This document shows, in pieces, positions 1 to 64,000 of a stretch of DNA of 64,000 bases. The stretch comes from Blepharisma stoltei ATCC 30299 (lineage: Eukaryota; Protista; Ciliophora), in contig CBFDEM010000021.1 in the NCBI GenBank assembly GCA_965603825.1, forward strand, positions 372,001-436,000. Reading direction: 5' to 3'. Both the position numbers and the translations under genes were made by a program. Numbering within the stretch: the first letter of the stretch is position 1; each line of letters begins with the position of its first letter. Under the pieces are notes generated by a model. The model had not been told where the DNA came from. It did not search any database and saw only the letters and a list, made by a program, of their open reading frames with translations.

Positions 1-384
1 ATTGTTATTTGCCATCCGCGATATAGATTCAAATCTTGAGTTTGATGGTAACTCTTCCGAGCCTGATTCGATTGAATCAATGTAATTCTCTAAATTTGAA
101 GAGGAAGAAGAGGAAGACGAAAAGCTTCTGTCGAATTCCTCCATGCTTTGTTCGTCGTTGTAAAATGGATCGTCTGAGTCCTCGCTGAGGTCGCTGTCAG
201 AGTCCAAAAGTGAATGCTCAGTAGAGTCATTTCGCTGGTGATATGCACGGTTTAGATCTATATTCACATGCTCAAGAAACTCGCCTCCACATCTAGGACA
301 GATAAGCTCATTAGTGTAAATTGGGGAAGTTCTTAAGCAGGCATGGCAATAGAATTGTTGTCTATGTAGAATTGCTCCTTCCAT
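1..384 (-). CDS. Zinc-ribbon protein, probably an RNF115/RNF126-type RING E3 ligase (partial, runs off the window start)
   Basis: ATG at 384; MEGAILHRQQFYCHACLRTSPIYTNELICPRCGGEFLEHV matches the N-terminal C4 zinc ribbon (F-CH-C...CP-C-GGF-E) of that family, followed by an acidic/Ser-rich linker. The RING domain itself is not in the window. Confidence 0.7.
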   Translation of the reverse strand, partial: MEGAILHRQQFYCHACLRTSPIYTNELICPRCGGEFLEHVNIDLNRAYHQRNDSTEHSLLDSDSDLSEDSDDPFYNDEQSMEEFDRSFSSSSSSSSNLENYIDSIESGSEELPSNSRFESISRMANNN

Positions 385-650
385 TTAAATCAAGTTAAGA
401 TAAAAATCTAAAAAATAAAAGACTGCAAATGTGTCAATTAATTAACGAATTTTCTTTAGTTTCATATCAGCAGTTTTCTATTAAAATAAAATTTCATATA
501 AAAATCTCCTTTTTCTTTTCAACACCGTAAGCTTTTGCTTTACTTTTTTTCTTAGCTTTAAAAAGCCCCTTTAAAATCTCTTTTCGTCAGAAGAAAATAG
601 GGATAGCATTTTATACAAAAGAGGTAGATAAATTCAATTATAAAAATTAA

Positions 651-1112
<462 letters not shown>

Positions 1113-1746
1113 GTAATTTTATCTTTTATAAGTTTGATTTAAGTAAATTCTGGATTTAACTATCGCGCAGTATTCCATGATTTTCTTTTAGAATTTCGAT
1201 AATTGACAAAGCAAATAAAGGCAATTAATTATAGAGGTGTTGAAACGAAACACCTAAAGTATTTGTAATTATGTGAAGAAATTTCTTACTTCATATGTTA
1301 TAAATTCACTTAATATGAAGACAATTAATTTTCATGAAATTACTCTTAAGACTAACGGATTAAGCCAAAGCATATGATAAATCCAGCAAATTTTTAATTT
1401 ATTGATAATAAGTCTTTTGGCGGTGAAATCATATACTCTCTTTATATTTATGGGCGCTGAATTGTGGATAATTATCTATAGCGTATAGGAGTTATGAAAG
1501 CTCCTCCAGACTTTAATTATTGATTGCGCATGTGAAATTATTCTAGAGCATGATCTTGAGTAGGGTGCCAGAAATGCATAAGAAAGCTGATGCAGATATC
1601 TATTAGATTTACTGTTGAAAAATTTTATAGCAAGGTATTATGATGGGAAATATATTCTAACTTTTTAAAAGTTGTAAATGATTTATAAATAACTATTAAA
1701 TATTATAAAACATGCTATTATTTACCAAATGGCTTAATAAATTATT

Positions 1747-2211
1747 ATGATGAGTTGCTCCCAAAACTGTTTTACTAAAACAAAGCTTAAAAAAGATCTA
1801 AAAGAACTTGAAAATACTTTGCCAGCAAAATATTCAGTTTGGCCCATATCTTCTCAAAGTATTTATGATTGTATTTGCTCATTAACTGGTCCTAAAAACA
1901 CTCCTTATGAAAATGGGATTTTTTATGTAAGAATAATATTGCCTACTCACAATCATGGCTCTTTTGCTCATATTAAATTTCTCACAAAAATTTACCACCC
2001 TAACATAAATGCGCAATCAGGAAATATATCTTCATTTAATCTGAAAAAAGCTAAAAATGATATAATGCTAATAATAGAAGCATTATATGGCATCCTGAAA
2101 TATCCCAATTTGGCAAATTCTGAGAATATTGAAGCGAGAGATTGCTATATGAATAATATAGAAGAATTTAATAAAGTTACTGCAGAATGGACAAGACTTT
2201 ATGCATCATAA
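1747..2211 (+). CDS. Divergent E2 (UBC-fold) variant with Ser in place of the catalytic Cys
   Basis: [32 protein letters not shown] and EWTRLYA motifs; the canonical G-x-I-C is G-N-I-S. Confidence 0.85.
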   Translation: MMSCSQNCFTKTKLKKDLKELENTLPAKYSVWPISSQSIYDCICSLTGPKNTPYENGIFYVRIILPTHNHGSFAHIKFLTKIYHPNINAQSGNISSFNLKKAKNDIMLIIEALYGILKYPNLANSENIEARDCYMNNIEEFNKVTAEWTRLYAS

Positions 2212-3045
2212 GACGTATTTTAATAAAATGCATTATAAATCAGAGAATTATTAATATGCAAAGTATTAAATCTTGTTTAAGATCTGCCTACTTTAGATTA
2301 GCTTTTCTTGCTTTTTGAATTTTAATTTTATAAAAAATGATATTTTAATCAAAATGGATGTAGTGAATGCAAAAAAAATCTCTCCAAAATTAATTAATAA
2401 GCCTAGTACTCTCAAGACATCTAGTTTAAAATATATTTAATGTATAAGCTAGATTAAGACAAAAAGAAAAATTATTGTGTTGTAGTATCCAGCCAATTCT
2501 GTTTAGTATGATTGAACCTGAATAATAATAGAAAGCAAGATCTTGCATTAGTTTTTGCTTGATAATATCTCTAAACCTTGTTTAAAATATTTAAAAATAA
2601 TTTAAATAATTTTAATAATTATACCTCAATTAATAGCCAACAAGCAGCAAGATCCCCATAATTTTTGTAGCAAGAATTATAAAATAGATTTATATTAAAT
2701 TAAATAAGAGCGAGCAAATAAGCTTGCTTGCTCTTAAAGAGGCGAAGTCAGCTAATAGATTAGATCTTAAATTTAATAATTAATACCAATTATCAACTGA
2801 GTGGGTAAGATTATATATGCCAAACAATTATTTTTAATTAAATATTAGAAAAGCATAATATAAATATTTTTTCGGGAAAATTAGATGTTAGCTGTGACCA
2901 GAATTTTTGGAAAACAATTTTGGACAAAATGTTTGTGGAAGTGTCTCACTAGTAAAAAATCCTGATCAAATGATATAGAGCCCTGTATGCAAACAAAATT
3001 TTGTTTAATCATGAATGAATTAAGATTTGTGTTTATAAATAATTT

Positions 3046-4407
3046 TTAATCTGAATCACTACTATTTGCACTGCTGGTAATCATATTATCTTCTTCTCCA
3101 CTACTTGTTGTGTACTCTCCTAAGTTTTTTCTGATGACTCTTCCTGGTGGACTTACACTTTTCAAAAAGGCTCCTGGTCTAAGCTTCTCCATAATCCATT
3201 CATCCCCAGGTCTGATAAAGCAAGTGATTTTCCCTTGTTTTTCTCCTCTTCCAACCCTTCCTACTCTTTGCAATAATGAAGAGTTATTTGATACTGAATC
3301 AAAAAGCACTACATGCTCCACGTCTAAATTTAGCCCTCTTGTTACAATTTCAGAAGCCACAAGAACCCTTGCTTCTCCCCTCAAAAATTTATAAAAGTCA
3401 TCTGCTCGACGCTCTGCAAGCATATGTGTATTTATTGTTGCATAAGAAATGCCACAATCACCCAACATATTTTTAATGTCTTCAAGCTTATGCTTAGTAT
3501 TCGCATATATAAGGAATTTTTTTGATCTGCTTACATTTAAAAGATGTTTTAAATGCTCAATGTCTGTCATGCTATTGTGATTATCTTCACCAAGTTGAAT
3601 AAAGTCAATTTTTAAGTTTGAGCTTACTCTTTCATAATTTTCTGATTGGTATATATGAGTTGGCCTTATTATACTTGTCATAGACCTTATATCATCATTA
3701 GAAGATGACATAGAGCACACAAACTGTCTACCTTTTGTACCAATATTTTTCAGCACATTAAATATAGGATCCACATAATATCTATCAGTCAGCAGCAAAT
3801 CACATTCATCAAAAACCACAGTGCGAGGATCAAAATTAAACTGTTTCACATGTTTCAAATAATTTACTATCACTTCAATACCCCTTGCCCCGGTAATCGC
3901 AATATCCCATGCATTCCAATCCAAATTGCGGGCCATATTAATCAATCCTAATTTTCTTAGCTGGCTTGCGTTTGCAGATTCTGCCTTGAAAAACTGAATA
4001 ACTCCAGCCAGATCATGCATCCCTGTTGTTCGAAAAATTGCTAGTTCTGGAAAAAGCATTCTCAGAGTTGTATAGGTCTGAAAGATCAATTCTCTATTAG
4101 GAATTACTATTAGAGCTCCATGCTTGCCCAGATTTTCAAATTTTTCATGTTCCTTATTGAAAGCTCATTGCAGGTTTTGTTCTTGGAAGAGCTCAAGGAT
4201 TTGGGATCTGTTATTTTCTTGGGAAATTTTCTGGGCTAATGCGATCATTCATGCTAAAGATTTGCCACAACCTGATTCTCCAGCCATTAAAACGTTTTGG
4301 TCACTGAGCAGGCCTGGCAGAGCTTGTTTTTGATAGGTATTCAAAGCTTGGATGCCCAATTTTTTTAAGTTTGCTTGGAGAATTGGGTTAAGGCTAGAGA
4401 GAGCCAT
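3046..4407 (-). CDS. DEAD/DExD-box RNA helicase, divergent (453 aa)
   Basis: Frame extends to the ATG at 4407 through one TGA(Trp); Q-motif YQ, motif I GESGCGKS, motif II DECD, motif V TRGLN, motif VI QRVGRVGR. Confidence 0.88.
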
Positions 4408-4478
4408 TATCGAATTTTTTAATAATAAAATATACTAAAAACTTAAGAAAAATTATTTAGAAAATAATTGAAAGCAAT

Positions 4479-4922
4479 ATGCACTTAAAGCGACTTAAAA
4501 GAGAACTATATCAGTTTAGAATGTTGAGCCACAAATTTTATAATGTATGACAAGTTGATGAAAATGATATTGAAAATTTAATTGGAGCAATTGCTGGGCC
4601 TACTGGAAGTCCATATGAAGGAGGAATATTTTTTGTCAAGATAACAATCCCAAATATTTTTCCACTGAAAAGTCCTAGCATTACTTTTCTGACGAAAATT
4701 TATCATATCAACATATGCGAATCTACAGGAGCTGTATCCCCAGATTGTGATTTATGATTTCCATTCGTGACTTTGACAGAAATGATGGAAAATTTGTTGG
4801 CTTTGCTAAGAGAGCCTGATCTTGACTGTATTGCAAATCAAATTAGCTACGATCGATATACAAGAAACATAGAAAGATACGAAGAAACAGCTAAAGAATG
4901 GACACAGCTATATGCGATTTAA
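4479..4922 (+). CDS. Second divergent E2 (UBC-fold) variant with Ser at the catalytic position (147 aa, absent from the ORF track)
   Basis: MHLKRLKREL...GPTGSPYEGGIFFVKI.IP..FPLKSPSITFLTKIYHINICESTGAVSPDCDLWFP...ETAKEWTQLYAI-TAA; two TGA(Trp), one at the conserved W of W-S-P. Confidence 0.85.
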
Positions 4923-5096
4923 TTTTCAAATTAAATTATGTATTTTAAGGAGTTTTAATTCATCATGCTCTTTAACTAGACATTATAGCTTGCATCAAAT
5001 ATAAAATAGATTTTAATTTTTAAATTGTCTGAATTAATCTTAGCTCTTGAGACACTTTTATATTTAATTTGCAGCAATTATGATAATAATATTTAA

Positions 5097-5648
<552 letters not shown>

Positions 5649-6325
5649 TGCTATTAATTATTATTTGGGATAATCATAACAACTTAATTTTAATTGAATA
5701 GTAAAAGTAAATTTTTATAAATTAAAGGAACGAGTAAACTTTGAATTTTTGAGATTTGATCTGCTTTTAAAGAGGCTGTTAAATTAATTTTAGGCAAATA
5801 AATAATCATTGATAGAAAAAGGATTTGTTTACATTGAGGATATAATATATTAATCAGCAGATAACCGAAAAAATTGTGGAAATTATAGATTAGGCATTTC
5901 TGGGTTGAAGGAAAGAGAAATGTTTCACATGGCAAACATTTGGTGGGTGAGAAAAACTCGTCAGAAAACCAAAAATTAACATCAAATTTGTTTTGTTTGT
6001 CAAAGAAGCTTGAAAAACCAAAAATTAAGATGACATTAAAATTAGCTTTTAAATTTGGCTTGCACAATATTTTTGGCAAACAATTGATGTTAATTTTTTT
6101 GTGCCTATTTTTCTTTTGCAAATCCCAGGATGGGCGAGCTGATCCTCCAACACAAAATTTCTACCGAGGATGCAATTCCATACTGTTTTTCGACTATCTG
6201 CTGATGAATAATTATTAATATAATTTCGCATTCATCTCTTCCAATGACTAATTTTGATAATTATTTTTATTAATGTAAATTAAATAATAATTTACTATAA
6301 AATGGATTTTATTTAAATTCGAAAA

Positions 6326-7435
6326 TTATTCTAGAAGTATGATCTGCCCTTTCTTTGTCCCCAAAAATATTTGATGAGTATCTTTGTTTATCCCAATTAC
6401 ACTTATATTGTGCTCTTTTGGTATACAAATAGTATTTATGAGATTTCCTTCTTCTTTATTGATTATATGAGCAAGTTTTAACACTTTATCAAATACTATC
6501 ACCAAATCTTTATTACTGCAGGCAATAATGCTAAAGCCACTTGAAGGCACAAATCTCTCAAAATTAGACAAAAAGTATAGTTTTCCAGAAGAAAAATTAA
6601 CTATCATATCATCTCCCTCTATCCCACAGATTTCGACAATTGAGTCTTCGCATAGGATCTTTGTTTGGCAAGTAGTATAATTAATAGCGAAAATTTTATT
6701 TCAGAATAAGAACATTAAGCTGCCATTATTGATTTCATATTCGATTGAACTGTTGAGGCCTAAGATCTTTATTTTTCTTATCAATTCTGAGTTTATGGTA
6801 TAGATTTCTATAAAAATTCCATCAATTAAATCTTTTGATACTAAAATGTAGCCGTTAGAATATTTTAGGTTTCCTTGGGTGTTCATTGGGAATATGGCTA
6901 CAGTTCTCCCTGTGGTAATATTTCATACCTGGAACTCATTTACAGTTTTGCATGTAAAAATCCCTCTGCCACAGTCTATTTGATCAAAGAAGCTATATAA
7001 AATTTGAACCGAGAAAAAAATTTCTGTTCTGAAATCGGATCTTTCTTCTAAAGAGTTTAAAGAAATCGAATAGAATCTCATTAATTCCGAATTTTTATGT
7101 CTGAGCAAGAGAATAAGGGATTTCTTTAGGAAAAAAGCTTTGAAACAGATCTCAAAAGGTGCTGTTAACAGAAATGGTTGAGTATTAGGAATAGCTGAGT
7201 GATATATGCATCTTCCAAGCTTATCAACTGTGATAAGATGGCTTGCTTTACTTTTAAGGAAAATTATAGGAGATTCTGGTTTATAAATTCCTATACTGTG
7301 GTTAGGCGTTATGCGCTAATTAGTAATTACAGCTAAATTCCAAACTCGCTGGCTAAGGATTTGCAAGCTAGGTATAAAAGAGAACCCTTTAATTTCTCTT
7401 TGTCATATATATTCAGAAATAGGATTTTCTTCCAT
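6326..7435 (-). CDS. Hypothetical protein, possibly a beta-propeller/WD-like fold (364 aa, 1 intron)
   Basis: ATG at 7435; ORF fragments at 6923, 6701 and 6326 share one frame and are joined by TGA(Trp); 15-nt intron at 7316-7330; C-terminus IFLGTKKGQIILLE resembles a WD-type last blade. Confidence 0.7.
7316..7330 (-). other. 15-nt spliceosomal intron
   Basis: GTAATTACTAATTAG; removal deletes an in-frame TAG and restores the frame. Confidence 0.8.
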
Positions 7436-8408
7436 AAATTATTATATTTAGCTGACGAATAATGAATAATAATGTTTATTATTATTATTATTATTATTTT
7501 ATATAATGATACTTTAGAAATCTAAGAATCAATTTTCTGTAAAAAAACGAAAATTACCATTCATTTTTTATTATAAAAATTATGTCTGATATGACAGCTA
7601 GGGCTATAAGATATATAAAAAATTTAATAATTATTTATTAATAAAATCTATTAAATAGCAATCCTATATTTTAGGCTTTTAGCTTAATTTATTGTTTGGA
7701 AACATCAGAATAAGTAAAGATCGTTTACTTCTCATGCTCGAATATTCTTGCTGATCAGCATTTCTACAGATATTTATGTAAACTGAATATTTCTCCCTAC
7801 CTTGGACTTAATAAATACAAAATGATATTTTAAAATTTGGCACAATTTTACCGAGATGCTTTATATATCCTTCATATTACATACCAGCATTATCAGTATT
7901 ATATCAATTGCTTAATAGTTTTAAATTACAATCGAATATCAGACTTTGTACATTGTGGTTCCTTTTTCTCTCATTTTTTTTTGGAAATAGGGATAAGTTT
8001 TCCACACTTCATACAAGTAAAATAAGATGGGTAATTACTTTTCATATTACCTTTATGTCTTTTCGCAAGAATTTTATAATTAAAATACATAATATAGTTC
8101 TTATGTGCCAAGCTCTTTTATATAGTTAATTTGAATTCTTCGACAGTAATCCTGAAGACATCCTACTCAAATTATTGGAATGCATTATAAAGGTAGAAAA
8201 TATACAAGAACTTAATAATATCATGATTCCTACAATTAGCTGCTAAATTTTAAGACAATTTCTTTTAATTTCATTACTTTTACCAAAGATTTATTTAGTA
8301 TTGATCTTATTGGTTAAATCAATTGTTTTTTTAAATTGTTATTAAATTAACAGAGTAAATATTCTCAAATGAATTCCAGATTTTATATTTCCCCGTCTTT
8401 TATATTAA

Positions 8409-9122
8409 ATGGAGAGAAAACATCTGTACTGCATACGGCATGCTCAAAGTACATACAACCAAGCAGCCTTGGAATATGAAAATCAAGGCAAAAAATCACA
8501 GATTCACGAACTCAAGTGGAACATCGAATATATAGACGCTGAACTTTCTGCCTTTGGAGAACTCCAAGCTCTCAATGCAGTTCCTGAAGCTCATGCACTT
8601 CGGGTTCAAACAGTATTTGTTTCTCCATTCCGCCGAGCACTTCGCACTGCTCAGATATTATTTGAAAATCACCCAGATAACCCAGATATCATTGTTCACC
8701 CACTTTTAGCAGAGAAATTAAAAAACGTCCCTGATGTCTCTGTGTGGCAAGGCACTCCATACTCTCAATATCCCAATTTTGACTGAAGTCTGATGCCAAA
8801 CAATTACTTTTTGTTCGACCTTGTTCGAAATGCACATACCGCAAGGCTTAAAACTCTCCCAATAGAGCAAATCCCTAGGAAACTTTTAGATGAAATGGTT
8901 TCAATGATTCCTGAAAAAATTGAGCCCGCAGAGGACATGTACAAAAGAGCTCAGGAATCAAAAGAAATCTGGAAAAAGAGCGCACTCAGTGGAAGTGTTG
9001 CATTGGTGTCACATTCTAACTTTTTTAAGTTTTTCACGATGAAACATGACGAAAATGGGTCCACTTTTAGGTGGCTGAATAATTGTGAAATTTATGAGTA
9101 CGAAGAAGTCGATCTGGATTAG
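8409..9122 (+). CDS. Histidine phosphatase / phosphoglycerate mutase superfamily protein (237 aa)
   Basis: CIRHAQS (RH-G/A motif), SPFRRALRTA, VSHS; ORFs 8409 and 8793 joined by TGA(Trp) at 8784; ends TAG. Confidence 0.9.
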
Positions 9123-9325
9123 ATAATAAATTAGTAACCTTAAAGATTTTTTAGGTTTAGACGTAAATAATTATTCATAGCATTAAATATTGAATATTAG
9201 ATTATAATTAAGAACTTTGAATCATTATTTTAATAAATTAATATATAAAATGAAATATCTTTTATTTATTATAATTTATAAAACCTAAATTAACTTATTT
9301 TAGCAAAAGGGGGATTATAATTCAA

Positions 9326-10273
9326 ATGAGAGAGGTTGCGCTTTTGGCTTTAATGAGAGGAGTTTCCAATACATCTAGAGTTCTCGGTCTAGAAGAAAAG
9401 CAAGTTCAAGAATGAATAAGACAAATCGGAAACGATGACCCTTTTTTTGATGCTCTTCGTGGCTTGCTCTATGAAAGTATCAAACAATCTGGGATTGAAG
9501 GAACATCCAAAACTTTCAAAGTTGCAGTCCCCACCTTAGAGAAGCTCCAGCTTTATTTCGAAAATAATTCAGGATGTCCTCCACTTATTACTCCTGACTA
9601 TGCTAAAGCCTATCCTGTAGACAATAAAAATGCGCATGAAACTGCATCAAATTATTACTCAACTCCCTATCGACCAAGATCAGAAGATTTAAAAGCTAAA
9701 AAAAACGAAGATGACATGGATATAGAAAAAGAAACAATCACCACCTTACCCCCTGCTATAAAACCTGTAAAAGTTATAGAAATAAAAAGTGCTGTCATGA
9801 AGCAGCCAAATAATGAAATAAAAAGACCTGAAAGAAACGCATTTTTAATATCAGAAGACGATTTATTAGAAGAATGATTCGCAGAAGATGATGTTGGAAT
9901 TTTTGAAGACATGGAAGAAGAAATACAAGACATCGAGGAAGAAAATGACTCCAGCTCAGAAGAGGAAGAAATGATGAATACTCAAGGATTTTTAAGCACA
10001 ATTAAAACAGATTTTAAGGCTGAAAAAGATTCTATTGATGCAGCAACCAAGCTAATGCTTGTAGGAGAAGCTTTGAAAGAAGGAGGAGGGAAGTTTGCAG
10101 CAACTGCGAATAGATATGGAGTAAATCGGAAGCAACTGAGGAGATGGGTGCTAACATTTCAGACTAATGGAAATGTTTTTCCGACGTTGCTAAAAGGAAA
10201 AGCGGCTTCAGAAACTTTGCAAGCGGTTGCAAAAGATTTCACTGATTCTGAAGGAGAAATCTCAGTTTTATAA
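9326..10273 (+). CDS. Putative DNA-binding protein with repeated helix-turn-helix motifs and an acidic region (315 aa)
   Basis: ATG at 9326; one frame through two TGA; motifs GVSNTSRVLGLEEKQVQEWIR, GIEGTSKTFKVAVPTLEKL and KFAATANRYGVNRKQLRRWV. Confidence 0.7.
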
Positions 10274-10388
10274 TTGGTTATTGCGAAGCAAAATGAATAT
10301 ATTAATTGCAATGATAGATTGTATAATTTAATACACTTTATATATTAATATTTCTCTTATCGTATTATTATTTGATTCTTACTTAAAA

Positions 10389-11249
10389 TTAGGTAATCTT
10401 AGGGGTGTTGAGAAAATTATCAAAGAAAGGCATGAATTGAGACGTTTTTTTGGAGTAACTTAGGTATTCTGTCCCAAAAAACTCTAGCAAGGTGTATTCT
10501 TCATAACTGTATAAAGGTTACTAAATTCTTCCACTAAAAAACTGCCTAGAGGTGATAAAAAAGCCTATTGAGCAGATAATGTTGCCTAACATTATTTGTG
10601 TACCAACTGACCAAAGAAACCAGCCGAGATAGCTAGGATGGCGGCATATTCTAAATAGGAGTTACTTGTAAAATCCTGACGTGACAAGTGTGTGGGTTTC
10701 TTTTTTGCTGTTTTGTATCAGGTGAGTAAAATTCGAGCCTGCATTGATTTCTGCGCCAATTCTGAAGAAATGTCCAATCACTACCACAAAAATCCCAATG
10801 CACAACGCAAGCCAATTATAAAACATTTCTGGGAACGGGATTGCCAGCTTTATAGCGTGCTCAATAAAAGAAATAATAATAGCTAGTTCGTATTCTCTGC
10901 TATGATTTAATAGATAAGCTGCATAAAAGTTACTTGAAAATTTTGCGGATTGGGGGTGGAAATAAGATTGCGTCAAGAATTCTGATACGTGAAATATGCA
11001 GAGAGAAAGCAAATAAAGCTTCAGTGATATTCCCCAGCATGAGTCTGGCAGATATTCAAATCCTAGCTGCGTAATTGTGCATAGAGCAAATGAAGTAAAT
11101 GCTATTAGCGTGGAAGATTTTTCTATTGTTGGCTTTAAGCTTAGGAGGTCAAACAGAAGTAGCCCTGCTAAAATAAAAATTGCTAAATAGCTATTGAATA
11201 TTGAAATAATAACCCCTATAAAGCTACTCAAGCATAAAATTCTTTCCAT
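10389..11249 (-). CDS. ICMT: Protein-S-isoprenylcysteine O-methyltransferase (ICMT/STE14), 3 introns, about 271 aa
   Basis: FHVSEF, YLLNHSREY, AGSNFTHLIQ, HTLVTSGFY, CRHPSYLGWFLWSVGTQ, RIYYEEYTLLEFFG after removing introns 10919-10933, 10651-10665 and 10507-10521. Confidence 0.95.
10507..10521 (-). other. 15-nt intron
   Basis: GTAACCTTTATACAG; removal restores the RI-x-x-EE motif. Confidence 0.9.
10651..10665 (-). other. 15-nt intron
   Basis: GTAACTCCTATTTAG; removal joins G-x-Y to RHPSY with family spacing. Confidence 0.9.
10919..10933 (-). other. 15-nt intron (in-frame, stop-free)
   Basis: GTAACTTTTATGCAG; removal gives HPQSAKFSTYLLNHS, matching ICMT family spacing before LLNHS. Confidence 0.75.
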
Positions 11250-11259
11250 AGTAACATAA

Positions 11260-11799
11260 ATGGAAGAGCCTCATGTTACCAGAACTGTAACAAGAAAAAT
11301 TCCATTAGAGTTTATACACATAAAAAGCCCAATAGAAGGCGTCAAAAAAAAGCTTGATGAGACTCTGAATATATGAAATGAATCTCTTCAAGGGGTCATG
11401 GAAAGCTATTCAAAAGTGGCCATAAAGGATAACAAAGCACGCATTTTAGATGAGTATGGATACTTATTGGTCACTGTAGAGTATACAGGAGAGTATTTTA
11501 TTCCAAAAATTGGCCAGAAAATGAAGGGAAAAGTGACAACGATAAGTCCAGACCAAATTGCTTTGCTAGTGGATGGAGTATTCAATGCTGTGATTCCAAA
11601 GGACAATGCTGGACCTTGGAAGTATAAAGAAGAAAACTGGAAACTGGGAGGAAGAAATCTGGAGCAGAATGATGAAATAAAGTTTGTGGTCCAAAAGTAA
11701 AAATTATTTAGGATTGAGGTCCAATCTGAGTATATGCTAATTGTAGGGCAGATTCCTGTCGAAGTGGAGGCGCCGAAAAAGAAGCCAAGACACCACTAA
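11260..11799 (+). CDS. RPA43: RNA polymerase Rpb7-like stalk subunit, most likely Pol I RPA43 (174 aa, 1 intron)
   Basis: ATG at 11260; SPIEGVKKKLDETLNIW(TGA)NESLQGVMESY, S1-like FIPKIGQKMKGKV...IALLVDGVFNAVI; intron 11697-11711; basic tail PKKKPR. Confidence 0.7.
11697..11711 (+). other. 15-nt intron
   Basis: GTAAAAATTATTTAG; contains the TAA that ends the track ORF. Confidence 0.85.
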
Positions 11800-11911
11800 C
11801 CAGATACAAATAATTTATTTTGCCAATTTTTTATTGATTCATGATATTTAAAAAAGAATATTTATTATTAAACTTATACAAAACTCATGCTTTAATTCAG
11901 TTATATCCTCT

Positions 11912-12409
11912 TTACAAATCACCAAAATCTTCAAACCCCTGAGTCCTGTTTTTAAGCAATTTGTCTTTCATTTCTGCAATCCATTCAAGCATTGACTGCC
12001 TTGATAGCGTTCTCGGCGTGCATCCAATATTAGATAGCGTTCTTTTATCCTGAAAGCTTCTGTCTAAATTGAAATCGTCCATTAAGTCTATGAATCAATA
12101 AGGCAATTTTGCGTCAGGGAGCTTAATTGACCTAACAATATCATTTTTTTTAAATTCTGCTAAAGCTAAGCTGTCGTCAGATATTTCATATCTTCCTTGG
12201 GATTTAAGTGAGCTCAGAGGTTTTAAAAATAAATTTTTAGGGTGTCTTTTGAAACTCGTCGAATGAGAAGCTGTAGATGTTGTCGATTCAGGCATTATCT
12301 TTGGTAACGACTTGATTTTTGGGAGGGTATTTAGCTTAGGAACGTATTTAATTGGAGGTTTTTCAAAGGAATTAAGAGTTTTTTGGGAGCTTGGGTTTCT
12401 TTTTAACAT
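11912..12409 (-). CDS. Hypothetical basic protein (165 aa)
   Basis: ORF 12095..12409 continues through TGA(Trp) to TAA at 11912-11914. Confidence 0.65.
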
Positions 12410-12494
12410 TACTGTTAATAAAATACTGGACTAGCTATTATAAATAGAATGAGAAAGGAATATTTTTTATGTGTAGAGGTTATTATAAGCTACA

Positions 12495-14513
12495 TTAATT
12501 AGAAGCTTGGCCAGCAGAAACAGTGAATAATTTTATTGCGCTTAAGTCAAATATAGGAAGGATTTGACCCCTGATGTAAATAGTTCCCCATAATAGTGAT
12601 GTAAGCCATCCTAAAATCTGCTTTGTGCCATGGAATTTTCTGAAAAATAAAGCATGTGGAACTGGAAAAATTCCTACCATTGTGCTTTCAGATAAAAAGT
12701 CTATGACTTCGATGTCTGTCGTTTGGGTGTTTAAGGTGCATAATTTTTCTATTCTTGGGAGCATATCACGGTATAACGTAATTATTAACCCAATAGGCAA
12801 ATCGTTTTTCCATTTCCTGAATCAATCTTCATTAATATCCCAGCTGCTATCACTTGGATGCTCATATTTCATATTCACCAACTTATCAAAAGAATTCTTA
12901 TTGCTTATAAGCAAATAAATCAGGCTAGCGCTTCCATCCCATTGGCACTGAAGTCTATGATTAAAAACTTCCAAAATTTGATATAAATATCCATAATTTC
13001 CAGACTCTTTATATAAAAATTTTTTCGCTGCAAAATGCTCAAAAATCGCAAAAAGCTTTAAGGCTGAAGAATTGCTGATTTTTTTCACATATGCTGAATG
13101 ATTAAGGACAATTATCATCAAAGTAGAAATCGCTTCTATTAAGTAGCTTTGGTTTATAATAATATTGTGTGCAATCCCTATAATTAAATCATAATAATTT
13201 TCAGCGCCTGGAATGTCTATATTTAGATGTCCATCATATGGCTCAGCTACTTTTATCGAATACTCCCTTTCACTTGAAAAATGAAGCAAGATAAAAATGC
13301 AAAGCTGTGCAACCCCCACTTTTCCTGACTTGTCTTTTAAATTTCATATAGAAAAAATAAGTGAATCAAGAATTCCAAAAATCTTTTTCTTTTTAATCAA
13401 ATATTTTTCAAAATTTTGATTATTGCCTATAACCTGTCATAGTAAAACCACTAACTCTTGATAAAATGGCACTTCTGCAATAGAGCTAAATAAATAAGAA
13501 GAGTTATAAGCGACTACTGTATTAAGCTGCTCACTGAAGCATTCTACAATAAACTTAAAATGCGATGGGTCATTTATTTCACTTAAATAAGTAGCAAAAG
13601 CATTCTCCAGCTTCAAAGGAGAAAGTTCAGCAGAAAATCCTTGCAGTTCTGAATGCAAATTTTGCAAGCTTTCGTAAATTCCTTTTAGCTCCCAATTTTC
13701 TTGTATTTGTTGAGGAGTTGGAGTTTTAGAGTCTAAAAGCATAATTAGTACTTGACTTGATAAAGAAGCTTCTTTTTCTACCATTCCTAAAGGATCAGAA
13801 AGTGCAGCATTAAATCTATCAGTGGGATAAGCAAAAACAGTATTTAGCAAGCTAAAAAAAAGTTCTTTACTATATCTCATCTCATTAGAAGTTATCATTC
13901 ATGCTCAAGGATTCACATAAGTCCCAGCATTATTTATATCTGTGTATAAAGTTTGACAGCAGCAAGCTAAAATTGCTCTGAGTATTTCGACACGATTTTC
14001 ATTCATCAGAATTGTTGAGTAATGCATCTCTCCAGAAATAAAGCCAGAATTCCAGCATCGATTTGGGTCAAATTCATAAGGACTGACGCTACTCTGATAA
14101 CTTATACTGAAATTGTGGGTGAATAATAAGCCCATAAGTCCATCAACAATTTCAAAGCCTAACCCATTTTCATATATCAGATTTTTAGTTTCTTCTGTTT
14201 CTAGTAGAATAGGAAGCAGTTTTGAGATAATTCTTAAGGAGTTGAGAACAATGATTCTTTCACACTCAGTTTCTTGTTTAGAAACACATTGGATTATATT
14301 TGTGGCTAATCTAAGCATGTTTGCCAAATTTGTAGGCTGCTTATTTAAGAGTTCTTTAACGAAGGCTGGGGTGATTTCAAAATAAATATCTTCAGCTTTT
14401 TCAGGGACTTTAAATATGTCAATTCAATAGTTTTCGTCCAATTCACTTGCAGTGTTCGTGAGCATTTTATCAATTGTTTCTCTGAAAGTCGACCTACTGT
14501 TGCTATTCCCCAT
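12495..14513 (-). CDS. HID1: HID1 (dymeclin/HID-1 family) Golgi trafficking protein (672 aa)
   Basis: N-terminus MGNSNSRSTFRETI (myristoylation-type); C-terminus VPHALFFRKF...WLTSLLWGTIYIR...IKLFTV; four track ORFs share one frame joined by TGA. Confidence 0.88.
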
Positions 14514-14619
14514 TTATAAATTATTTTAGCATTTTTTACTGCAGTATAGCTACGTAAACGCCAATTTTGGGCTAAATTTTTCATTTATCCATTTTAGGTA
14601 AAGAATAATCATACCTGAG

Positions 14620-16146
14620 ATGGTGTCCAAAACAGATTATTATGAGCTGCTCGGTGTGACCACTTCAGCCACCCCTGATGAACTGAAGCTTGCATATCGT
14701 AAAAAAGCACTAGAATGGCACCCTGATAAGAATCCTGATAGAATAGATGAAGCTCATGACATGTTCAAAGCGATCAACGAGGCTTATCAAGTTCTTTCAG
14801 ATACTCAGGAAAGGGCATGGTATGATTCTCATAAAGATGAAATCCTAACTGGAAATAAGACTGAAGAGATGGATCTTTGGCCTTATTTTTCAGAGGCTGC
14901 ATTTCCAGGAGGCTTCACTGATGAAGCAGATGGCTTTTTTACTGTTTATAGGGAACTTTTTGAAAATATTGGCTTAAAGGAAAACAGTGAGGCAAAAAAT
15001 AAAAACGAAGTGCAACAAAGGCCAAAGTTTGGAAATTCCACATCTTCCATTGAAGAGGTAAAGGAATTTTATAATTTTTGGACACATTTTTCAACGATCA
15101 GAGAGTTCACATGGGCTGATGCTTATAACCCTGCAGAAGCGCCGAACAGAAACATAAGAAGACTTATTGATGCTGAAAATAAAAAAGAAAGAAATAAAGA
15201 GAAACGAGCTTTTAATGAAATGGTCAGAGATCTCGTTGCATATTTAAAGAAAAGAGACTCAAGATGGATGAATTACCAAGAAGAACTAAGAAACGAAAAA
15301 ATTAGAAAGGCAAATGAAGAAGAACAAAAAAAGAAGGAAGAAACCGCAAAAAAGAAAGAAATTATGGAACAGTTCAGAAAAGAGCAAGCTGAAAGATACG
15401 CTAGAGAATATGAGGAAAAACTGAAAAGAGAAATGGATGAAAACGGAGAAGCTGCTGAATATAGCAGTGAAGAAGAAGTGATTTATCTATGCGAGCTCTG
15501 CAAAAAAAACTTTAAGACTGAAAAGCAGCTTCATAACCATGAAAACTCGAAAATGCACAAACAAAAGCTTCAGCAGCTACAAAAGGAAGAAGAAGAGACC
15601 AAAATCCCTCCTGAAGAAATCAAAAACGAAGAAATTCCCAAAAAGAAAAATAAAAAAAATAAAAAAGAGCAAAAAGAAGAGATTGTCATGCCAAAAGAAG
15701 AGGTAAAAGAAGAATCTGAAGAAGAAACTGAAGATCCTCATGAAAATGAAGCAGACCATATGCATAAGCTGCTTAAAAATAGACAAGCATTTGCAGAAGA
15801 GCATGAAGAAAGCTCAGAAGACGAAAGAGGGAAAAAAAAGAAAAAAAATAAAGTTGAAGAAACTAAAGATGAAGTTTTAATACCTGAGAGAAAAGTCGGT
15901 AAGGCCAAACAAAAGAGAAATAAAAAAGAAGCCAAAAACGAGCCCAAAGTGCCTGAGGAAGCTGAAGAAGTTGAAGAGAAGCAGGAAGAAGAACAAAAGA
16001 AAGGCAAAGCAAAGCTCAAAAGAGAAAAAAAAGCACAAAATCAAAACTCGTCTGAGTTTAAATGTAGGACATGTGGGAGCGACTGTGGTTCGAAGAATAA
16101 ATTATTTTCACATTTGAAAGAAACAGGCCATGCTATTGCTAAATAA
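14620..16146 (+). CDS. DNAJC21: DnaJ protein with C2H2 zinc fingers, DNAJC21/Jjj1 family
   Basis: J domain ([14 protein letters not shown]), [17 protein letters not shown]...HENSKMH, CRTC...[15 protein letters not shown]. Confidence 0.93.
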
Positions 16147-16178
16147 TTTTTCAACAGAAAATTAATTAATTAGTTCTA

Positions 16179-16964
16179 CTATAGTAGATGCCGAGCCCTG
16201 ATACCTAGGCTAATATTCGGTTCCCGAAATAGCGAGCTATGCCGCGTATGATCGAACCTCTTCAGAGAACGCTGCCTTTGAGGCAAAATATTATCAAACG
16301 CTATCATTTGAGCATTTAATATTTTCGGTGTTTTAGAGTTTTCTGATATTTTTTTCGGTGAATCGTGCTGCTTAAACGAATATACAGCTCTTGGAATTAC
16401 AACCACTTTTTTAGGTGATTTAAATACTGGAAAAGGCCCATCACTCTTTTCTACAGGATCCAGAAATACTGGCTGTCTGCATGAGTCAAAATTCCCTTGA
16501 GAATTTGTGTTTCTCTTTAAAACTTTTTGTAGCCTTTCTCTTGTTTTGATTTCAATTTGCCGTAAATTTTTATATACACTGTTGGCTGGCTTTAAATCTT
16601 CAGAAGAACTTGATGGCTTTGGAGAAGAGCTTGTTTTTATTTGAATTTCAGAGACAGGCTGGAAGTATTCAATTTCTTCATCTGACATGGTTTGAGTTTC
16701 TTGTGATGACATTTCAGGGGAGGGAGTTCAGAAGTTTTTACGGGTTTTTCTTTTATCAGGGGTATGGGAATTTATGTTTGGAAGCTTGGGGATTTCCAAT
16801 CTGTTTGATTTGCCTGGAATAATTTGATCAGGTGTTTCAGCAGTTCATCTTCGAGACTTTCTGGGGTGAATTGGGGCATCCTTTCATCGATCTGATTTTT
16901 GTAGTTTGGTCAAATTTTTGAGCGAAACTTTGGATCTTTTGAGTTGGAAGCTATCATTATTCAT
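16179..16964 (-). CDS. Hypothetical low-complexity Ser/Pro/Lys-rich protein (261 aa)
   Basis: Frame extends from the ATG at 16964 through three TGA(Trp) into track ORF 16179..16712; ends TAG. Confidence 0.7.
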
Positions 16965-17199
16965 TTCTAGGAGATAAAATTTGCATAATTAAATATTAAT
17001 TTTCTTCTTATATTTTCATAAATACTTAGCTTCAACTCATATCTTGATATATCAAGTGAAAATAATTAATTTCTGCTTGAAATCTGTATGAAAATAAAAA
17101 TTTGATATGAATTGGAAGTTTCTGAAATATAAGATACATGAATTGCTTATGAAATTTACTGACATATATAACTCATTCAAATGTTGTAATTATAAATAA

Positions 17200-17727
17200 A
17201 TGGTCGGCTGGGGAATAGACTCAATTCTATCAGGAAGATTCATGAAAATCTTCAGGATGGAAGGCTTTATAAGAACTCTCGAAAGAGGCAGAATTGTGCG
17301 TTTTAGAAATATCACTGATCATGTAGGCTCAAGAGGAGTGGCAAAGTGCGTTGGGCAGGATTCTTATGGAAATCGTTATTACGAAGACTTTCATGGCGAC
17401 GACTGTAACGAAAGCTTTGTCTGTCAGCGGTGGGTGGAATATGCTGACAGGCATGATATGTGGCAGACAGGCAGAAAAGTTCCAGCAGAATGGCACGCAT
17501 GGCTTCATAGAATCAATGACGACGTGCCTTCTCCTGACAACTCTAACTATCATCATCCAATCTATAAGAGAAAACATCTTCCAAACCAATCTGGTCTTCC
17601 TGGTGCAACTGTTCCTCTTGGAGATGGTAGACACGAATACGCCAAACAATTCCAAACCTATATCAAATCAAGAATCTATACCTCATGGGAGCCTCAAGAA
17701 AACGCTCCGAAAAAGAGGTATGACTAA
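17200..17727 (+). CDS. NDUFA12: NADH:ubiquinone oxidoreductase subunit A12 (B17.2)
   Basis: VGQDSYGNRYYE, RWVEY, VPAEWHAWLH, W-x-P near the C-terminus. Confidence 0.93.
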   Translation: MVGWGIDSILSGRFMKIFRMEGFIRTLERGRIVRFRNITDHVGSRGVAKCVGQDSYGNRYYEDFHGDDCNESFVCQRWVEYADRHDMWQTGRKVPAEWHAWLHRINDDVPSPDNSNYHHPIYKRKHLPNQSGLPGATVPLGDGRHEYAKQFQTYIKSRIYTSWEPQENAPKKRYD

Positions 17728-17770
17728 TATTTAGCAAACTAAACTAAATAGAATTCAAAAAAATTAATAA

Positions 17771-18595
17771 ATGTTATCTGACCAAACAAATGAAGCATCT
17801 ACTACTTCTAGCTCCAGCTTAATTTGTGAAGAACTCGGCCATCTTCCAAAGACACTCCGAACCGAGCTGATTCCTTTTGAACTGAAATACACAAGCATCG
17901 AAAAGTAATATCTAGATAGGGCCAAGCTTTTAGAAAAGCTGAAAGAAGCAAGAAATGAGCTGATCAAAGCAAAAGCAAAGCGAGAAGAGCGAAAAGATAA
18001 GTACAGCTCACTGCAAAATGAAGTCGAAGAATTGAAAAAGAAGCTTGAAGTCGTTAGGGAAGAAAGAGACCAAGCCATTGGCGAAAGGTTCATGATGAAA
18101 GCTAAGATCTTAGAACAGGATACGTACCATGACATAATCAAGAACAATTTGCAACTTGAAGAGAAATTGGTTCAGATTAAATTAGAACACGCCACACTAT
18201 CTCAGGAACTTGAGTCCTCGTTGGACGACTTGGAATGTCTAAAATCACTTGTGAAGATCAGAGATAATGAGCTATTACACATTTCAAAGGAAATGGAAAA
18301 AGCGATTAAGCAGAAAGATTTGTTGAATGAAAAGCTAGGAAACTACCCATCACCTATGAACCAGAAATTAGCACCGAAAGGGCGATTTGGAGTTTCCTCA
18401 ATAGCGCATATTGGTTCTATGTTTTCAAAGCCGCCAATTACTTCTGGTTTATCTCTTAGAGTAGACAATCCGAAAATTTTGCCTGCAAATAACAGAATTA
18501 TAAAGAGTAGGATTGATCTTGATCAAGGAAGCAAGGATTGAAGTTCTGCAAAGTCGTTCAAAGCAAAAGAAGAAAATACTTCGTCGTTGAATTAA
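17771..18595 (+). CDS. Coiled-coil protein (about 269 aa, 1 intron)
   Basis: ATG at 17771; intron 17905-17919; E/K/L heptad-rich; reads through TGA at 18539 to TAA at 18593-18595. Confidence 0.75.
17905..17919 (+). other. 15-nt intron
   Basis: GTAATATCTAGATAG; contains an in-frame TAA, and the frame is open on both sides. Confidence 0.82.
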
Positions 18596-19428
18596 TAGCA
18601 CTAAATATATAAATATTTTCTAATAGATTGACATAAAAATTTTGAAGAGAAGTTTGCATAGACAGATTGAAATGATTTCATATCCCCAAATCCTCAAATT
18701 TTTATTACGATATATAATACAAGTAAAATTATGATTCTTCTTTTAACAAAGAGCGCATCGATTTTATGGCTTCTTATAAACAGATTATTGAGTTATAATT
18801 TATGGCAATTCAATTAAACAAAAACTTTTAAAATATGCAAATATGCGTGGTATCGGTGATCAAATCTATTAATTGGAAATTAATTTAAAATTCACTCAAC
18901 AACAACTTTTCTACTGACTATAATGCTTTAAATAATAATAATTTTTTTTACGTCATTTGTGGTAAAAATTTAGATAATTGGACTTAGTTAGATTGCACCA
19001 ACTTATTTCTTTAGTATTGATGCATCTAAGAGCTTCCTTAGATAATCTTTAATATTTTAACCAATATATTTATGTGAACTTTATATTTTTTTGGATATCT
19101 TCAATGATTTAAATAATTTATAAAGTAATTTCGTGACAGATGCAGGAATTAGAGATTTTATTTTCTCTATAGAGAATTTGAAATACTTATTATTGTAAAG
19201 ACACGAATTCCAATTTATATAATTTTTGCCGCTTATAGATAAATATAATTAAGAGTATAATCAAAACATACATTTTATTAAGGATTAATAGGCGAAAGCT
19301 TTAAATAAAAATAAATTATAGAGAGATGAATGATAAGACCAAAGTTCAAATATATTGTATGGATCGTCACCATTTTCTTCACCTGCCCTATGCATAATTT
19401 GTTGACAAAATTATCTTCTAATAAAAAT

Positions 19429-20436
19429 ATGAGCCTTCTTTTATTGCTCGGTTTCTTTATTTCTTCAACACTTGCTTATCGGGTCGTTCCGCACTATACC
19501 GTAAGTCTTAATGATCCTCCATCAACCAGATGGGCCCACGTCCAAGCTCCATACGCTTCTGTAATCAAGCCATTTGCTGAGAGCTACACCAAGCAGTATA
19601 TCTCACCTCTCAAGCTTAAGCTCTTGGTGGAGCTATTAGAGGTTGGCTGGATTTCTCCAGAACTCAAGGAGGAGCTTCAAGGATTGGCCCAGACCTGCAA
19701 CATCACTTATCATGAAGCAGTCTTTATAAACTACATGTATGAGTACCATGCATATTGCACCTCAATTGTGGCTAGACTCCAAAACGGCACAATTATCCAT
19801 GGAAGGAACTTAGACTATCACTTTATCGACTTCTTCGACAACACCACAGCAATTGTTGACTTTGTCAAGGACGGCCAGCTCATTTTTTCAGAAACCGCTT
19901 TCATTTGGTACTTTGGTGTAACTACTGGGATCAGCTCGAAAGGCTATTCAATTACCTTAAATGAAAGAAATTCCGGCTCTGCCTTTGACAACTATGTATC
20001 CTTGATGCGCGGCTTTAAAGGTGACTTATGGACTATCAGACAAGCATTAATCGACTCAAACACTTATCAAGAAGCCTATCAGTACTTGCATGATGCAAAA
20101 GTTGCAGCTCCAGTCTACTTCATTCTTGGCGGGTCAGGACCTAACGATGGATCTGTGATTGTAAGAGATAGAACTCATACAAATTATACTGAAGCCTTGA
20201 ATTCAACCACCTGGTTCTTGGTTCAGACTAATTATGATCCTTGGCTTCCTGACCCAACCGACGACCCAAGAAGGACCGTTGCTACTCAGTTGATGGAAGA
20301 AATTGGACAAGCTGATATGAACATTGATAGATTGTTCGATGTCTTGTCCACTGCCCCTGTCCTTAATGATGCGACAGTATTTACGACAGTGTTTGTTCCT
20401 GAAACTGGGTATCAAAACGCTACTATAAGAGGGTAA
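19429..20436 (+). CDS. NAAA: Acid ceramidase / N-acylethanolamine acid amidase (Ntn-hydrolase), secreted or lysosomal
   Basis: Signal peptide MSLLLLLGFFISSTLA (likely true start 19429), autocatalytic CTSIVA, HGRNLDY, TLNER, LVQTNYD, DPRR. Confidence 0.9.
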   Translation: MSLLLLLGFFISSTLAYRVVPHYTVSLNDPPSTRWAHVQAPYASVIKPFAESYTKQYISPLKLKLLVELLEVGWISPELKEELQGLAQTCNITYHEAVFINYMYEYHAYCTSIVARLQNGTIIHGRNLDYHFIDFFDNTTAIVDFVKDGQLIFSETAFIWYFGVTTGISSKGYSITLNERNSGSAFDNYVSLMRGFKGDLWTIRQALIDSNTYQEAYQYLHDAKVAAPVYFILGGSGPNDGSVIVRDRTHTNYTEALNSTTWFLVQTNYDPWLPDPTDDPRRTVATQLMEEIGQADMNIDRLFDVLSTAPVLNDATVFTTVFVPETGYQNATIRG

Positions 20437-20596
20437 TTAACCTTTCTTTAGCAAATGCTTAAAAATAATTATTAAATTGATAAGTTCATTTTTTTTTAAA
20501 ATACCAGAATTTTGGTATTTTCATTTTTGAATTTTTATTAAAAAATATTATATAAAAAAGATAAAATAGATTTTAGAAAATTTGATTATTCTAAGT

Positions 20597-23500
20597 TTAA
20601 ATAAAGACCAAAGCTGCAGCCCAGACGATTGATAATTCAAAAGCTGCATCTTTAATAAGAACAAGGGTAGGTCTTTTCTTCTCCGCAAGACAAATTATAC
20701 TTTGAATGTTGCTATCAGCCATTAAGTCAGGATCCAAAGGTCTATTATTTGCTCCCGTAAACCAAAATTCATAGTTTCCATTAGTAGCATTCTGGAAAGT
20801 AATGTTAACTGCGTTTATTGTTGAAATATCTATATCTTGGGAAATGTCCACTTTGTTGTTTGTTGAGTTAAAACCATTTGAGATTTGCCATGAATTTGGC
20901 ATTGCCTCTCCTAAAGGAAGTCCAATAACATAAATTTTCCCCAAGCCGTTAAGTTTTACATTGAACTTATATGTATCTGAGCTATTATAAACAAGGCTTG
21001 GAGATATAGAAAATAATGGAGCCTTATACGTAACTTCCAATGCATTAGAAGTAACTGAATAGTTTGTATCAAGATTAGGCAAGTGGTTTTTCAGTAAATC
21101 TAAATTGTTATCCAAAGTTTGGACATAGCTCAATGGGGATTGCATGTCTAAGCTTCTATTAGCCACCATTGTGATTTCATAGTATAAAATGCTGGTCAAT
21201 CTTCTATTGAATATATCATACGATGCTGGATCAATTCCTGTATGATAGAATAAAGAGGCTGGCAAAGCAAGTGTTCTAGACACAGCATCAATCACTTTGG
21301 ATGGAGAAGATAAAGATGTCGTGTAAACGTTAAATTTGGCTGGCTTGTAAGAAGCCGAGGTTGTGAAATATAAAGTTTTTATGGATTTGGAAGCAATTCC
21401 ATTGAGGCCCACAGCAGCAAATGATATCATATAATTAGTATTGTCGCGAAGGTCTGGAATTGATATCATGGAGCTTATAAGTTGAGGAGAGGTAAAAGAG
21501 GATCCAAATGCTTGATAATCATCATTATTTACTCTTACTTTCTTGATTATACTAGTTACGTTTGGAACTGCTGAGCCTGGATGGGTCAGCATATAATAAA
21601 CTGTGCCATATTGACTTAACGAAACTTTGGCTTCGGCATTAACCCTTCCTATTTTAGTCATGCTAGCACTTAAGATTTCAGGGACTTCTGTTGAAGATGA
21701 AGCAATGGCTAACACAGTTTTCGATTTTTGTAAATAGAAGCATGAAGAAGATGGCCCACTTATTTTAAAGTCAATAAAGGTAGAAACTGCTCCAGGCTTT
21801 GCTGTAATTGTGAATGATTTTTTATACTCTCCGTCATTGAAAGCTAAATTAAATGGGTCAAAAATAAAAGAATCTGGTGAATCCTCAGCAGACACAGAAA
21901 CTATTAGGTAGTCAGCAACAGGGCGCTCTAGTTCAACATTGATAGGCACTGTTGTTCCATTAATAGGTAAATCCCCAATATTATCTATAGAGATCTTATA
22001 AGTTTGAGTTTGTGGCAGCACATTCACAATGATATCCTTTGGAGTATAATAAGTAGCGGAGTTCGTAGAATCTGCTTCAATTTGCCAAGAAAGCGTGTAA
22101 TAGCCAGAGTTAAGACTAGACAGAGCTCCAATTCTGAAAGTTTTAGCTGTATCCCAGGCATATTGCATAGATATCTTTGATGGTGATAGCTTTAATTGGG
22201 AATTTGTAGTGGATAAGGTAAGACTTAGTGTGGTATATGACGGAAGCTGAAGGGTTACAGAAAGAAAATCTGAGTAAGTGCCTTGGAGAACAGAGACACT
22301 TGTAGGAGATGAAATGCTATAGCTGCTGTTGCTGAAGCTTAAAGATGGGATTTGGGTAAGCATAGGAAAAGATCGGTATTTTACATGTGTAGAATCAGCA
22401 AATCTCAGATAGAACCTTTCTGTGACTCCTGCTGAGTTTGGAGTGGGGATGTTAAACAGAGTAAGATTTACAATTGTGCTTGGGCTTTGAAGACTAGGAA
22501 GATTTGATATTTCAGTCCTGGTATACCCAGTATATGCTAAAAGTTTACAATCTAGCTTGTAAGTTGTAGAAGAATAGACCATATCTGCAGTGCAAGTCGT
22601 TTGAGTAAAGATTCTTGATATTTCTGTCGGCCAATCAATCCACACTACATCAGTCGCCAAAACAGTTTTACCAGATAAGTCAATTGAAAAAGTATAGGAG
22701 GTCAAAGTATTTAGAATTGATTGTTCTGCGTCTATTGAGTTGAGAGGAACAATATCAGCAGCGCGCGTTATATTAAAGACTAACGCATTTCCTGAATCGC
22801 CTAAGGCGACACCTGCAGTATTGTCAATTACAAAAATTTCCAAATAGCTTGTAAGCCCTGCAGATGGATTTCCAATTCCATACATGCTGATAGCGATTTC
22901 TCTATTCTCAGTGAGGTTGTAGTTTAGAATGCTAAAACTGACTTCTCTGTTTCCATTCAAATTGCAGTTTGTAAATGTCCCTGAAGAGCTGCATAAGAAT
23001 TTGACATCATTAGGGACTAGACCATCAGCGTATTCTTCTGGGAACCTAATTATAAGTCCAATGCTGTTACTTTTAGTTAAGCTAATATCAGTTTTGATCT
23101 TAAAGGTGTAATAGGCTTGTTCGCCACTATTTGTAGGGTAATAAGTTCAATTAGTAACTATAGCATTTGCAGGCTTTTGATAAATTTGCATACTGCTATT
23201 ATCAGACCTTGCAATTAGGGATTGATCATAATAAATGTTTGCATAAAATGGGCTTACTGTTTTACTAGTTGATCCTTGGTCGATTGTGATGGTCGGGTTG
23301 ATAACATTTGATAAATAAATATTAACTGTGCTATAAAGAGCCACAGTTTCAAGCGTTGTGAGTGTCACCTTAGAATTTTGAGCAGAGCAAGTGGACAGAA
23401 AGTCTGATGAACAGCTTATGGATGAACTTAGAGAATAAGAGTCGGGAAATCCAAGCACTACTTGAGTCCCAACTTGAAGCATGACAGGCATAAATATATT

Positions 23501-26500
23501 AAACGTATAAGTATCTGACACACCGATTGCTTTAAATCGAGCTTTTACTGTAAACTGTGAGCTTGGCTCAGAAACTTTGCTTGAAATTGTGACTCTATTT
23601 GTTAATTGGCTGAAAATGACTAAAAAGTTATTTGAGTCATAAGCATAAATTTTGAAGCCTTGCGATCCTGTTGAAGTGGCTCCAGTCTTGCTTGGGTTTT
23701 TCATTCCAGTTACAGTGATATCTATATTTCCACTATAGTCAGAAGTAAACCCAGATACCTGAATCACTCTGTCATAGACAGTGCATTGATATATTGATGA
23801 ACAAATAGGAACTGGGCTGCTATCACTAAATCTTGGAAACTCTGCAGGCATGTAAACTTGAAGATATCCTCCTTTAGGAATGGAAATGCTTGGGACAACA
23901 GTCATTGCAAGCTGGACATAGACTGCGCTAGCAGAGTAGTCTGATAAAGTAAGCACTGAAATTGCCGCCGTTTGAGCTGCCAGTCCAGGATTAGTTGAAA
24001 TGGCTGAAGTAGTAAAAACTTCTGCAACATTATTTGATTTTACTGTATAGTAGTTCACATAGCAGCTGGAACAAGTAAAAACTGATGCAGGATTTTTCAT
24101 GTTTTGCAGTTCAATAGAATAGGAATCTGCAGCAAGAGAGCTTGCACCTAAATATATAACTATTATGCCTGTCTGTGGATATAAGTTATATGAAAGACTA
24201 GATAAAATGTTTGATGCTCCTTTCTTTATATTCACAGTCAAGCCAGAGTCTGGGATAGGGTAAACTGATGGGAAAGTGATGGTAATTAAATCATTTGCAC
24301 TCAGCGCAGTTAAAATATTGAAACTTAAGGTTGCTGTGCATGTTGCTCCGACTGTATTTTGTGATAGAGATAAGGTTTGGGCTAGATTAGAGGTTTGGGT
24401 TGTAGTAGAAATAGCTGAAAGAGTCTTATAAGATATATCATAGATTCAAACGATTGTTCCATCTGAGTACGTTTGATATATCCCAACGCCAACCGTTGGC
24501 TTGTAAGCGTCAGTTGCTCCATTTTTAATTTTAGAGAAATGGATCTCTATAAGTGTGTTTGCCTGAATTTCTTGGAAATTGGTGATCGATATATACGAAT
24601 TGGATGGTCTGGTTAGAGTTGAGTCTCCCTTCGTAAAAATACACTTTAGGCTTTCACCTTCTTTCGGAAGGATTCCTAGGATCTTAGCGCAAGGAACAGA
24701 ATTTCCAGTGGAATAGTACCCTAAGTTATCTGAAAAGCTTTGGAAAATTTCGAAATTTATTTGTATAGTCCCTTGTGGTCCTGCTTCGTTTTTAACAGTA
24801 TTTGGATATCCAGGCGGAATATATTGCGATGTTGTGAAAGAAACCTTGAGGACAGTCGGATAATTCGTTTCTAAATTCGTTAAAGAAATTGATAGGTCTG
24901 CAAAAGTTGACGAAGGCGAGATATATAATGATGGAAATGAAATTTCAATAAGGCTGTTATCATACATAGCGTAGGCCTCTAGTTGATAATATCCTGGGGA
25001 ATCTGGAACTCTGAACCCATTCACAGTCTGCCCTGTTGTTGTTAATTGTAGAAACGCACACTGATTTTTGAAAAACCCAGAAAACTCACTGGTATCCTCT
25101 GATTGCAGCAAAACTTCTAATATATTTTGCTTTCATGTGCAGGACTTGGAAACAGGATGAGTGTAGTTTCGGCTTCAATATAGAGGAAAATTATTATAGT
25201 ATAAATCTCCTTCTCCAATTACACAATATGGATTGCCACCTGCAGGTCCAAAACCAGCTGGAAAACTGATATATAACGTTGTGCCCATCGGCAAATCAAT
25301 GTGAGGCTGGATCCTTAAATATATATCTCCTATTTCTCCTGCTCTGATTTTTCTTGAATAAAGATCAGTTGTCACTCAATCAACCCAAAAGTCATAAGTA
25401 CTAGAATAGCTTTGAACTGTCCCAAAAGACTGAGAAGTATCTTCCTGTGCAAATAAGCTTGTATCGGTTGAGTCATATAAGCGCACTTCTAAATTCCCTG
25501 CAGGCCCAGCAGTACTTGAAGATAAAGCACCTATAGAGACTTTTATATGAGATGCGTTATCATAATTAAAGTTTGTCAAAATCACATGTTTGCTTGCACA
25601 AGATGTTGACGTGCAATCACTTTTGCATGATAAAGGCGGAGTTGCTATTGTGGTTACTCCTGAATAAGATCTGCATTGGTAGTCTATGAACTGAAAAGAG
25701 GAAGGGAAAATGATGTCAACTCTTTTTAAAGGAGAGCTTGAAGAAACTGGAAGAATATCGATTGTATAAATATCGTAGTAGTTTTTAGGGATTGTGGATC
25801 CTTGCTGGTTTGTTATTGTCACGCTGGTGGGAGCTCGAGGATTGAAGGAATCTAACTTTATGGTATGAATTTCGATCAATACTTGCTTGGAGATAACGTA
25901 TAGAGTTAGAGTGTATTGCGAATTTTGATGATAATTTGCAGAAATAAAGCCTGTGTTCGAGTTTAAAGTAAGTGTTTTTCCATTAAGATTATATGTAGCA
26001 GATAAGGTGATATCAGTTGTTATTCATTGAGAGGATCCGAAAGATAATGATTTGCATGTAGCAGAACCATCACAGCTCCCTGCCACTTTATCTCCTGCAA
26101 ATGCTGGCAAATCGAATGCAGAGTCCATCATTAGAATATATGAGCCACCTGCAGCATCAACAGTGCCTGAAGGCGAAGAAAGAGTAATGACAATTCCATT
26201 ACTGGCAAAGTCAGTTAAAGTTAGAGTTGTTGAAGAAGTTGCAGTTGAATCTGATATCGAAGCTGGAGAAAAAGTGCTCAAGCTTTTATATAAAAATACA
26301 TCATCTTCATATTTAATCAAATCATAGTCGAAGTACTCTTTCACTATTGTTAGTTTTGCTATACAATTGAGGTCCTGTGAAAATATTGTATCAGCATCAA
26401 GAGTTGGATTTTTAATATTTGCAATTCTTATAGTTGAGCTCACTCCTGAGGTTATTGCTAATCCAGTAATTTCTATATTTACAGGGTTATAAGAAGTAGA

Positions 26501-29500
26501 AATATCTGGAACTGTAAACTTGCAGATAGCAGCTTGAAGAGTAGATCCCTCAAATTCGCCACAATTAAGGGTGACTGATTTGCCAGTTAGTGCCCCAATG
26601 CCGAGATCTGGATCAAAAAGCTTGTCAAGTCCATTGAACGTAGGGAGAGAAAGACGGATAACATCAGTTGCGCTAATACTACTTGCTAGAGTCATCACTA
26701 TATCAAGAAAAGTTGAATAGCCTTTATTTGTGTGGCCAAGCTTTATTGACAAAGATGATATCTTCGCCCCATACAAAAGCTGAGTGAACTTGAACATTTG
26801 CACACTTAAAGGAGAGGCCACGTTAGCATTCAGGTACCAAGAAGTTCCATAGGCTTCAGTAATTGAGCTTGGCAATAATATTCCATTGTTGCTATCAGAG
26901 TCAGCAAATCTATATAAAATTTGAATCTGTCTAGAGCTTGCAGCGGGGATTGTCATTTGTTCAGGAATTTCTATTTGGATATAGTTTGGAGTCGTATGTG
27001 AAGTGCATTTCTCTGCTCGGACATAGTTGATTCCATCAGTTACAATGCACTGAAGTTGAAGATACTGATTGGAAGACGTAGTACTTAAAAAGGAAGCAGA
27101 AGAATCTAAATAAAAGTCAATTGTGTCATGAAAGCTGTATCCATTTGTTCTAGGCGTTATGTCAAAGATAATTCCTGAATACTCTCCAGGTCTTGAAGGG
27201 TATTGGGGTTTGTATTGCTGGCCGAAGGTTGACGAGGCTAATGCCTGAGGTGCACTTAAAATAGATGATGCTGAGAGACTTGCTGTGTTAGACTCAATGA
27301 GAGTATTTGTGTCACCATTAATTCCATAGATCTGAACTTCAAAAGAAGTAATCGCAGTTGTGGTAGATGTTGTAGCTGAAGTTAAAGTTCCAGAAATAAA
27401 TATAGGGTTGGTGGAATCGGTGTATGCTGAGAATCCAGTTATTTTTCATTTTTGAGGATTTGAAGACGCTTGACAATTCCAGTTTCCTGTTAAGCCATTT
27501 TGAACCCAGCAATTAGTACTGAGAGCTGTGAACTCGCTTGGGATCAAAATTAAAATGCTACCTCCTTTAGGGATTGGTTTGATTGGATTTATCTTTATAG
27601 TATACGTATCTGTTCTTCCTGAATAAGGCCCATATGTTCCTTCTTCAAGAAGCGTTGGGATCAAGCCAGTTGTGGTTTCTCTATCCAAATTAAAAGTGGA
27701 GTAAGTCAGTGAGTCTGTGTAAGCTCCGTTATACCATATCCATCCAATCCATGAAACTTGAGCTCCATAGGCTGGAGTGGCAAAAGCGAGATAGTCTTTG
27801 GTTGGAGATGAAGCCAAACTTCAAGCTGTTGACGGAAATGTTGCAATATAAGAATGGATTGGGAAAATATAAGTCTCTGTAGGGCCTGTAACCCCAGATA
27901 GACTAAAGTAATTATTGTTCATTTTTAAAACGCAAGCACCAATTTTTCCATTCGAAGGATCATATTGTATATCTTGAGAGCCTTTAATAGTAAAAGTTGC
28001 AGTGTTCGTAGTGCTTGAAATAGCTTTCGAATCATATGAAACTGATAAGGATGTTTGAGAATTTGGAGGGCTTTGAGCTGTTTCAGTCATATAAATATAG
28101 TTGAATTCCCGATAAAAAAGATACTGAAAATCATATGTTGTGCTTGAGGTTCACTGTCTTGCATACATTTTGATATTAATTATCTTTTCAGCATCATTTG
28201 GATTCGTAACTGGTAAAATGACAATTTTTGAAGTTCCAGAAGATATAGCGTCATATTTTCTTATCCATATTTCTGCATTCGTATTAGAATGGCCTCTTCT
28301 TAAGTAGCAGGTTGACGAAAACCCTGCACAATCAGTAATTGCCCAATCATCTGTATAATCCGTAGCACTCACAGAAGTTCCTAGGTTTGGGGTTCATACT
28401 GAACTATCAAATTCCAATATAATTTCTGACTTTCCATCAGAGGAACCGGAAGTATAACCAATTCCCTGAGCCAGTGACTGCTGGAATGATATGTAAAACC
28501 CATTCATGGTATTTTTTGCTTTAACAAAGTGCTCAATAGTACAAGAAGCAAACTGAGGGGGAGCGATGAAAAGTTCAGTCTTGAAATAGTAGTAAAAGTC
28601 ATCATTCCGCACCATTACCTTATAACGATAGTTTGAGCTCGGATTTTGGAACTTGAAGCCTTGATTTTCGGGATTTATAGATGTAACGACAACATTTCAG
28701 ACTTGAGATGCTGATATATCAGTTGTTTCTGGAGCATACACTTTGATTTGGTTATATGCCGGACTCGAGGAAGTAATCTGGCTATAAATGCAGTCATAGG
28801 ACATATATGTTGTTGAACTGCTTATTCACAGAGCTCGGCAGGTATATGGTTCTGATGATGATGTCACAAACACTTCGACAGCTGTGGTGATTGTGATGTA
28901 TCCAGTCTTTTTAGTGATTGGCTTAGAGTCAGTTTTAATTGAAAATTGAAGATCCCCATACTCACCTTGCCTTATTGGTACTTTTGAATCTCGCAGTCCA
29001 GGAGAAACTACTGAAGATTTCTTTAAAGCAATCTTAGGTGAAATTGTAATATCTTTGGTAATTGAATTCATGACTGAGTGGCTACAAGTTTCTTCTTGGC
29101 AAAATTTCAAAGTGATTGGTTTACCCCCAGAAGAATTTGGATTTGTTACAGGGAGTATAATTGTTATTGTTTCTTGGCTATATGTAAATCCTGATACTAA
29201 GAAAAAGTTATGTGTGTTATCTTTTTTGCATGAGCCGAACCCATTCTGATTGTTTAACTTAGTGCTATCTGAGAATATAAAATCACATCTAAATCCAAGA
29301 ACAAACTCATCTGGAAAAATGATTTGGAAATAAGAACTTTTAGGGTAATTTTGGCCAACTTTTATTGTAAGACTATATTTCATTGTAAGTCCTTGAGAAA
29401 GATCAACTGAATCATATGCTGAAATGCTAGTTGTACTATCAAAAGTATCAGGATCATACTCCTTATCATTATTACTAAATGTTACTTCGGATTTTACATC

Positions 29501-32500
29501 CTGATCCTTTATAAAGGTGGCAACAACAATATTGGTTAATGGATTGTAGTTCAGATTGGTCCATGATGTAAAATGTCAGGTAGTTTCTGAAGATGTAATT
29601 GCTGATTTCGGCTGACAAATAATGGTGTATAAAGGCTCCAAAATCAAGCTTAATTGACACTCAGAAATTATTACACTTGTTCCAATTGCGTATGGGAACT
29701 TAAAAATTATTAATTCAGATCCAGCAACAATATTAGAGCTGCTAACTGTAAGTGAAATTGTTTGAGACGAAGCCCAAGTGTTTTTGGGGTTTAAGTTTGA
29801 AGTATATGAATTTTCGGTTGGAGTAGTTGGATTTGCTGATGAGAAGGTTGTCAGAGCATATCAGATGACCCCCTCTGATACATATGTGTCTCATTTATCA
29901 GAATCCAACTTTATTAGCCTTACTCTGACATAAGATGTTAATCCAGAGCTAGAGTAAAGGGTAATTTGAGGAATGAAAAGATCTATTTGATCAGAACTTG
30001 TGAATGTTACTGGAATAATAACAATGGCTGGCCTATAATTGATGTCAGTATCTGATGAGCCTTTATTCTGGCCAAATCTGATATAGCAGCTAACCTGGTG
30101 AGTAACTTTGCTAGAGTCGCTGTAAGCACATCCGAGAGTAGTTTGCGATGCCATGCCAAGTGATTGATCATAATAATCTATGCCATTGAAATGAGTGGGA
30201 AATTCAGCAATTAAATAACTTGGATCAGGGATTGTAGTTTTAAGGGAAATTTTAAAAATTGATTTAGAATTTTCCTTAGCAATCAGTGGAATGACTTTTA
30301 GGGTGCTGAAGGCTGTTTGACCTAAAATATCTACAAATTCGGAAACCGCCCATTTTGCAGCTGTGCCAGCTGAATCATAAAGAGATACAATTATATATGG
30401 CTTTCCTGATGAAGGGAAAGCTATACCATTTTTTACCTCTCCAGTAGTGAAAATGCGTAATATTCACTTAAGATTATTTTCTATTGTCTTTAGTGATGGC
30501 ATAGCTATAGTCCACTTCTTGGAAGTTGAGTCGAAAGAGCATTTCTGAGAGCTATACTCGATACCATTAGAATCAATGAACTTGCAGACTGCTCTGCCTG
30601 TTGATGGGGTATAAGAAAAAGGATAAGAACTGCCAGTAGAAGGAACAGTTATCGATATATTGTCTGTAGATAATGGAGATGCAGCTAATTTAAAAATTAG
30701 CGTTAATTGTCCCTCAGAACCTCGTATAGGAGTCAAAGATGATTTCATAACATAATAGTTGCTAAATAAATCATCTGCAGATAATATATTATACTGGGAG
30801 TTCTGCGATTGGGGACCACCTGAACATTGATCTATAGTCTGTGAGCCTGCAGAATCTTTATGCGTGCTTATTATATATTGGCCTGATATTAAAGATGAAA
30901 TAGTTACCATTCCTTTAACAGTTAGTGTACTATCTGCATTACAACCTCCAAATCCACTTATAAGCCACCTCTGATTCGAGTCTGTTGGTTCACATTTTAG
31001 AAGATTTCCATTAAATGAAGTTCCGCAGCCAGTAGCTGTCATTCTGCAAGCTATTGAAGATGGATTAGTAGTCGTTGAAGTAATCCCTGTGGGAAATAAA
31101 ATACTTGTACTTCCTTGGCTTGGGATAGCATTTGGAATTGTATAACTGAAAGTTATTTCCCAGAATGAGTATGGATCAGTACTTGAATTATCATCGATAC
31201 CACCAGAACTGATTTGAATAGTGTCAGAATTAAATGTGTATTGTTCAAGGAGCATCCCGTTTGAAATTGCATAGCCTTCTATATATTTTGTCGTAGTGTA
31301 GCTATAAAAAACATTTTTAAATTCAAAAGTAGTTTCAGGTGTAGACGACCCAATTATCTGCTGCTGAGGGATATAAAGCATTCACCCACTGCTTGGAATC
31401 ATTTTGCATATTCCTGTATCTGCTGGAGATGCAGAATTGCTTACAGATGCTTTGCTTGACGAAGATAATGAGAAATCTGTAGGACTAAAAATGAATATAA
31501 AAGCGTCAGTCTTTGATTCAATATTTTGAGAAGGACTAAAAATCAAATTAAATTCAGTAAACACTTTTTGAGTGCTAGGGTTGCTTTTTTGATAAGTTAA
31601 TAGAGTGTTTGAGTTGGATTTTATTGTGAAAAAATTTTTGAGAGCTAAGCCATATTTTTTATTTGCTCCCAAAGCATAAACAAAAATATCTGTAGAGTAT
31701 GTATCCGAAGGATTTACAATATTTGAAATTCATAAAGTTGCTAGACTGCCTGCATCAATTTTATTATTAACAAATACTTTCAAATATAAGATTTTCGGCA
31801 GGGTATAATCTTGCTCATTATGGTTCAAGAAAGTGCAAATTTGTTCACTTTTTAGACTTCCCTCAGATGTGTAAGCCAGATAACAGTTTCCGTTTGCGTT
31901 ACTTGAGGTTGTTGAACTGAATAGAGAGTTTGAGGCGGCATCAAAAAGGGGAAATCCAACTAGAATTTCACTAGGCTTAGTTATGTCAGCATCTACCTGA
32001 AAGTTAATTTCAATGAATGTAGATTTAGTTTTGTCCGAAACATATGAATTCCCGTATAGCTTGGTAAATGGAGAGTAAATTTGTAAAGGAACTAATTTTG
32101 CCGTATAGTCACTTGATGATGTAGTTGAACCAGACTTGAAGATATCTAAGCTCGCTTTGATAGTATCAGAATCAATTTTAAACCCAATATTTGTGCCATA
32201 AGTTCCAAATGAAACTTTATATTTTTTTGACGCATCTAATTTCAGGCTGAGAGGAGCATATATATCTATTGTTATAGGGCTAGTTGTAGAAACTAAGACC
32301 CTTGCGGCAGAATATATATCAACTGCTGATACATCTTGAAAGGTGGCCCAATATGTTGATGAATCACTGGTGATAATGTTTGGATCAAAAGCAAGGCGAA
32401 TTATGCCATTTCCCGCATCTATATCTTCTAACGGTCTTATCTGAAAAGTAATGGGAGAAACTTCGTTAATAACAGCAATTTTGGCTGGAGCTTCGAAAGA

Positions 32501-35500
32501 AGCTGGAAAGCGCAAATCTTTAGATGAAATATATTTAATGTTGCTATTTTCTATATTCATTGAAATTTGTTCATCACTATACATATTTGTATCTGAAAAT
32601 GAAGTAGGTACTGAATAAAATGCACTAACATGAACTGAGTTATCACTATTTGATAGCATTGTGACGTATAAATATAGAGCAAAAGGGCTAGAAGATTTTT
32701 TTATATCAAAATTTGTAAAGTTCAAGTATACTTTTCCTGATGCCTCTGCTTGATTCATTATTATTCCATACTCTCTTTGGTCATTTATGAGAACATATGA
32801 TTTTGAATTGCTGATAGTTAAAGTGGCTGAATTAAATGAAACTATGAGAGCCCCCAGATTTGAGAGTTCCTGGTCAAAAGCCCCAGATATATAAAGCTGA
32901 GTATCTTCCTGAGTTCAGATGGCTGTATGGGGGTTTTTATTTGTTATTGAATAGTCTGGTTGATTAGCCGCAAAAGTAGAAGTGCCAGAGAATGGTTGAA
33001 AGCCATTTGAAGATGAATAGACATAGCCATAATATGTATAATCGCCACTAATTCAAGGATTGCTTATTTTCAGCTTTAAGGTTGATGATGATGAATTCAC
33101 AAGGAACTTACCATAAATGCAGGGACATGGCTTGCTAGAAAATGATATAATATTGTCAAGAGTTCCATCAGATGTTGTTGGTGCTGAAGAGCTATCTAAA
33201 CCTTCGAACCTCATCAAAACATAGTCACCATTAATAAATGAGAGTCCGTTCAATGTAAATGTTCATATAGGTATGGCACCTGCATTAGAGAATTCAGGTG
33301 AATAATTAACATTTACATTAGATGAGCTACTTGCGTCAATAGTGCTAATTTTGTTAGAATAGAACTTGTAGTATAATTTATTGATTCCATAAAGTATGAA
33401 ATTAACTTTTATTTCAGAGTCTCCACTAGCAGGAAATTTTACCATTGGAAAATATGCATGCATATTCTCTGAGCCATTAGGAGTCTCCATGAATAAGCAC
33501 GAAATGGTTCCTTGAAGAGAAGAAGAGCTTCCTTTTCGAAGTGAGCAGTTTCAATCTGAGTTTGGATAATTAGTAGAAGAAGAAGAGCTCTGAAAATTGA
33601 AAGGCAGTGAATCTCCGGTATTCAAATTAAGACCTAATGCAGAATCCGTGCTATCGAAAGATACTTCTATAGCAAGACCCAAAGTGTTACCAGCGCCAGC
33701 TAGAGTTGAGTAATCAGGATTTCCTACTCCGAACTCCCCTGTATTAAAGCTCACGTCCAGGACATTAGGCTTTCCTGCATATAAATAATTATTATTTATT
33801 GAGCATGAACCTATGCTACTAGGAAAACTAACTGGCCATGAATAGCCTTCCTTAATATCGCCGTCATTATAAGTTAAAATACTGATATAGCCATATCCTT
33901 TATAACTGATCGCTGCAGAGCAAGGCAGATAGACATTTACTGTTAGTTGTTGGGAAGTGCTAGCTCAAATAGAGTATGAAAAGGCAAGGTCAATTTTGGC
34001 AGGAGATCCATCTCAATCAGGTGAATTATTATATAAATTCTGTCCTCCTTGCTGAACTGTTGATGATGTGCAGGTAGATTTATACCCTGATGAAGGGATT
34101 GCAAAAATATCTGTTCAAACTGTGATTTTATTCATTGAGTAAGAAGGGGTAAAAACGATATTCAAATATGTTGAACTGGAACTGGTAGTTCCTGCAGATC
34201 CATTATTTAATTTCGGTTGTGGTGGTGAAGATAGAGTATGATAAGTGCTTCCACATCTTGCATCTAAAGGATCTTCCCATGCCTTCTTTGTGAACAAATT
34301 CTTGCATTCAGTATCTTGATATACCTCTATCATCACGTCAGCATTTGATACTGGGTTTGTAATAAGCAATTTAATAGAGAAAGGGTAGATTAAGGTCACT
34401 CCAAAAATATATGCAATTCCTTGATCAATTCTCCAAACTACATTTTTTTCAACAGAATTAGTCCCGAATACAAGAAATGACCCATCAAGCCCACTATATT
34501 TTCCATTATTGCCATCTGCAACATAAAATTTGATAGTTGCGCTTCCAAGGGCATTTCATGCACTATCTGTTCCTGATCCGAATGAAAAAGATCAACTCCT
34601 ATAGCTTTGAATGCCAGAGCAATATATTGGATCGAAACTGCTTAAAGTTTCAGGTGTATAACTTAAAGCACCAGTGTTAATTTCATCATCGCTAATAATT
34701 TTAGCCGATAATTCATACTTATTTGTGCATATCCTATTCTTTGCCAAAATCATTAAAAAGCTATTTGACCCACCAATTTTGGAATGGATTGGACCTGGAG
34801 CTTTAAAAGGTGAGTTGCCTCCTGATGATGATAGAGTGATGAATATTCAAGGGCCTTTAGTAAATTTTATTAATGTATTAGGAGCATTGGCAATAATATT
34901 TGAGTAATCGAAACCATCTAACCCAAATTTTATTAGCATAAAATCTGTGTTTGTGGGGATACCTGAAAAAGTGAAAAGATTTTGTGCACCGTAGGAGAAA
35001 GAAAATGATATACCTGATGAAGTTAATGAGGTTGAATCTGGAGCCTTTCCTGATGCAGCGAATACATTTTTGGCAGTCCTTTCTCCTAGGATTTTAAAGT
35101 TTTGTGACATCCTCACAACTCTTATATCAACAATTCCTTTATCATAATCACCAGAGGAATCGGTAAGAGCTGGATTGACAATCCCTGGTATTATTAAAGT
35201 ATAAATTATCTCGGTGCTTTGATCCGTAGAAACAAGGTTTACAATATGGATTTCTGCAGGATGATTTAGATCTTTATCTCCATAATGCAGATAGCATTTC
35301 GTGTCCGTCGACCCACCAGCACAGCCAATCTCATCGCCATTACTGATTCCTGTACCTAAGTCATTCGCAAAGAGTTCGATTGAACTGTCTCGATTAATTG
35401 TTGGAAATTGAATAATAAAAACATCAGTTTTAGTCGGTTGTGATTTTACCTCAATTGTAAAAACATTCGCGACTCCCGTTGTAATATGCATCACACTCAC

Positions 35501-38500
35501 ACTTAAGTATGAAAAAAGTGCTTCTGGCAAAGAATAAAAGTGAATTCCTTCCATATCATTTCCACCGCTGTTTTTGACAGAAACTTTGATATAATTTTCG
35601 CTTGTTGTTGAGTCTTCCAATTTAAGGCCGTCATTTCTATAATCAGCTCCGTGTGTTTTTACAATAAACCTATACTTCGTATTTGCTGTTAGTCCTATAC
35701 TTGGTATCATTTTAATATTTTTTTGGGTATCTTCAAAGGTACAGCTTGCAGAAAATTGGGTTTGAGCGCTTAGAATACTGCAATCCAACGATGCATCTGA
35801 ATCGATTGATGAAAATTTTGAGCTTGATGTTAGCAAAATATAAAATCCAGAAGCGATATCATTACTAGGTGAGAAGAAAAATTCTATTTGAAACTTATCG
35901 CCTGCCTTTACTGTTGTTGAAGGTAGCTCTTGAGTCTCGAAGTTAAAATAATTAGGAGCTGGAAGCAACACTGCTGGAGTGACTGCAATAGTGCTCGTTG
36001 AGTAGAAAAAGAAATTGTCGCTGCAGCTCTTATCAAGATATAAGGATGCTATGATATCTCCACTTCAGTTTTCATCTGGCTTGTAGGTAGATTTGACAAC
36101 AATTATGCTTTGAGTAGTAGCAGTAGTAGGAGTTGAAAATCCCGTAATCTCCAAAGTTTTAGAACTTGCTGAGCAACTCCAAGATCCTCCATTATCAGCA
36201 ACTATGTCTGAAGATAATGAGCTGATATTTTCACAGTAATCAATAATTGCGGCTTCAGGGGTTGTTATCTTCAGGCAATTCGTGTTTGTTAACTTGATAT
36301 AAGGAATTTTTACTGTAAATGTTAAATCGACGATCTGGCCTTTGCTATAATCTGCCAGACTAGGGCTTACAGTTAATAAAGAGCCTGAAGTTAATGCTGA
36401 AGGCAAGGCTGAAGGAACTTCATACTCATACGTTATCTTTGAATCCAAAGAATTGAAGTCCGAATTGGTAGGACTAGAGAGCAAGTAAGCATATATATTA
36501 GTTTCTGCGCTATTGAAATAGGATTTCCCCGCCTTCAAAGACAATTCCAAATTTGAGATAGACTTAATTATCAGGACTTTCGACGATCCATGTATCTGGT
36601 CTTTCGTCGCACCTATTGCAACGTCAGCCTCAGATATGTCAAATGTCGATGGAAAGCATAGATATAAGGTTCACACATTTGAAGATGGCAAGTTTAGCTT
36701 AAAGCTTATAATTGATTGGTCAGTATCTGTGAATGTAGGAAAATATTTTAAGCTAGTTGGCGTAACACCAGAAGTGACTGTGAACACATCATAGTAGGTT
36801 TGAGAATATATCACAGCATCGTTCTTATATCCCGTAACAGTGATATGAATATGAGTACTATCATCTGACGTCCATGCAGGATTCACAATGTTATCGAGAT
36901 AGAAAGCTATATATGATGAACCGGCCGATATACTTCCATCAAATGTAGGAGTTATCTCAATATAAGCAGGGCTCATCTGATTAGTATACCCATGATTAAT
37001 GGTGCAACTTGCAGAGGAAAGTATAGAAGAAGAGTCTATATCGCATGGATAATTGTACCCACTTGCAAGTCCAGTCCCTAAATCAACTGAAAATAAGCTT
37101 GTCCCATGACTGTCTTTAGTTGGAAAATACACTCTAATTTTGTCAATACTAGATGCCAAAGATACACAATCACTGCATGAGATCTTAATTGCGAAAAAGT
37201 TTGCCATTGATGCCGATGTATGCGCTGGAGTCACTTCTAAATTGTCCCATTTATCAGTAGGAGCTATGTTAATATTTAATTTCCCAATCTCATTGGTGCC
37301 TTCCCCAGAGTAAGAAACAGAAATTTGAATTGTTACGCTACCTGGGGTTGAAGGAAGAAGAAGTCCTTCTTTCTCAAAAGTTTCCGAATTTGTCGTCGTG
37401 AAGCTTAAATCTATTTTCGATGAGGCTGGATAATTATCAGGTGCATAAGTAGTTATTGTTAAAGTAGTTGTTGTTGTTGTTGTTGCTGTTGCTGAATAAG
37501 AAGCTTGGCACTTTGTGTCTACTTTTGAGTTCCACAAGCAAATAAGAGTAGATTCTGACAGAATATTTGGAAAGTTCGGAAGAGTTACTACTATGTTCCC
37601 AGCTGAGGTTTGTATTTCCCCTTTAGGAGTGTAAGAGAATACTATAGGGGCACAAGTTCCTATAGGAGCTTCAATAGGAAACTCATACTGTCTTGGAATT
37701 TCAAAATAAGTAGGAGCTTCAACGGTGCTTTCAACTGAATGAATTGTTATACTACTTTTCTCGCTTTGGGTTGTGCTTTGTTTTTCTTTATCCCAAACAG
37801 TATAGACACTGATTGTGTTTGATGTAGATAAGGTTGATGCTGAAGGCATCTTTACAGCTACGATAATCTTATAATTTTTACCATTCAGCAATCCAGATAC
37901 AGGAACATATGTCAATACATTGCTTAAAGTTGTGCAAGAATAGGATTCAAGACTGTTATAGTATGCATAACAATATGCTTCAGTGAGGATGTTGTTTGAA
38001 TTGAAATCAACAACTATAGCTCCACCTGCAGGTATATCAAATTTCGGCGTCACAGTTATCAGCATATCATATGTATCTTGTCCATAATATTCTGGGATAA
38101 AAGAAGGTGTCTCGTAATATCTCACTATTGTTGGCAAAGTTGAAAAGTCAATAGGCGTCAAATTATTGAAAAATGAATTAATCTTGAGGGTTTGAGTCAA
38201 AGTTCTGTCTTGCATGTAATATATGATGATCTTAGGATTAATTGCATCATCATCATCATAATCATGGCTTGGATTAACGGCGTTGCTAATAGTGATTGTT
38301 AAAGGATCCGTTGGTAATGCGCTACCAATTTGGATAATAAGTATCTTTGCAGATTTATCAAGAATGCACATACTGCTAGTGGCAGTGTCCTCACATTTTG
38401 AGTTTGTAGAAAACGAGGTGTCGGCAGGCAAATCCACTAATACATAGTCAGATACACTTCATCCAGCAACTGCAGGATTCGATCGAGGCTTTTGTATTGA

Positions 38501-41500
38501 TGGTGTAGGAATTGTAAGTGTATAAGTGGTTTTTTCGGCAACTAAATTACTACTTGCTGATATTGTTGGAGTCCCAGTAGTAGTACCTGGCGATAATGAA
38601 AATAAGTATCCCAGATTGTTTGCATAGCTATGGCATAATTTTGTGCCTGACAAATTGGATGTCATATCAGCTGCATATATTGAAAGAGAGAATATTTCAG
38701 AATCAAGAAGATCCGGATTCCCGCTTGGGTTCTTGAATTTACTGATGAAAAAATGAAAGCCAGTATCAGCGGTGATGTCTGAATTCGGACTAACATAGAT
38801 TCTTGCGGGCTCATTGTCATCATTTGAGCCTATCTGAAATGTGCATTTTATACTAATAGTGGTATCGCTTCCAGCAATACATGGAACATCGCTATCATCA
38901 GCATATTCATATCCCAAATCATTATCAAAAAATGTTGTTGGGAATTCAATCACAATTCTCCCTCCACTACTTCCAGACGCAGCTGGTATTTTTTGATCGC
39001 ATTTTATTGAAATATCCAATAAGTTTATTGAGTTAGGAATAAAATTTCCCGGGATGACAGTAATACTTGAAAATTCCTCAGGCAATATCTCTACATAGAG
39101 TGTCGAAACGTAAACAATAGTCCCACTTCCATCACAATCAAGGATTAAATCCAATTTGACTTGGTCTTTAATGTTTCACTGCAAGTTTCACTCCAAGCCT
39201 TGATAATTGTCTCTGTTCATTGTTGTGATTGTTAGTCCTAAATCTGTATTTGCAGGAAGGCCTGAGTCTGCAGGGGCATATATCTTATAGATTAAGTTTG
39301 TGCTATCATATATACAATCTGAAGCAAGTCTTTCAACGCCACTACTCTTTCAAATACATCTCAAACCGTAAGGGTGAGTATATGTCATTGATCCAGCCAC
39401 TGTAAGAAATCCTACTCTTTGAATGATTGCATTAGCAGAAGATATTGTCAGCACTAAAGGCCCAATATTCTTTCCTTTCCTTATTGGCTCAGCTCTGTGA
39501 TACATTAATCCCTTGGTTCCAAACTCAGTTGGCAGAAGCTTCTCTGGATGTGAGTTCATAACAATAGGCATGACAACCTCTCCTTTCTCATCAATCAGCT
39601 TATCAGTGTTGGTGCTTTCCCAATATGTTTTAAAATATGCAGTATACGTTGCTGATGCGATTTGAACATTAACAAATAAGCTTATAATATCGGTTTTCTG
39701 GATGTCTGAAGAAAATCCATAGATTGAGATGATTGCATTGGTTGAGGCAGGACTACTCTGTGAATCTGTTAAGACAAACTTCAATCCTTCAGGGTTTATG
39801 GTGCTCTCTGGGGTTAACCGAATACTGTTTTTGTCAATTCCAGATGCTAATCCACCGAATTCTATTTTAATTTGACCAGTGTAGGGAATCGGATTGATCG
39901 GTTGGAGCGTTATTCTGTACAATTCTGGCTGATCTGGGTAAAAGTCATAGTAGCTTGATATTGATACTTGAGTTGGAGCATTATTTTTAAAGTCTCCAGC
40001 ATTTAAATAATGCGATTCGGTAAAGTTATAAGATATTATCTTTTCTAATTTCCTATCCCTGATTATCATTGAAGTGCCCTTAATTTGATATTGATACCCA
40101 GGTGCTGTTATCCCGCCTATCTTAATGTAAAATTGATTTGAGGCTGTAATAATAGAAGAAGTAAGCCGAACTAAAGCATAATTTGCAATAGCAAATTTGA
40201 AGCAATAGCTCTGAGAGTTGTCATTTATTGAACAAGTTATGCTTGACACAGTATAGTCAGCGGGAAGTTTTATCATTACATAGTCAGTTCCACCCAAATC
40301 TTGAGTGGAATGCACCAAGATTAATTTTAAAACCAATCCAGTTTCGTAAAGTTCAGGGCGTTTGCATCCACTCGTACCATAAAAACAATCATTACTGGGT
40401 TCAGGAGAAGTAATAGAGCTTATGCTAGAAGGGAATGATAAGGTTGTGTCTATATAGGAGACTAATTCTTCAGCTTTAGTTACAAAAGTTGGAGACGTTA
40501 GAGTTTGCTCTTCAGCCCTTACTCTTATTTGCATGTCATAATTTGGGTTGGAAGGGTTTTTTATTGGGCCAAGGTAAAAGTGGAAAATTGTTGTGGCTTG
40601 AGAAGAGCTCGTTGACAAGCCTGTAATTTTAATTCTAACATAATCAATATAGCCATGAATAAGTGTGCAAACTATTCCATTTTCAGTTGAATCTGCAAAA
40701 TAAGGACAATCAATTGGACTGTTATTTGCCAAACCTGTTCCCAGATCAAAATCCCATGAAGAGCAAGGAAATTCAAGCCAGACAACTTTTGTGCCAGACA
40801 AAGAAATCCCAATCATGAAATTAAATTCAAGGAAGTTTCATTGGCTCGCGTATTTTTGAAGAGAGTTGATATAGATATATTTAAACCCTTGGGCTTGAAC
40901 ATGCATCCAAGGATTCGCAAACCCGTCGCTATTTTCAAGGCTTAGAGTGGTTATCTTGAACTGATAGTCCCCTGCAGTTGAAGGATATTGAATTCCTACC
41001 TCATCTGCAGTGGCATCATTAAGAGTGCTAATAGAGAGTTCATGCAAGGTACTATCACTCAAATCAGTATCTCTGTTAGTATATACAGTTATATCATTTC
41101 CACTATTTTTGCACCAACTTGAAATCAAGCCATCAATATAGCAATCTAATATTGTTGATGAAGGGACTGAGAAGCCTGTCGGAAGAGTCACTAAAATCTT
41201 TGCATAATTGCTGGTATGATCAGATTTTGTCAAAGTGACGTCTGATGGCAATTGAAAATTGAAAACTATTGGGCCTTTGTCTCCTGCTCTGGCAATAATT
41301 TTTGGAGAAACAAAACTGTGCAAGCTTGCTGCGGATGGAGAATTGCGAGCTGATGAATAATCAAGTGTGACTGTTGTCTGCTCAATCAATTTATTAAGAG
41401 TGTCATCTTCGTCGTTTGACGATATTGTAATGCTAGTTGATGAAAGACTTGAGGGAGCGTTCACGAACCCTAAAAAATCAAAAGAAGTGCTAGATGGCAA

Positions 41501-44401
41501 TTCTCCTGTAAAACTAAGAACATATCTATAACAGGTGTTTGGAGAGCTGCAAGCATCATTTTTTACGTAGCATTTGGCATTGACGCTACTTGGAGAAGTA
41601 ATTTTATAGCATGATGTTTCTGATATTGAATAATCAGCTGGGAATACTACTGAAGCAGTCCCTCCAGCTGTAATTCTTTGGGTGGTTTTGAATTGAAAAC
41701 GAATCAAAGCTCTGTTGGAAAGAACATTGCTTGACGTTGGGGTTAGCATTTCAGTGATTGCAGGAGTAGATCCAACTGCACTATCAAATGTCCCAGGAGT
41801 AAAATCAGTTGTAGAAATTATAGCACAATATGCCACCTCAGAGTTGCTAATTTGATAAACTGTAAAGGTCGTTGTTCCTTTGTATAGCCTATTCTTTAAA
41901 CTAATGCATGGGTTGATGGAGTCAGAATTAATGCTGGTTGAAGAAGATGGATTTTCGAAAATAATCACTTTAAAACTATCTGATATATAAAAGTTGTAGT
42001 TCCCAGCAGTAGCCAAGGAACCTGTGCCTCCACAAATAGAAATGCTATTACTGCTCAATTTTTTGAATTCATTAGGGACTATAATGAACAGCTTATCATT
42101 AGTTGCAAGAGAAATTCCTGAAGAAATAGTTAAGGTGTACTGAGTGTTCACGTATTCGGGGGTATCAGTTCCGCTAACAGTAACAGTCCCAGCGCTGGTG
42201 CAAAGGGAACTTTTTTGTTTAAGTGGAGAATCGCCTGCAAGATCTTTATATTCCAATGGCACTCCATCTGTATCTATAGTTTTCACTGTTGCTTTGGGTG
42301 TATAACCAATAAATTTATTATTTTTGATTCAGTAAAACAGAATATTTGTTGATGCATGGCCAGCTGAAATAAGATTCTGTGAGATAAGCTTGACTTTGGC
42401 AGGAATTAAAGGAGTTCCAGCAGTAATTGTGCAACTAGCACCTGTTCCCCAAACTGAAGTGTCGAAGACGCATTGAAATGAAGAGGTCTCAAGCGAATGC
42501 AAGCCTGTTCCAAGAGTGTTTGGAAATCCAAAATTGCTGGTTATGAAGTCTATTTCAACTCCACCTCCGATTGGAATATCAAGTCCATTGCTTATTGATA
42601 TAGATATTGTATTTTGGTAGTCCACAGAGTAATGCATCAAGTCCCAGCTTGCAGAGCCTTTATTGTTCAATGATGCAATATCAGAAGCGCTGCCAAGTTC
42701 TCTGGGAGCTTGCAAGTAGTTATAGTTCATTTCTTCAGTAAGGCTTAGTCCACTCCCGCTGTCAATTGAAACTTCAACTTTTATTGTCTTCTGTCCTCCT
42801 TGGGTGGCTAAAAATCCAAAATGAGTTTCAGTTGGACTTCCTAGTGTGGTTACTGTTATCGCTAGCGGGCAGCAGCCAAACTCCTCAGTTGATGGAGTGG
42901 TCATCGTTATGGTAGGAGGAGACCCAGATGTATATTGGCAGGAAGAAGCTGGAACTTGATTTTTCCCAAATAAGCAAGAGAGTTGGGTGTAGCTTGGAGG
43001 AACTTGAGTATCGCTTGGAAGATGCAATTTGATTTGGCCAGTTTTCCCATTTGCTGTAGCAGGCAATTCAGTTCGGGTTTGGAGGTAAAACTCAAAAGGT
43101 GCATAGATTCCCAATGGAGGTGTAGTCTTAGCCTTGAACATTTCCACGTTTATTTCTGTGGGTGCGCTTATGCTGGAAAGAGTGATCGTACCTGCTTCGT
43201 TATTTTCATCAATTGTATACCCGCTTGATGTTAATGCTGATATCTTGAAATAACTAGAAGTACCTGAGATTTTTGAATTCATTGCCACTGCTTCCAAAAT
43301 GACTAAGCCAGCTTTAAAATCGTCAAATTGAGTTATAATGATCGAATTTCCTGAAGGAGTGCATATCACAGAGTCTAATGGAGTCAGCCCATTTAAAATT
43401 TTACAATATGAAACTGACTGATACTCAGAAGGGAATGAAACTTTTATGCTTCCTCCTGCTGCAATATCCCCATGAGTTTTAAATCCAATATTATAGGTTC
43501 CTTCAACTGACAAGTGTAAGGGCCTTCCACTAATCTGAACACTTGAAATTACTCCAGGGGCTATATATGGGCCAGAAATTTGACTTGAAATTTGCTGAAC
43601 TGTATAAGTCCCTTTTTCCATGATTTCAGCCAAAAAATACCCTGTAGATCCGCTGTGACTTGGATTTAAAACTCCATAAATTCTCAAAGTTATAGTGCTT
43701 GGTAATATTGACAAGCTGCTTGTTTTTATCTTTAATAAGTCAATATTATCCTGGGTGCAGGAAATATATGAGCTGGTCTCTTCAATATAACATTTTAAAT
43801 TTGAGCTAATTGAAAATTCATTTGGTAGTGAAATCCTTATCCATGAGCCAATTTTTGCGTTTGAATCAGGAGTCATTGTAAATTTGAGTAAAGGAGAATA
43901 ATTCGCCATCAAGCTTCCATCAGCTTGCATGTAGCAATTAAGTGAGGTTGGCGAATCAAAAATCCCAATTGAAGGGTAAAGCTCGTTAGAGTCTTGAACT
44001 ATCCCATTGATCAAAGAGTAGATTTTAAAGTATCCTGTACTTTGCGTCGATAATGGATTTTGAATATTTTCGACTCCTAGGGACATTGTTCCAGCTTTTA
44101 AGGAGGAAAATGATCATGTTATACTGCTCGCATCTCTTGTGCAGGGAATTGAAGTTTTAGCTAGCTGAGAGTACATAAAGCCATTGCACGATGCGCTGCT
44201 AAGGGTTGCAAATTCCTGTGGGAAATGAATTGAAATCTGAGATGGCTCTGAAATACGATTTGGAAGAATGAATTGAAATACATAGAGAGAAAGCAGACCT
44301 TGATTAGTTCTATAAACTGTTATTGGTGTATTTGGATCTGGAGTTATTAATGCAGAAAGAGCCAAGCTAATAAGCAATTGAAATGAAAAGACTCTGATCA
44401 T
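20597..44401 (-). CDS. Giant (7,934 aa) secreted or surface-anchored, beta-rich, Ser/Thr-rich repeat protein
   Basis: 27 track ORFs lie in one frame; 26 end in TGA and only the last ends in TAA. I read all the larger gaps and found no TAA/TAG. 23,805 nt = 7,935 codons. Signal peptide MIRVFSFQLLISLALSA; hydrophobic terminal tail AAFELSIVWAAALVFI. Confidence 0.93.
24450..43550 (-). repeat. About 11 degenerate protein-level tandem repeats of about 590 aa (about 1.78 kb) inside the giant CDS
   Basis: [D/N/T/S/A]-LG-x-G...C motif at about 42512, 40742, 38915, 37079, 35357, 33635, (degenerate about 31920), 30158, 28382, 26603 and 24722; other motifs recur in the same register. Boundaries are approximate. 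Confidence 0.8.
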
Positions 44402-45200
44402 TAATTTTAACTTTATATTAAATTTCTGCTAATATAAATAAAAACTTTGAATGAAATCCGCTGTCATAATAATTTCAAAATCAAAGCTTATTTTAGCATT
44501 CAATGTATAATGCTTAGCCTTAAAATTATTTTCTATATTGATATTCTCTCATGCACTCTTGCAGCAGGAAACGACCTTTCTGAAACTTATCTAGACAAAG
44601 ACTGCTCCCAATATTTCTGAAGAGGAAACCATTTAGAAGTAGCTCTATTGTCTATAATGGCACTTTTTATTTATTGCCTTTAGCAATTTATTCCCAACCA
44701 TTATACCAGGAATTCTAAAATTACAGAATATCAAAGCAAGTCCAAAATATCTGATCATCAAAAGTTTCTCCTAAATCTTATTTGCTGTGCTCAAAAAAAC
44801 CCTTTGGTTACTTTCAGTATGAAATCTATGGATTCATATATTCTAGAATAAAAAGTTGGCGGAATAGATGTTTATTGTATAAAGTCTTATAATTTATGAT
44901 AAAACTTCTTTTCACTAATGAAGAAATAAATAATGATGAGTTGGCAAAAATGATCTTAATAATCTTAGAATTTTGTCAGAAAAAATTAAACATATCTCCT
45001 TATATGCTAATTTAAGTATTTATCTAAAAGACTCTGAAAGTTTGTCTAGATTTTTCACTTTGAAAGATGATAAAAAGTATTTCTTATTGAGAACTAAGTT
45101 TTTTGCTAGATGGACGTTGAAATTTGATCAGCTTCATTTATATTTGGTTATTTTTGATGCAAATTTCTTATATTTTCTTAAATAAATATTAAATAGCAAA

Positions 45201-46487
45201 ATGGAAAATAAAATTCTCAAAAAGCTAGAATGACTTACAATTTCCCCAGAAGGCATTCAGCTCCAAATCGACAAATACAGCAAAGCACTTATCCCAAATA
45301 ATCCTACTGAATTAAATAAATCACTGCAGTTTTTTGATAACTTACTATCGAAAAGGAAATTATTTGTTAAACTTATTCCGATCGATTGTATTATTTCTCT
45401 TCCTAAAGAATTACTCCAATATCCAGATACTAGAAATATCTTCTTAAGTTGTCTTGCCAAAATTTCTAACTTAGGAAAAGAAGAATGCCACAGTATTGTA
45501 TTATATTGCTGAAGAGAAAATTTTGAATTATTTATGCTATGCGAAGACTTAAATCTTGTTGATTCTTGTTTACTTGGAATAGGAGGAATAATAAAATACA
45601 ATTTTTATCCAAGTCACTCATATTCTCAATTAATTATAAATTTGATGAATATTTATAATAGAGTGAATATGCAAGGAATTAAAAGATATATATGGCTGCT
45701 TTATCATATAATAAACGATTGCGAATCAATTAGATTTGAAGAAGTGAGAGATTTTATTGGAATCATTATAAATGTACTTGGCGATTATAATAATAATGAT
45801 GCCCTATATTATGCCTTGAATTGCATTTATGTAATTTTCAAAAAATTTCGCTTTCTAGAAATAAGTTCGACTCCTTCAATATCAAGATTTATACTATGTC
45901 AAGATTATGATATTTCGCTTGCATCTGTTAAGATATTTAAAGAAATCATAGATGGAAACTTCCTTGAAATTAATTTATTATTTTCGTCTGGAGTTTTTAG
46001 CAATCTTGCCGCTCTATTACCATTGGCAAAGAATCAAAATTTGAAAAACAAAATCGAACATATCTTATCTTATTTTTTACAGAATGCAAGTATAGATGAA
46101 TTCTTAAAATCAGTTAGTTATTTAGATCCACTTATACAAATTGCAAATATTAGTGATACAAATTTAGGGCTGCGCTCATTGCAAATTCTTTGCTATATTA
46201 CCTACAATTATGAATGATTGATTCCATTGCTAATAAAGCACAATATTATTGATACGTTTATGATTAGGTTTCGATTCGAAGTCTATGAAGTGCTAGAAGA
46301 CATATTAAAAGCATTGCTGAAAATTATGACATATTTAAAACTTAGTGAATCAGATTTTTTCACAGAATTTCATCGCTTACAAAAGATAGGATTCATCTCT
46401 TATAATGAATACTTGATGAAATGCCCGAATTTGCATGTTTCTATTCTTGCTAAAGATTTGGATAAAATCTTATGGTATTCTCATTAA
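45201..46487 (+). CDS. Alpha-solenoid / ARM-repeat-like protein, highly divergent (428 aa)
   Basis: ATG at 45201; open through three TGA(Trp) to TAA at 46485-46487; Leu/Ile-rich amphipathic helices. The fold is an inference. Confidence 0.7.
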
Positions 46488-47368
46488 TTAAATTGATATT
46501 ATTAAGTATAAATTCTGCTTGCTAATAATCAAAAATAAACCTGTTTATATTTGTAGAACTTCGATATTTTCGAAGTCAATATAAAATTTTTGTGCTTATC
46601 TTCTCCATAGGCTAAAACAAATTTGTGTACCATTATATTCAGCATCATTTGCACTTTAAATCACTTCGTGAGCAAATTTGGTTAGGAATTATAATATCTA
46701 TTCTTTACTAATTGATTATACTGATTATAAATCAGTATGCTATTTACTTATGAATAAAAATTTCTAATTTTTCATCTCATTATTTGCTATTTAAATTAGA
46801 TAGGTTAATCAATTATTTATTAAGCGAAAATCATAATTTTAAATTTCAGATATGATTTGCTTTATATAGAAGGTAAGATTTTATTGAAATATATAAAGAT
46901 TAAGGGCATGATGGCTGTAAAAAGCTAAATAACTCATGATTTTACTCTTTGATATAAATGTAATGAATATATAAATTATTGTTCAAAGATTTCAATATCT
47001 ATTTGTCAAAGCATAATAACGTAAAAATAATTAAATATTAAATGAAAAATAAAAAGCAAATTAATTATTCTGTAATAAATTTTTATGATGAGTAAATATC
47101 TAATTACTTAAGCCTCTAAAACAATAGATGCCGCCTTTTTATGAGATGAATCCTAGGCAAATCAAGGTGAAAAACAGTAATTGTTATATGCCTTAAGATT
47201 TGCGACTAGCGAAAATCGGTTTAATCTGTAGGAAATATGAACAGCAGATTAGTATATAGCATGCTAAATTCTTGTGGCCTATTTAATTAAATTTAAATAA
47301 GCATTTCATTCTAATAATGATCATTAAATTAAGACTTCTAGTAGCAACGGTAACAAACAATTAAAAGA

Positions 47369-48496
47369 ATGTTTAAGAGGTCAAATTCATTTACACCTTC
47401 ACGAGGTAATATGCTAAACACTCTCCCAAAGCCTCCCAACCGTACCAGACATAGAAGTAAAATATCTAACTTTTCAAAAGAATCTCAATTGAATATTGAG
47501 CAAGGTAAAATAATAAGCAAAGAGCAAGGGGAAATTGAGTTTGGAATTACTTGTATTAATTGCCAAGAAATAGTCCCTGAAAATCTCATTGAATCTCATT
47601 CAAAATATTGTACAACTATAAGCGAGGAAGTATTTAAAGTTGATGGTAGCACTGAAATCGAACAGTTTGAATTCCGAATCAAAAAAATGATTAATTTTTT
47701 AAAGGACAAGGAATTGCAATCCAATTATAGGCCGACGGAAAAAAATATTATTTCAGTTTTGCAAAAAGTGTGCAAAAATCTTTTGAGTAGTAATAAAACT
47801 GCAAGCAAAGAATTAAACATTGAGGTCAGAAAATATATTGAGGCAATGCTTGAAAAGTTCAAAGCATCGCTGTCCTTGAGAATCTACGCTGAAAGATTAT
47901 TGTTATTATGCAAAGAACAATTAGCAGTACTGTATCGGATTGATCAAAAACCGTCAGAAATAAAAATGAAAGAAGAAATTGAAAATCGAGAGGGAGTTTA
48001 CACAAAGAAAACCGATATTAAAGAAAAATTGATTATTAGAACGAACACAAATAAAATAGTGTCTGATTCTGAAAAAATAGCAAATGTAAATAGTGATATA
48101 TCAAGTAGCCAAACCTTTAATTCTGGATTTTCATCAATAAGTGATATTAAAGAATCTGATTTATGCATGATAGAAAATCTGAATGATCTTGAATCCAATC
48201 TGTCTTCTTTTAATTATTCTCAAGAAGAACTGCAAAAATATTTTTATTCTAAGTGCTTAGAACTAAAGCTAAAATATTCTTCAAAAAAGATGGTGAAACT
48301 AATCCCAGTTGCCAAACTTTATAGTAAAGTAATTGAAAATAACATGCCTGCACAAGAGTGAGCTGAGTTCATTGAAGAAGAACTCAAAAACCCTGAAAAA
48401 TGAGTTGTTAAAGAAAAGAAGCGATGCCAAAAATCCAAGCTTAGAAACGATCAAAAAAGTCAACAATTTGAATCAATTATTGAGGAAGATTTATAG
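47369..48496 (+). CDS. Hypothetical protein with a C2HC-type zinc finger (375 aa)
   Basis: CINCQEIVPENLIESHSKYC; continues past TGA at 48359 and a second TGA to TAG at 48494-48496. Confidence 0.78.
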
Positions 48497-48549
48497 TTAT
48501 GAATGATTATTTAATTAAATTTTTTTGAAAACTTCAATTATTTTTTTAT

Positions 48550-48606
48550 ATATAGTGACTTCAGGTAGATGGCGCGGAATGCGCCATCTACCTGAAATCT
48601 CTATAT
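48550..48606. repeat. GC-rich inverted repeat / hairpin
   Basis: TTCAGGTAGATGGCGC (48560-48575), GGAAT loop, GCGCCATCTACCTGAA (48581-48596): perfect 16-bp stem, extendable to 26 bp with 2 mismatches. Confidence 0.92.
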
Positions 48607-49183
48607 TATTCTTCTTCCTATTTTCAATCTTGCCTGGAGATGCAACTCTAATTTAAGAAAATGTATATCCAATTTTAAATTTAGCTTGATCAATATAAGC
48701 CAACCTATCCCATTCTTTCCACTTACGTCTAATTATTTTCAGATCCAATAAATAATAAAATTACTCCTTTTTACATATAGATTAAGCATTATTTCTAGTA
48801 GACTTATTGATATATCTGATAGTTTGTTTATAATAGCTATTACAACAGTTGGCTAATAACAAAATTATTTGTTTTAATCCATCCAAAATTAGATTTATGG
48901 CCTCAAAAGGAGCTTTCATAATAATAAATAAGCAAATAACCCAAATGACGTATTACTATTCTTAGATTAGCAAGTTCAGTAAACAGAAGAGTTTAATATA
49001 TATCATATAATAAAGAAAAAATAAGTAATTCTATGTGAATTAAAATTATTAAACTTCAAATAATTAATAATTCTTATTTTAATTAGATATTGTCCATCTT
49101 ATGAGTATCTTGGGTATTTGTTAGAAGTTAAAGATAGGAAAAAACACATGCAGTTTTGAGCTAAATTAATTATAATTATAAAT

Positions 49184-49675
49184 ATGGGTAATGAGTTGGG
49201 ATGCGAATGCCTTGTAAAAGATAAACCAGACTTTCAGTATAAAAATCATACAAATAGCCATATAATTATTGATGGACCGGTTAAGATAGTAGATGATTCA
49301 AGACTCTTTGAAGAAGCTCATACCTTAATTGAGTTGAAAACTAAAATGAAGCACTATGTACCTTATGAAATCAAGTGCGTCAAAGACAAAACTATTGATA
49401 TATTTCACAGCTTCGTTAGAGTTATCGGAATGAAACAAACGAAAGACGATATTATCGCAATTGTTGTGGAAATTATTTTCAGTTCTCTTGGAAATTTTTT
49501 GATCTGCATTTCTGATTATGATGAAAGTATCAGAGATTACAAGCTCGGAGGCGTTCTCGAACTGTCATATGTTTTTCCTCAAAACACTGTAATCTTTATG
49601 CATAGGTTTTTCAAAGAAACTTCAAAGATTTTTTTGAATGGCTTGACGCGTATAAATCTCGACAAATTCAGATAG
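49184..49675 (+). CDS. Hypothetical protein with a probable N-terminal myristoylation/palmitoylation motif (163 aa)
   Basis: Clean ORF starting MGNELGCEC in an AT-rich start context; ends TAG. Confidence 0.7.
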   Translation: MGNELGCECLVKDKPDFQYKNHTNSHIIIDGPVKIVDDSRLFEEAHTLIELKTKMKHYVPYEIKCVKDKTIDIFHSFVRVIGMKQTKDDIIAIVVEIIFSSLGNFLICISDYDESIRDYKLGGVLELSYVFPQNTVIFMHRFFKETSKIFLNGLTRINLDKFR

Positions 49676-49799
49676 ACTTTGATGAAACCTTTAATATGGG
49701 GAAAATTGTCTATGGAATTTTCAAATCAATGGGAAATAGAGAGGGGAATGACGAATTTTAAATTAAATAAAACTGTATGTAAAGGAGCATAAACTATTA

Positions 49800-51272
49800 T
49801 TATGTTTCTGCAAGAACACTCTTGGAAAGCGATTCTCTGAGGTCTCGGTGTTTTACTGTTCGAGTTTCTTTTAAAAATAGCGCACATAATGCTGAAATTG
49901 CGAAGCATGCCGCAAATGTTTGTAATGCAAGATCTTCTCCATCTGGCAAGTCCAATATATATCCTGTACAAAATGGAGACAAGGCACCACCAAGTCTTCC
50001 CCATGCAATGCACCAGCCACTTGCTATGCTTCTGGTTTCTGATTCATATGACTCCGATAACATTGTGTACATAGCTCCGTAACTAAGGAGGCAAAACAAG
50101 TTCATAAATATCACAAAAAAGGTCTAAATAACTCTTACTTCGACTAATCCAGTCGTCCAATAAAACATAAATGAAAGGAAAGCTGCTATAATCATGGCAA
50201 TGACAAAAGTAAATTTTCTACCTAAGCATGTTTGAACCAAAAATCCTCCTATCAGGTTTCCTGGAATTGCGCATGCTGCTTGAATTAGAATAATTGTTGA
50301 CGCTATAACACTTGGAAAATTTGATAGGAGAACAGGAAGGAAAGTTATCAGGCTTATATAGCCCCAAGTCAGAAAGAAATTTATCAAAGTCAACAGAATA
50401 GTTGGCCTTCTATAATTTTTGCTAAAAGCATAAGCAAGAGACTTCTTGTTTACGGGCTTTTTTACTAAAACTTCTTTAACGCCTTCTTTATCCCCACCTT
50501 TGTGCTCTTCTTCAACCTTTGGCTCGCTGCGTTCAATGATTGATTGCCTGTGTTCTTGATAGACTGCTTCTTTTCCGTTTTTAATTGCGATTTTTCTCAT
50601 AATTTCATCAGCTTCCTCGTATTTTCCAACACTTGCCAAATAATACGGAGACTCCAATAAAAATTGTCTTCAGAGGGAAAGAAAGATTTCAAGTGCAAGC
50701 ATCAGAGCAACTAAGATTCTCCAATCGTTGTCTAAATAATCCACTAGATCTACAACTATTAAATTTGCCAGTGACATAAACGTTCCGCCCATAGGCATGA
50801 ACATTGACAGAATGGAAAGCACCCATCTGCTTTTGGGTGGACAAAACTCTGTAAAGTAAGTTCCAGATAGCGCCAACTCTCCTCCAATTCCAAAGCCAAC
50901 AAATAGGAGAACTATCAGCATAAATATATAGTTGAATGAGAATGCCAGCACGAGGCAAAAAGCCATTCCAAAAATCACGCACCTTCTATATGCATAATAT
51001 CTTCCTCTACGATTTGCAAGAGATCCCCAAAAGAGAGAGCCAAAAAGCATTCCAAGCTGAAGAGAGCTACTCCACATTCCTCTCAGTAAGTGGCTGATGT
51101 CTCAGACTGTCCCAGCATCATTAAAAATAAATCCTTGCGCTCGCATTCAGGTTTGGTAGCTGAACCACGCCTATGTCAAAATTACCAAGCCGCATTGGAA
51201 AAAGACGATTTTCTGGTATTTGCCAAAGCCCATGGTATCTAGGGCTGCACTTATAGCAGCTTCATTTTTCAT
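49800..51272 (-). CDS. Major facilitator superfamily transporter, SV2/SVOP-like (about 480 aa, 2 introns)
   Basis: LDTMGFGKYQ, WGSLANRRGR, GFGIGGE, EFCPPKSRW, LESPYYL, SESYESETRS, GRLGGALSP, LKET; introns at 51171-51185 and 50124-50138. Confidence 0.92.
50124..50138 (-). other. 15-nt intron
   Basis: GTAAGAGTTATTTAG; removes an in-frame TAG between MFS helices. Confidence 0.88.
51171..51185 (-). other. 15-nt intron
   Basis: GTAATTTTGACATAG; removes an in-frame TAG. Confidence 0.88.
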
Positions 51273-51757
51273 TACTGGTAATTTACTAGTACTCAATAGC
51301 TTAATTTAGATTGAAAGTTAAGATAGAATCTGTTGGAATTTTTTATAACAAATTATATTTGTTAGCCTTGCTAATTTAAGTCATTCATCTTTTAACTCAT
51401 TTGATGAATCGATGCTAATATGGTGAATTTTAGCTATTTATTGCAATCTTGATACTAGAAAGTAACAGAAATAAATAAAATAAATATTTGCTAAAATTGA
51501 GGTCTAAGCAAATTTAATAGTGTTCCTTTGCAGACTTCCTAACATTTGCTATAAAAGCTAATTGTTAATACTCATCTGGCAAATTAAAACTAAGAAAAAA
51601 AAATTTAACATCAGCTTTATTAAGTTATTGAATTGTCATATTGCTTATTCTTATGTGAGCATCAATTTGATTAAAATATTAATTAAAATTTAAAAAGACA
51701 AGAAAGATTAAACAGCACTTTATTTATCATATTACTAAAAATGATAAGAATAAAAAT

Positions 51758-52630
51758 ATGTTCCTGACATTGTTGATATTTTCCCTATCGAACGCTCTTG
51801 ATTTTGGCATTGAAGAAATAAAATTAGGAACAATCAACGACTACACTCTCAAAACGGGATCTCACGCCTTCAAAGCTAGAGCCAACTTTCATAGGCTAAA
51901 AATTACTGCAATGCCAAATGGAGAGGGATTCGACCAAATAAGGTGGACAGATAAATTATCAACATCCCTTGACGAAACAACATTTCTAAAATGCCCAAAG
52001 GACTCTGCAATTTGCGGAGATGCAATAGACCCAAGCACAAATGTTCAGATAACCATTGGAGCATGCGTGGATGAAATTTACATCTATGTTAAGGTTTCTA
52101 AGGAATCTACTCTTTCTTTCTCTGGCAGCTACTATCAAGGAGATTGCGATCCAATTGAAGAAAACCTCTATACAAAGTGTGGAGCCATGACTTATGCTCA
52201 GTGTGATGTATGTGGTGACGAATGCAGGCTAGCATTTTGCAAAAAGAGATCCCGCGACGGCAAAGATCCAGAAGTAAAGACATCACTATGCTTGCCTTAT
52301 AATGTGACAGCAGAAGAACTCACTGACAGGTGTGATGATTATATGAATGTTGATTATGGAGAATGGAAAGATTCCTGCAATAAATCACTTGAAATCGGGA
52401 ATATTGGTGCGCTCACAATCATTATGCTCGTGCTAATGACTATTGCCTTTTTTGGCTTCATCGGCATTGTTACATGGTATAACTTTAAACTGAGGACAAC
52501 TGGAAAACCTCCGATTAAATGCTTCAAATTCTGCCCCGAGATTCTTTTCCCTCATCCAAGACAGGCGCAGCCAGCTCAGCCTTTAAGAGGATACCAGCCT
52601 CCAGATATTGAAATACCTGATAGAAGATAA
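51758..52630 (+). CDS. Type I membrane protein with a Cys-rich ectodomain (290 aa)
   Basis: Signal peptide, many Cys, TM helix IGALTIIMLVLMTIAFFGFIGIVTWY, Pro-rich cytosolic tail. Confidence 0.82.
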   Translation: MFLTLLIFSLSNALDFGIEEIKLGTINDYTLKTGSHAFKARANFHRLKITAMPNGEGFDQIRWTDKLSTSLDETTFLKCPKDSAICGDAIDPSTNVQITIGACVDEIYIYVKVSKESTLSFSGSYYQGDCDPIEENLYTKCGAMTYAQCDVCGDECRLAFCKKRSRDGKDPEVKTSLCLPYNVTAEELTDRCDDYMNVDYGEWKDSCNKSLEIGNIGALTIIMLVLMTIAFFGFIGIVTWYNFKLRTTGKPPIKCFKFCPEILFPHPRQAQPAQPLRGYQPPDIEIPDRR

Positions 52631-52828
52631 TCGATTAGTTTAATTATTAGTAAATTGGTATTTTGCACTAGCAGATAAATAATTTGAAATCTTATCTTTC
52701 TCTTACTGATAATGCATTTTTCGATCGCGCCTTTAATAAAAAGCAGCCTTATTCATATTTCAAGCTTCTGGCATTAAAATATTAAGCTTCTATTTTCGAA
52801 AATCTCGATATAGTTATAAATTAGCTAA

Positions 52829-54358
52829 TTACATTAAGCGGCACATTTCACAAGCAACTCCTTTTGATTCTTCAAAATATACTATTTCAGGGCTCAATTG
52901 AAATCTCGGGGCATAATACTTTTTATCCTGCTCGAGTCGATTGAGGATTTTTTTGCGATATGCTGCAGTTTTAATTTTTAGATCTTTTTCAAGAATTTCA
53001 TGTGTCATTTGCCTATGTGTGAACATCATCAGCATCATGCTTTCATAGTCGTCGTAGCCAGAGTCAATAAAATTTTCTAGCAAAAATCCTAAGCTCATTG
53101 TGTCAAGCCATTCTTTTATTGTTGGCGGACTATAAATTCCAGCTGTAGCTCCATCAGGCGTTGTGCAGCACTTCAAAACTCCCTTATTTCCTGCTCACTC
53201 TGCTGATTGGGGTTTTCTATAAGGGTTAATGCGAAAGAGGCCTGCTTCCTCTTCGAGCTTCATTAGAATCCTCCTATAATGGCCTGGCTTCGCAATTCCA
53301 ATTGAAGCGAGATGCTGCTCAGTTATAGGCATTGGAGTCAGCATTTGAGCGGACATTGACTGTACATCATCGTATCCAGCAGATACCATGATTTCGTACA
53401 AATCTGAGAGATCCAATTTGTCCAGCCAGTTAAAAAGAGGCTTCAACTCATAGTCTTTATTTACTCTATGACTTTTGGTACTGCTCTGGACAGTGGTATC
53501 GTGATAAGAGTTATTTTTCGTCTCTTGGCCTTTATCTTTCCCAAAAGTGTCTAAAACTTGGCCTTGAGTATTGGTTTTATCATTGACTCCAAAATCGCTA
53601 AAATCATAAGAAGCGACTTCACTAATTGGACTAAGTGCTCCTTGAGAAGAAGGGCTCATAAATACGCTGTTAGGACTCAAAAATACAGCGCTTTGTTCTT
53701 CAGTGTGCTCTTCAGTTTGATCTGTATTACACGACTTTCTGTTTAAAATTTCAAATATTTTCCCATCATTGGTAAGATCGTAGGCAGATTTTCCTTGTTT
53801 GTCCCTAATAGAAGGGTCAGCTCCATGAATAATCATAATTTTGACACAATCCAAATACCCGCAGTCAACTGCGTAATGAAGCGGAGTTCTCCCGAACTAG
53901 ATAGAAATTACCATATAATTTGGCAAGTTGGGGTCTGCTCCGAATTCAAGCAAGAGCTTGATCATTTTCGCATCTCCTCTGAACGCAGAATGATGAAGCG
54001 GACTATCACCATCATTTTGCTGAAAATTGGGATTGGCTCGATTTGCAAGCAATAATTCTGCCATTTGATATTGGCTGTTATCTGCAGCCTGATGCAGAGG
54101 GGTTTCTCCTAGATTATTCGAAATATTTGGGTCTGCACCCTTGCTTAATAGATATTCAGAGGCTTCGTAGTGCCCACATATTACACTTCTATATAAAGGA
54201 GCCCATCCTAACTGCATATTTCTTACACCTGCATCTTTCTCGTTGATTTTTTGTGGCTGAGCTTCATATGCAAATTGAATTGCGTGGAGATCGCCGATCC
54301 TGCAAGCTCTGTGAAGGTCCATTGCTTGCGGTTCATAGTTGATTTCGGCATGACTCAT
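52829..54358 (-). CDS. Ankyrin-repeat plus tandem SAM-domain protein with a C-terminal CaaX box (about 499 aa, 2 introns)
   Basis: GETPLHQAA, GDSPLHHSA and GRTPLHYAV ankyrin repeats; two SAM domains (WL..L.L..Y...GYDD...IGI.KPGH.RRIL); ends CEMCRLM. Confidence 0.9.
53897..53911 (-). other. 15-nt intron
   Basis: GTAATTTCTATCTAG; removal gives NYM-FGRTPLH ankyrin spacing. Confidence 0.9.
54212..54226 (-). other. 15-nt intron (in-frame, stop-free)
   Basis: GTAAGAAATATGCAG; removal gives INEKDAG-LGWAPL, normal ankyrin hairpin spacing. Confidence 0.75.
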
Positions 54359-54405
54359 TTAAGACAGTTCAATAAAATGTAATAAGATCTCATTTGAGTA
54401 ATAAT

Positions 54406-55773
54406 ATGGCTATGTCAATTGCACCATCAGGCCCTCCAAAAAAGCGAGGAAGTGCTGGAAGCGTTTACAGGATGGCAGGCAGAAGAACTTCAGGCTTTGC
54501 TGGCTTTTCTCGCAAGAACAAGAACTCAAAAGCTCAGCAGGAATCAGAGGAGTTTATCTATAAAAGAAGAAAAATCGATGCAAGCCCATTTGATATTTTG
54601 ACCACTGGAGAAAAAGCTGACATTTTCAGAGATCTTATTGACATAGAAAGCGAACTTGACATGCAAATAGTCGAAGAAAGGAAAAGAATGCAGCAATTGC
54701 TGACTATGCCAGCACAAATGCTTAAGGGTGTGCTTAGAGTCCATATCTATAACACAAGTTCAAAACAGCAGGGAAGAGAGGATCAGCCAGCTTGAAATCT
54801 CAGGCTTCAGGGAAGACTGATTTCTCCAGATCTTCGAGGACTCTACGGTAAGCCCAACGCTCTTCCTGGCTACGTTCCAAAATTTTCCTCATTTTTCAAG
54901 ATGATCCAAATTTTTCTGCCAAACAACGAGAAGTTGGAGTGGCAGAAGCAGCAGCTTCCAAGAGAGACAGATGGAATTGAAATAAAAAGAGTAGGCACTG
55001 GAGATAGTGAAGTAAGAATTGTGCTTCACTTAGACAACAAGCCACCAAGGTACAAGCTTTCTGACCAGCTGGCCGAGTTCCTTGGGACAAATGAAGAGAC
55101 GCAAGAAAATATCCTTTACGCTTTATGGGAGTACATTAAAAAATACAAGCTGCAGGATTCAGAAGAAAAGCGATTTATTAATAATGATGCCGCGCTGAAT
55201 GAGATCTTCAAAGAAGAAAGAACAGACATCGCTACAATCCTCCTTAAAATCAAAAAGCATTTGGTAGAGTCTGAACCAATTGAGATAAAGCATCAATTGA
55301 AGATCGGAGGAGACTGGACTGAGACTGAGCACATTTATGACATCGCAGTTACCTTTGAAGACCCTCTCCAGTATGAAATGACTTCACTACTAAAAGAAAG
55401 CTCTTCAGTGATCTTTTCTGAAAACGCATTTACGAATTACATTCCTGCCCTCAGGTCAGCTAAGGGAATGGACATACCAAAGAACCCAATCGAGCAGCCA
55501 ATTGAAGATCTGAATAAACAAATTTCTTCTTTGAAGGACGAGCTAGACAAATACCAGAAAAGGAAGGATTTCTGCTGTGAATTCTTAAGCAATCCAAAGA
55601 ACTGTATTGAGAAGGTCATTTCTGATCAAGAGTTCCATATGCAAGTGCTGCAAAATCTTGAGAAGTATGATGAAATTAACCAGGAAATTGTAAAAGAAGA
55701 AAAATCAGCTCAATTCTATAGGCAGTATTGGGTGAAAGATCTAGTAGATAGATATGTTGAAATTAATAAGTAA
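54406..55773 (+). CDS. SMARCD: SWIB/MDM2-domain SWI/SNF subunit, BAF60/SMARCD/Snf12-like (455 aa)
   Basis: LRVHIYNT, PAW(TGA)NLRLQGRLI, KFSSFF, DGIEIKR, YKLSDQLAEFLG, ALWEYIKKYKLQD. Confidence 0.88.
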
Positions 55774-56189
55774 AGCTTATTGAGTGTTAGTAATAATGTT
55801 TTCCTTTTATAATATTATTTTCTTAACTATCAGCTCAAGTCTCTATATATTCTAGGAATTATAAATTGATTCCAGAAATCTGGAGTACTCTGTGATGATT
55901 CTTATATTGCCGTGCAAAGAATTAATTCTAATATAAGTGCAAACTCATGAATGGCTTTTTGTCTTGTGTCTAGTTCGATAATTGCTTCATATTACTAATA
56001 ACTAAATCTCTTCTCTTAATAACCCTGGCCACGTTTCAAGAGCTGTACTTTTTAAGTGCTATTTATCTTTTCAATGCAGTATAATAGATTTGAGCTCTCA
56101 TTTCAGCCGCATAAAATTCAAAGCATTCAATTAATCCGATCTTATCTGTGGTGAACCAATGTAAATATGGTTAATAATAATAATCAACT

Positions 56190-59100
56190 ATGAAGGTTGG
56201 TGAAGACATAGAAAACACTCCCTTGAAAGAGCAGAAAAAGACAGTGCAAATGAAAAAGGCCCCGTTTTCATCAATGTTTCGGTATGCTACCAAAGTTGAT
56301 TATCTATTTATCCTGATCGGTACAGGAGGAGCTATGCTTATGGGAGCAACCCAGCCGTTCTTTTTCTTTTTGATGTGCAGCATCTTTGGAGAAATGGGCC
56401 CAGACACCACTCATGAAGAGTATTACGACAACGCTGTAACTCTAACCTATGCCATTCTTGCAATTGGTGGAATTTTTACTATAGCTAGCTACTTAGCTGT
56501 TGCTAGCTACATTCATGTTGGGTCAAGGATGTCCTTTCACTATCGCATTGCTTACTTCAAAGCTGTGATGGATTGCGACCCAGAATGGTTCGACCTTAAG
56601 CAAATTTCAGAAATTCCTCAGTCAATTACCTCAGACACTTTGAAAATTGAACGAGCAACTGGTGATAAGCTGGTGATTTTGATTTTTACTGCCAGTATGA
56701 TCCTTGCCTCATTTATTCTTGCTCTTGTGCGTGGAACCCAGCTCACACTAATTTGCTTTCTTTTTGGGCCTCTGGCTGGAGGTGGAATGTATTTAACGAA
56801 CAGTGGGATGGAGCAAAGTGCCAAGGCTGCTGACACTTCATACAAGACTGCAGGAGGAATTGCAGAAGAAGCTCTTCAGGAGGTTAAAACTGTCAGCGTC
56901 CTCAATGGGCAAAAGCACGAAACGAAAAAATATTCAGAAGCTATAGAAGAGTCAAGAAAAGCCATGCTTGTGAGCGGCCTAAAAATTGGATGTGGCACAG
57001 GGATAGGAATTGCCTCATTTTTATTTTTATGTGGGGTTATTTACATTGTTGGAGCTATTGTTGTGGACAGAAATGAAGACAACTGGGCAGATGGTGAGCC
57101 CTATGATATTGGAAGAGTAATGATGGTCATCTGGATCACAATTATGGCCTTCAATAATATAGGCACATGTGTCCCTAGTCTCAAAATCGTGCTTGATGGA
57201 AGAACTGCAGCTTATAATATTCTTCAAGTTTTGAATACGAAGAGCAGTCTTGACAATGGAAAACTTTCCACTGAAATCAAAGGCTCAATTGAGTTTACCG
57301 ATGTCAAGTTTAGCTACCCATCTTCTCCAAGCTCTGAAATCCTCAAAGGAATAAGCTTTACTCTAGAGCAAGGTCAAAGACTTGGAATTGCAGGGATGAC
57401 CGGATCAGGAAAAAGCACAATTATCCAGCTCTTATTAAGGTTTTATGAGCCAAGTTCTGGCTCTATTCTGATTGATGGGACTGATATTCGCGAATTTTCT
57501 ATTAAATACTTAAGGGAAAATATCGGACTAGTAAGTCAAGAGCCCTTGCTTTTTAATACAACCATCTATGAAAACATCAGATATGGAAAGAAAGATGCAA
57601 AAGTAAAAGAAATTGAGAAGGCGGCCAAAGAGGCTGGAATTTTAGATTTTATTGAAAATCTTCCTGATAAGTTTGATACCAGCGCAGGGGCCAAGGGATC
57701 ACAATTATCAGGAGGGCAAAAACAAAGAATCGCAATTGCTAGAGCAATCATTCGTGACCCAAAAATTTTATTATTAGATGAAGCTACAAGTGCATTAGAC
57801 AGAACCACAGAAATTTCTGTCATGGAGGCTTTAGATAGATCGTTAGGAAATTGCACAAGGCTAACTGTTGCACAGAACCTCCTAACGATTAAAAACTCTA
57901 CATTCATCTTAATGATGGAGCAAGGAAAAGTCGAAGAGTTTGGAAGCCATAGGGATTTGATGAAAAACAAAGGAAAATATTACCATTTGGTTAAGATGCA
58001 GAGAATTCATGAAAAAAATATTGACGAAAATGAAATAAACCCCATCATTGAGCTCGCAGACTTTAAACCTGAAGAAGCAGCAAAAAATAGCAAAGATGAT
58101 GAAGAAAAGAAGGCAGTACGCAAAAAAATGCTTAAAATGGGACGCTCTGAGTGGGGATGGCTTGCTTTAGGAGTGCTTGGATCAATTTTGGTAGGATGCG
58201 CTTATCCAATTGTGGGCACAATGACTGGTCAGGAAATTGAAACTATTGCTTATGAGCACTCAGATATGGTTGAGAAGAGCACACTTTATGGTGGGATGAT
58301 CTTTTTGTTAAGCGGAATTGTATTTTTCGGGCTATTGATGCAAAGCGTTAGCTACCCGAAAATGACTTCGAACATTACTGCACGAATGCGAGACATGAGT
58401 TTCCGAGCAATGCTCTCGTATGAAGCTGCATTTTTTGACTTACCAGAAAATAATTGCAGTGTTCTTTCATCTCGACTAAGTAACGATTGCGAAAGAGTTA
58501 ATGGGCTCGGTGGCAGCGTGCTAGGAATCACAGTTGGCATTGTGACTTCATTAGCAGTTGCACATGGAGTTGGTGCTTATTTCTCTTGAAGATTAACACT
58601 TGTGATTCTGGCAACAGTGCCTTTAATTATTTTTGCTACTTCATCAACATATATGGCGCAATTTGTCGGCCTGGTGAAGTTCGATTTCGAATCATGCGCC
58701 TCATATGCTGCTGATGCTATTCTCAATATAAAAACTGTTAAGGCTTTCAATTTAGAAGATATAATGTTTGAAAGATACATTGAGCCTGTCAAAGCAGCAT
58801 CGGCAGCAATCAAAACTAAAGCCCATGTTTCAGGGCTTTCATATGGTTTAGGTTTTGGCCTTGTTTTTATGGCCCAAGGGCTAATATTCTGGTATGGAGC
58901 AAAGTTAGTAAAAGACAATACAAATAGTTTTGGAGACATGTCGACTGCAATGATCACAGCAATGAATGCGTCTGCAGCATTCTTTTTAGCAGGAATTTAT
59001 GCTCCAGATGTAAAAAATGGGGTGGAAGCGGCGAAAAGACTCTTTAAAATCCTCGAGTATACTCCATCCATCGATGTTGGAAGCAAAGAAGGCACTAAAA

Positions 59101-59828
59101 AACCAATTGAAGGCAAAATTGAGTTCAGCAATGTAACATTCAGCTATCCAAATAGAAATTATCAAGCACTCAAAGAGGTCAGCTTCACTGTAAACCCAGG
59201 AACTCATTTCGCCATTATAGGCAGAACTGGATCTGGCAAGACAACAGTTGTTCAGCTTATTCTTAGACTCTATGACCCATCAGTTGGAACCGTATTTATT
59301 GATAATATTGATGTAAAAAGCTTGAACCTAAAAGACTTCCGAAAACAAATAGGAATCGTCAGCCAGGAGCCTGTCCTTTTTTCAGGGACAATTGCCGAAA
59401 ACATTGCCTATGGAATCAAAGCATCTGATGAGCACGTCAAAGAGGCAGCTGAAAAAGCTCAAGCAGTGGAATTTATCTCAACAAAGCCTGATGGCTTTGA
59501 TTATCAAGTTGGAATCAAAGGATCAAAGCTGAGTGGAGGCCAAAAACAAAGGATTGCAATTGCTAGAGCAATCATCCGAAACCCCAAACTCTTAATCCTG
59601 GACGAAGCTACAAGTGCTTTAGACTCTGGGACCGAAACTGAGCTTCTTGAAGCTCTTAAAGAACTGATGAAAGAAAGAACTTGCATAACGATTGCACATA
59701 GACTTAAGACTATCTCAGATGCTGATATCATCATGGTCCTGGACTCCGGAAAAGTGATCGAGTTTGGATCTAGAGATGATCTAATGAGTCAGGGCGGTTA
59801 TTTTTATAATATGATCAGCAATCTTTAA
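56190..59828 (+). CDS. ABCB1: Full-length ABCB/MDR (P-glycoprotein-like) transporter, TMD-NBD-TMD-NBD (1212 aa)
   Basis: Two Walker A (GSGKST, GSGKTT), two LSGGQKQRIAIARA, two LDEATSALD; halves joined by TGA(Trp) in SW-RLTLV. Confidence 0.95.
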
Positions 59829-59916
59829 AGCTTGTGAGTCAAGCTGTTCACGATTAAAACCGACAATTGAAGTAATTCAGTTCAGTATTTAATTAATATA
59901 CAGCTTTCACTTTTAT

Positions 59917-60837
59917 TTAATTTATTGTAAAGTCTAGAATCATTTGATCAAGCTCGGACTTGCGATCATCGATGTGCTGCATAAATTTAGTGGTCTCTGA
60001 TTTAGTTTTTTCCAGTTCTTCTACTCCATTTTTTATTTTCTCCTCAGTTTCTTTCAGCACCTTCAACTGTTCTTGGCTTAGCTCGAATGAATGCTTTTTT
60101 CTTATTTCATCAAGCATGCACTCTCACTGTTCTTTTATAGATTTGCTTTGATTCTCTAATTCCAGCTGCTTTGCTACTATCAATTCTTTAGTTTCTTCTT
60201 CATATTTCTTTATTTGCTCTAACTTTTCTTTTAAAAATACTTGATGCTGTGATACTTTTCCCTGCTCCACAGCTAGACTTTTCTCGGCATCTCTAAGAAG
60301 ATTTTCTTTAGTACTAATTGCTTCCTCTTTTTCTTTAATCATCATCTGAATTTGTGCTATTGCTGACTCTTTATTATTAATCTCGCTGATTTTGGCTTGA
60401 AGTTCCTTTTTCTCCTGTAGGATTTCTTCTTGCTCTTTTTGAATGCTCTGTTTGGATGCACTTAGTTCTGCTTTTTCTCTTTGCACTTCATATTGAAACT
60501 TAGCTTGTTCATTCTATGTAAGATTTACTTCAAATAATATTTTTTCTCTGAAAAGTTCCTCATTTTCCTTTTGCAATTTAAGCCTTGCCTCCTCAAACTC
60601 TTCTTTGATTTCGCTTTCGTAACTCTTGAGTTTTTCTTCTCTCTCTTTTAAAATAATTTCTCGCTTTAATGCTAGTTCAGATGCTGTATTCATTTCCTTT
60701 ATATTTTGCGAAATAGCATCTTGAAGTTGCAAAGGTTGAGACTTGAAATCTGTTAAATGCTCTTCAGGAGCAATAGGTTTAAACCTAAATGGGTATTCTG
60801 CTATTGCAAGTGAAATCAATAAAAGGAGTAACTTCAT
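59917..60837 (-). CDS. Secreted long coiled-coil protein (about 301 aa, 1 intron)
   Basis: Signal peptide MKLLLLLISLAIA; E/K/Q heptads; intron at 60514-60528; TGA(Trp) at 60124. Confidence 0.8.
60514..60528 (-). other. 15-nt intron
   Basis: GTAAATCTTACATAG; removes an in-frame TAG. Confidence 0.85.
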
Positions 60838-61045
60838 TTTAAATTTTAAGTTTAACTGACGATCAAAAAGATCATATTTACTAGCTTCTTCAAATATAAA
60901 TCTAGCTAAAACTTCAAGATAATTAATCCTTGGATATACGCTTATGGCTATCTCACTCCGCTAAGAATTCGATTGCGATCCTATAGAAACCATTTAAAGA
61001 TATTTTGGAAAATAAACTTAAGCTGATTCTAGATATTTCAAAAAA

Positions 61046-62551
61046 ATGGGATGTGTAAAAAGCAAGGATCCAATTTCAAGTAACAGAAGAGTATCAGTTG
61101 CTGGTGATGTTATCAAAAACCCATCTTTCAATGGTCCAGTCATCCGCTCTGTGACGCAATTACGAATTCACCCTCGCACATTCTTAAAACTGAAATTTGG
61201 AGGACTTTCTAGTGATTATGAGCTATTAGAAATCATCGGAGAAGGCACTTTTGCTGAAGTGAAGAAATGCTATCACAATCCCTCTCGCAGTTTTAGAGCT
61301 CTTAAGAGGATAAACAAAACAGGGCTTCATATTGACCAGTTAGGTGGAAAGCTCCACCTAAAAGAAATGGCGATTCTTCGAGAGCTGGATCATCCCAACG
61401 TTCTTAAATGCTTTGAGTTCTTTGAAGATGATAAAAATTTTTACATTGTCATGGAATATTGTGGAGGTGGTGAACTCTTCAAAAAGATCCTAGATATTAA
61501 ACGATTTTCTGAAAATGAGGCTGCTGATATCATGTCTCAGTTACTGTCGTGTGTTGCTTACTGTCACAGCAAAAGAATTGTTCATCGTGATTTAAAGCCT
61601 GAAAATATATTGGTGGAAGAAGAAGGGTCATTTAATATAAAAATTGCAGACTTCGGAAGTAGCTGCATGTATGACTCAAATAGAGTTATGTCTAAGTGTT
61701 TTGGGTCTGCTTATTATATAGCCCCGGAAGTAATCCGAGGACATTACACTGAGCTGTGCGATGAATGAAGTTGTGGAGTTATCATGTATATATTATTAAC
61801 TGGAAAACCCCCTTACAGTGGGAAAAATGAAACTGAAATCTTGGAGCAGATAAAAACTAGTCCTCTTAAAATATCCCAAGAAAACCTATCTGGACTCTCT
61901 GAAGCCTGTGTGCATCTTATCACTCAACTTTTGCAGGTAGATCCTGACTCAAGAATCCCAGCAAAAGATGCCTTAATTCACCCTTGGATCCAAAGAAGCA
62001 GAAGGGCTCGCACAGCTCCAAATCTAAGCAAAGCTTTAAACGAGCTGAGAACCTTCCAGAGAACTACCAAGCTGAAAGAAGCTATAAGAGTTCACTTGTC
62101 AAGCCAAATTATTTCTCAAGAAGATGCCCAAGAATTAAAGCAGTCTTTTCATGCTCTTGACAAAAATGGCGATGGAAAAATAACTAAAGAAGAGCTGAGC
62201 GAAATCTATAAAATGTCACTTGGACAAGACGAAGCCGTTAAAGAAGCAGAAAGAATCATGGATGAAATAGATAGAGATAGGAATGGGTATATAGATTATT
62301 CAGAATTCTTACAAATATGTCTTCAAGAAAATCGACACTTAAGTAAGGAAAATCTTATTCAATCGTTTAAAGTTTTTGATGCGGATAGTGATGGAAAGAT
62401 CTCTGCTGAAGAGCTGAAGAATGTCCTCGAAACCGATGAATTGGCAGCTGACCATGTGTGGAGTGATCTAATAAAGGAAGCAGATACAAACGGAGATGGG
62501 GTTATTGACCTTAAGGAGTTTATCTCATTAATGAGCAAAAAACTCAGATAA
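61046..62551 (+). CDS. CDPK: Calcium-dependent protein kinase (kinase plus 4 EF-hands, 501 aa)
   Basis: MGC acylation motif, GEGTFAEV, HRDLKPEN, DFG, APE, DEW(TGA)SCGV; EF loops DKNGDGKI, DRDRNGYI, DADSDGKI, DTNGDGVI. Confidence 0.96.
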
Positions 62552-62811
62552 AGATTTAAATTTAAAATGTGATTTTAAATTAAACTCTTTACATAAAGTG
62601 TTTCAATTATCATTAAAAAACATAATGAGCACCAAGATTCAAGACCATAGAAACATATATATAATATATATTAATCTTGCTGATTAAAATAATCCTAAAT
62701 GGTTATATATTTGAAATAATTGCATAAAATCTCTAAAAAAAAAATTTCTGATATTATAAAAGTCGTAAAAAACCAGATTTTTGTACATGTTTATTAAGTA
62801 AGTTCTTAAGT

Positions 62812-64000
62812 ATGGAGAAGCCAAGTGAAAATGATTGTAGTCAAGCTGAAGAAGATGGAGAGGATCTGCATAGCTTAGTTGTAAGTCATACAGACAACAG
62901 GAATGAAGTTGTGGAAGTCTCGCCAAAAGGACGCTTTTTTAGGGTATAATCTATTTAGTTCAATGACGAACTCGGCTCTGGAGCTTTTAAAGTGGTTTAT
63001 CGAGGTCTAGATAATGACAATGGGTGTGAAGTTGCCTGAAATACCATCAGCTTAAAAAATCTCCCTGAAAGCGACCGAGTTCATATTGCCGAAGAAGTCA
63101 AGCTGAATCGAAGGTTAAATCATCCGAACATAGTCCACTTTATCGCTGCCTGGACAAATCCAAACAAAGAAGAACTTGTCTTAATAACTGAATTGATCAC
63201 TGGAGGCTCTCTGAAGCAGTACCTCAAAAAAATCCGCCACCCAAGACTTAAAGTTATCAAGCATTGATGCAAGGGAATTTTGCAAGGCCTGCAATACCTT
63301 CATTCTCAGAAAATAATTCATCGAGATCTGAAGTGTGACAACATCTTTATTATGTCGAACACTGGGGATGTAAAAATTGGCGATTTTGGTCTATCGACAA
63401 TTATGAGGAATCAGCTGCAGACTTCAGTTCTAGGAACACCAGAATATATGGCTCCAGAAATCTACGAAGGAAGCTATGATACCAAAGTAGACGTCTTCTC
63501 GTTTGGCATGTGCGTGCTGGAAATGTGCACCTTATCGCCTCCTTATAGAGAGTGCCAGTCACAAGCGGCAATATACAAAAAGGTTCTGAACCGGCTACTC
63601 CCTGACTCAATACAGACAATCCAAAATGAAGAAGTTAGGAACTTTATTTGTTTATGCTTAGAATTAGTAGAGACTAGGCCAACAGTAGATGAACTTCTGA
63701 AGCATGAGTTCTTGGTAATGGACGAAAAAGACCCCAACAACCACCAGCCTGTTCCTTTAATCAGCTTAAGTGATGTGAGTCCAAATTCTTTGTCTATGGT
63801 TTCGTCTCCCAAATCAGCGGAAAACGCTCAAATAGAGAGCTCTTTAATTATAAAAGATAATCTTGGGATCCTCAGGCAAGTCAGCTTCACTTTTGATTTT
63901 GCCTCTGACACTCCTGAAAAAGTGGCAGAAGAAATGGTGCAGGAACTTGATTTAGATCCTGCTCTCGTGATCCCAATAGCTAATGAAATAGAAATGCTCG
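62812..64000 (+). CDS. WNK: WNK-family Ser/Thr kinase (partial, runs off the window end; absent from the ORF track)
   Basis: SPKGRFFR|FNDELGSGAFKVVYRG, EVAW(TGA)N, IIHRDLKCDNIF, VKIGDFG, GTPEYMAPE, C-terminal FTFDFASDTPEKVAEEMV; intron at 62944-62958. Confidence 0.93.
62944..62958 (+). other. 15-nt intron
   Basis: GTATAATCTATTTAG; removal restores WNK subdomain I spacing. Confidence 0.9.

Follow-up and report, generated by a model that had tools for sequence, protein, structure and literature searches.

Positions 20597-44401 of the window (the whole stretch of 64,000 nt of Blepharisma stoltei ATCC 30299 DNA that was analysed) probably hold, on the minus strand, one apparently intronless macronuclear gene in which UGA encodes tryptophan and whose product is a secretory, likely GPI-anchored and rod-like surface protein of 865 kDa, an expanded form of its family in which the repeats may serve as an extender. 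The analysis establishes an open frame, a reassigned codon, the domain architecture, a family that includes a paralog, the class of fold and the sequon pattern; these are described below, together with the readings that they favour or disfavour.

The open frame and its genetic code

The reverse complement of this interval is 23,805 nt long, a multiple of three, and its first codon is ATG. It comprises 7,934 sense codons, among them 37 in-frame TGA, and contains no internal TAA or TAG, whereas each of the remaining five frames of the same interval contains 255-485 of these triplets. Off-frame, TAA and TAG together account for 4.9% of codons, a rate at which log10 P for an open frame this long is approximately -173; the second-longest TAA/TAG-free frame within the window has 1,215 codons.

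20597..44401, minus strand: complete, apparently intronless CDS; 7,934 codons plus TAA, one open frame with only TGA inside
20597..20599, minus strand: TAA stop codon, the sole terminal stop of the giant frame

Thus, the single 23.8-kb minus-strand frame ending in TAA at 20597, as proposed in the first-pass annotation, is borne out, and so is its protein of roughly 0.85 MDa (computed mass, 864.9 kDa). The annotation had also named an in-frame TAA or TAG in a few small unchecked gaps as something that could overturn this reading; such codons were looked for and are absent across the whole frame. Its count of 27 ORFs has to be corrected, as the 37 TGA codons delimit 38 segments, 29 of which are at least 60 aa long.

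The assumption that TGA is read as Trp held up in two alignments. Against the full-length paralog on contig 45, 16 of the 28 alignable TGA codons stand opposite Trp and most of the others opposite Phe, Tyr or Leu; against the ortholog of another organism, Trp is found at 16 of 23, and 11 of those are TGG codons there. These alignments directly support TGA as a tryptophan codon in the giant gene, and UGA=Trp is also the code given for the published 41-Mbp B. stoltei assembly (PMC9942806). Tiny introns hidden in the frame were considered and rejected, since intron-like 15-nt strings are not enriched (five, compared with 11.3 expected from codon shuffles); strings of 16-18 nt are not enriched either.

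Architecture of the predicted protein

The predicted protein has a pI of 4.9 and 123 Cys. From the N- to the C-terminus, it consists of a leader, a head of approximately 450-470 aa, eleven super-repeats of approximately 600 aa followed by a partial copy, a module of approximately 720 aa and a 16-residue tail. The super-repeat boundaries are those of an iterated HMM.

44342..44401, minus strand: N-terminal hydrophobic leader, approximately aa 1-20, putative signal peptide (Kyte-Doolittle mean 1.97 over the first 19 aa)
42995..44341, minus strand: N-terminal head, aa 21-469, with partial copies of super-repeat sub-domains (profile and alignment matches)
22814..42994, minus strand: eleven super-repeats of approximately 600 aa plus one partial copy, aa 470-7196
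41162-42994, minus strand: super-repeat copy 1
39374-41161, minus strand: super-repeat copy 2
37559-39373, minus strand: super-repeat copy 3
35801-37558, minus strand: super-repeat copy 4
33908-35800, minus strand: super-repeat copy 5
35552..35554, minus strand: internal ATG (Met2950), where the public model P0001 starts, inside super-repeat copy 5
32330-33907, minus strand: super-repeat copy 6, degenerate (E 0.0016)
30605-32329, minus strand: super-repeat copy 7
28850-30604, minus strand: super-repeat copy 8
27068-28849, minus strand: super-repeat copy 9
25088-27067, minus strand: super-repeat copy 10
23591-25087, minus strand: super-repeat copy 11
22814-23590, minus strand: partial super-repeat copy
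20648..22813, minus strand: conserved C-terminal module, aa 7197-7918, approximately six or seven predicted beta-sandwich domains including two FN3 (alignment and model)
20600..20647, minus strand: C-terminal hydrophobic tail, last 16 aa, resembling a GPI-attachment signal, with the stop codon directly after

The contig-45 paralog begins with a leader of the same kind, as do nine further family genes of the genome, which agrees with the signal peptide proposed at first pass. The head aligns with the N-terminus of family members of approximately 2,000 aa (e.g., P0037), and two of its segments (aa 29-132 and aa 158-407) correspond to the second, C-terminal half of the super-repeat profile. Cysteine makes up 1.6% of the protein and occurs mostly as pairs 12-17 residues apart within domains of approximately 140 aa. 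The earlier statement that there is no obvious internal transmembrane helix stands insofar as the giant and its paralog have no internal hydrophobic segment in common; a single stretch of 19 residues, at aa 3329, reaches a Kyte-Doolittle value of 1.87 in the window protein but not in the paralog.

The super-repeats, whose alignment (A2) has a mean column identity of 18%, are all-beta, as seen in the AlphaFold2 model of copy 10 (pLDDT 81.1, pTM 0.75). The best domain match of this model is to the Ig-like fold of YcnI (120 aa superposed; Z 12.2, rmsd 2.8), although such matches are generic beta-sandwich strings with a low global TM (approximately 0.2) and carry no functional information. A shape search of the ESM Atlas gave weak rows (TM 0.25-0.40) with DUF2808, DUF11 and CARDB surface proteins and oomycete hypotheticals, and a feature search of the same resource with one family member gave no usable match. 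Pfam, scanned with ten large pieces of the giant protein, yielded nothing above threshold, and only sporadic DUF2808 and fn3 matches in relatives were found among 62 aligned super-repeats and 32 C-terminal modules; sequence-based profile searches of the PDB returned FN3 fragments only. The database queries were TGA-free pieces of the gene or parts of the public protein P0001. It is therefore still correct that the protein belongs to no named family.

The C-terminal module is better conserved, with a mean column identity of 32% in its alignment (A3) compared with 18% in the repeats, and its model reaches a pLDDT of 85.6. Residues 373-490 of this model adopt an FN3 fold, superposing on sDscam FNIII1 over 93 aa (Z 11.8, rmsd 2.2); the module profile also matches Dscam FN3 (E 2e-5), and Pfam fn3 is found in 5 of 32 family members, though not in the window protein itself. 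The tail that follows is modelled as a terminal helix. As the first-pass annotation had noted, no cytosolic residues come after it, and this pattern extends through the family: nearly all full-length members end in approximately 11-20 hydrophobic residues, usually preceded by small ones. In its length, and in having nothing after it, the tail is compatible with a GPI signal, as are the tails across the family, and the genome encodes the GPI transamidase subunits PIG-T (Gpi16) and GAA1, both with matches above the Pfam cut-offs. Most likely, a GPI anchor replaces the tail; the tail might, alternatively, embed as a membrane anchor without lipid exchange, or the protein might be released.

N-glycosylation sequons, measured as the share of N[^P] with S/T at +2 in a region relative to the base rate, are depleted in the rod of the window protein (5.1% vs. 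24.1%, p 8e-22) as well as in those of the paralog (4.4%) and the ortholog (5.2%; base rates 21-25%, p approximately 1e-22), while D-x-S/T stands at the base rate. The same depletion recurs in all the giants tested, namely, the paralog, the ortholog and four metagenomic giants. The genome encodes STT3, and sequon density in the C-terminal module is normal (14/68). An approximately five-fold depletion confined to the rod argues for a rod that is exposed to the ER and is deliberately glycan-free. Taken together, the leader, the conserved paired Cys, the all-beta Ig-like and FN3 folds, the family-wide tail and the regional loss of N-x-S/T support the earlier extracellular reading, i.e., that of a secretory protein.

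A glycan-free rod made of a rigidly packed repeat (pTM 0.75) would also lend itself to side-by-side assembly in a lattice or fibre, and heterotrichs make cysts and extrusomes. The giant might accordingly be a self-assembling matrix or storage component that is released (in the cyst wall, as mucocyst or pigment-granule content, or in a lorica-like structure), with its tail serving only as a sorting or processing signal. We regard this as unlikely, because a terminal tail shared throughout the family and a well-conserved, normally sequon-bearing membrane-proximal module form the pattern of an anchored protein, and nothing in the present evidence points to an extrusome.

Family membership and gene boundaries

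The paralog (8,012 aa, contig 45, G000:C45:35775-59813) is collinear with the giant and 24-39% identical to it in every 250-aa window over the whole length, including across Met2950. The ortholog contig (L016) is open over at least 4,525 codons, with 17 TGA and no TAA or TAG. Beyond these, at least 1,000 library proteins match the super-repeat profile (A1) at E<=1e-3. In the organism's own genome, the module profile has 53 matches, of which 11 are full-length C-terminal modules; nine of these 11 genes encode proteins of 1,973-2,058 aa that start with a leader and end in a hydrophobic tail. Stentor coeruleus has a homolog (SteCoe_8125) at 44% identity. The window protein matches the module profile at positions 2-734 of 735 (matching segment G000:C21:392603-394786, E 7e-188, 621 bits), and the super-repeat profile has one full match in members of approximately 2,000 aa (e.g., residues 486-1035 of P0032). 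The giant thus carries all three features by which the family is recognised (module, super-repeat, and leader with tail) and, judged by these profiles, represents the expanded form within an unnamed heterotrich family of approximately 2,000-aa proteins, for which the genome has 11 or more close loci; it is not an orphan. Ordinary members (e.g., B. stoltei P0063 and SteCoe_8125) have the leader, head, super-repeat profile, module and tail in common with it, but they contain one full super-repeat and a partial one at normal sequon density, whereas the giant has eleven and a partial one in a sequon-depleted rod.

In the C-terminal-module tree, a quick search with SH-aLRT support only, the giants form one clade (SH-aLRT 98). 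As the giant and its paralog each have closer orthologs elsewhere, they stem from an old duplication of which neither copy has been lost. Literature searches on giant proteins of Blepharisma, on heterotrich surface proteins with a GPI anchor and on SteCoe_8125 found nothing on the family, and no function is described for any of its approximately 2,000-aa members. The family, which is present in Blepharisma, Stentor and environmental relatives, is previously undescribed.

The only public protein model, P0001 ('unnamed'), has 4,985 aa that correspond at 100% identity to residues 2950-7934, i.e., the C-terminal 63%; a region search with P0001 among proteins of 2,742-8,724 aa found no longer one. 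The Met2950 start of the public annotation may reflect RNA-based evidence. Four sequencing runs from one study, whose RNA label is only a guess, gave contigs of 120-530 nt at a depth of 2-8 and without joints on 32701-38600. Because each run amounts to approximately 32 Mb of short contigs, with loose ends at the germline-insertion junction 34322, these runs look like low-coverage DNA.

The start of P0001, the sole public model, and the lack of a model of the upstream part among the top matches would fit a frame made of two or more genes, in which the real product is the 4,985-aa protein and the upstream 8.8 kb are either a separate gene or a remnant that is untranslated or decaying. This is very improbable, and we reject it: the 2,949 upstream codons contain no TAA or TAG, their conservation relative to the paralog (26-39% in 250-aa windows) equals that of the remaining frame, and the paralog retains an identical full-length layout. 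In addition, Met2950 lies within super-repeat copy 5, and the only predicted signal peptide sits upstream, so that a protein starting there would be leaderless yet keep its extracellular-type features. One gene, rather than several, is supported by the collinear paralog, the open ortholog contig and the lack of enrichment of intron-like 15-mers.

Like the giant, the GPI-anchored immobilisation antigens of Paramecium and Tetrahymena are large surface proteins of ciliates that begin with a leader and end in a short GPI-type signal. They are, however, rich in Cys, which recurs in short periodic motifs, and measure approximately 250-300 kDa, whereas the giant has 1.6% Cys, repeats of approximately 600 aa and a mass of 865 kDa. 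Thus, although a ciliate multigene family of probably GPI-anchored surface proteins recalls a heterotrich counterpart of these variable antigens with mutually exclusive expression, such a reading is rejected as scarcely credible, since short-period Cys repeats (whose absence had been noted at first pass) and i-antigen-like Pfam matches are both lacking, the giants number only two, and the subfamilies are old, with one-to-one orthologs in Stentor and environmental relatives and no lineage-specific bursts.

Proposed role and significance

From the features described above, we infer leader cleavage, GPI anchoring, the reach in nanometres and an adhesive or spacer role. In the reading that we prefer, the leader would be cleaved as the protein enters the secretory route; the eleven super-repeats, each made up of approximately four Ig-like beta-sandwiches that pack together and carry conserved Cys pairs, would form the rod; the FN3-containing module of approximately 720 aa would sit close to the membrane; and the short hydrophobic C-terminal signal would be exchanged for a GPI anchor. 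Ordinary members have the same head, one full super-repeat and a partial one, and the same module and tail, to which the giants add ten super-repeats; the repeats would act as a stiff, deliberately N-glycan-free extender. This extender may hold the N-terminal head approximately 200 nm or more off the membrane, a distance several times that spanned by the 2,000-aa paralogs, where both length and rigidity are estimates from domain counts and from the pTM of 0.75 of one repeat. Such a protein might mediate contact over long distances (between cells, or with substrate or prey), or it might be a spacer or coat at the surface.

This use of repeats would parallel that in bacterial giant fibrillar adhesins (Bap/Esp, SiiE, RTX adhesins, antigen I/II and Gram-positive pilins), in which long tandem arrays of Ig-like beta-sandwiches likewise project a terminal region. 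Domain-level fold matches of the giant include pilin, cohesin and YcnI-type sandwiches and chains of antigen I/II, PrgB and Bap. However, the likeness is one of fold only, as neither the giant nor the 62 super-repeats match Big_x, CnaB, Cadherin-like or RTX families in Pfam. Moreover, the giant would take the eukaryotic ER route and has a GPI-like C-terminal signal rather than an LPXTG, T1SS or outer-membrane anchor, and its repeat unit is a four-domain super-repeat of approximately 600 aa and not a single domain. Among eukaryotic proteins, the Chlamydomonas mastigoneme protein Mst1 (PDB 8wa2, 9b4h), a hair-like glycoprotein of the ciliary surface with many Ig-like domains, is the top Foldseek match of the super-repeat model (E 1e-7) and also ranks high for the C-terminal module; nonetheless, global TM is 0.14-0.22 with an rmsd above 20 A, and a PDB profile search reveals no sequence similarity, so that homology is not implied. 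Mst1 is also heavily glycosylated, whereas the rod of the giant is purged of N-glycan sites.

More tentatively, and as a conjecture with rather little probability, the two giants of approximately 0.87 MDa might build an undescribed fibrillar layer, approximately 200 nm deep, on the cell or ciliary surface, with rods purged of N-glycan sites for lateral packing or mutual binding. Such a layer might mediate the step of ciliary adhesion during conjugation in Blepharisma or, alternatively, prey or substrate contact, with the paralogs of approximately 2,000 aa forming a short-range layer beneath.

These results correct the public gene model, in that the first 2,949 residues, and with them the sole predicted signal peptide, are absent from the deposited protein. 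An approximately five-fold sequon-depleted rod beside a normal stalk provides evidence of ER exposure from sequence alone, and the pattern points to a structural constraint that is worth examining in other giant extracellular proteins. The analysis also defines a new, modular family of heterotrich surface proteins, in which the same head and anchor are combined with either one or eleven super-repeats. To our knowledge, the surface-contact biology of heterotrich giant cells is molecularly almost blank, and this family offers RNAi-testable candidates for mating-pair adhesion, anchoring and prey capture.

The open frame and its gene model

From its initial ATG, the reverse complement of window 20597-44401 (23,805 nt) runs through 7,934 sense codons, 37 of them TGA, without meeting a TAA or TAG until the lone TAA terminator at 20597-20599. 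TAA and TAG occur 255-485 times per frame in the other five frames across this interval, and with TAA or TAG making up 4.9% of off-frame codons, such an open frame would arise by chance with a probability of approximately 10^-173. The first-pass annotation, which had been made from the sequence alone, proposed a single minus-strand frame ending in one TAA at 20597 and a product of approximately 0.85 MDa. Its description of the frame was exact, the computed mass is 864.9 kDa, and no TAA or TAG proved to be hidden in the gaps that it had left unchecked, although its count of 27 ORFs was slightly wrong (there are 38 TGA-delimited segments, 29 of which are at least 60 aa long). Overall, that reading was essentially right and the finding is real; the evidence favours one gene over several.

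The B. stoltei macronuclear genome has been described as 41 Mbp in size and 66% AT, with UGA encoding tryptophan and tiny introns of 15-16 bp (PMC9942806); the window spans positions 372,001-436,000 of contig 21 in an assembly that comprises 41.46 Mb in 64 contigs. Independently of the literature, the earlier reading of TGA as tryptophan is supported by alignments. In a paralog on contig 45, 16 of the 28 alignable TGA codons face Trp, the remainder facing mostly Phe, Tyr or Leu, and 16 of 23 face Trp in an ortholog from another organism, in which 11 of those 16 are TGG. The frequency of TGA in the gene is 0.47% in-frame vs. 2.75% off-frame, as would be expected if TGA specifies an amino acid that is seldom used. 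Codon use for Trp differs between the two B. stoltei genes (84 TGG and 16 TGA in the paralog vs. 39 and 37 in the giant gene). Intron-like 15-mers are not enriched within the frame (5 observed, 11.3 expected), and a 16-nt intron would disrupt it.

The sole public protein for this locus, P0001 (NCBI/UniRef, assembly GCA_914767885.1; 4,985 aa), corresponds exactly to residues 2950-7934, and no longer public model was found among proteins of 2,742-8,724 aa. Because Met2950 falls inside the fifth copy of an internal repeat and a product begun there would be leaderless, we conclude that the deposited model lacks its true N-terminus, i.e., it is truncated. The full-length gene model is new.

The record carrying P0001 (GCA_914767885.1, CAJZBQ010000021.1) represents the same locus when compared with window 19121-37831, with eight extra segments that are absent from the window:

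Extra segments by window insertion point and size
36170, ~299 bp
34322/34323, ~338 bp
34186/34187, ~230 bp
28704-28720, ~549 bp
26307-26322, ~498 bp
22811-22825, ~562 bp
21885-21887, ~330 bp
20592-20599, ~1,017 bp

These segments are flanked by direct repeats of 1-17 bp; the coding sequence contains seven of them, and the eighth is at the stop codon. All eight resemble germline-limited sequences (IESs) of a MAC+IES assembly, in which case the 23.8-kb frame exists only once they are precisely excised. Four sequencing runs (X1-X4) yielded contigs of merely 120-530 nt at a depth of 2-8 over window 32701-38600, with approximately 32 Mb of contigs per run. They show loose ends at 34322 and 34335, coinciding exactly with one of the putative IES junctions, and X4 carries many single-base differences. 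These runs, which had only been guessed to be RNA, most likely represent DNA at low coverage, some of it germline or derived from another strain, and provide no evidence of expression.

The neighbours of the giant gene (window 1-20436 and 45020-64000) are unrelated housekeeping genes that form no gene cluster, and several of them are likewise interrupted by in-frame TGA:

Neighbouring genes in the window
12495-14513 (-), HID1/dymeclin
14602-16143 (+), zuotin-type DnaJ
19330-20433 (+), NAAA/acid-ceramidase-like hydrolase
52829-53896 (-), Ank-SAM
54376-55773 (+), SWIB
56184-59828 (+), ABC transporter

Repeat architecture and predicted folds

The giant protein starts with a leader and a head, continues as an extender of eleven units and a conserved stalk, and finishes with a signal resembling that for a lipid anchor. 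By iterated profile search, the extender (hereafter the rod) consists of eleven full copies of a super-repeat of approximately 600 aa, accompanied by partial copies:

Super-repeat copies in the giant protein (residues)
Starts of full copies: 470, 1081, 1677, 2282, 2868, 3499, 4025, 4600, 5185, 5779, 6439
Partial copies: 29-407, 6938-7196

The copies are mutually only approximately 20% identical. Copy 6 is degenerate (E 0.0016), whereas that of the paralog is clear (E 1e-85). In the region where copy 6 is hard to recognise (window 32915-34846, approximately aa 3185-3829), identity to the paralog is still 24-33%. This stretch of approximately 650 codons holds 10 of the 37 TGA codons as well as the sole internal hydrophobic 19-mer of the protein (aa 3329). 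The last 720 or so residues are far better conserved family-wide, with 32% mean column identity and several near-invariant motifs, and the protein terminates in a 16-residue hydrophobic stretch followed at once by the stop codon.

A structure model of copy 10, built with a 62-row alignment, is all-beta (mean pLDDT 81.1, pTM 0.75), and this pTM suggests that the super-repeat would comprise approximately four domains in a defined arrangement rather than loose beads. Foldseek matched the model to strings of Ig-like domains (Chlamydomonas mastigoneme, antigen I/II, integrin legs, PrgB and Bap), with a global TM of only approximately 0.2. At the domain level, the best match was the YcnI/DUF1775 Ig-like sandwich (Z 12.2, rmsd 2.8, 120 aa), followed by Gram-positive pilin and cohesin domains. 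In the model of the C-terminal module (pLDDT 85.6), FN3 domains are present (Z 11.8, rmsd 2.2 over 93 aa), and the module profile matches Dscam FN3 at E 2e-5; other sandwiches also occur in the model, together with a small insert of helical structure, and the tail forms a helix at the end.

An unnamed heterotrich family with an old giant pair

The paralog (contig 45, positions 35775-59813, plus strand; 8,012 codons) shares this eleven-repeat layout. The two giants are collinear from leader to tail, with 24-39% identity per 250-aa window, including the region in which P0001 starts; each contains exactly 123 Cys, 73 of which are aligned. The ortholog, carried by a Logan contig (L016) from a different UGA=Trp organism, shows 44% identity over 4,362 aligned residues, and all 4,525 of its codons up to the contig edge form one open frame, in which TGA is the sole stop-type codon. 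Beside it, in the opposite orientation (L016 13757-20962, minus strand), lies a further 2,401-codon open frame that includes 17 TGA.

Searching 1.84 billion representative proteins with the super-repeat profile gave at least 1,000 matches at E<=1e-3 and 387 at E<=1e-10, none of which carries a functional name; no Pfam model matches any part of the giant protein. The earlier remark that no named family could be recognised stands; however, the protein is not an orphan. Most members are approximately 2,000 aa long, and a few reach 4,500-6,900 aa. Two named organisms, B. stoltei and Stentor coeruleus, are among the sources: contig 36 of the assembly that contains the window encodes, without any difference, P0063, a 2,001-aa protein named as B. 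stoltei in NCBI and UniRef, and the S. coeruleus protein SteCoe_8125 is 44% identical to P0063. One member is an MMETSP transcript, and environmental contigs with members have eukaryotic neighbours (ODAD1, EF1G, Kelch and HSP90). Two such contigs, L014 and L015, are approximately 50-53% GC, use TGA as a stop and are densely packed with eukaryotic genes, among them the outer-dynein-arm docking protein ODAD1; by gene content, code and GC, the family extends to ciliated eukaryotes that use the standard code and differ greatly in base composition.

The C-terminal-module profile finds 53 matches in the B. stoltei genome, 11 of them full-length at E<1e-100. Besides the two giants, these are nine genes encoding 1,973-2,058 aa, and all nine products have both a leader and a hydrophobic tail at the terminus. 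When short members are mapped onto the giants, the form of approximately 2,000 aa proves to comprise the head, a single full super-repeat plus a partial one, the module and the tail, and the giants are this form with ten additional super-repeats. A quick maximum-likelihood tree of the module groups the giants in a single clade (SH-aLRT 98) that contains the giant protein and its ortholog, the paralog and its ortholog, and a 6,875-aa metagenomic protein, whereas the short B. stoltei members are spread over old subfamilies with orthologs elsewhere. This pattern indicates that the repeat expansion was single and old and that both giant copies were kept.

Sequon depletion, and the proposed secretory route and function

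Nearly every full-length member ends in approximately 11-20 hydrophobic residues with none after them, usually preceded by small residues. Such tails appear too short for a comfortable membrane helix and typical of GPI signals, and B. stoltei encodes PIG-T and GAA1. STT3 is also present, at three loci (contig 41, 204534-205757; contig 4, 535183-536412 and 217015-218169). The STT3 matches contain in-frame TAG besides TGA, most simply explained by tiny introns within a six-frame match.

Sequon use was measured as the share of Asn not before Pro with Ser/Thr at +2 and compared with the S+T base rate:

Sequons in the giants, observed and base rate
Giant rod (residues 470-7000): 18/353 (5.1%), base 24.1%, p 8e-22
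Paralog rod: 14/318 (4.4%), base 25.4%, p 2e-23
Ortholog rod: 8/154 (5.2%), base 21.4%
Giant C-terminal region (aa 7000-end): 14/68 (20.6%), base 23.0%, not significant
Paralog C-terminal region (aa 7000-end): 15/60 (25%), base 19.6%, not significant

Asp-x-Ser/Thr controls were at expectation, as was the reversed motif over the whole protein. Four metagenomic giants are likewise depleted (z -5.5 to -8.7), and three family members of approximately 2,000 aa show no depletion. A rod purged of sequons is a new finding. Selection against sequons would be pointless unless the chain encounters the oligosaccharyltransferase, and the difference between rod and stalk suggests that N-glycans have to be kept off the rod surface.

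The giant protein probably enters the ER, receives a GPI anchor and is presented at the plasma membrane or the membrane of the cilia. From domain counts (approximately 55-60 sandwich domains), its reach might be approximately 200 nm if extended, i.e., several times that of the short paralogs. The head and stalk of the giants recur in those paralogs. The simplest reading is that repeat number would set the distance at which the distal head is presented, as in the known extender logic of bacterial giant adhesins; a glycan-free rod may also permit lateral or homophilic packing. Candidate roles, among which sequence cannot choose, include mating-pair adhesion, substrate or prey contact, and a protective or spacer coat; most plausibly, the protein works as a giant fibrillar adhesin or spacer. 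It is not categorically new: it represents the enlarged version of a surface-protein family of heterotrichs that has no name, and its folds are of known types. What is new is the family with its modular logic and its ancient giant pair.

What the first reader, a model, noticed from the sequence alone, without database searches (positions are those of the whole stretch)
24450..43550. Cryptic ~590-aa super-repeat, about 11 copies, in the giant protein
Seen: a motif like F-x-x-DLGTGL-x(5-8)-C...C-x-x-x-x-G-x(n)-PA-x-I-x-I...I-x-NP recurs at 42512, 40742, 38915, 37079, 35357, 33635, about 31920 (degenerate), 30158, 28382, 26603 and 24722. Spacings are 574-627 aa, mean 593. A second motif keeps the same period: IAAGGSIKVSFP, ITAGGTASVVFP, IPYTGQIKIEF, IPAGGAIVVDF, IPSQGSTSILFP, YPKSSYFQIIFP, IPKGGSILILIP, IPKGGYLQVYMP. 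So does a third: GIYAPFEF, AGDKGPIVF, GKNIGPLVL, GTCAPIVF, AGDKFQIEF, NEVSPITF, GSEGQLTL, GEYGDLQF, GEYSGIIF, GEIGDIYL. I see no DNA-level similarity between units, so the duplication is old. Inference: each unit is a cassette of about four beta-sandwich domains, a titin-like super-repeat of a possibly unnamed module.
Basis: partly seen in the sequence, partly recalled or inferred. Interest (0 to 1): 0.85.

Follow-up and report, generated by a model that had tools for sequence, protein, structure and literature searches.

The report
Twelve-unit super-repeat in giant ciliate surface protein
The repeat is real: one 7,934-residue surface protein of the ciliate Blepharisma is built from twelve ~590-residue cassettes of four Ig-like domains each. 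It belongs to a large ciliate protein family that databases list only as "hypothetical" and that I found in no paper.

Summary
Observation confirmed, with 12 units rather than 11. Window 44401..20600 (minus strand) is one intron-less ORF of 7,934 codons in Blepharisma stoltei. It has 37 in-frame TGA (Trp in this organism) and no TAA or TAG.

A profile built only from a paralogous giant gene elsewhere in the genome finds 12 tandem full-length units (i-E 1e-47 to 8e-8, mean spacing 593 aa). Shuffled copies score below 0 bits. There is no DNA-level repeat.

Each unit is four diverged copies (A-B-C-D) of one ~145-aa, two-cysteine domain (profile-profile probability 80-96%). An AlphaFold model (pLDDT 82) is all-beta and matches pilin-shaft, integrin-leg and macroglobulin-type sandwiches. 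No Pfam family matches.

After the units comes a conserved ~830-aa base: two more such domains, FN3-like domains and a GPI-signal-like hydrophobic end.

The unit profile finds 1,492 database proteins. Every one whose source gives a name is a ciliate "hypothetical" or "unnamed" protein, including ~7,100-aa Tetrahymena proteins.

The ~2,000-aa family members equal unit 1 + unit 12 + base, so the giants are the same protein with ten units intercalated.

The public gene model holds only residues 2950-7934.

Function (a long surface stalk) is inferred. Expression could not be tested.

The parts
20597..44401 (-). Whole gene: ATG at 44401, TAA stop at 20599-20597. It has 7,934 codons, 37 in-frame TGA read as Trp, and no detectable intron.
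   Evidence: one frame, with only TGA inside; homologs most often have W at the TGA positions (25 of ~67 aligned residues); no 15-nt GTA..TAG intron candidate; the three 16-nt candidates equal the chance expectation and would break the frame; collinear with the paralog from aa 21 to 7896.
44333..44401 (-). Signal-peptide-like N-terminus (aa 1-23; hydrophobic core, then T-P-D-P)
   Evidence: it is one of only two segments of the protein with mean Kyte-Doolittle hydropathy >= 1.8 over 19 residues. The paralog and the Tetrahymena relatives start the same way. No dedicated predictor was available.
42608..44278 (-). Unit 1 (aa 42-598), the conserved 'head' unit
   Evidence: It scores 278 bits against unit 1 of the paralog. 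It is the best match of the first unit of all 12 tested ~2,000-aa family members.
40826..42601 (-). Unit 2 (aa 601-1192)
38999..40828 (-). Unit 3 (aa 1192-1801)
37172..38995 (-). Unit 4 (aa 1803-2410). Its domains C and D and most of B are in the structure model.
35447..37162 (-). Unit 5 (aa 2414-2985). Its domain A is in the structure model.
33737..35449 (-). Unit 6 (aa 2985-3555), one of the two most diverged units
   Evidence: The independent profile matches only its first 157 aa well.
32018..33715 (-). Unit 7 (aa 3563-4128), the most diverged unit
   Evidence: i-E 8e-8. It scores 20 bits against unit 7 of the paralog.
30236..32011 (-). Unit 8 (aa 4131-4722)
28475..30250 (-). Unit 9 (aa 4718-5309)
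26696..28450 (-). Unit 10 (aa 5318-5902)
24827..26701 (-). Unit 11 (aa 5901-6525)
   Evidence: It scores 195 bits against unit 11 of the paralog.
23081..24808 (-). Unit 12 (aa 6532-7107), the conserved membrane-proximal unit
   Evidence: It scores 168 bits against unit 12 of the paralog. Unit 12 of this protein or of the paralog is the best match of the second unit of the ~2,000-aa family members.
20648..23080 (-). Conserved base module (aa 7108-7918): two more domains of the unit type, then FN3/Ig-like domains with a helical insert
20600..20647 (-). C-terminal hydrophobic tail (aa 7919-7934) with nothing after it: GPI-attachment-signal-like
   Evidence: helix at model residues 834-848. In 27 of 48 family C-termini the last 16 residues are strongly hydrophobic; many are preceded by small residues such as N-S-A-A, D-S-G-S or D-S-A-S. 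No GPI predictor was available.
20597..35554 (-). The part covered by the public protein model (aa 2950-7934; 4,985 aa)
   Evidence: P0001 is 100% identical to aa 2950-7934. It lies in NCBI GCA_914767885.1, record CAJZBQ010000021.1.

Best explanation
SHOWN. Window 44401-20597 (minus strand) is one gene of Blepharisma stoltei, where UGA encodes Trp. It encodes a 7,934-residue protein built on three levels.
(1) A ~145-residue all-beta domain with two conserved cysteines.
(2) Four diverged versions of that domain in a fixed order (A-B-C-D), forming a ~590-residue unit.
(3) Twelve units in tandem, 48 domains in all. These are followed by a better-conserved ~830-residue base: two more such domains, FN3/Ig-like domains and a terminal hydrophobic stretch.

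The 12-unit order is older than the duplication that produced a second collinear giant gene (8,012 aa) on contig 45.

The common ~2,000-residue members of the family consist of unit 1 + unit 12 + base. The giants are that same protein with ten units inserted between a conserved head and a conserved foot. The end units are far better conserved between the two giants than the middle ones.

INFERRED. The protein enters the secretory pathway. The grounds are a signal-peptide-like start, a paired cysteine in every domain, and a strong, gene-specific depletion of N-x-S/T sequons. It is probably tethered to the outer face of the plasma or ciliary membrane by a GPI anchor. It then acts as a long, semi-rigid stalk of about 54 sandwich domains. 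At 4-5 nm per domain, as in other Ig/FN3 chains, that is roughly 0.2 micrometre. The middle units would serve mainly as a spacer that sets how far the conserved head (unit 1) stands from the membrane. Short and giant paralogs would present the same head at two heights in a surface coat, for contact, adhesion or protection.

The confidence given (0.6) is for the whole statement. The architecture alone I put at about 0.9, and the surface-stalk function at about 0.4.
For: Single ORF and genetic code; PMC9942806 (41 Mbp, UGA = Trp, 15/16-nt introns).

Organism: a protein that NCBI names as Blepharisma stoltei is encoded at 100% identity in this genome. The public record is GCA_914767885.1.

Twelve units.

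Four related domains per unit.

Beta-sandwich fold.

Base module.

Position-specific conservation between the paralogs: diagonal scores 278, 102, 79, 130, 50, 50, 20, 49, 49, 53, 195 and 168 bits, against 16-55 bits off the diagonal.

Short form = unit 1 + unit 12 + base: 12 of 12 tested members.

Secretory and surface indications: N- and C-terminal hydrophobic segments; family-wide GPI-like ends; two nearly invariant Cys in domain A of the family alignment; N-x-S/T sequons 33 observed against 110 +/- 7.8 expected (z = -9.9), while 11 neighbouring genes show 44 against 37.8.

Family breadth: 1,492 proteins at E <= 1e-3. Full four-domain units occur in Tetrahymena and in environmental giants.
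Against: The public annotation translates only the last 4,985 codons.

Signal peptide and GPI signal were judged by eye and by hydropathy, not with dedicated predictors. A terminal membrane helix without a tail, or cleavage and release, would look the same.

The Tetrahymena relatives end in polar tails, not hydrophobic ones, so the anchoring mode is not uniform in the family.

Confidence: 0.6

Rival explanations
1. Same architecture, but the product is a released structural protein rather than a membrane-tethered stalk. It could be a component of the cyst wall, of extrusome or pigment-granule contents, or of an extracellular fibre such as a mastigoneme. The hydrophobic end would be removed or would serve only in sorting.
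For: Foldseek lists the Chlamydomonas mastigoneme protein among the matches of the base module (8wa2, E 4e-15). Giant sandwich chains are typical of extracellular fibres. The Tetrahymena relatives lack the hydrophobic end.
Against: The hydrophobic C-terminal stretch preceded by small residues recurs in most complete heterotrich-type family members. That pattern is typical of GPI attachment signals. Nothing here speaks for polymerisation.
Confidence: 0.2
2. The surface stalk is specifically a cell-cell adhesion or recognition molecule, for example in gamone-induced pairing of Blepharisma or in prey contact. On this reading the head unit is a ligand-binding site rather than part of a passive coat.
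For: The closest folds are domains of adhesins and pili: LrpA, FimA, SpaA, antigen I/II and PrgB. The distal unit 1 is the best-conserved unit.
Confidence: 0.15
3. The public model is right. Only codons 2950-7934 are translated, and the upstream 2,949 codons are a separate gene or an untranslated relic.
For: The deposited protein starts at Met2950.
Against: No TAA or TAG occurs in 2,949 upstream codons. The upstream part is collinear with the paralog from aa 21 and holds five regular units. It has orthologous fragments in other assemblies: P0041 at 54% identity, and P0006 and P0007 covering aa 1-2551. A product starting at 2950 would lack a signal peptide, although it is made of cysteine-paired extracellular-type domains. 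The annotators' own gene range already extends 2,508 nt upstream of their coding start, and the rest carries only four small calls of 76-99 aa.
Confidence: 0.05
4. The periodicity is a by-product of Ser/Thr-rich composition and chance motif recurrence.
For: Pairwise identity between units is only about 15-25%. Most unit pairs score only 16-48 bits in blastp.
Against: A profile from a different gene finds 12 in-register units at i-E down to 1e-47, whereas shuffled sequence scores below 0 bits. The same unit is found in Tetrahymena and in environmental proteins.
Confidence: 0.01

Closest known systems
Titin A-band super-repeats (7- and 11-domain patterns of Ig and FN3 domains)
   Same: Both are hierarchical repeats: one sandwich fold, a fixed multi-domain pattern, and tandem copies of that pattern. 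Position identity is kept across paralogs. Foldseek lists a titin fragment and the thick filament among the matches of the base module.
   Different: There is no sequence relationship. This protein is secreted or surface-type (signal peptide, cysteine pairs, GPI-like end), not sarcomeric. Its domain is larger, ~145 aa against ~100. It has no kinase.
Shaft domains of Gram-positive pili and fibrillar adhesins (LrpA 8wb8, FimA 3qdh, SpaA 3htl, RrgB, antigen I/II, PrgB); bacterial DUF11/CARDB repeats
YcnI / DUF1775 (7me6, 3esm)
   Different: YcnI is a single-domain bacterial copper-binding protein. The copper ligands were not examined, and there is no sequence similarity.
Integrin alpha leg domains (calf-1) and alpha-2-macroglobulin MG domains
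   Different: No beta-propeller, thioester or other defining domain is present, and there is no sequence similarity.
Ciliate GPI-anchored surface antigens (Paramecium SAgs, Tetrahymena Ser proteins; PMC12113882, PMC4136848)
   Same: Both are high-molecular-mass ciliate surface proteins with a GPI-type C-terminal signal.
   Different: By those papers' abstracts the surface antigens are cysteine-rich. This protein has 1.5% Cys, two per domain, and a sandwich-domain architecture.
Pfam DUF2808 (PF10989, bacterial, function unknown)
   Same: It is the only Pfam family to pass its cut-off anywhere in the family: 28.0 bits against a cut-off of 25.3, on P0016, an ortholog fragment of the paralogous giant. 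The profile length of 146 equals the domain size. It also turns up as a weak Atlas neighbour.
   Different: It does not pass on the window's protein (best E 0.34) or anywhere in this genome (best 21.2 bits).

Membership tests
Titin-type super-repeat (as an architectural class) | Tandem Ig/FN3-type beta-sandwich domains | tested here: met
   AlphaFold2 models with pLDDT 82.3 and 88.7 are all-beta, and their matches are Ig-like arrays.
Titin-type super-repeat (as an architectural class) | A higher-order period: a domain is closer to the domain one period away than to its neighbours, and positions keep their identity between homologs | tested here: met
   Full-length unit profiles align in register 12 times. 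The A/B/C/D blocks are only remotely alike. Unit i is the best match of unit i of the paralog in 10 of 12 positions.
Titin family (homology) | Sequence homology to titin Ig/FN3 domains, a kinase domain, sarcomeric location | tested here: not met
   No Pfam I-set, fn3 or Pkinase hit passes threshold. The N- and C-termini are of secretory type.
Pfam fn3 (PF00041) | Score above the gathering threshold (25 bits) | tested here: not met
Pfam DUF2808 (PF10989) | Score above the gathering threshold (25.3 bits) | tested here: not met
   Window units: best E 0.34. Whole genome: best 21.2 bits. It passes only on P0016 from another organism, at 28.0 bits.
Gram-positive pilin / CnaB-type shaft domains | Intramolecular isopeptide bond residues and a sortase motif | not tested
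   There is fold similarity only. The residues were not examined, and a sortase pathway is not expected in a eukaryote.
GPI-anchored protein | N-terminal signal peptide, plus a C-terminal signal: a small-residue attachment site, a short spacer and a terminal hydrophobic stretch with no cytoplasmic tail | tested here: inconclusive
   The pattern is present in the window's protein and the paralog. In 27 of 48 family C-termini the last 16 residues are strongly hydrophobic. No dedicated predictor or biochemical test was available.
Ciliate immobilisation / surface antigens | Cysteine-rich protein (as described in the abstracts of PMC4136848 and PMC12113882) | tested here: not met
   Cys is 1.5% of residues, 123 in 7,934 aa, with two per domain.
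The ciliate family defined here (unit + base module) | One or more ~590-aa A-B-C-D units followed by the ~830-aa base module at the extreme C-terminus | tested here: met
   About 50 of the top 150 hits carry the base module at their very end.

The most novel reading that the evidence does not exclude
The family is a set of surface 'rulers'. One conserved head (unit 1) and one conserved foot (unit 12 + base + anchor) are separated by either nothing (~2,000-aa forms) or an ordered, position-specific string of ten four-domain cassettes (giants). Ciliates would then build a layered surface coat of defined thickness, about 0.05 and 0.2 micrometre. The ordered middle units would be more than spacer: they would be docking sites for distinct partners, as in titin. 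The 12-unit order would date back to early ciliate evolution.
Probability: 0.2. Interest if true: 0.75.

Novelty: new variant of a known kind. Interest (0 to 1): 0.55.

Why it matters
Giant chains of sandwich domains with super-repeats are known from muscle (titin) and from bacterial adhesins. An ordered 12 x 4-domain array in a protist surface protein appears to be undescribed. No paper in the library holds the two Tetrahymena gene identifiers, and every database name I saw is 'hypothetical' or 'unnamed'.

The result has four practical consequences.
1. It defines a new domain family with 1,492 database members that has no Pfam entry.
2. It corrects a public gene model that omits 37% of the protein.
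3. It shows that the giants are stretched versions of a common ~2,000-residue protein. That gives a simple, testable idea: length sets the height of a conserved head above the membrane.
4. Tetrahymena has relatives of the family, giants included, so the idea can be tested in a genetically tractable ciliate.

Tried and rejected
- Pfam on ten TGA-free pieces, on the 23 unit rows and on three relatives gave nothing above threshold for the window.
- The word-indexed homolog search with the 595-aa piece found nothing. The length window and the need for shared words make that blank uninformative. The exhaustive profile search then found 1,492 proteins.
- A sequence-profile search of the PDB gave only chance-level hits, best E 0.02.
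- DUF2808 as the domain's identity was rejected for the window.
- Introns were looked for and none found.
- DNA-level repeats were looked for and none found.
- Bacterial origin: no tRNA genes were found in the window with ARAGORN. The neighbours are eukaryotic: UBC, ARF, DnaJ, an ABCB transporter and kinases.
- Literature searches for giant ciliate proteins returned only the intracellular Spirostomum Sfi1-like proteins and unrelated papers.
- The first unit alignment (A1) misplaced some short fragments, aligning B-type domains under A. It was replaced by A2.
- Only two structure jobs were allowed, so the units were not modelled one by one and no single-domain model was searched.

Full report
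WHAT THE DNA HOLDS

With the bacterial code the region breaks into many ORFs. One minus-strand frame from 44428 to 20600 has no TAA or TAG, only 37 TGA, and ends with TAA at 20599-20597. The first ATG is at 44401, which gives 7,934 codons.

The neighbouring ORFs are eukaryotic: ubiquitin-conjugating enzymes, ARF, DnaJ, an ABCB transporter and kinases. The assembly has 41.46 Mb in 64 contigs.

A protein that NCBI names 'unnamed protein product [Blepharisma stoltei]' is encoded at 100% identity on contig 36 of this genome, with three TGA read as sense. The public copy of the window's own gene lies in GCA_914767885.1. The genome paper reports 41 Mbp, 66% AT, UGA = Trp and introns of 15-16 nt (PMC9942806).

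Within this gene, the residue that homologs most often place opposite the TGA codons is W: 25 of about 67 aligned residues. The next most frequent are F, L and I.

No 15-nt GTA..TAG intron candidate exists. The three 16-nt candidates equal the chance expectation and would break the frame.

The natural translation (TGA = Trp) was used only in scripts.

THE OBSERVATION

The second and third motifs each fall in one alignment block.

Blastp self-hits lie at multiples of about 590 aa.

A profile of the window's units finds 12 full-length units in a different gene, at i-E 1e-62 to 6e-14. A profile built only from that other gene finds 12 units in the window's protein, at i-E 1e-47 to 8e-8 with mean spacing 593 aa. 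Twenty shuffles give at most -0.1 bits.

So the repeat is real. It has 12 copies, aa 42-7107, window 44278-23081. It has no trace at DNA level.

ANATOMY OF A UNIT

Splitting the unit alignment into four blocks and comparing them as profiles gives weak, in-register similarity (E 1e-4 to 2e-2). With a 97-row family alignment (A3) the four blocks are clearly related: probability 80-96%, E 1e-5 to 1e-8. Each block has two conserved Cys, and two are nearly invariant in block A.

The AlphaFold2 model of aa 1982-2576 has pLDDT 82.3 and is all-beta.

- Foldseek matches integrin alpha legs, PrgB Ig-like domains, antigen I/II and antibodies (E 2.5e-9 and weaker).

These values are generic for large Ig-like sandwiches. 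No Pfam family passes.

THE REST OF THE PROTEIN

The protein starts with a hydrophobic signal-like segment and ends with 16 mostly hydrophobic residues and no tail.

RELATIVES

A second giant gene (G000:C45:35775-59813, 8,012 aa, 16 TGA) is collinear over its whole length at 22-28% identity. Unit i is the best match of unit i in 10 of 12 positions; unit 6 is a near tie and unit 7 is unresolved. So the 12-unit array predates the duplication.

Units 1, 2, 4, 11 and 12 are much better conserved than units 5-10.

The genome holds at least 23 full-length base modules and at least 8 paralogs of about 2,000 aa.

The unit profile finds 1,492 proteins at E <= 1e-3 among 1.84 billion representatives, 136 of them at E <= 1e-30. 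Those with names are 'hypothetical' or 'unnamed' ciliate proteins. They include T. thermophila TTHERM_00259620 and TTHERM_000252299, and ~7,100-aa proteins of T. malaccensis and T. utriculariae. The Atlas neighbours are ciliate clusters without a Pfam family.

Full four-domain units recur in environmental giants and in the Tetrahymena giants. Other relatives have plain arrays of the single domain.

In all 12 tested ~2,000-aa members, the first unit is closest to unit 1 of the giants and the second to unit 12. The base module sits at their very end. The giants therefore equal the short form plus ten intercalated units.

HOW IT PROBABLY WORKS (INFERENCE)

Four things point to an extracellular, probably GPI-tethered protein:
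- the signal-like start;
- the cysteine pair in each domain;
- the family-wide pattern of small residues followed by a terminal hydrophobic stretch;
- a threefold depletion of N-x-S/T sequons. Counts are 33 against 110 +/- 7.8 for this protein and 34 against 103 for the paralog. Other giants show the same depletion, but the neighbouring genes do not.

About 54 sandwich domains in a row would span roughly 0.2 micrometre. With well-kept ends and a fast-evolving middle, the simplest model is a stalk whose length sets the height of a conserved head above the membrane.

Rivals are a released fibre or wall protein, a dedicated adhesion molecule, and the truncated public product. The last is unlikely, given the open frame, the collinearity, the regular units and the orthologous fragments upstream of codon 2950.

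LIMITS

- No signal-peptide or GPI predictors were available.
- Only one unit-length stretch and the base were modelled.
- Literature searches were limited to the held library.

EARLIER NOTES

Earlier notes of this scan on other parts of the genome also read it as B. stoltei with TGA = Trp. None concerned this family.

Noticed in passing
window 35555-44401 (minus strand): The public protein model (P0001, 4,985 aa, NCBI GCA_914767885.1) starts at codon 2950 of the ORF. The first 2,949 codons hold the signal peptide and units 1-5. In the public record they are unannotated or covered by four small calls of 76-99 aa. The annotators' gene range nevertheless extends 2,508 nt upstream of their coding start.
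   Followed up: partly
window 20600-44401 (minus strand); also G000:C45:35775-59813: N-x-S/T sequons are about threefold depleted in both giants: 33 against 110 expected (z = -9.9) and 34 against 103 (z = -8.0). The same holds in several environmental and Tetrahymena giants. It does not hold in the ~2,000-aa paralogs or in 11 neighbouring genes (44 against 37.8).
   Followed up: partly
G000:C45:35775-59813 (+); loci L004-L006: There is a second giant gene of 8,012 codons with 16 TGA. It is collinear with the window's gene at 22-28% identity and has the same 12 units and base. Both giants have separate orthologous fragments in other assemblies, at 38-71% identity.
   Followed up: yes
G000:C45:21525-35042 (minus strand); loci L007, L004: Three tandem ORFs of 1,143-1,167 codons lie just upstream of the second giant gene. 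They were not examined.
   Followed up: no
P0016 residues 608-702; L008 (G000:C32:717583-717864): Pfam DUF2808 (146 positions, bacterial, function unknown) passes its cut-off on one ortholog fragment (28.0 bits). It scores 21.2 bits on the N-terminal domain of a paralog in this genome. A distant link between the ciliate domain and DUF2808 is possible but unproven.
   Followed up: partly
P0173-P0178 (Tetrahymena proteins of 7,106-7,458 aa): Several Tetrahymena giants start with a signal-peptide-like segment and have 3-8 recognisable units. They end in polar tails instead of a hydrophobic end, so anchoring may differ between ciliate classes. Their central 1,200-3,000 aa are not matched by the unit profile.
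   Followed up: partly
window 28385-29333 (+): Long antisense ORFs of 213 and 177 codons, reading TGA as Trp, lie opposite the giant gene. The first would have 18 Trp. They look like by-products of the sense strand's codon bias rather than genes.
   Followed up: no
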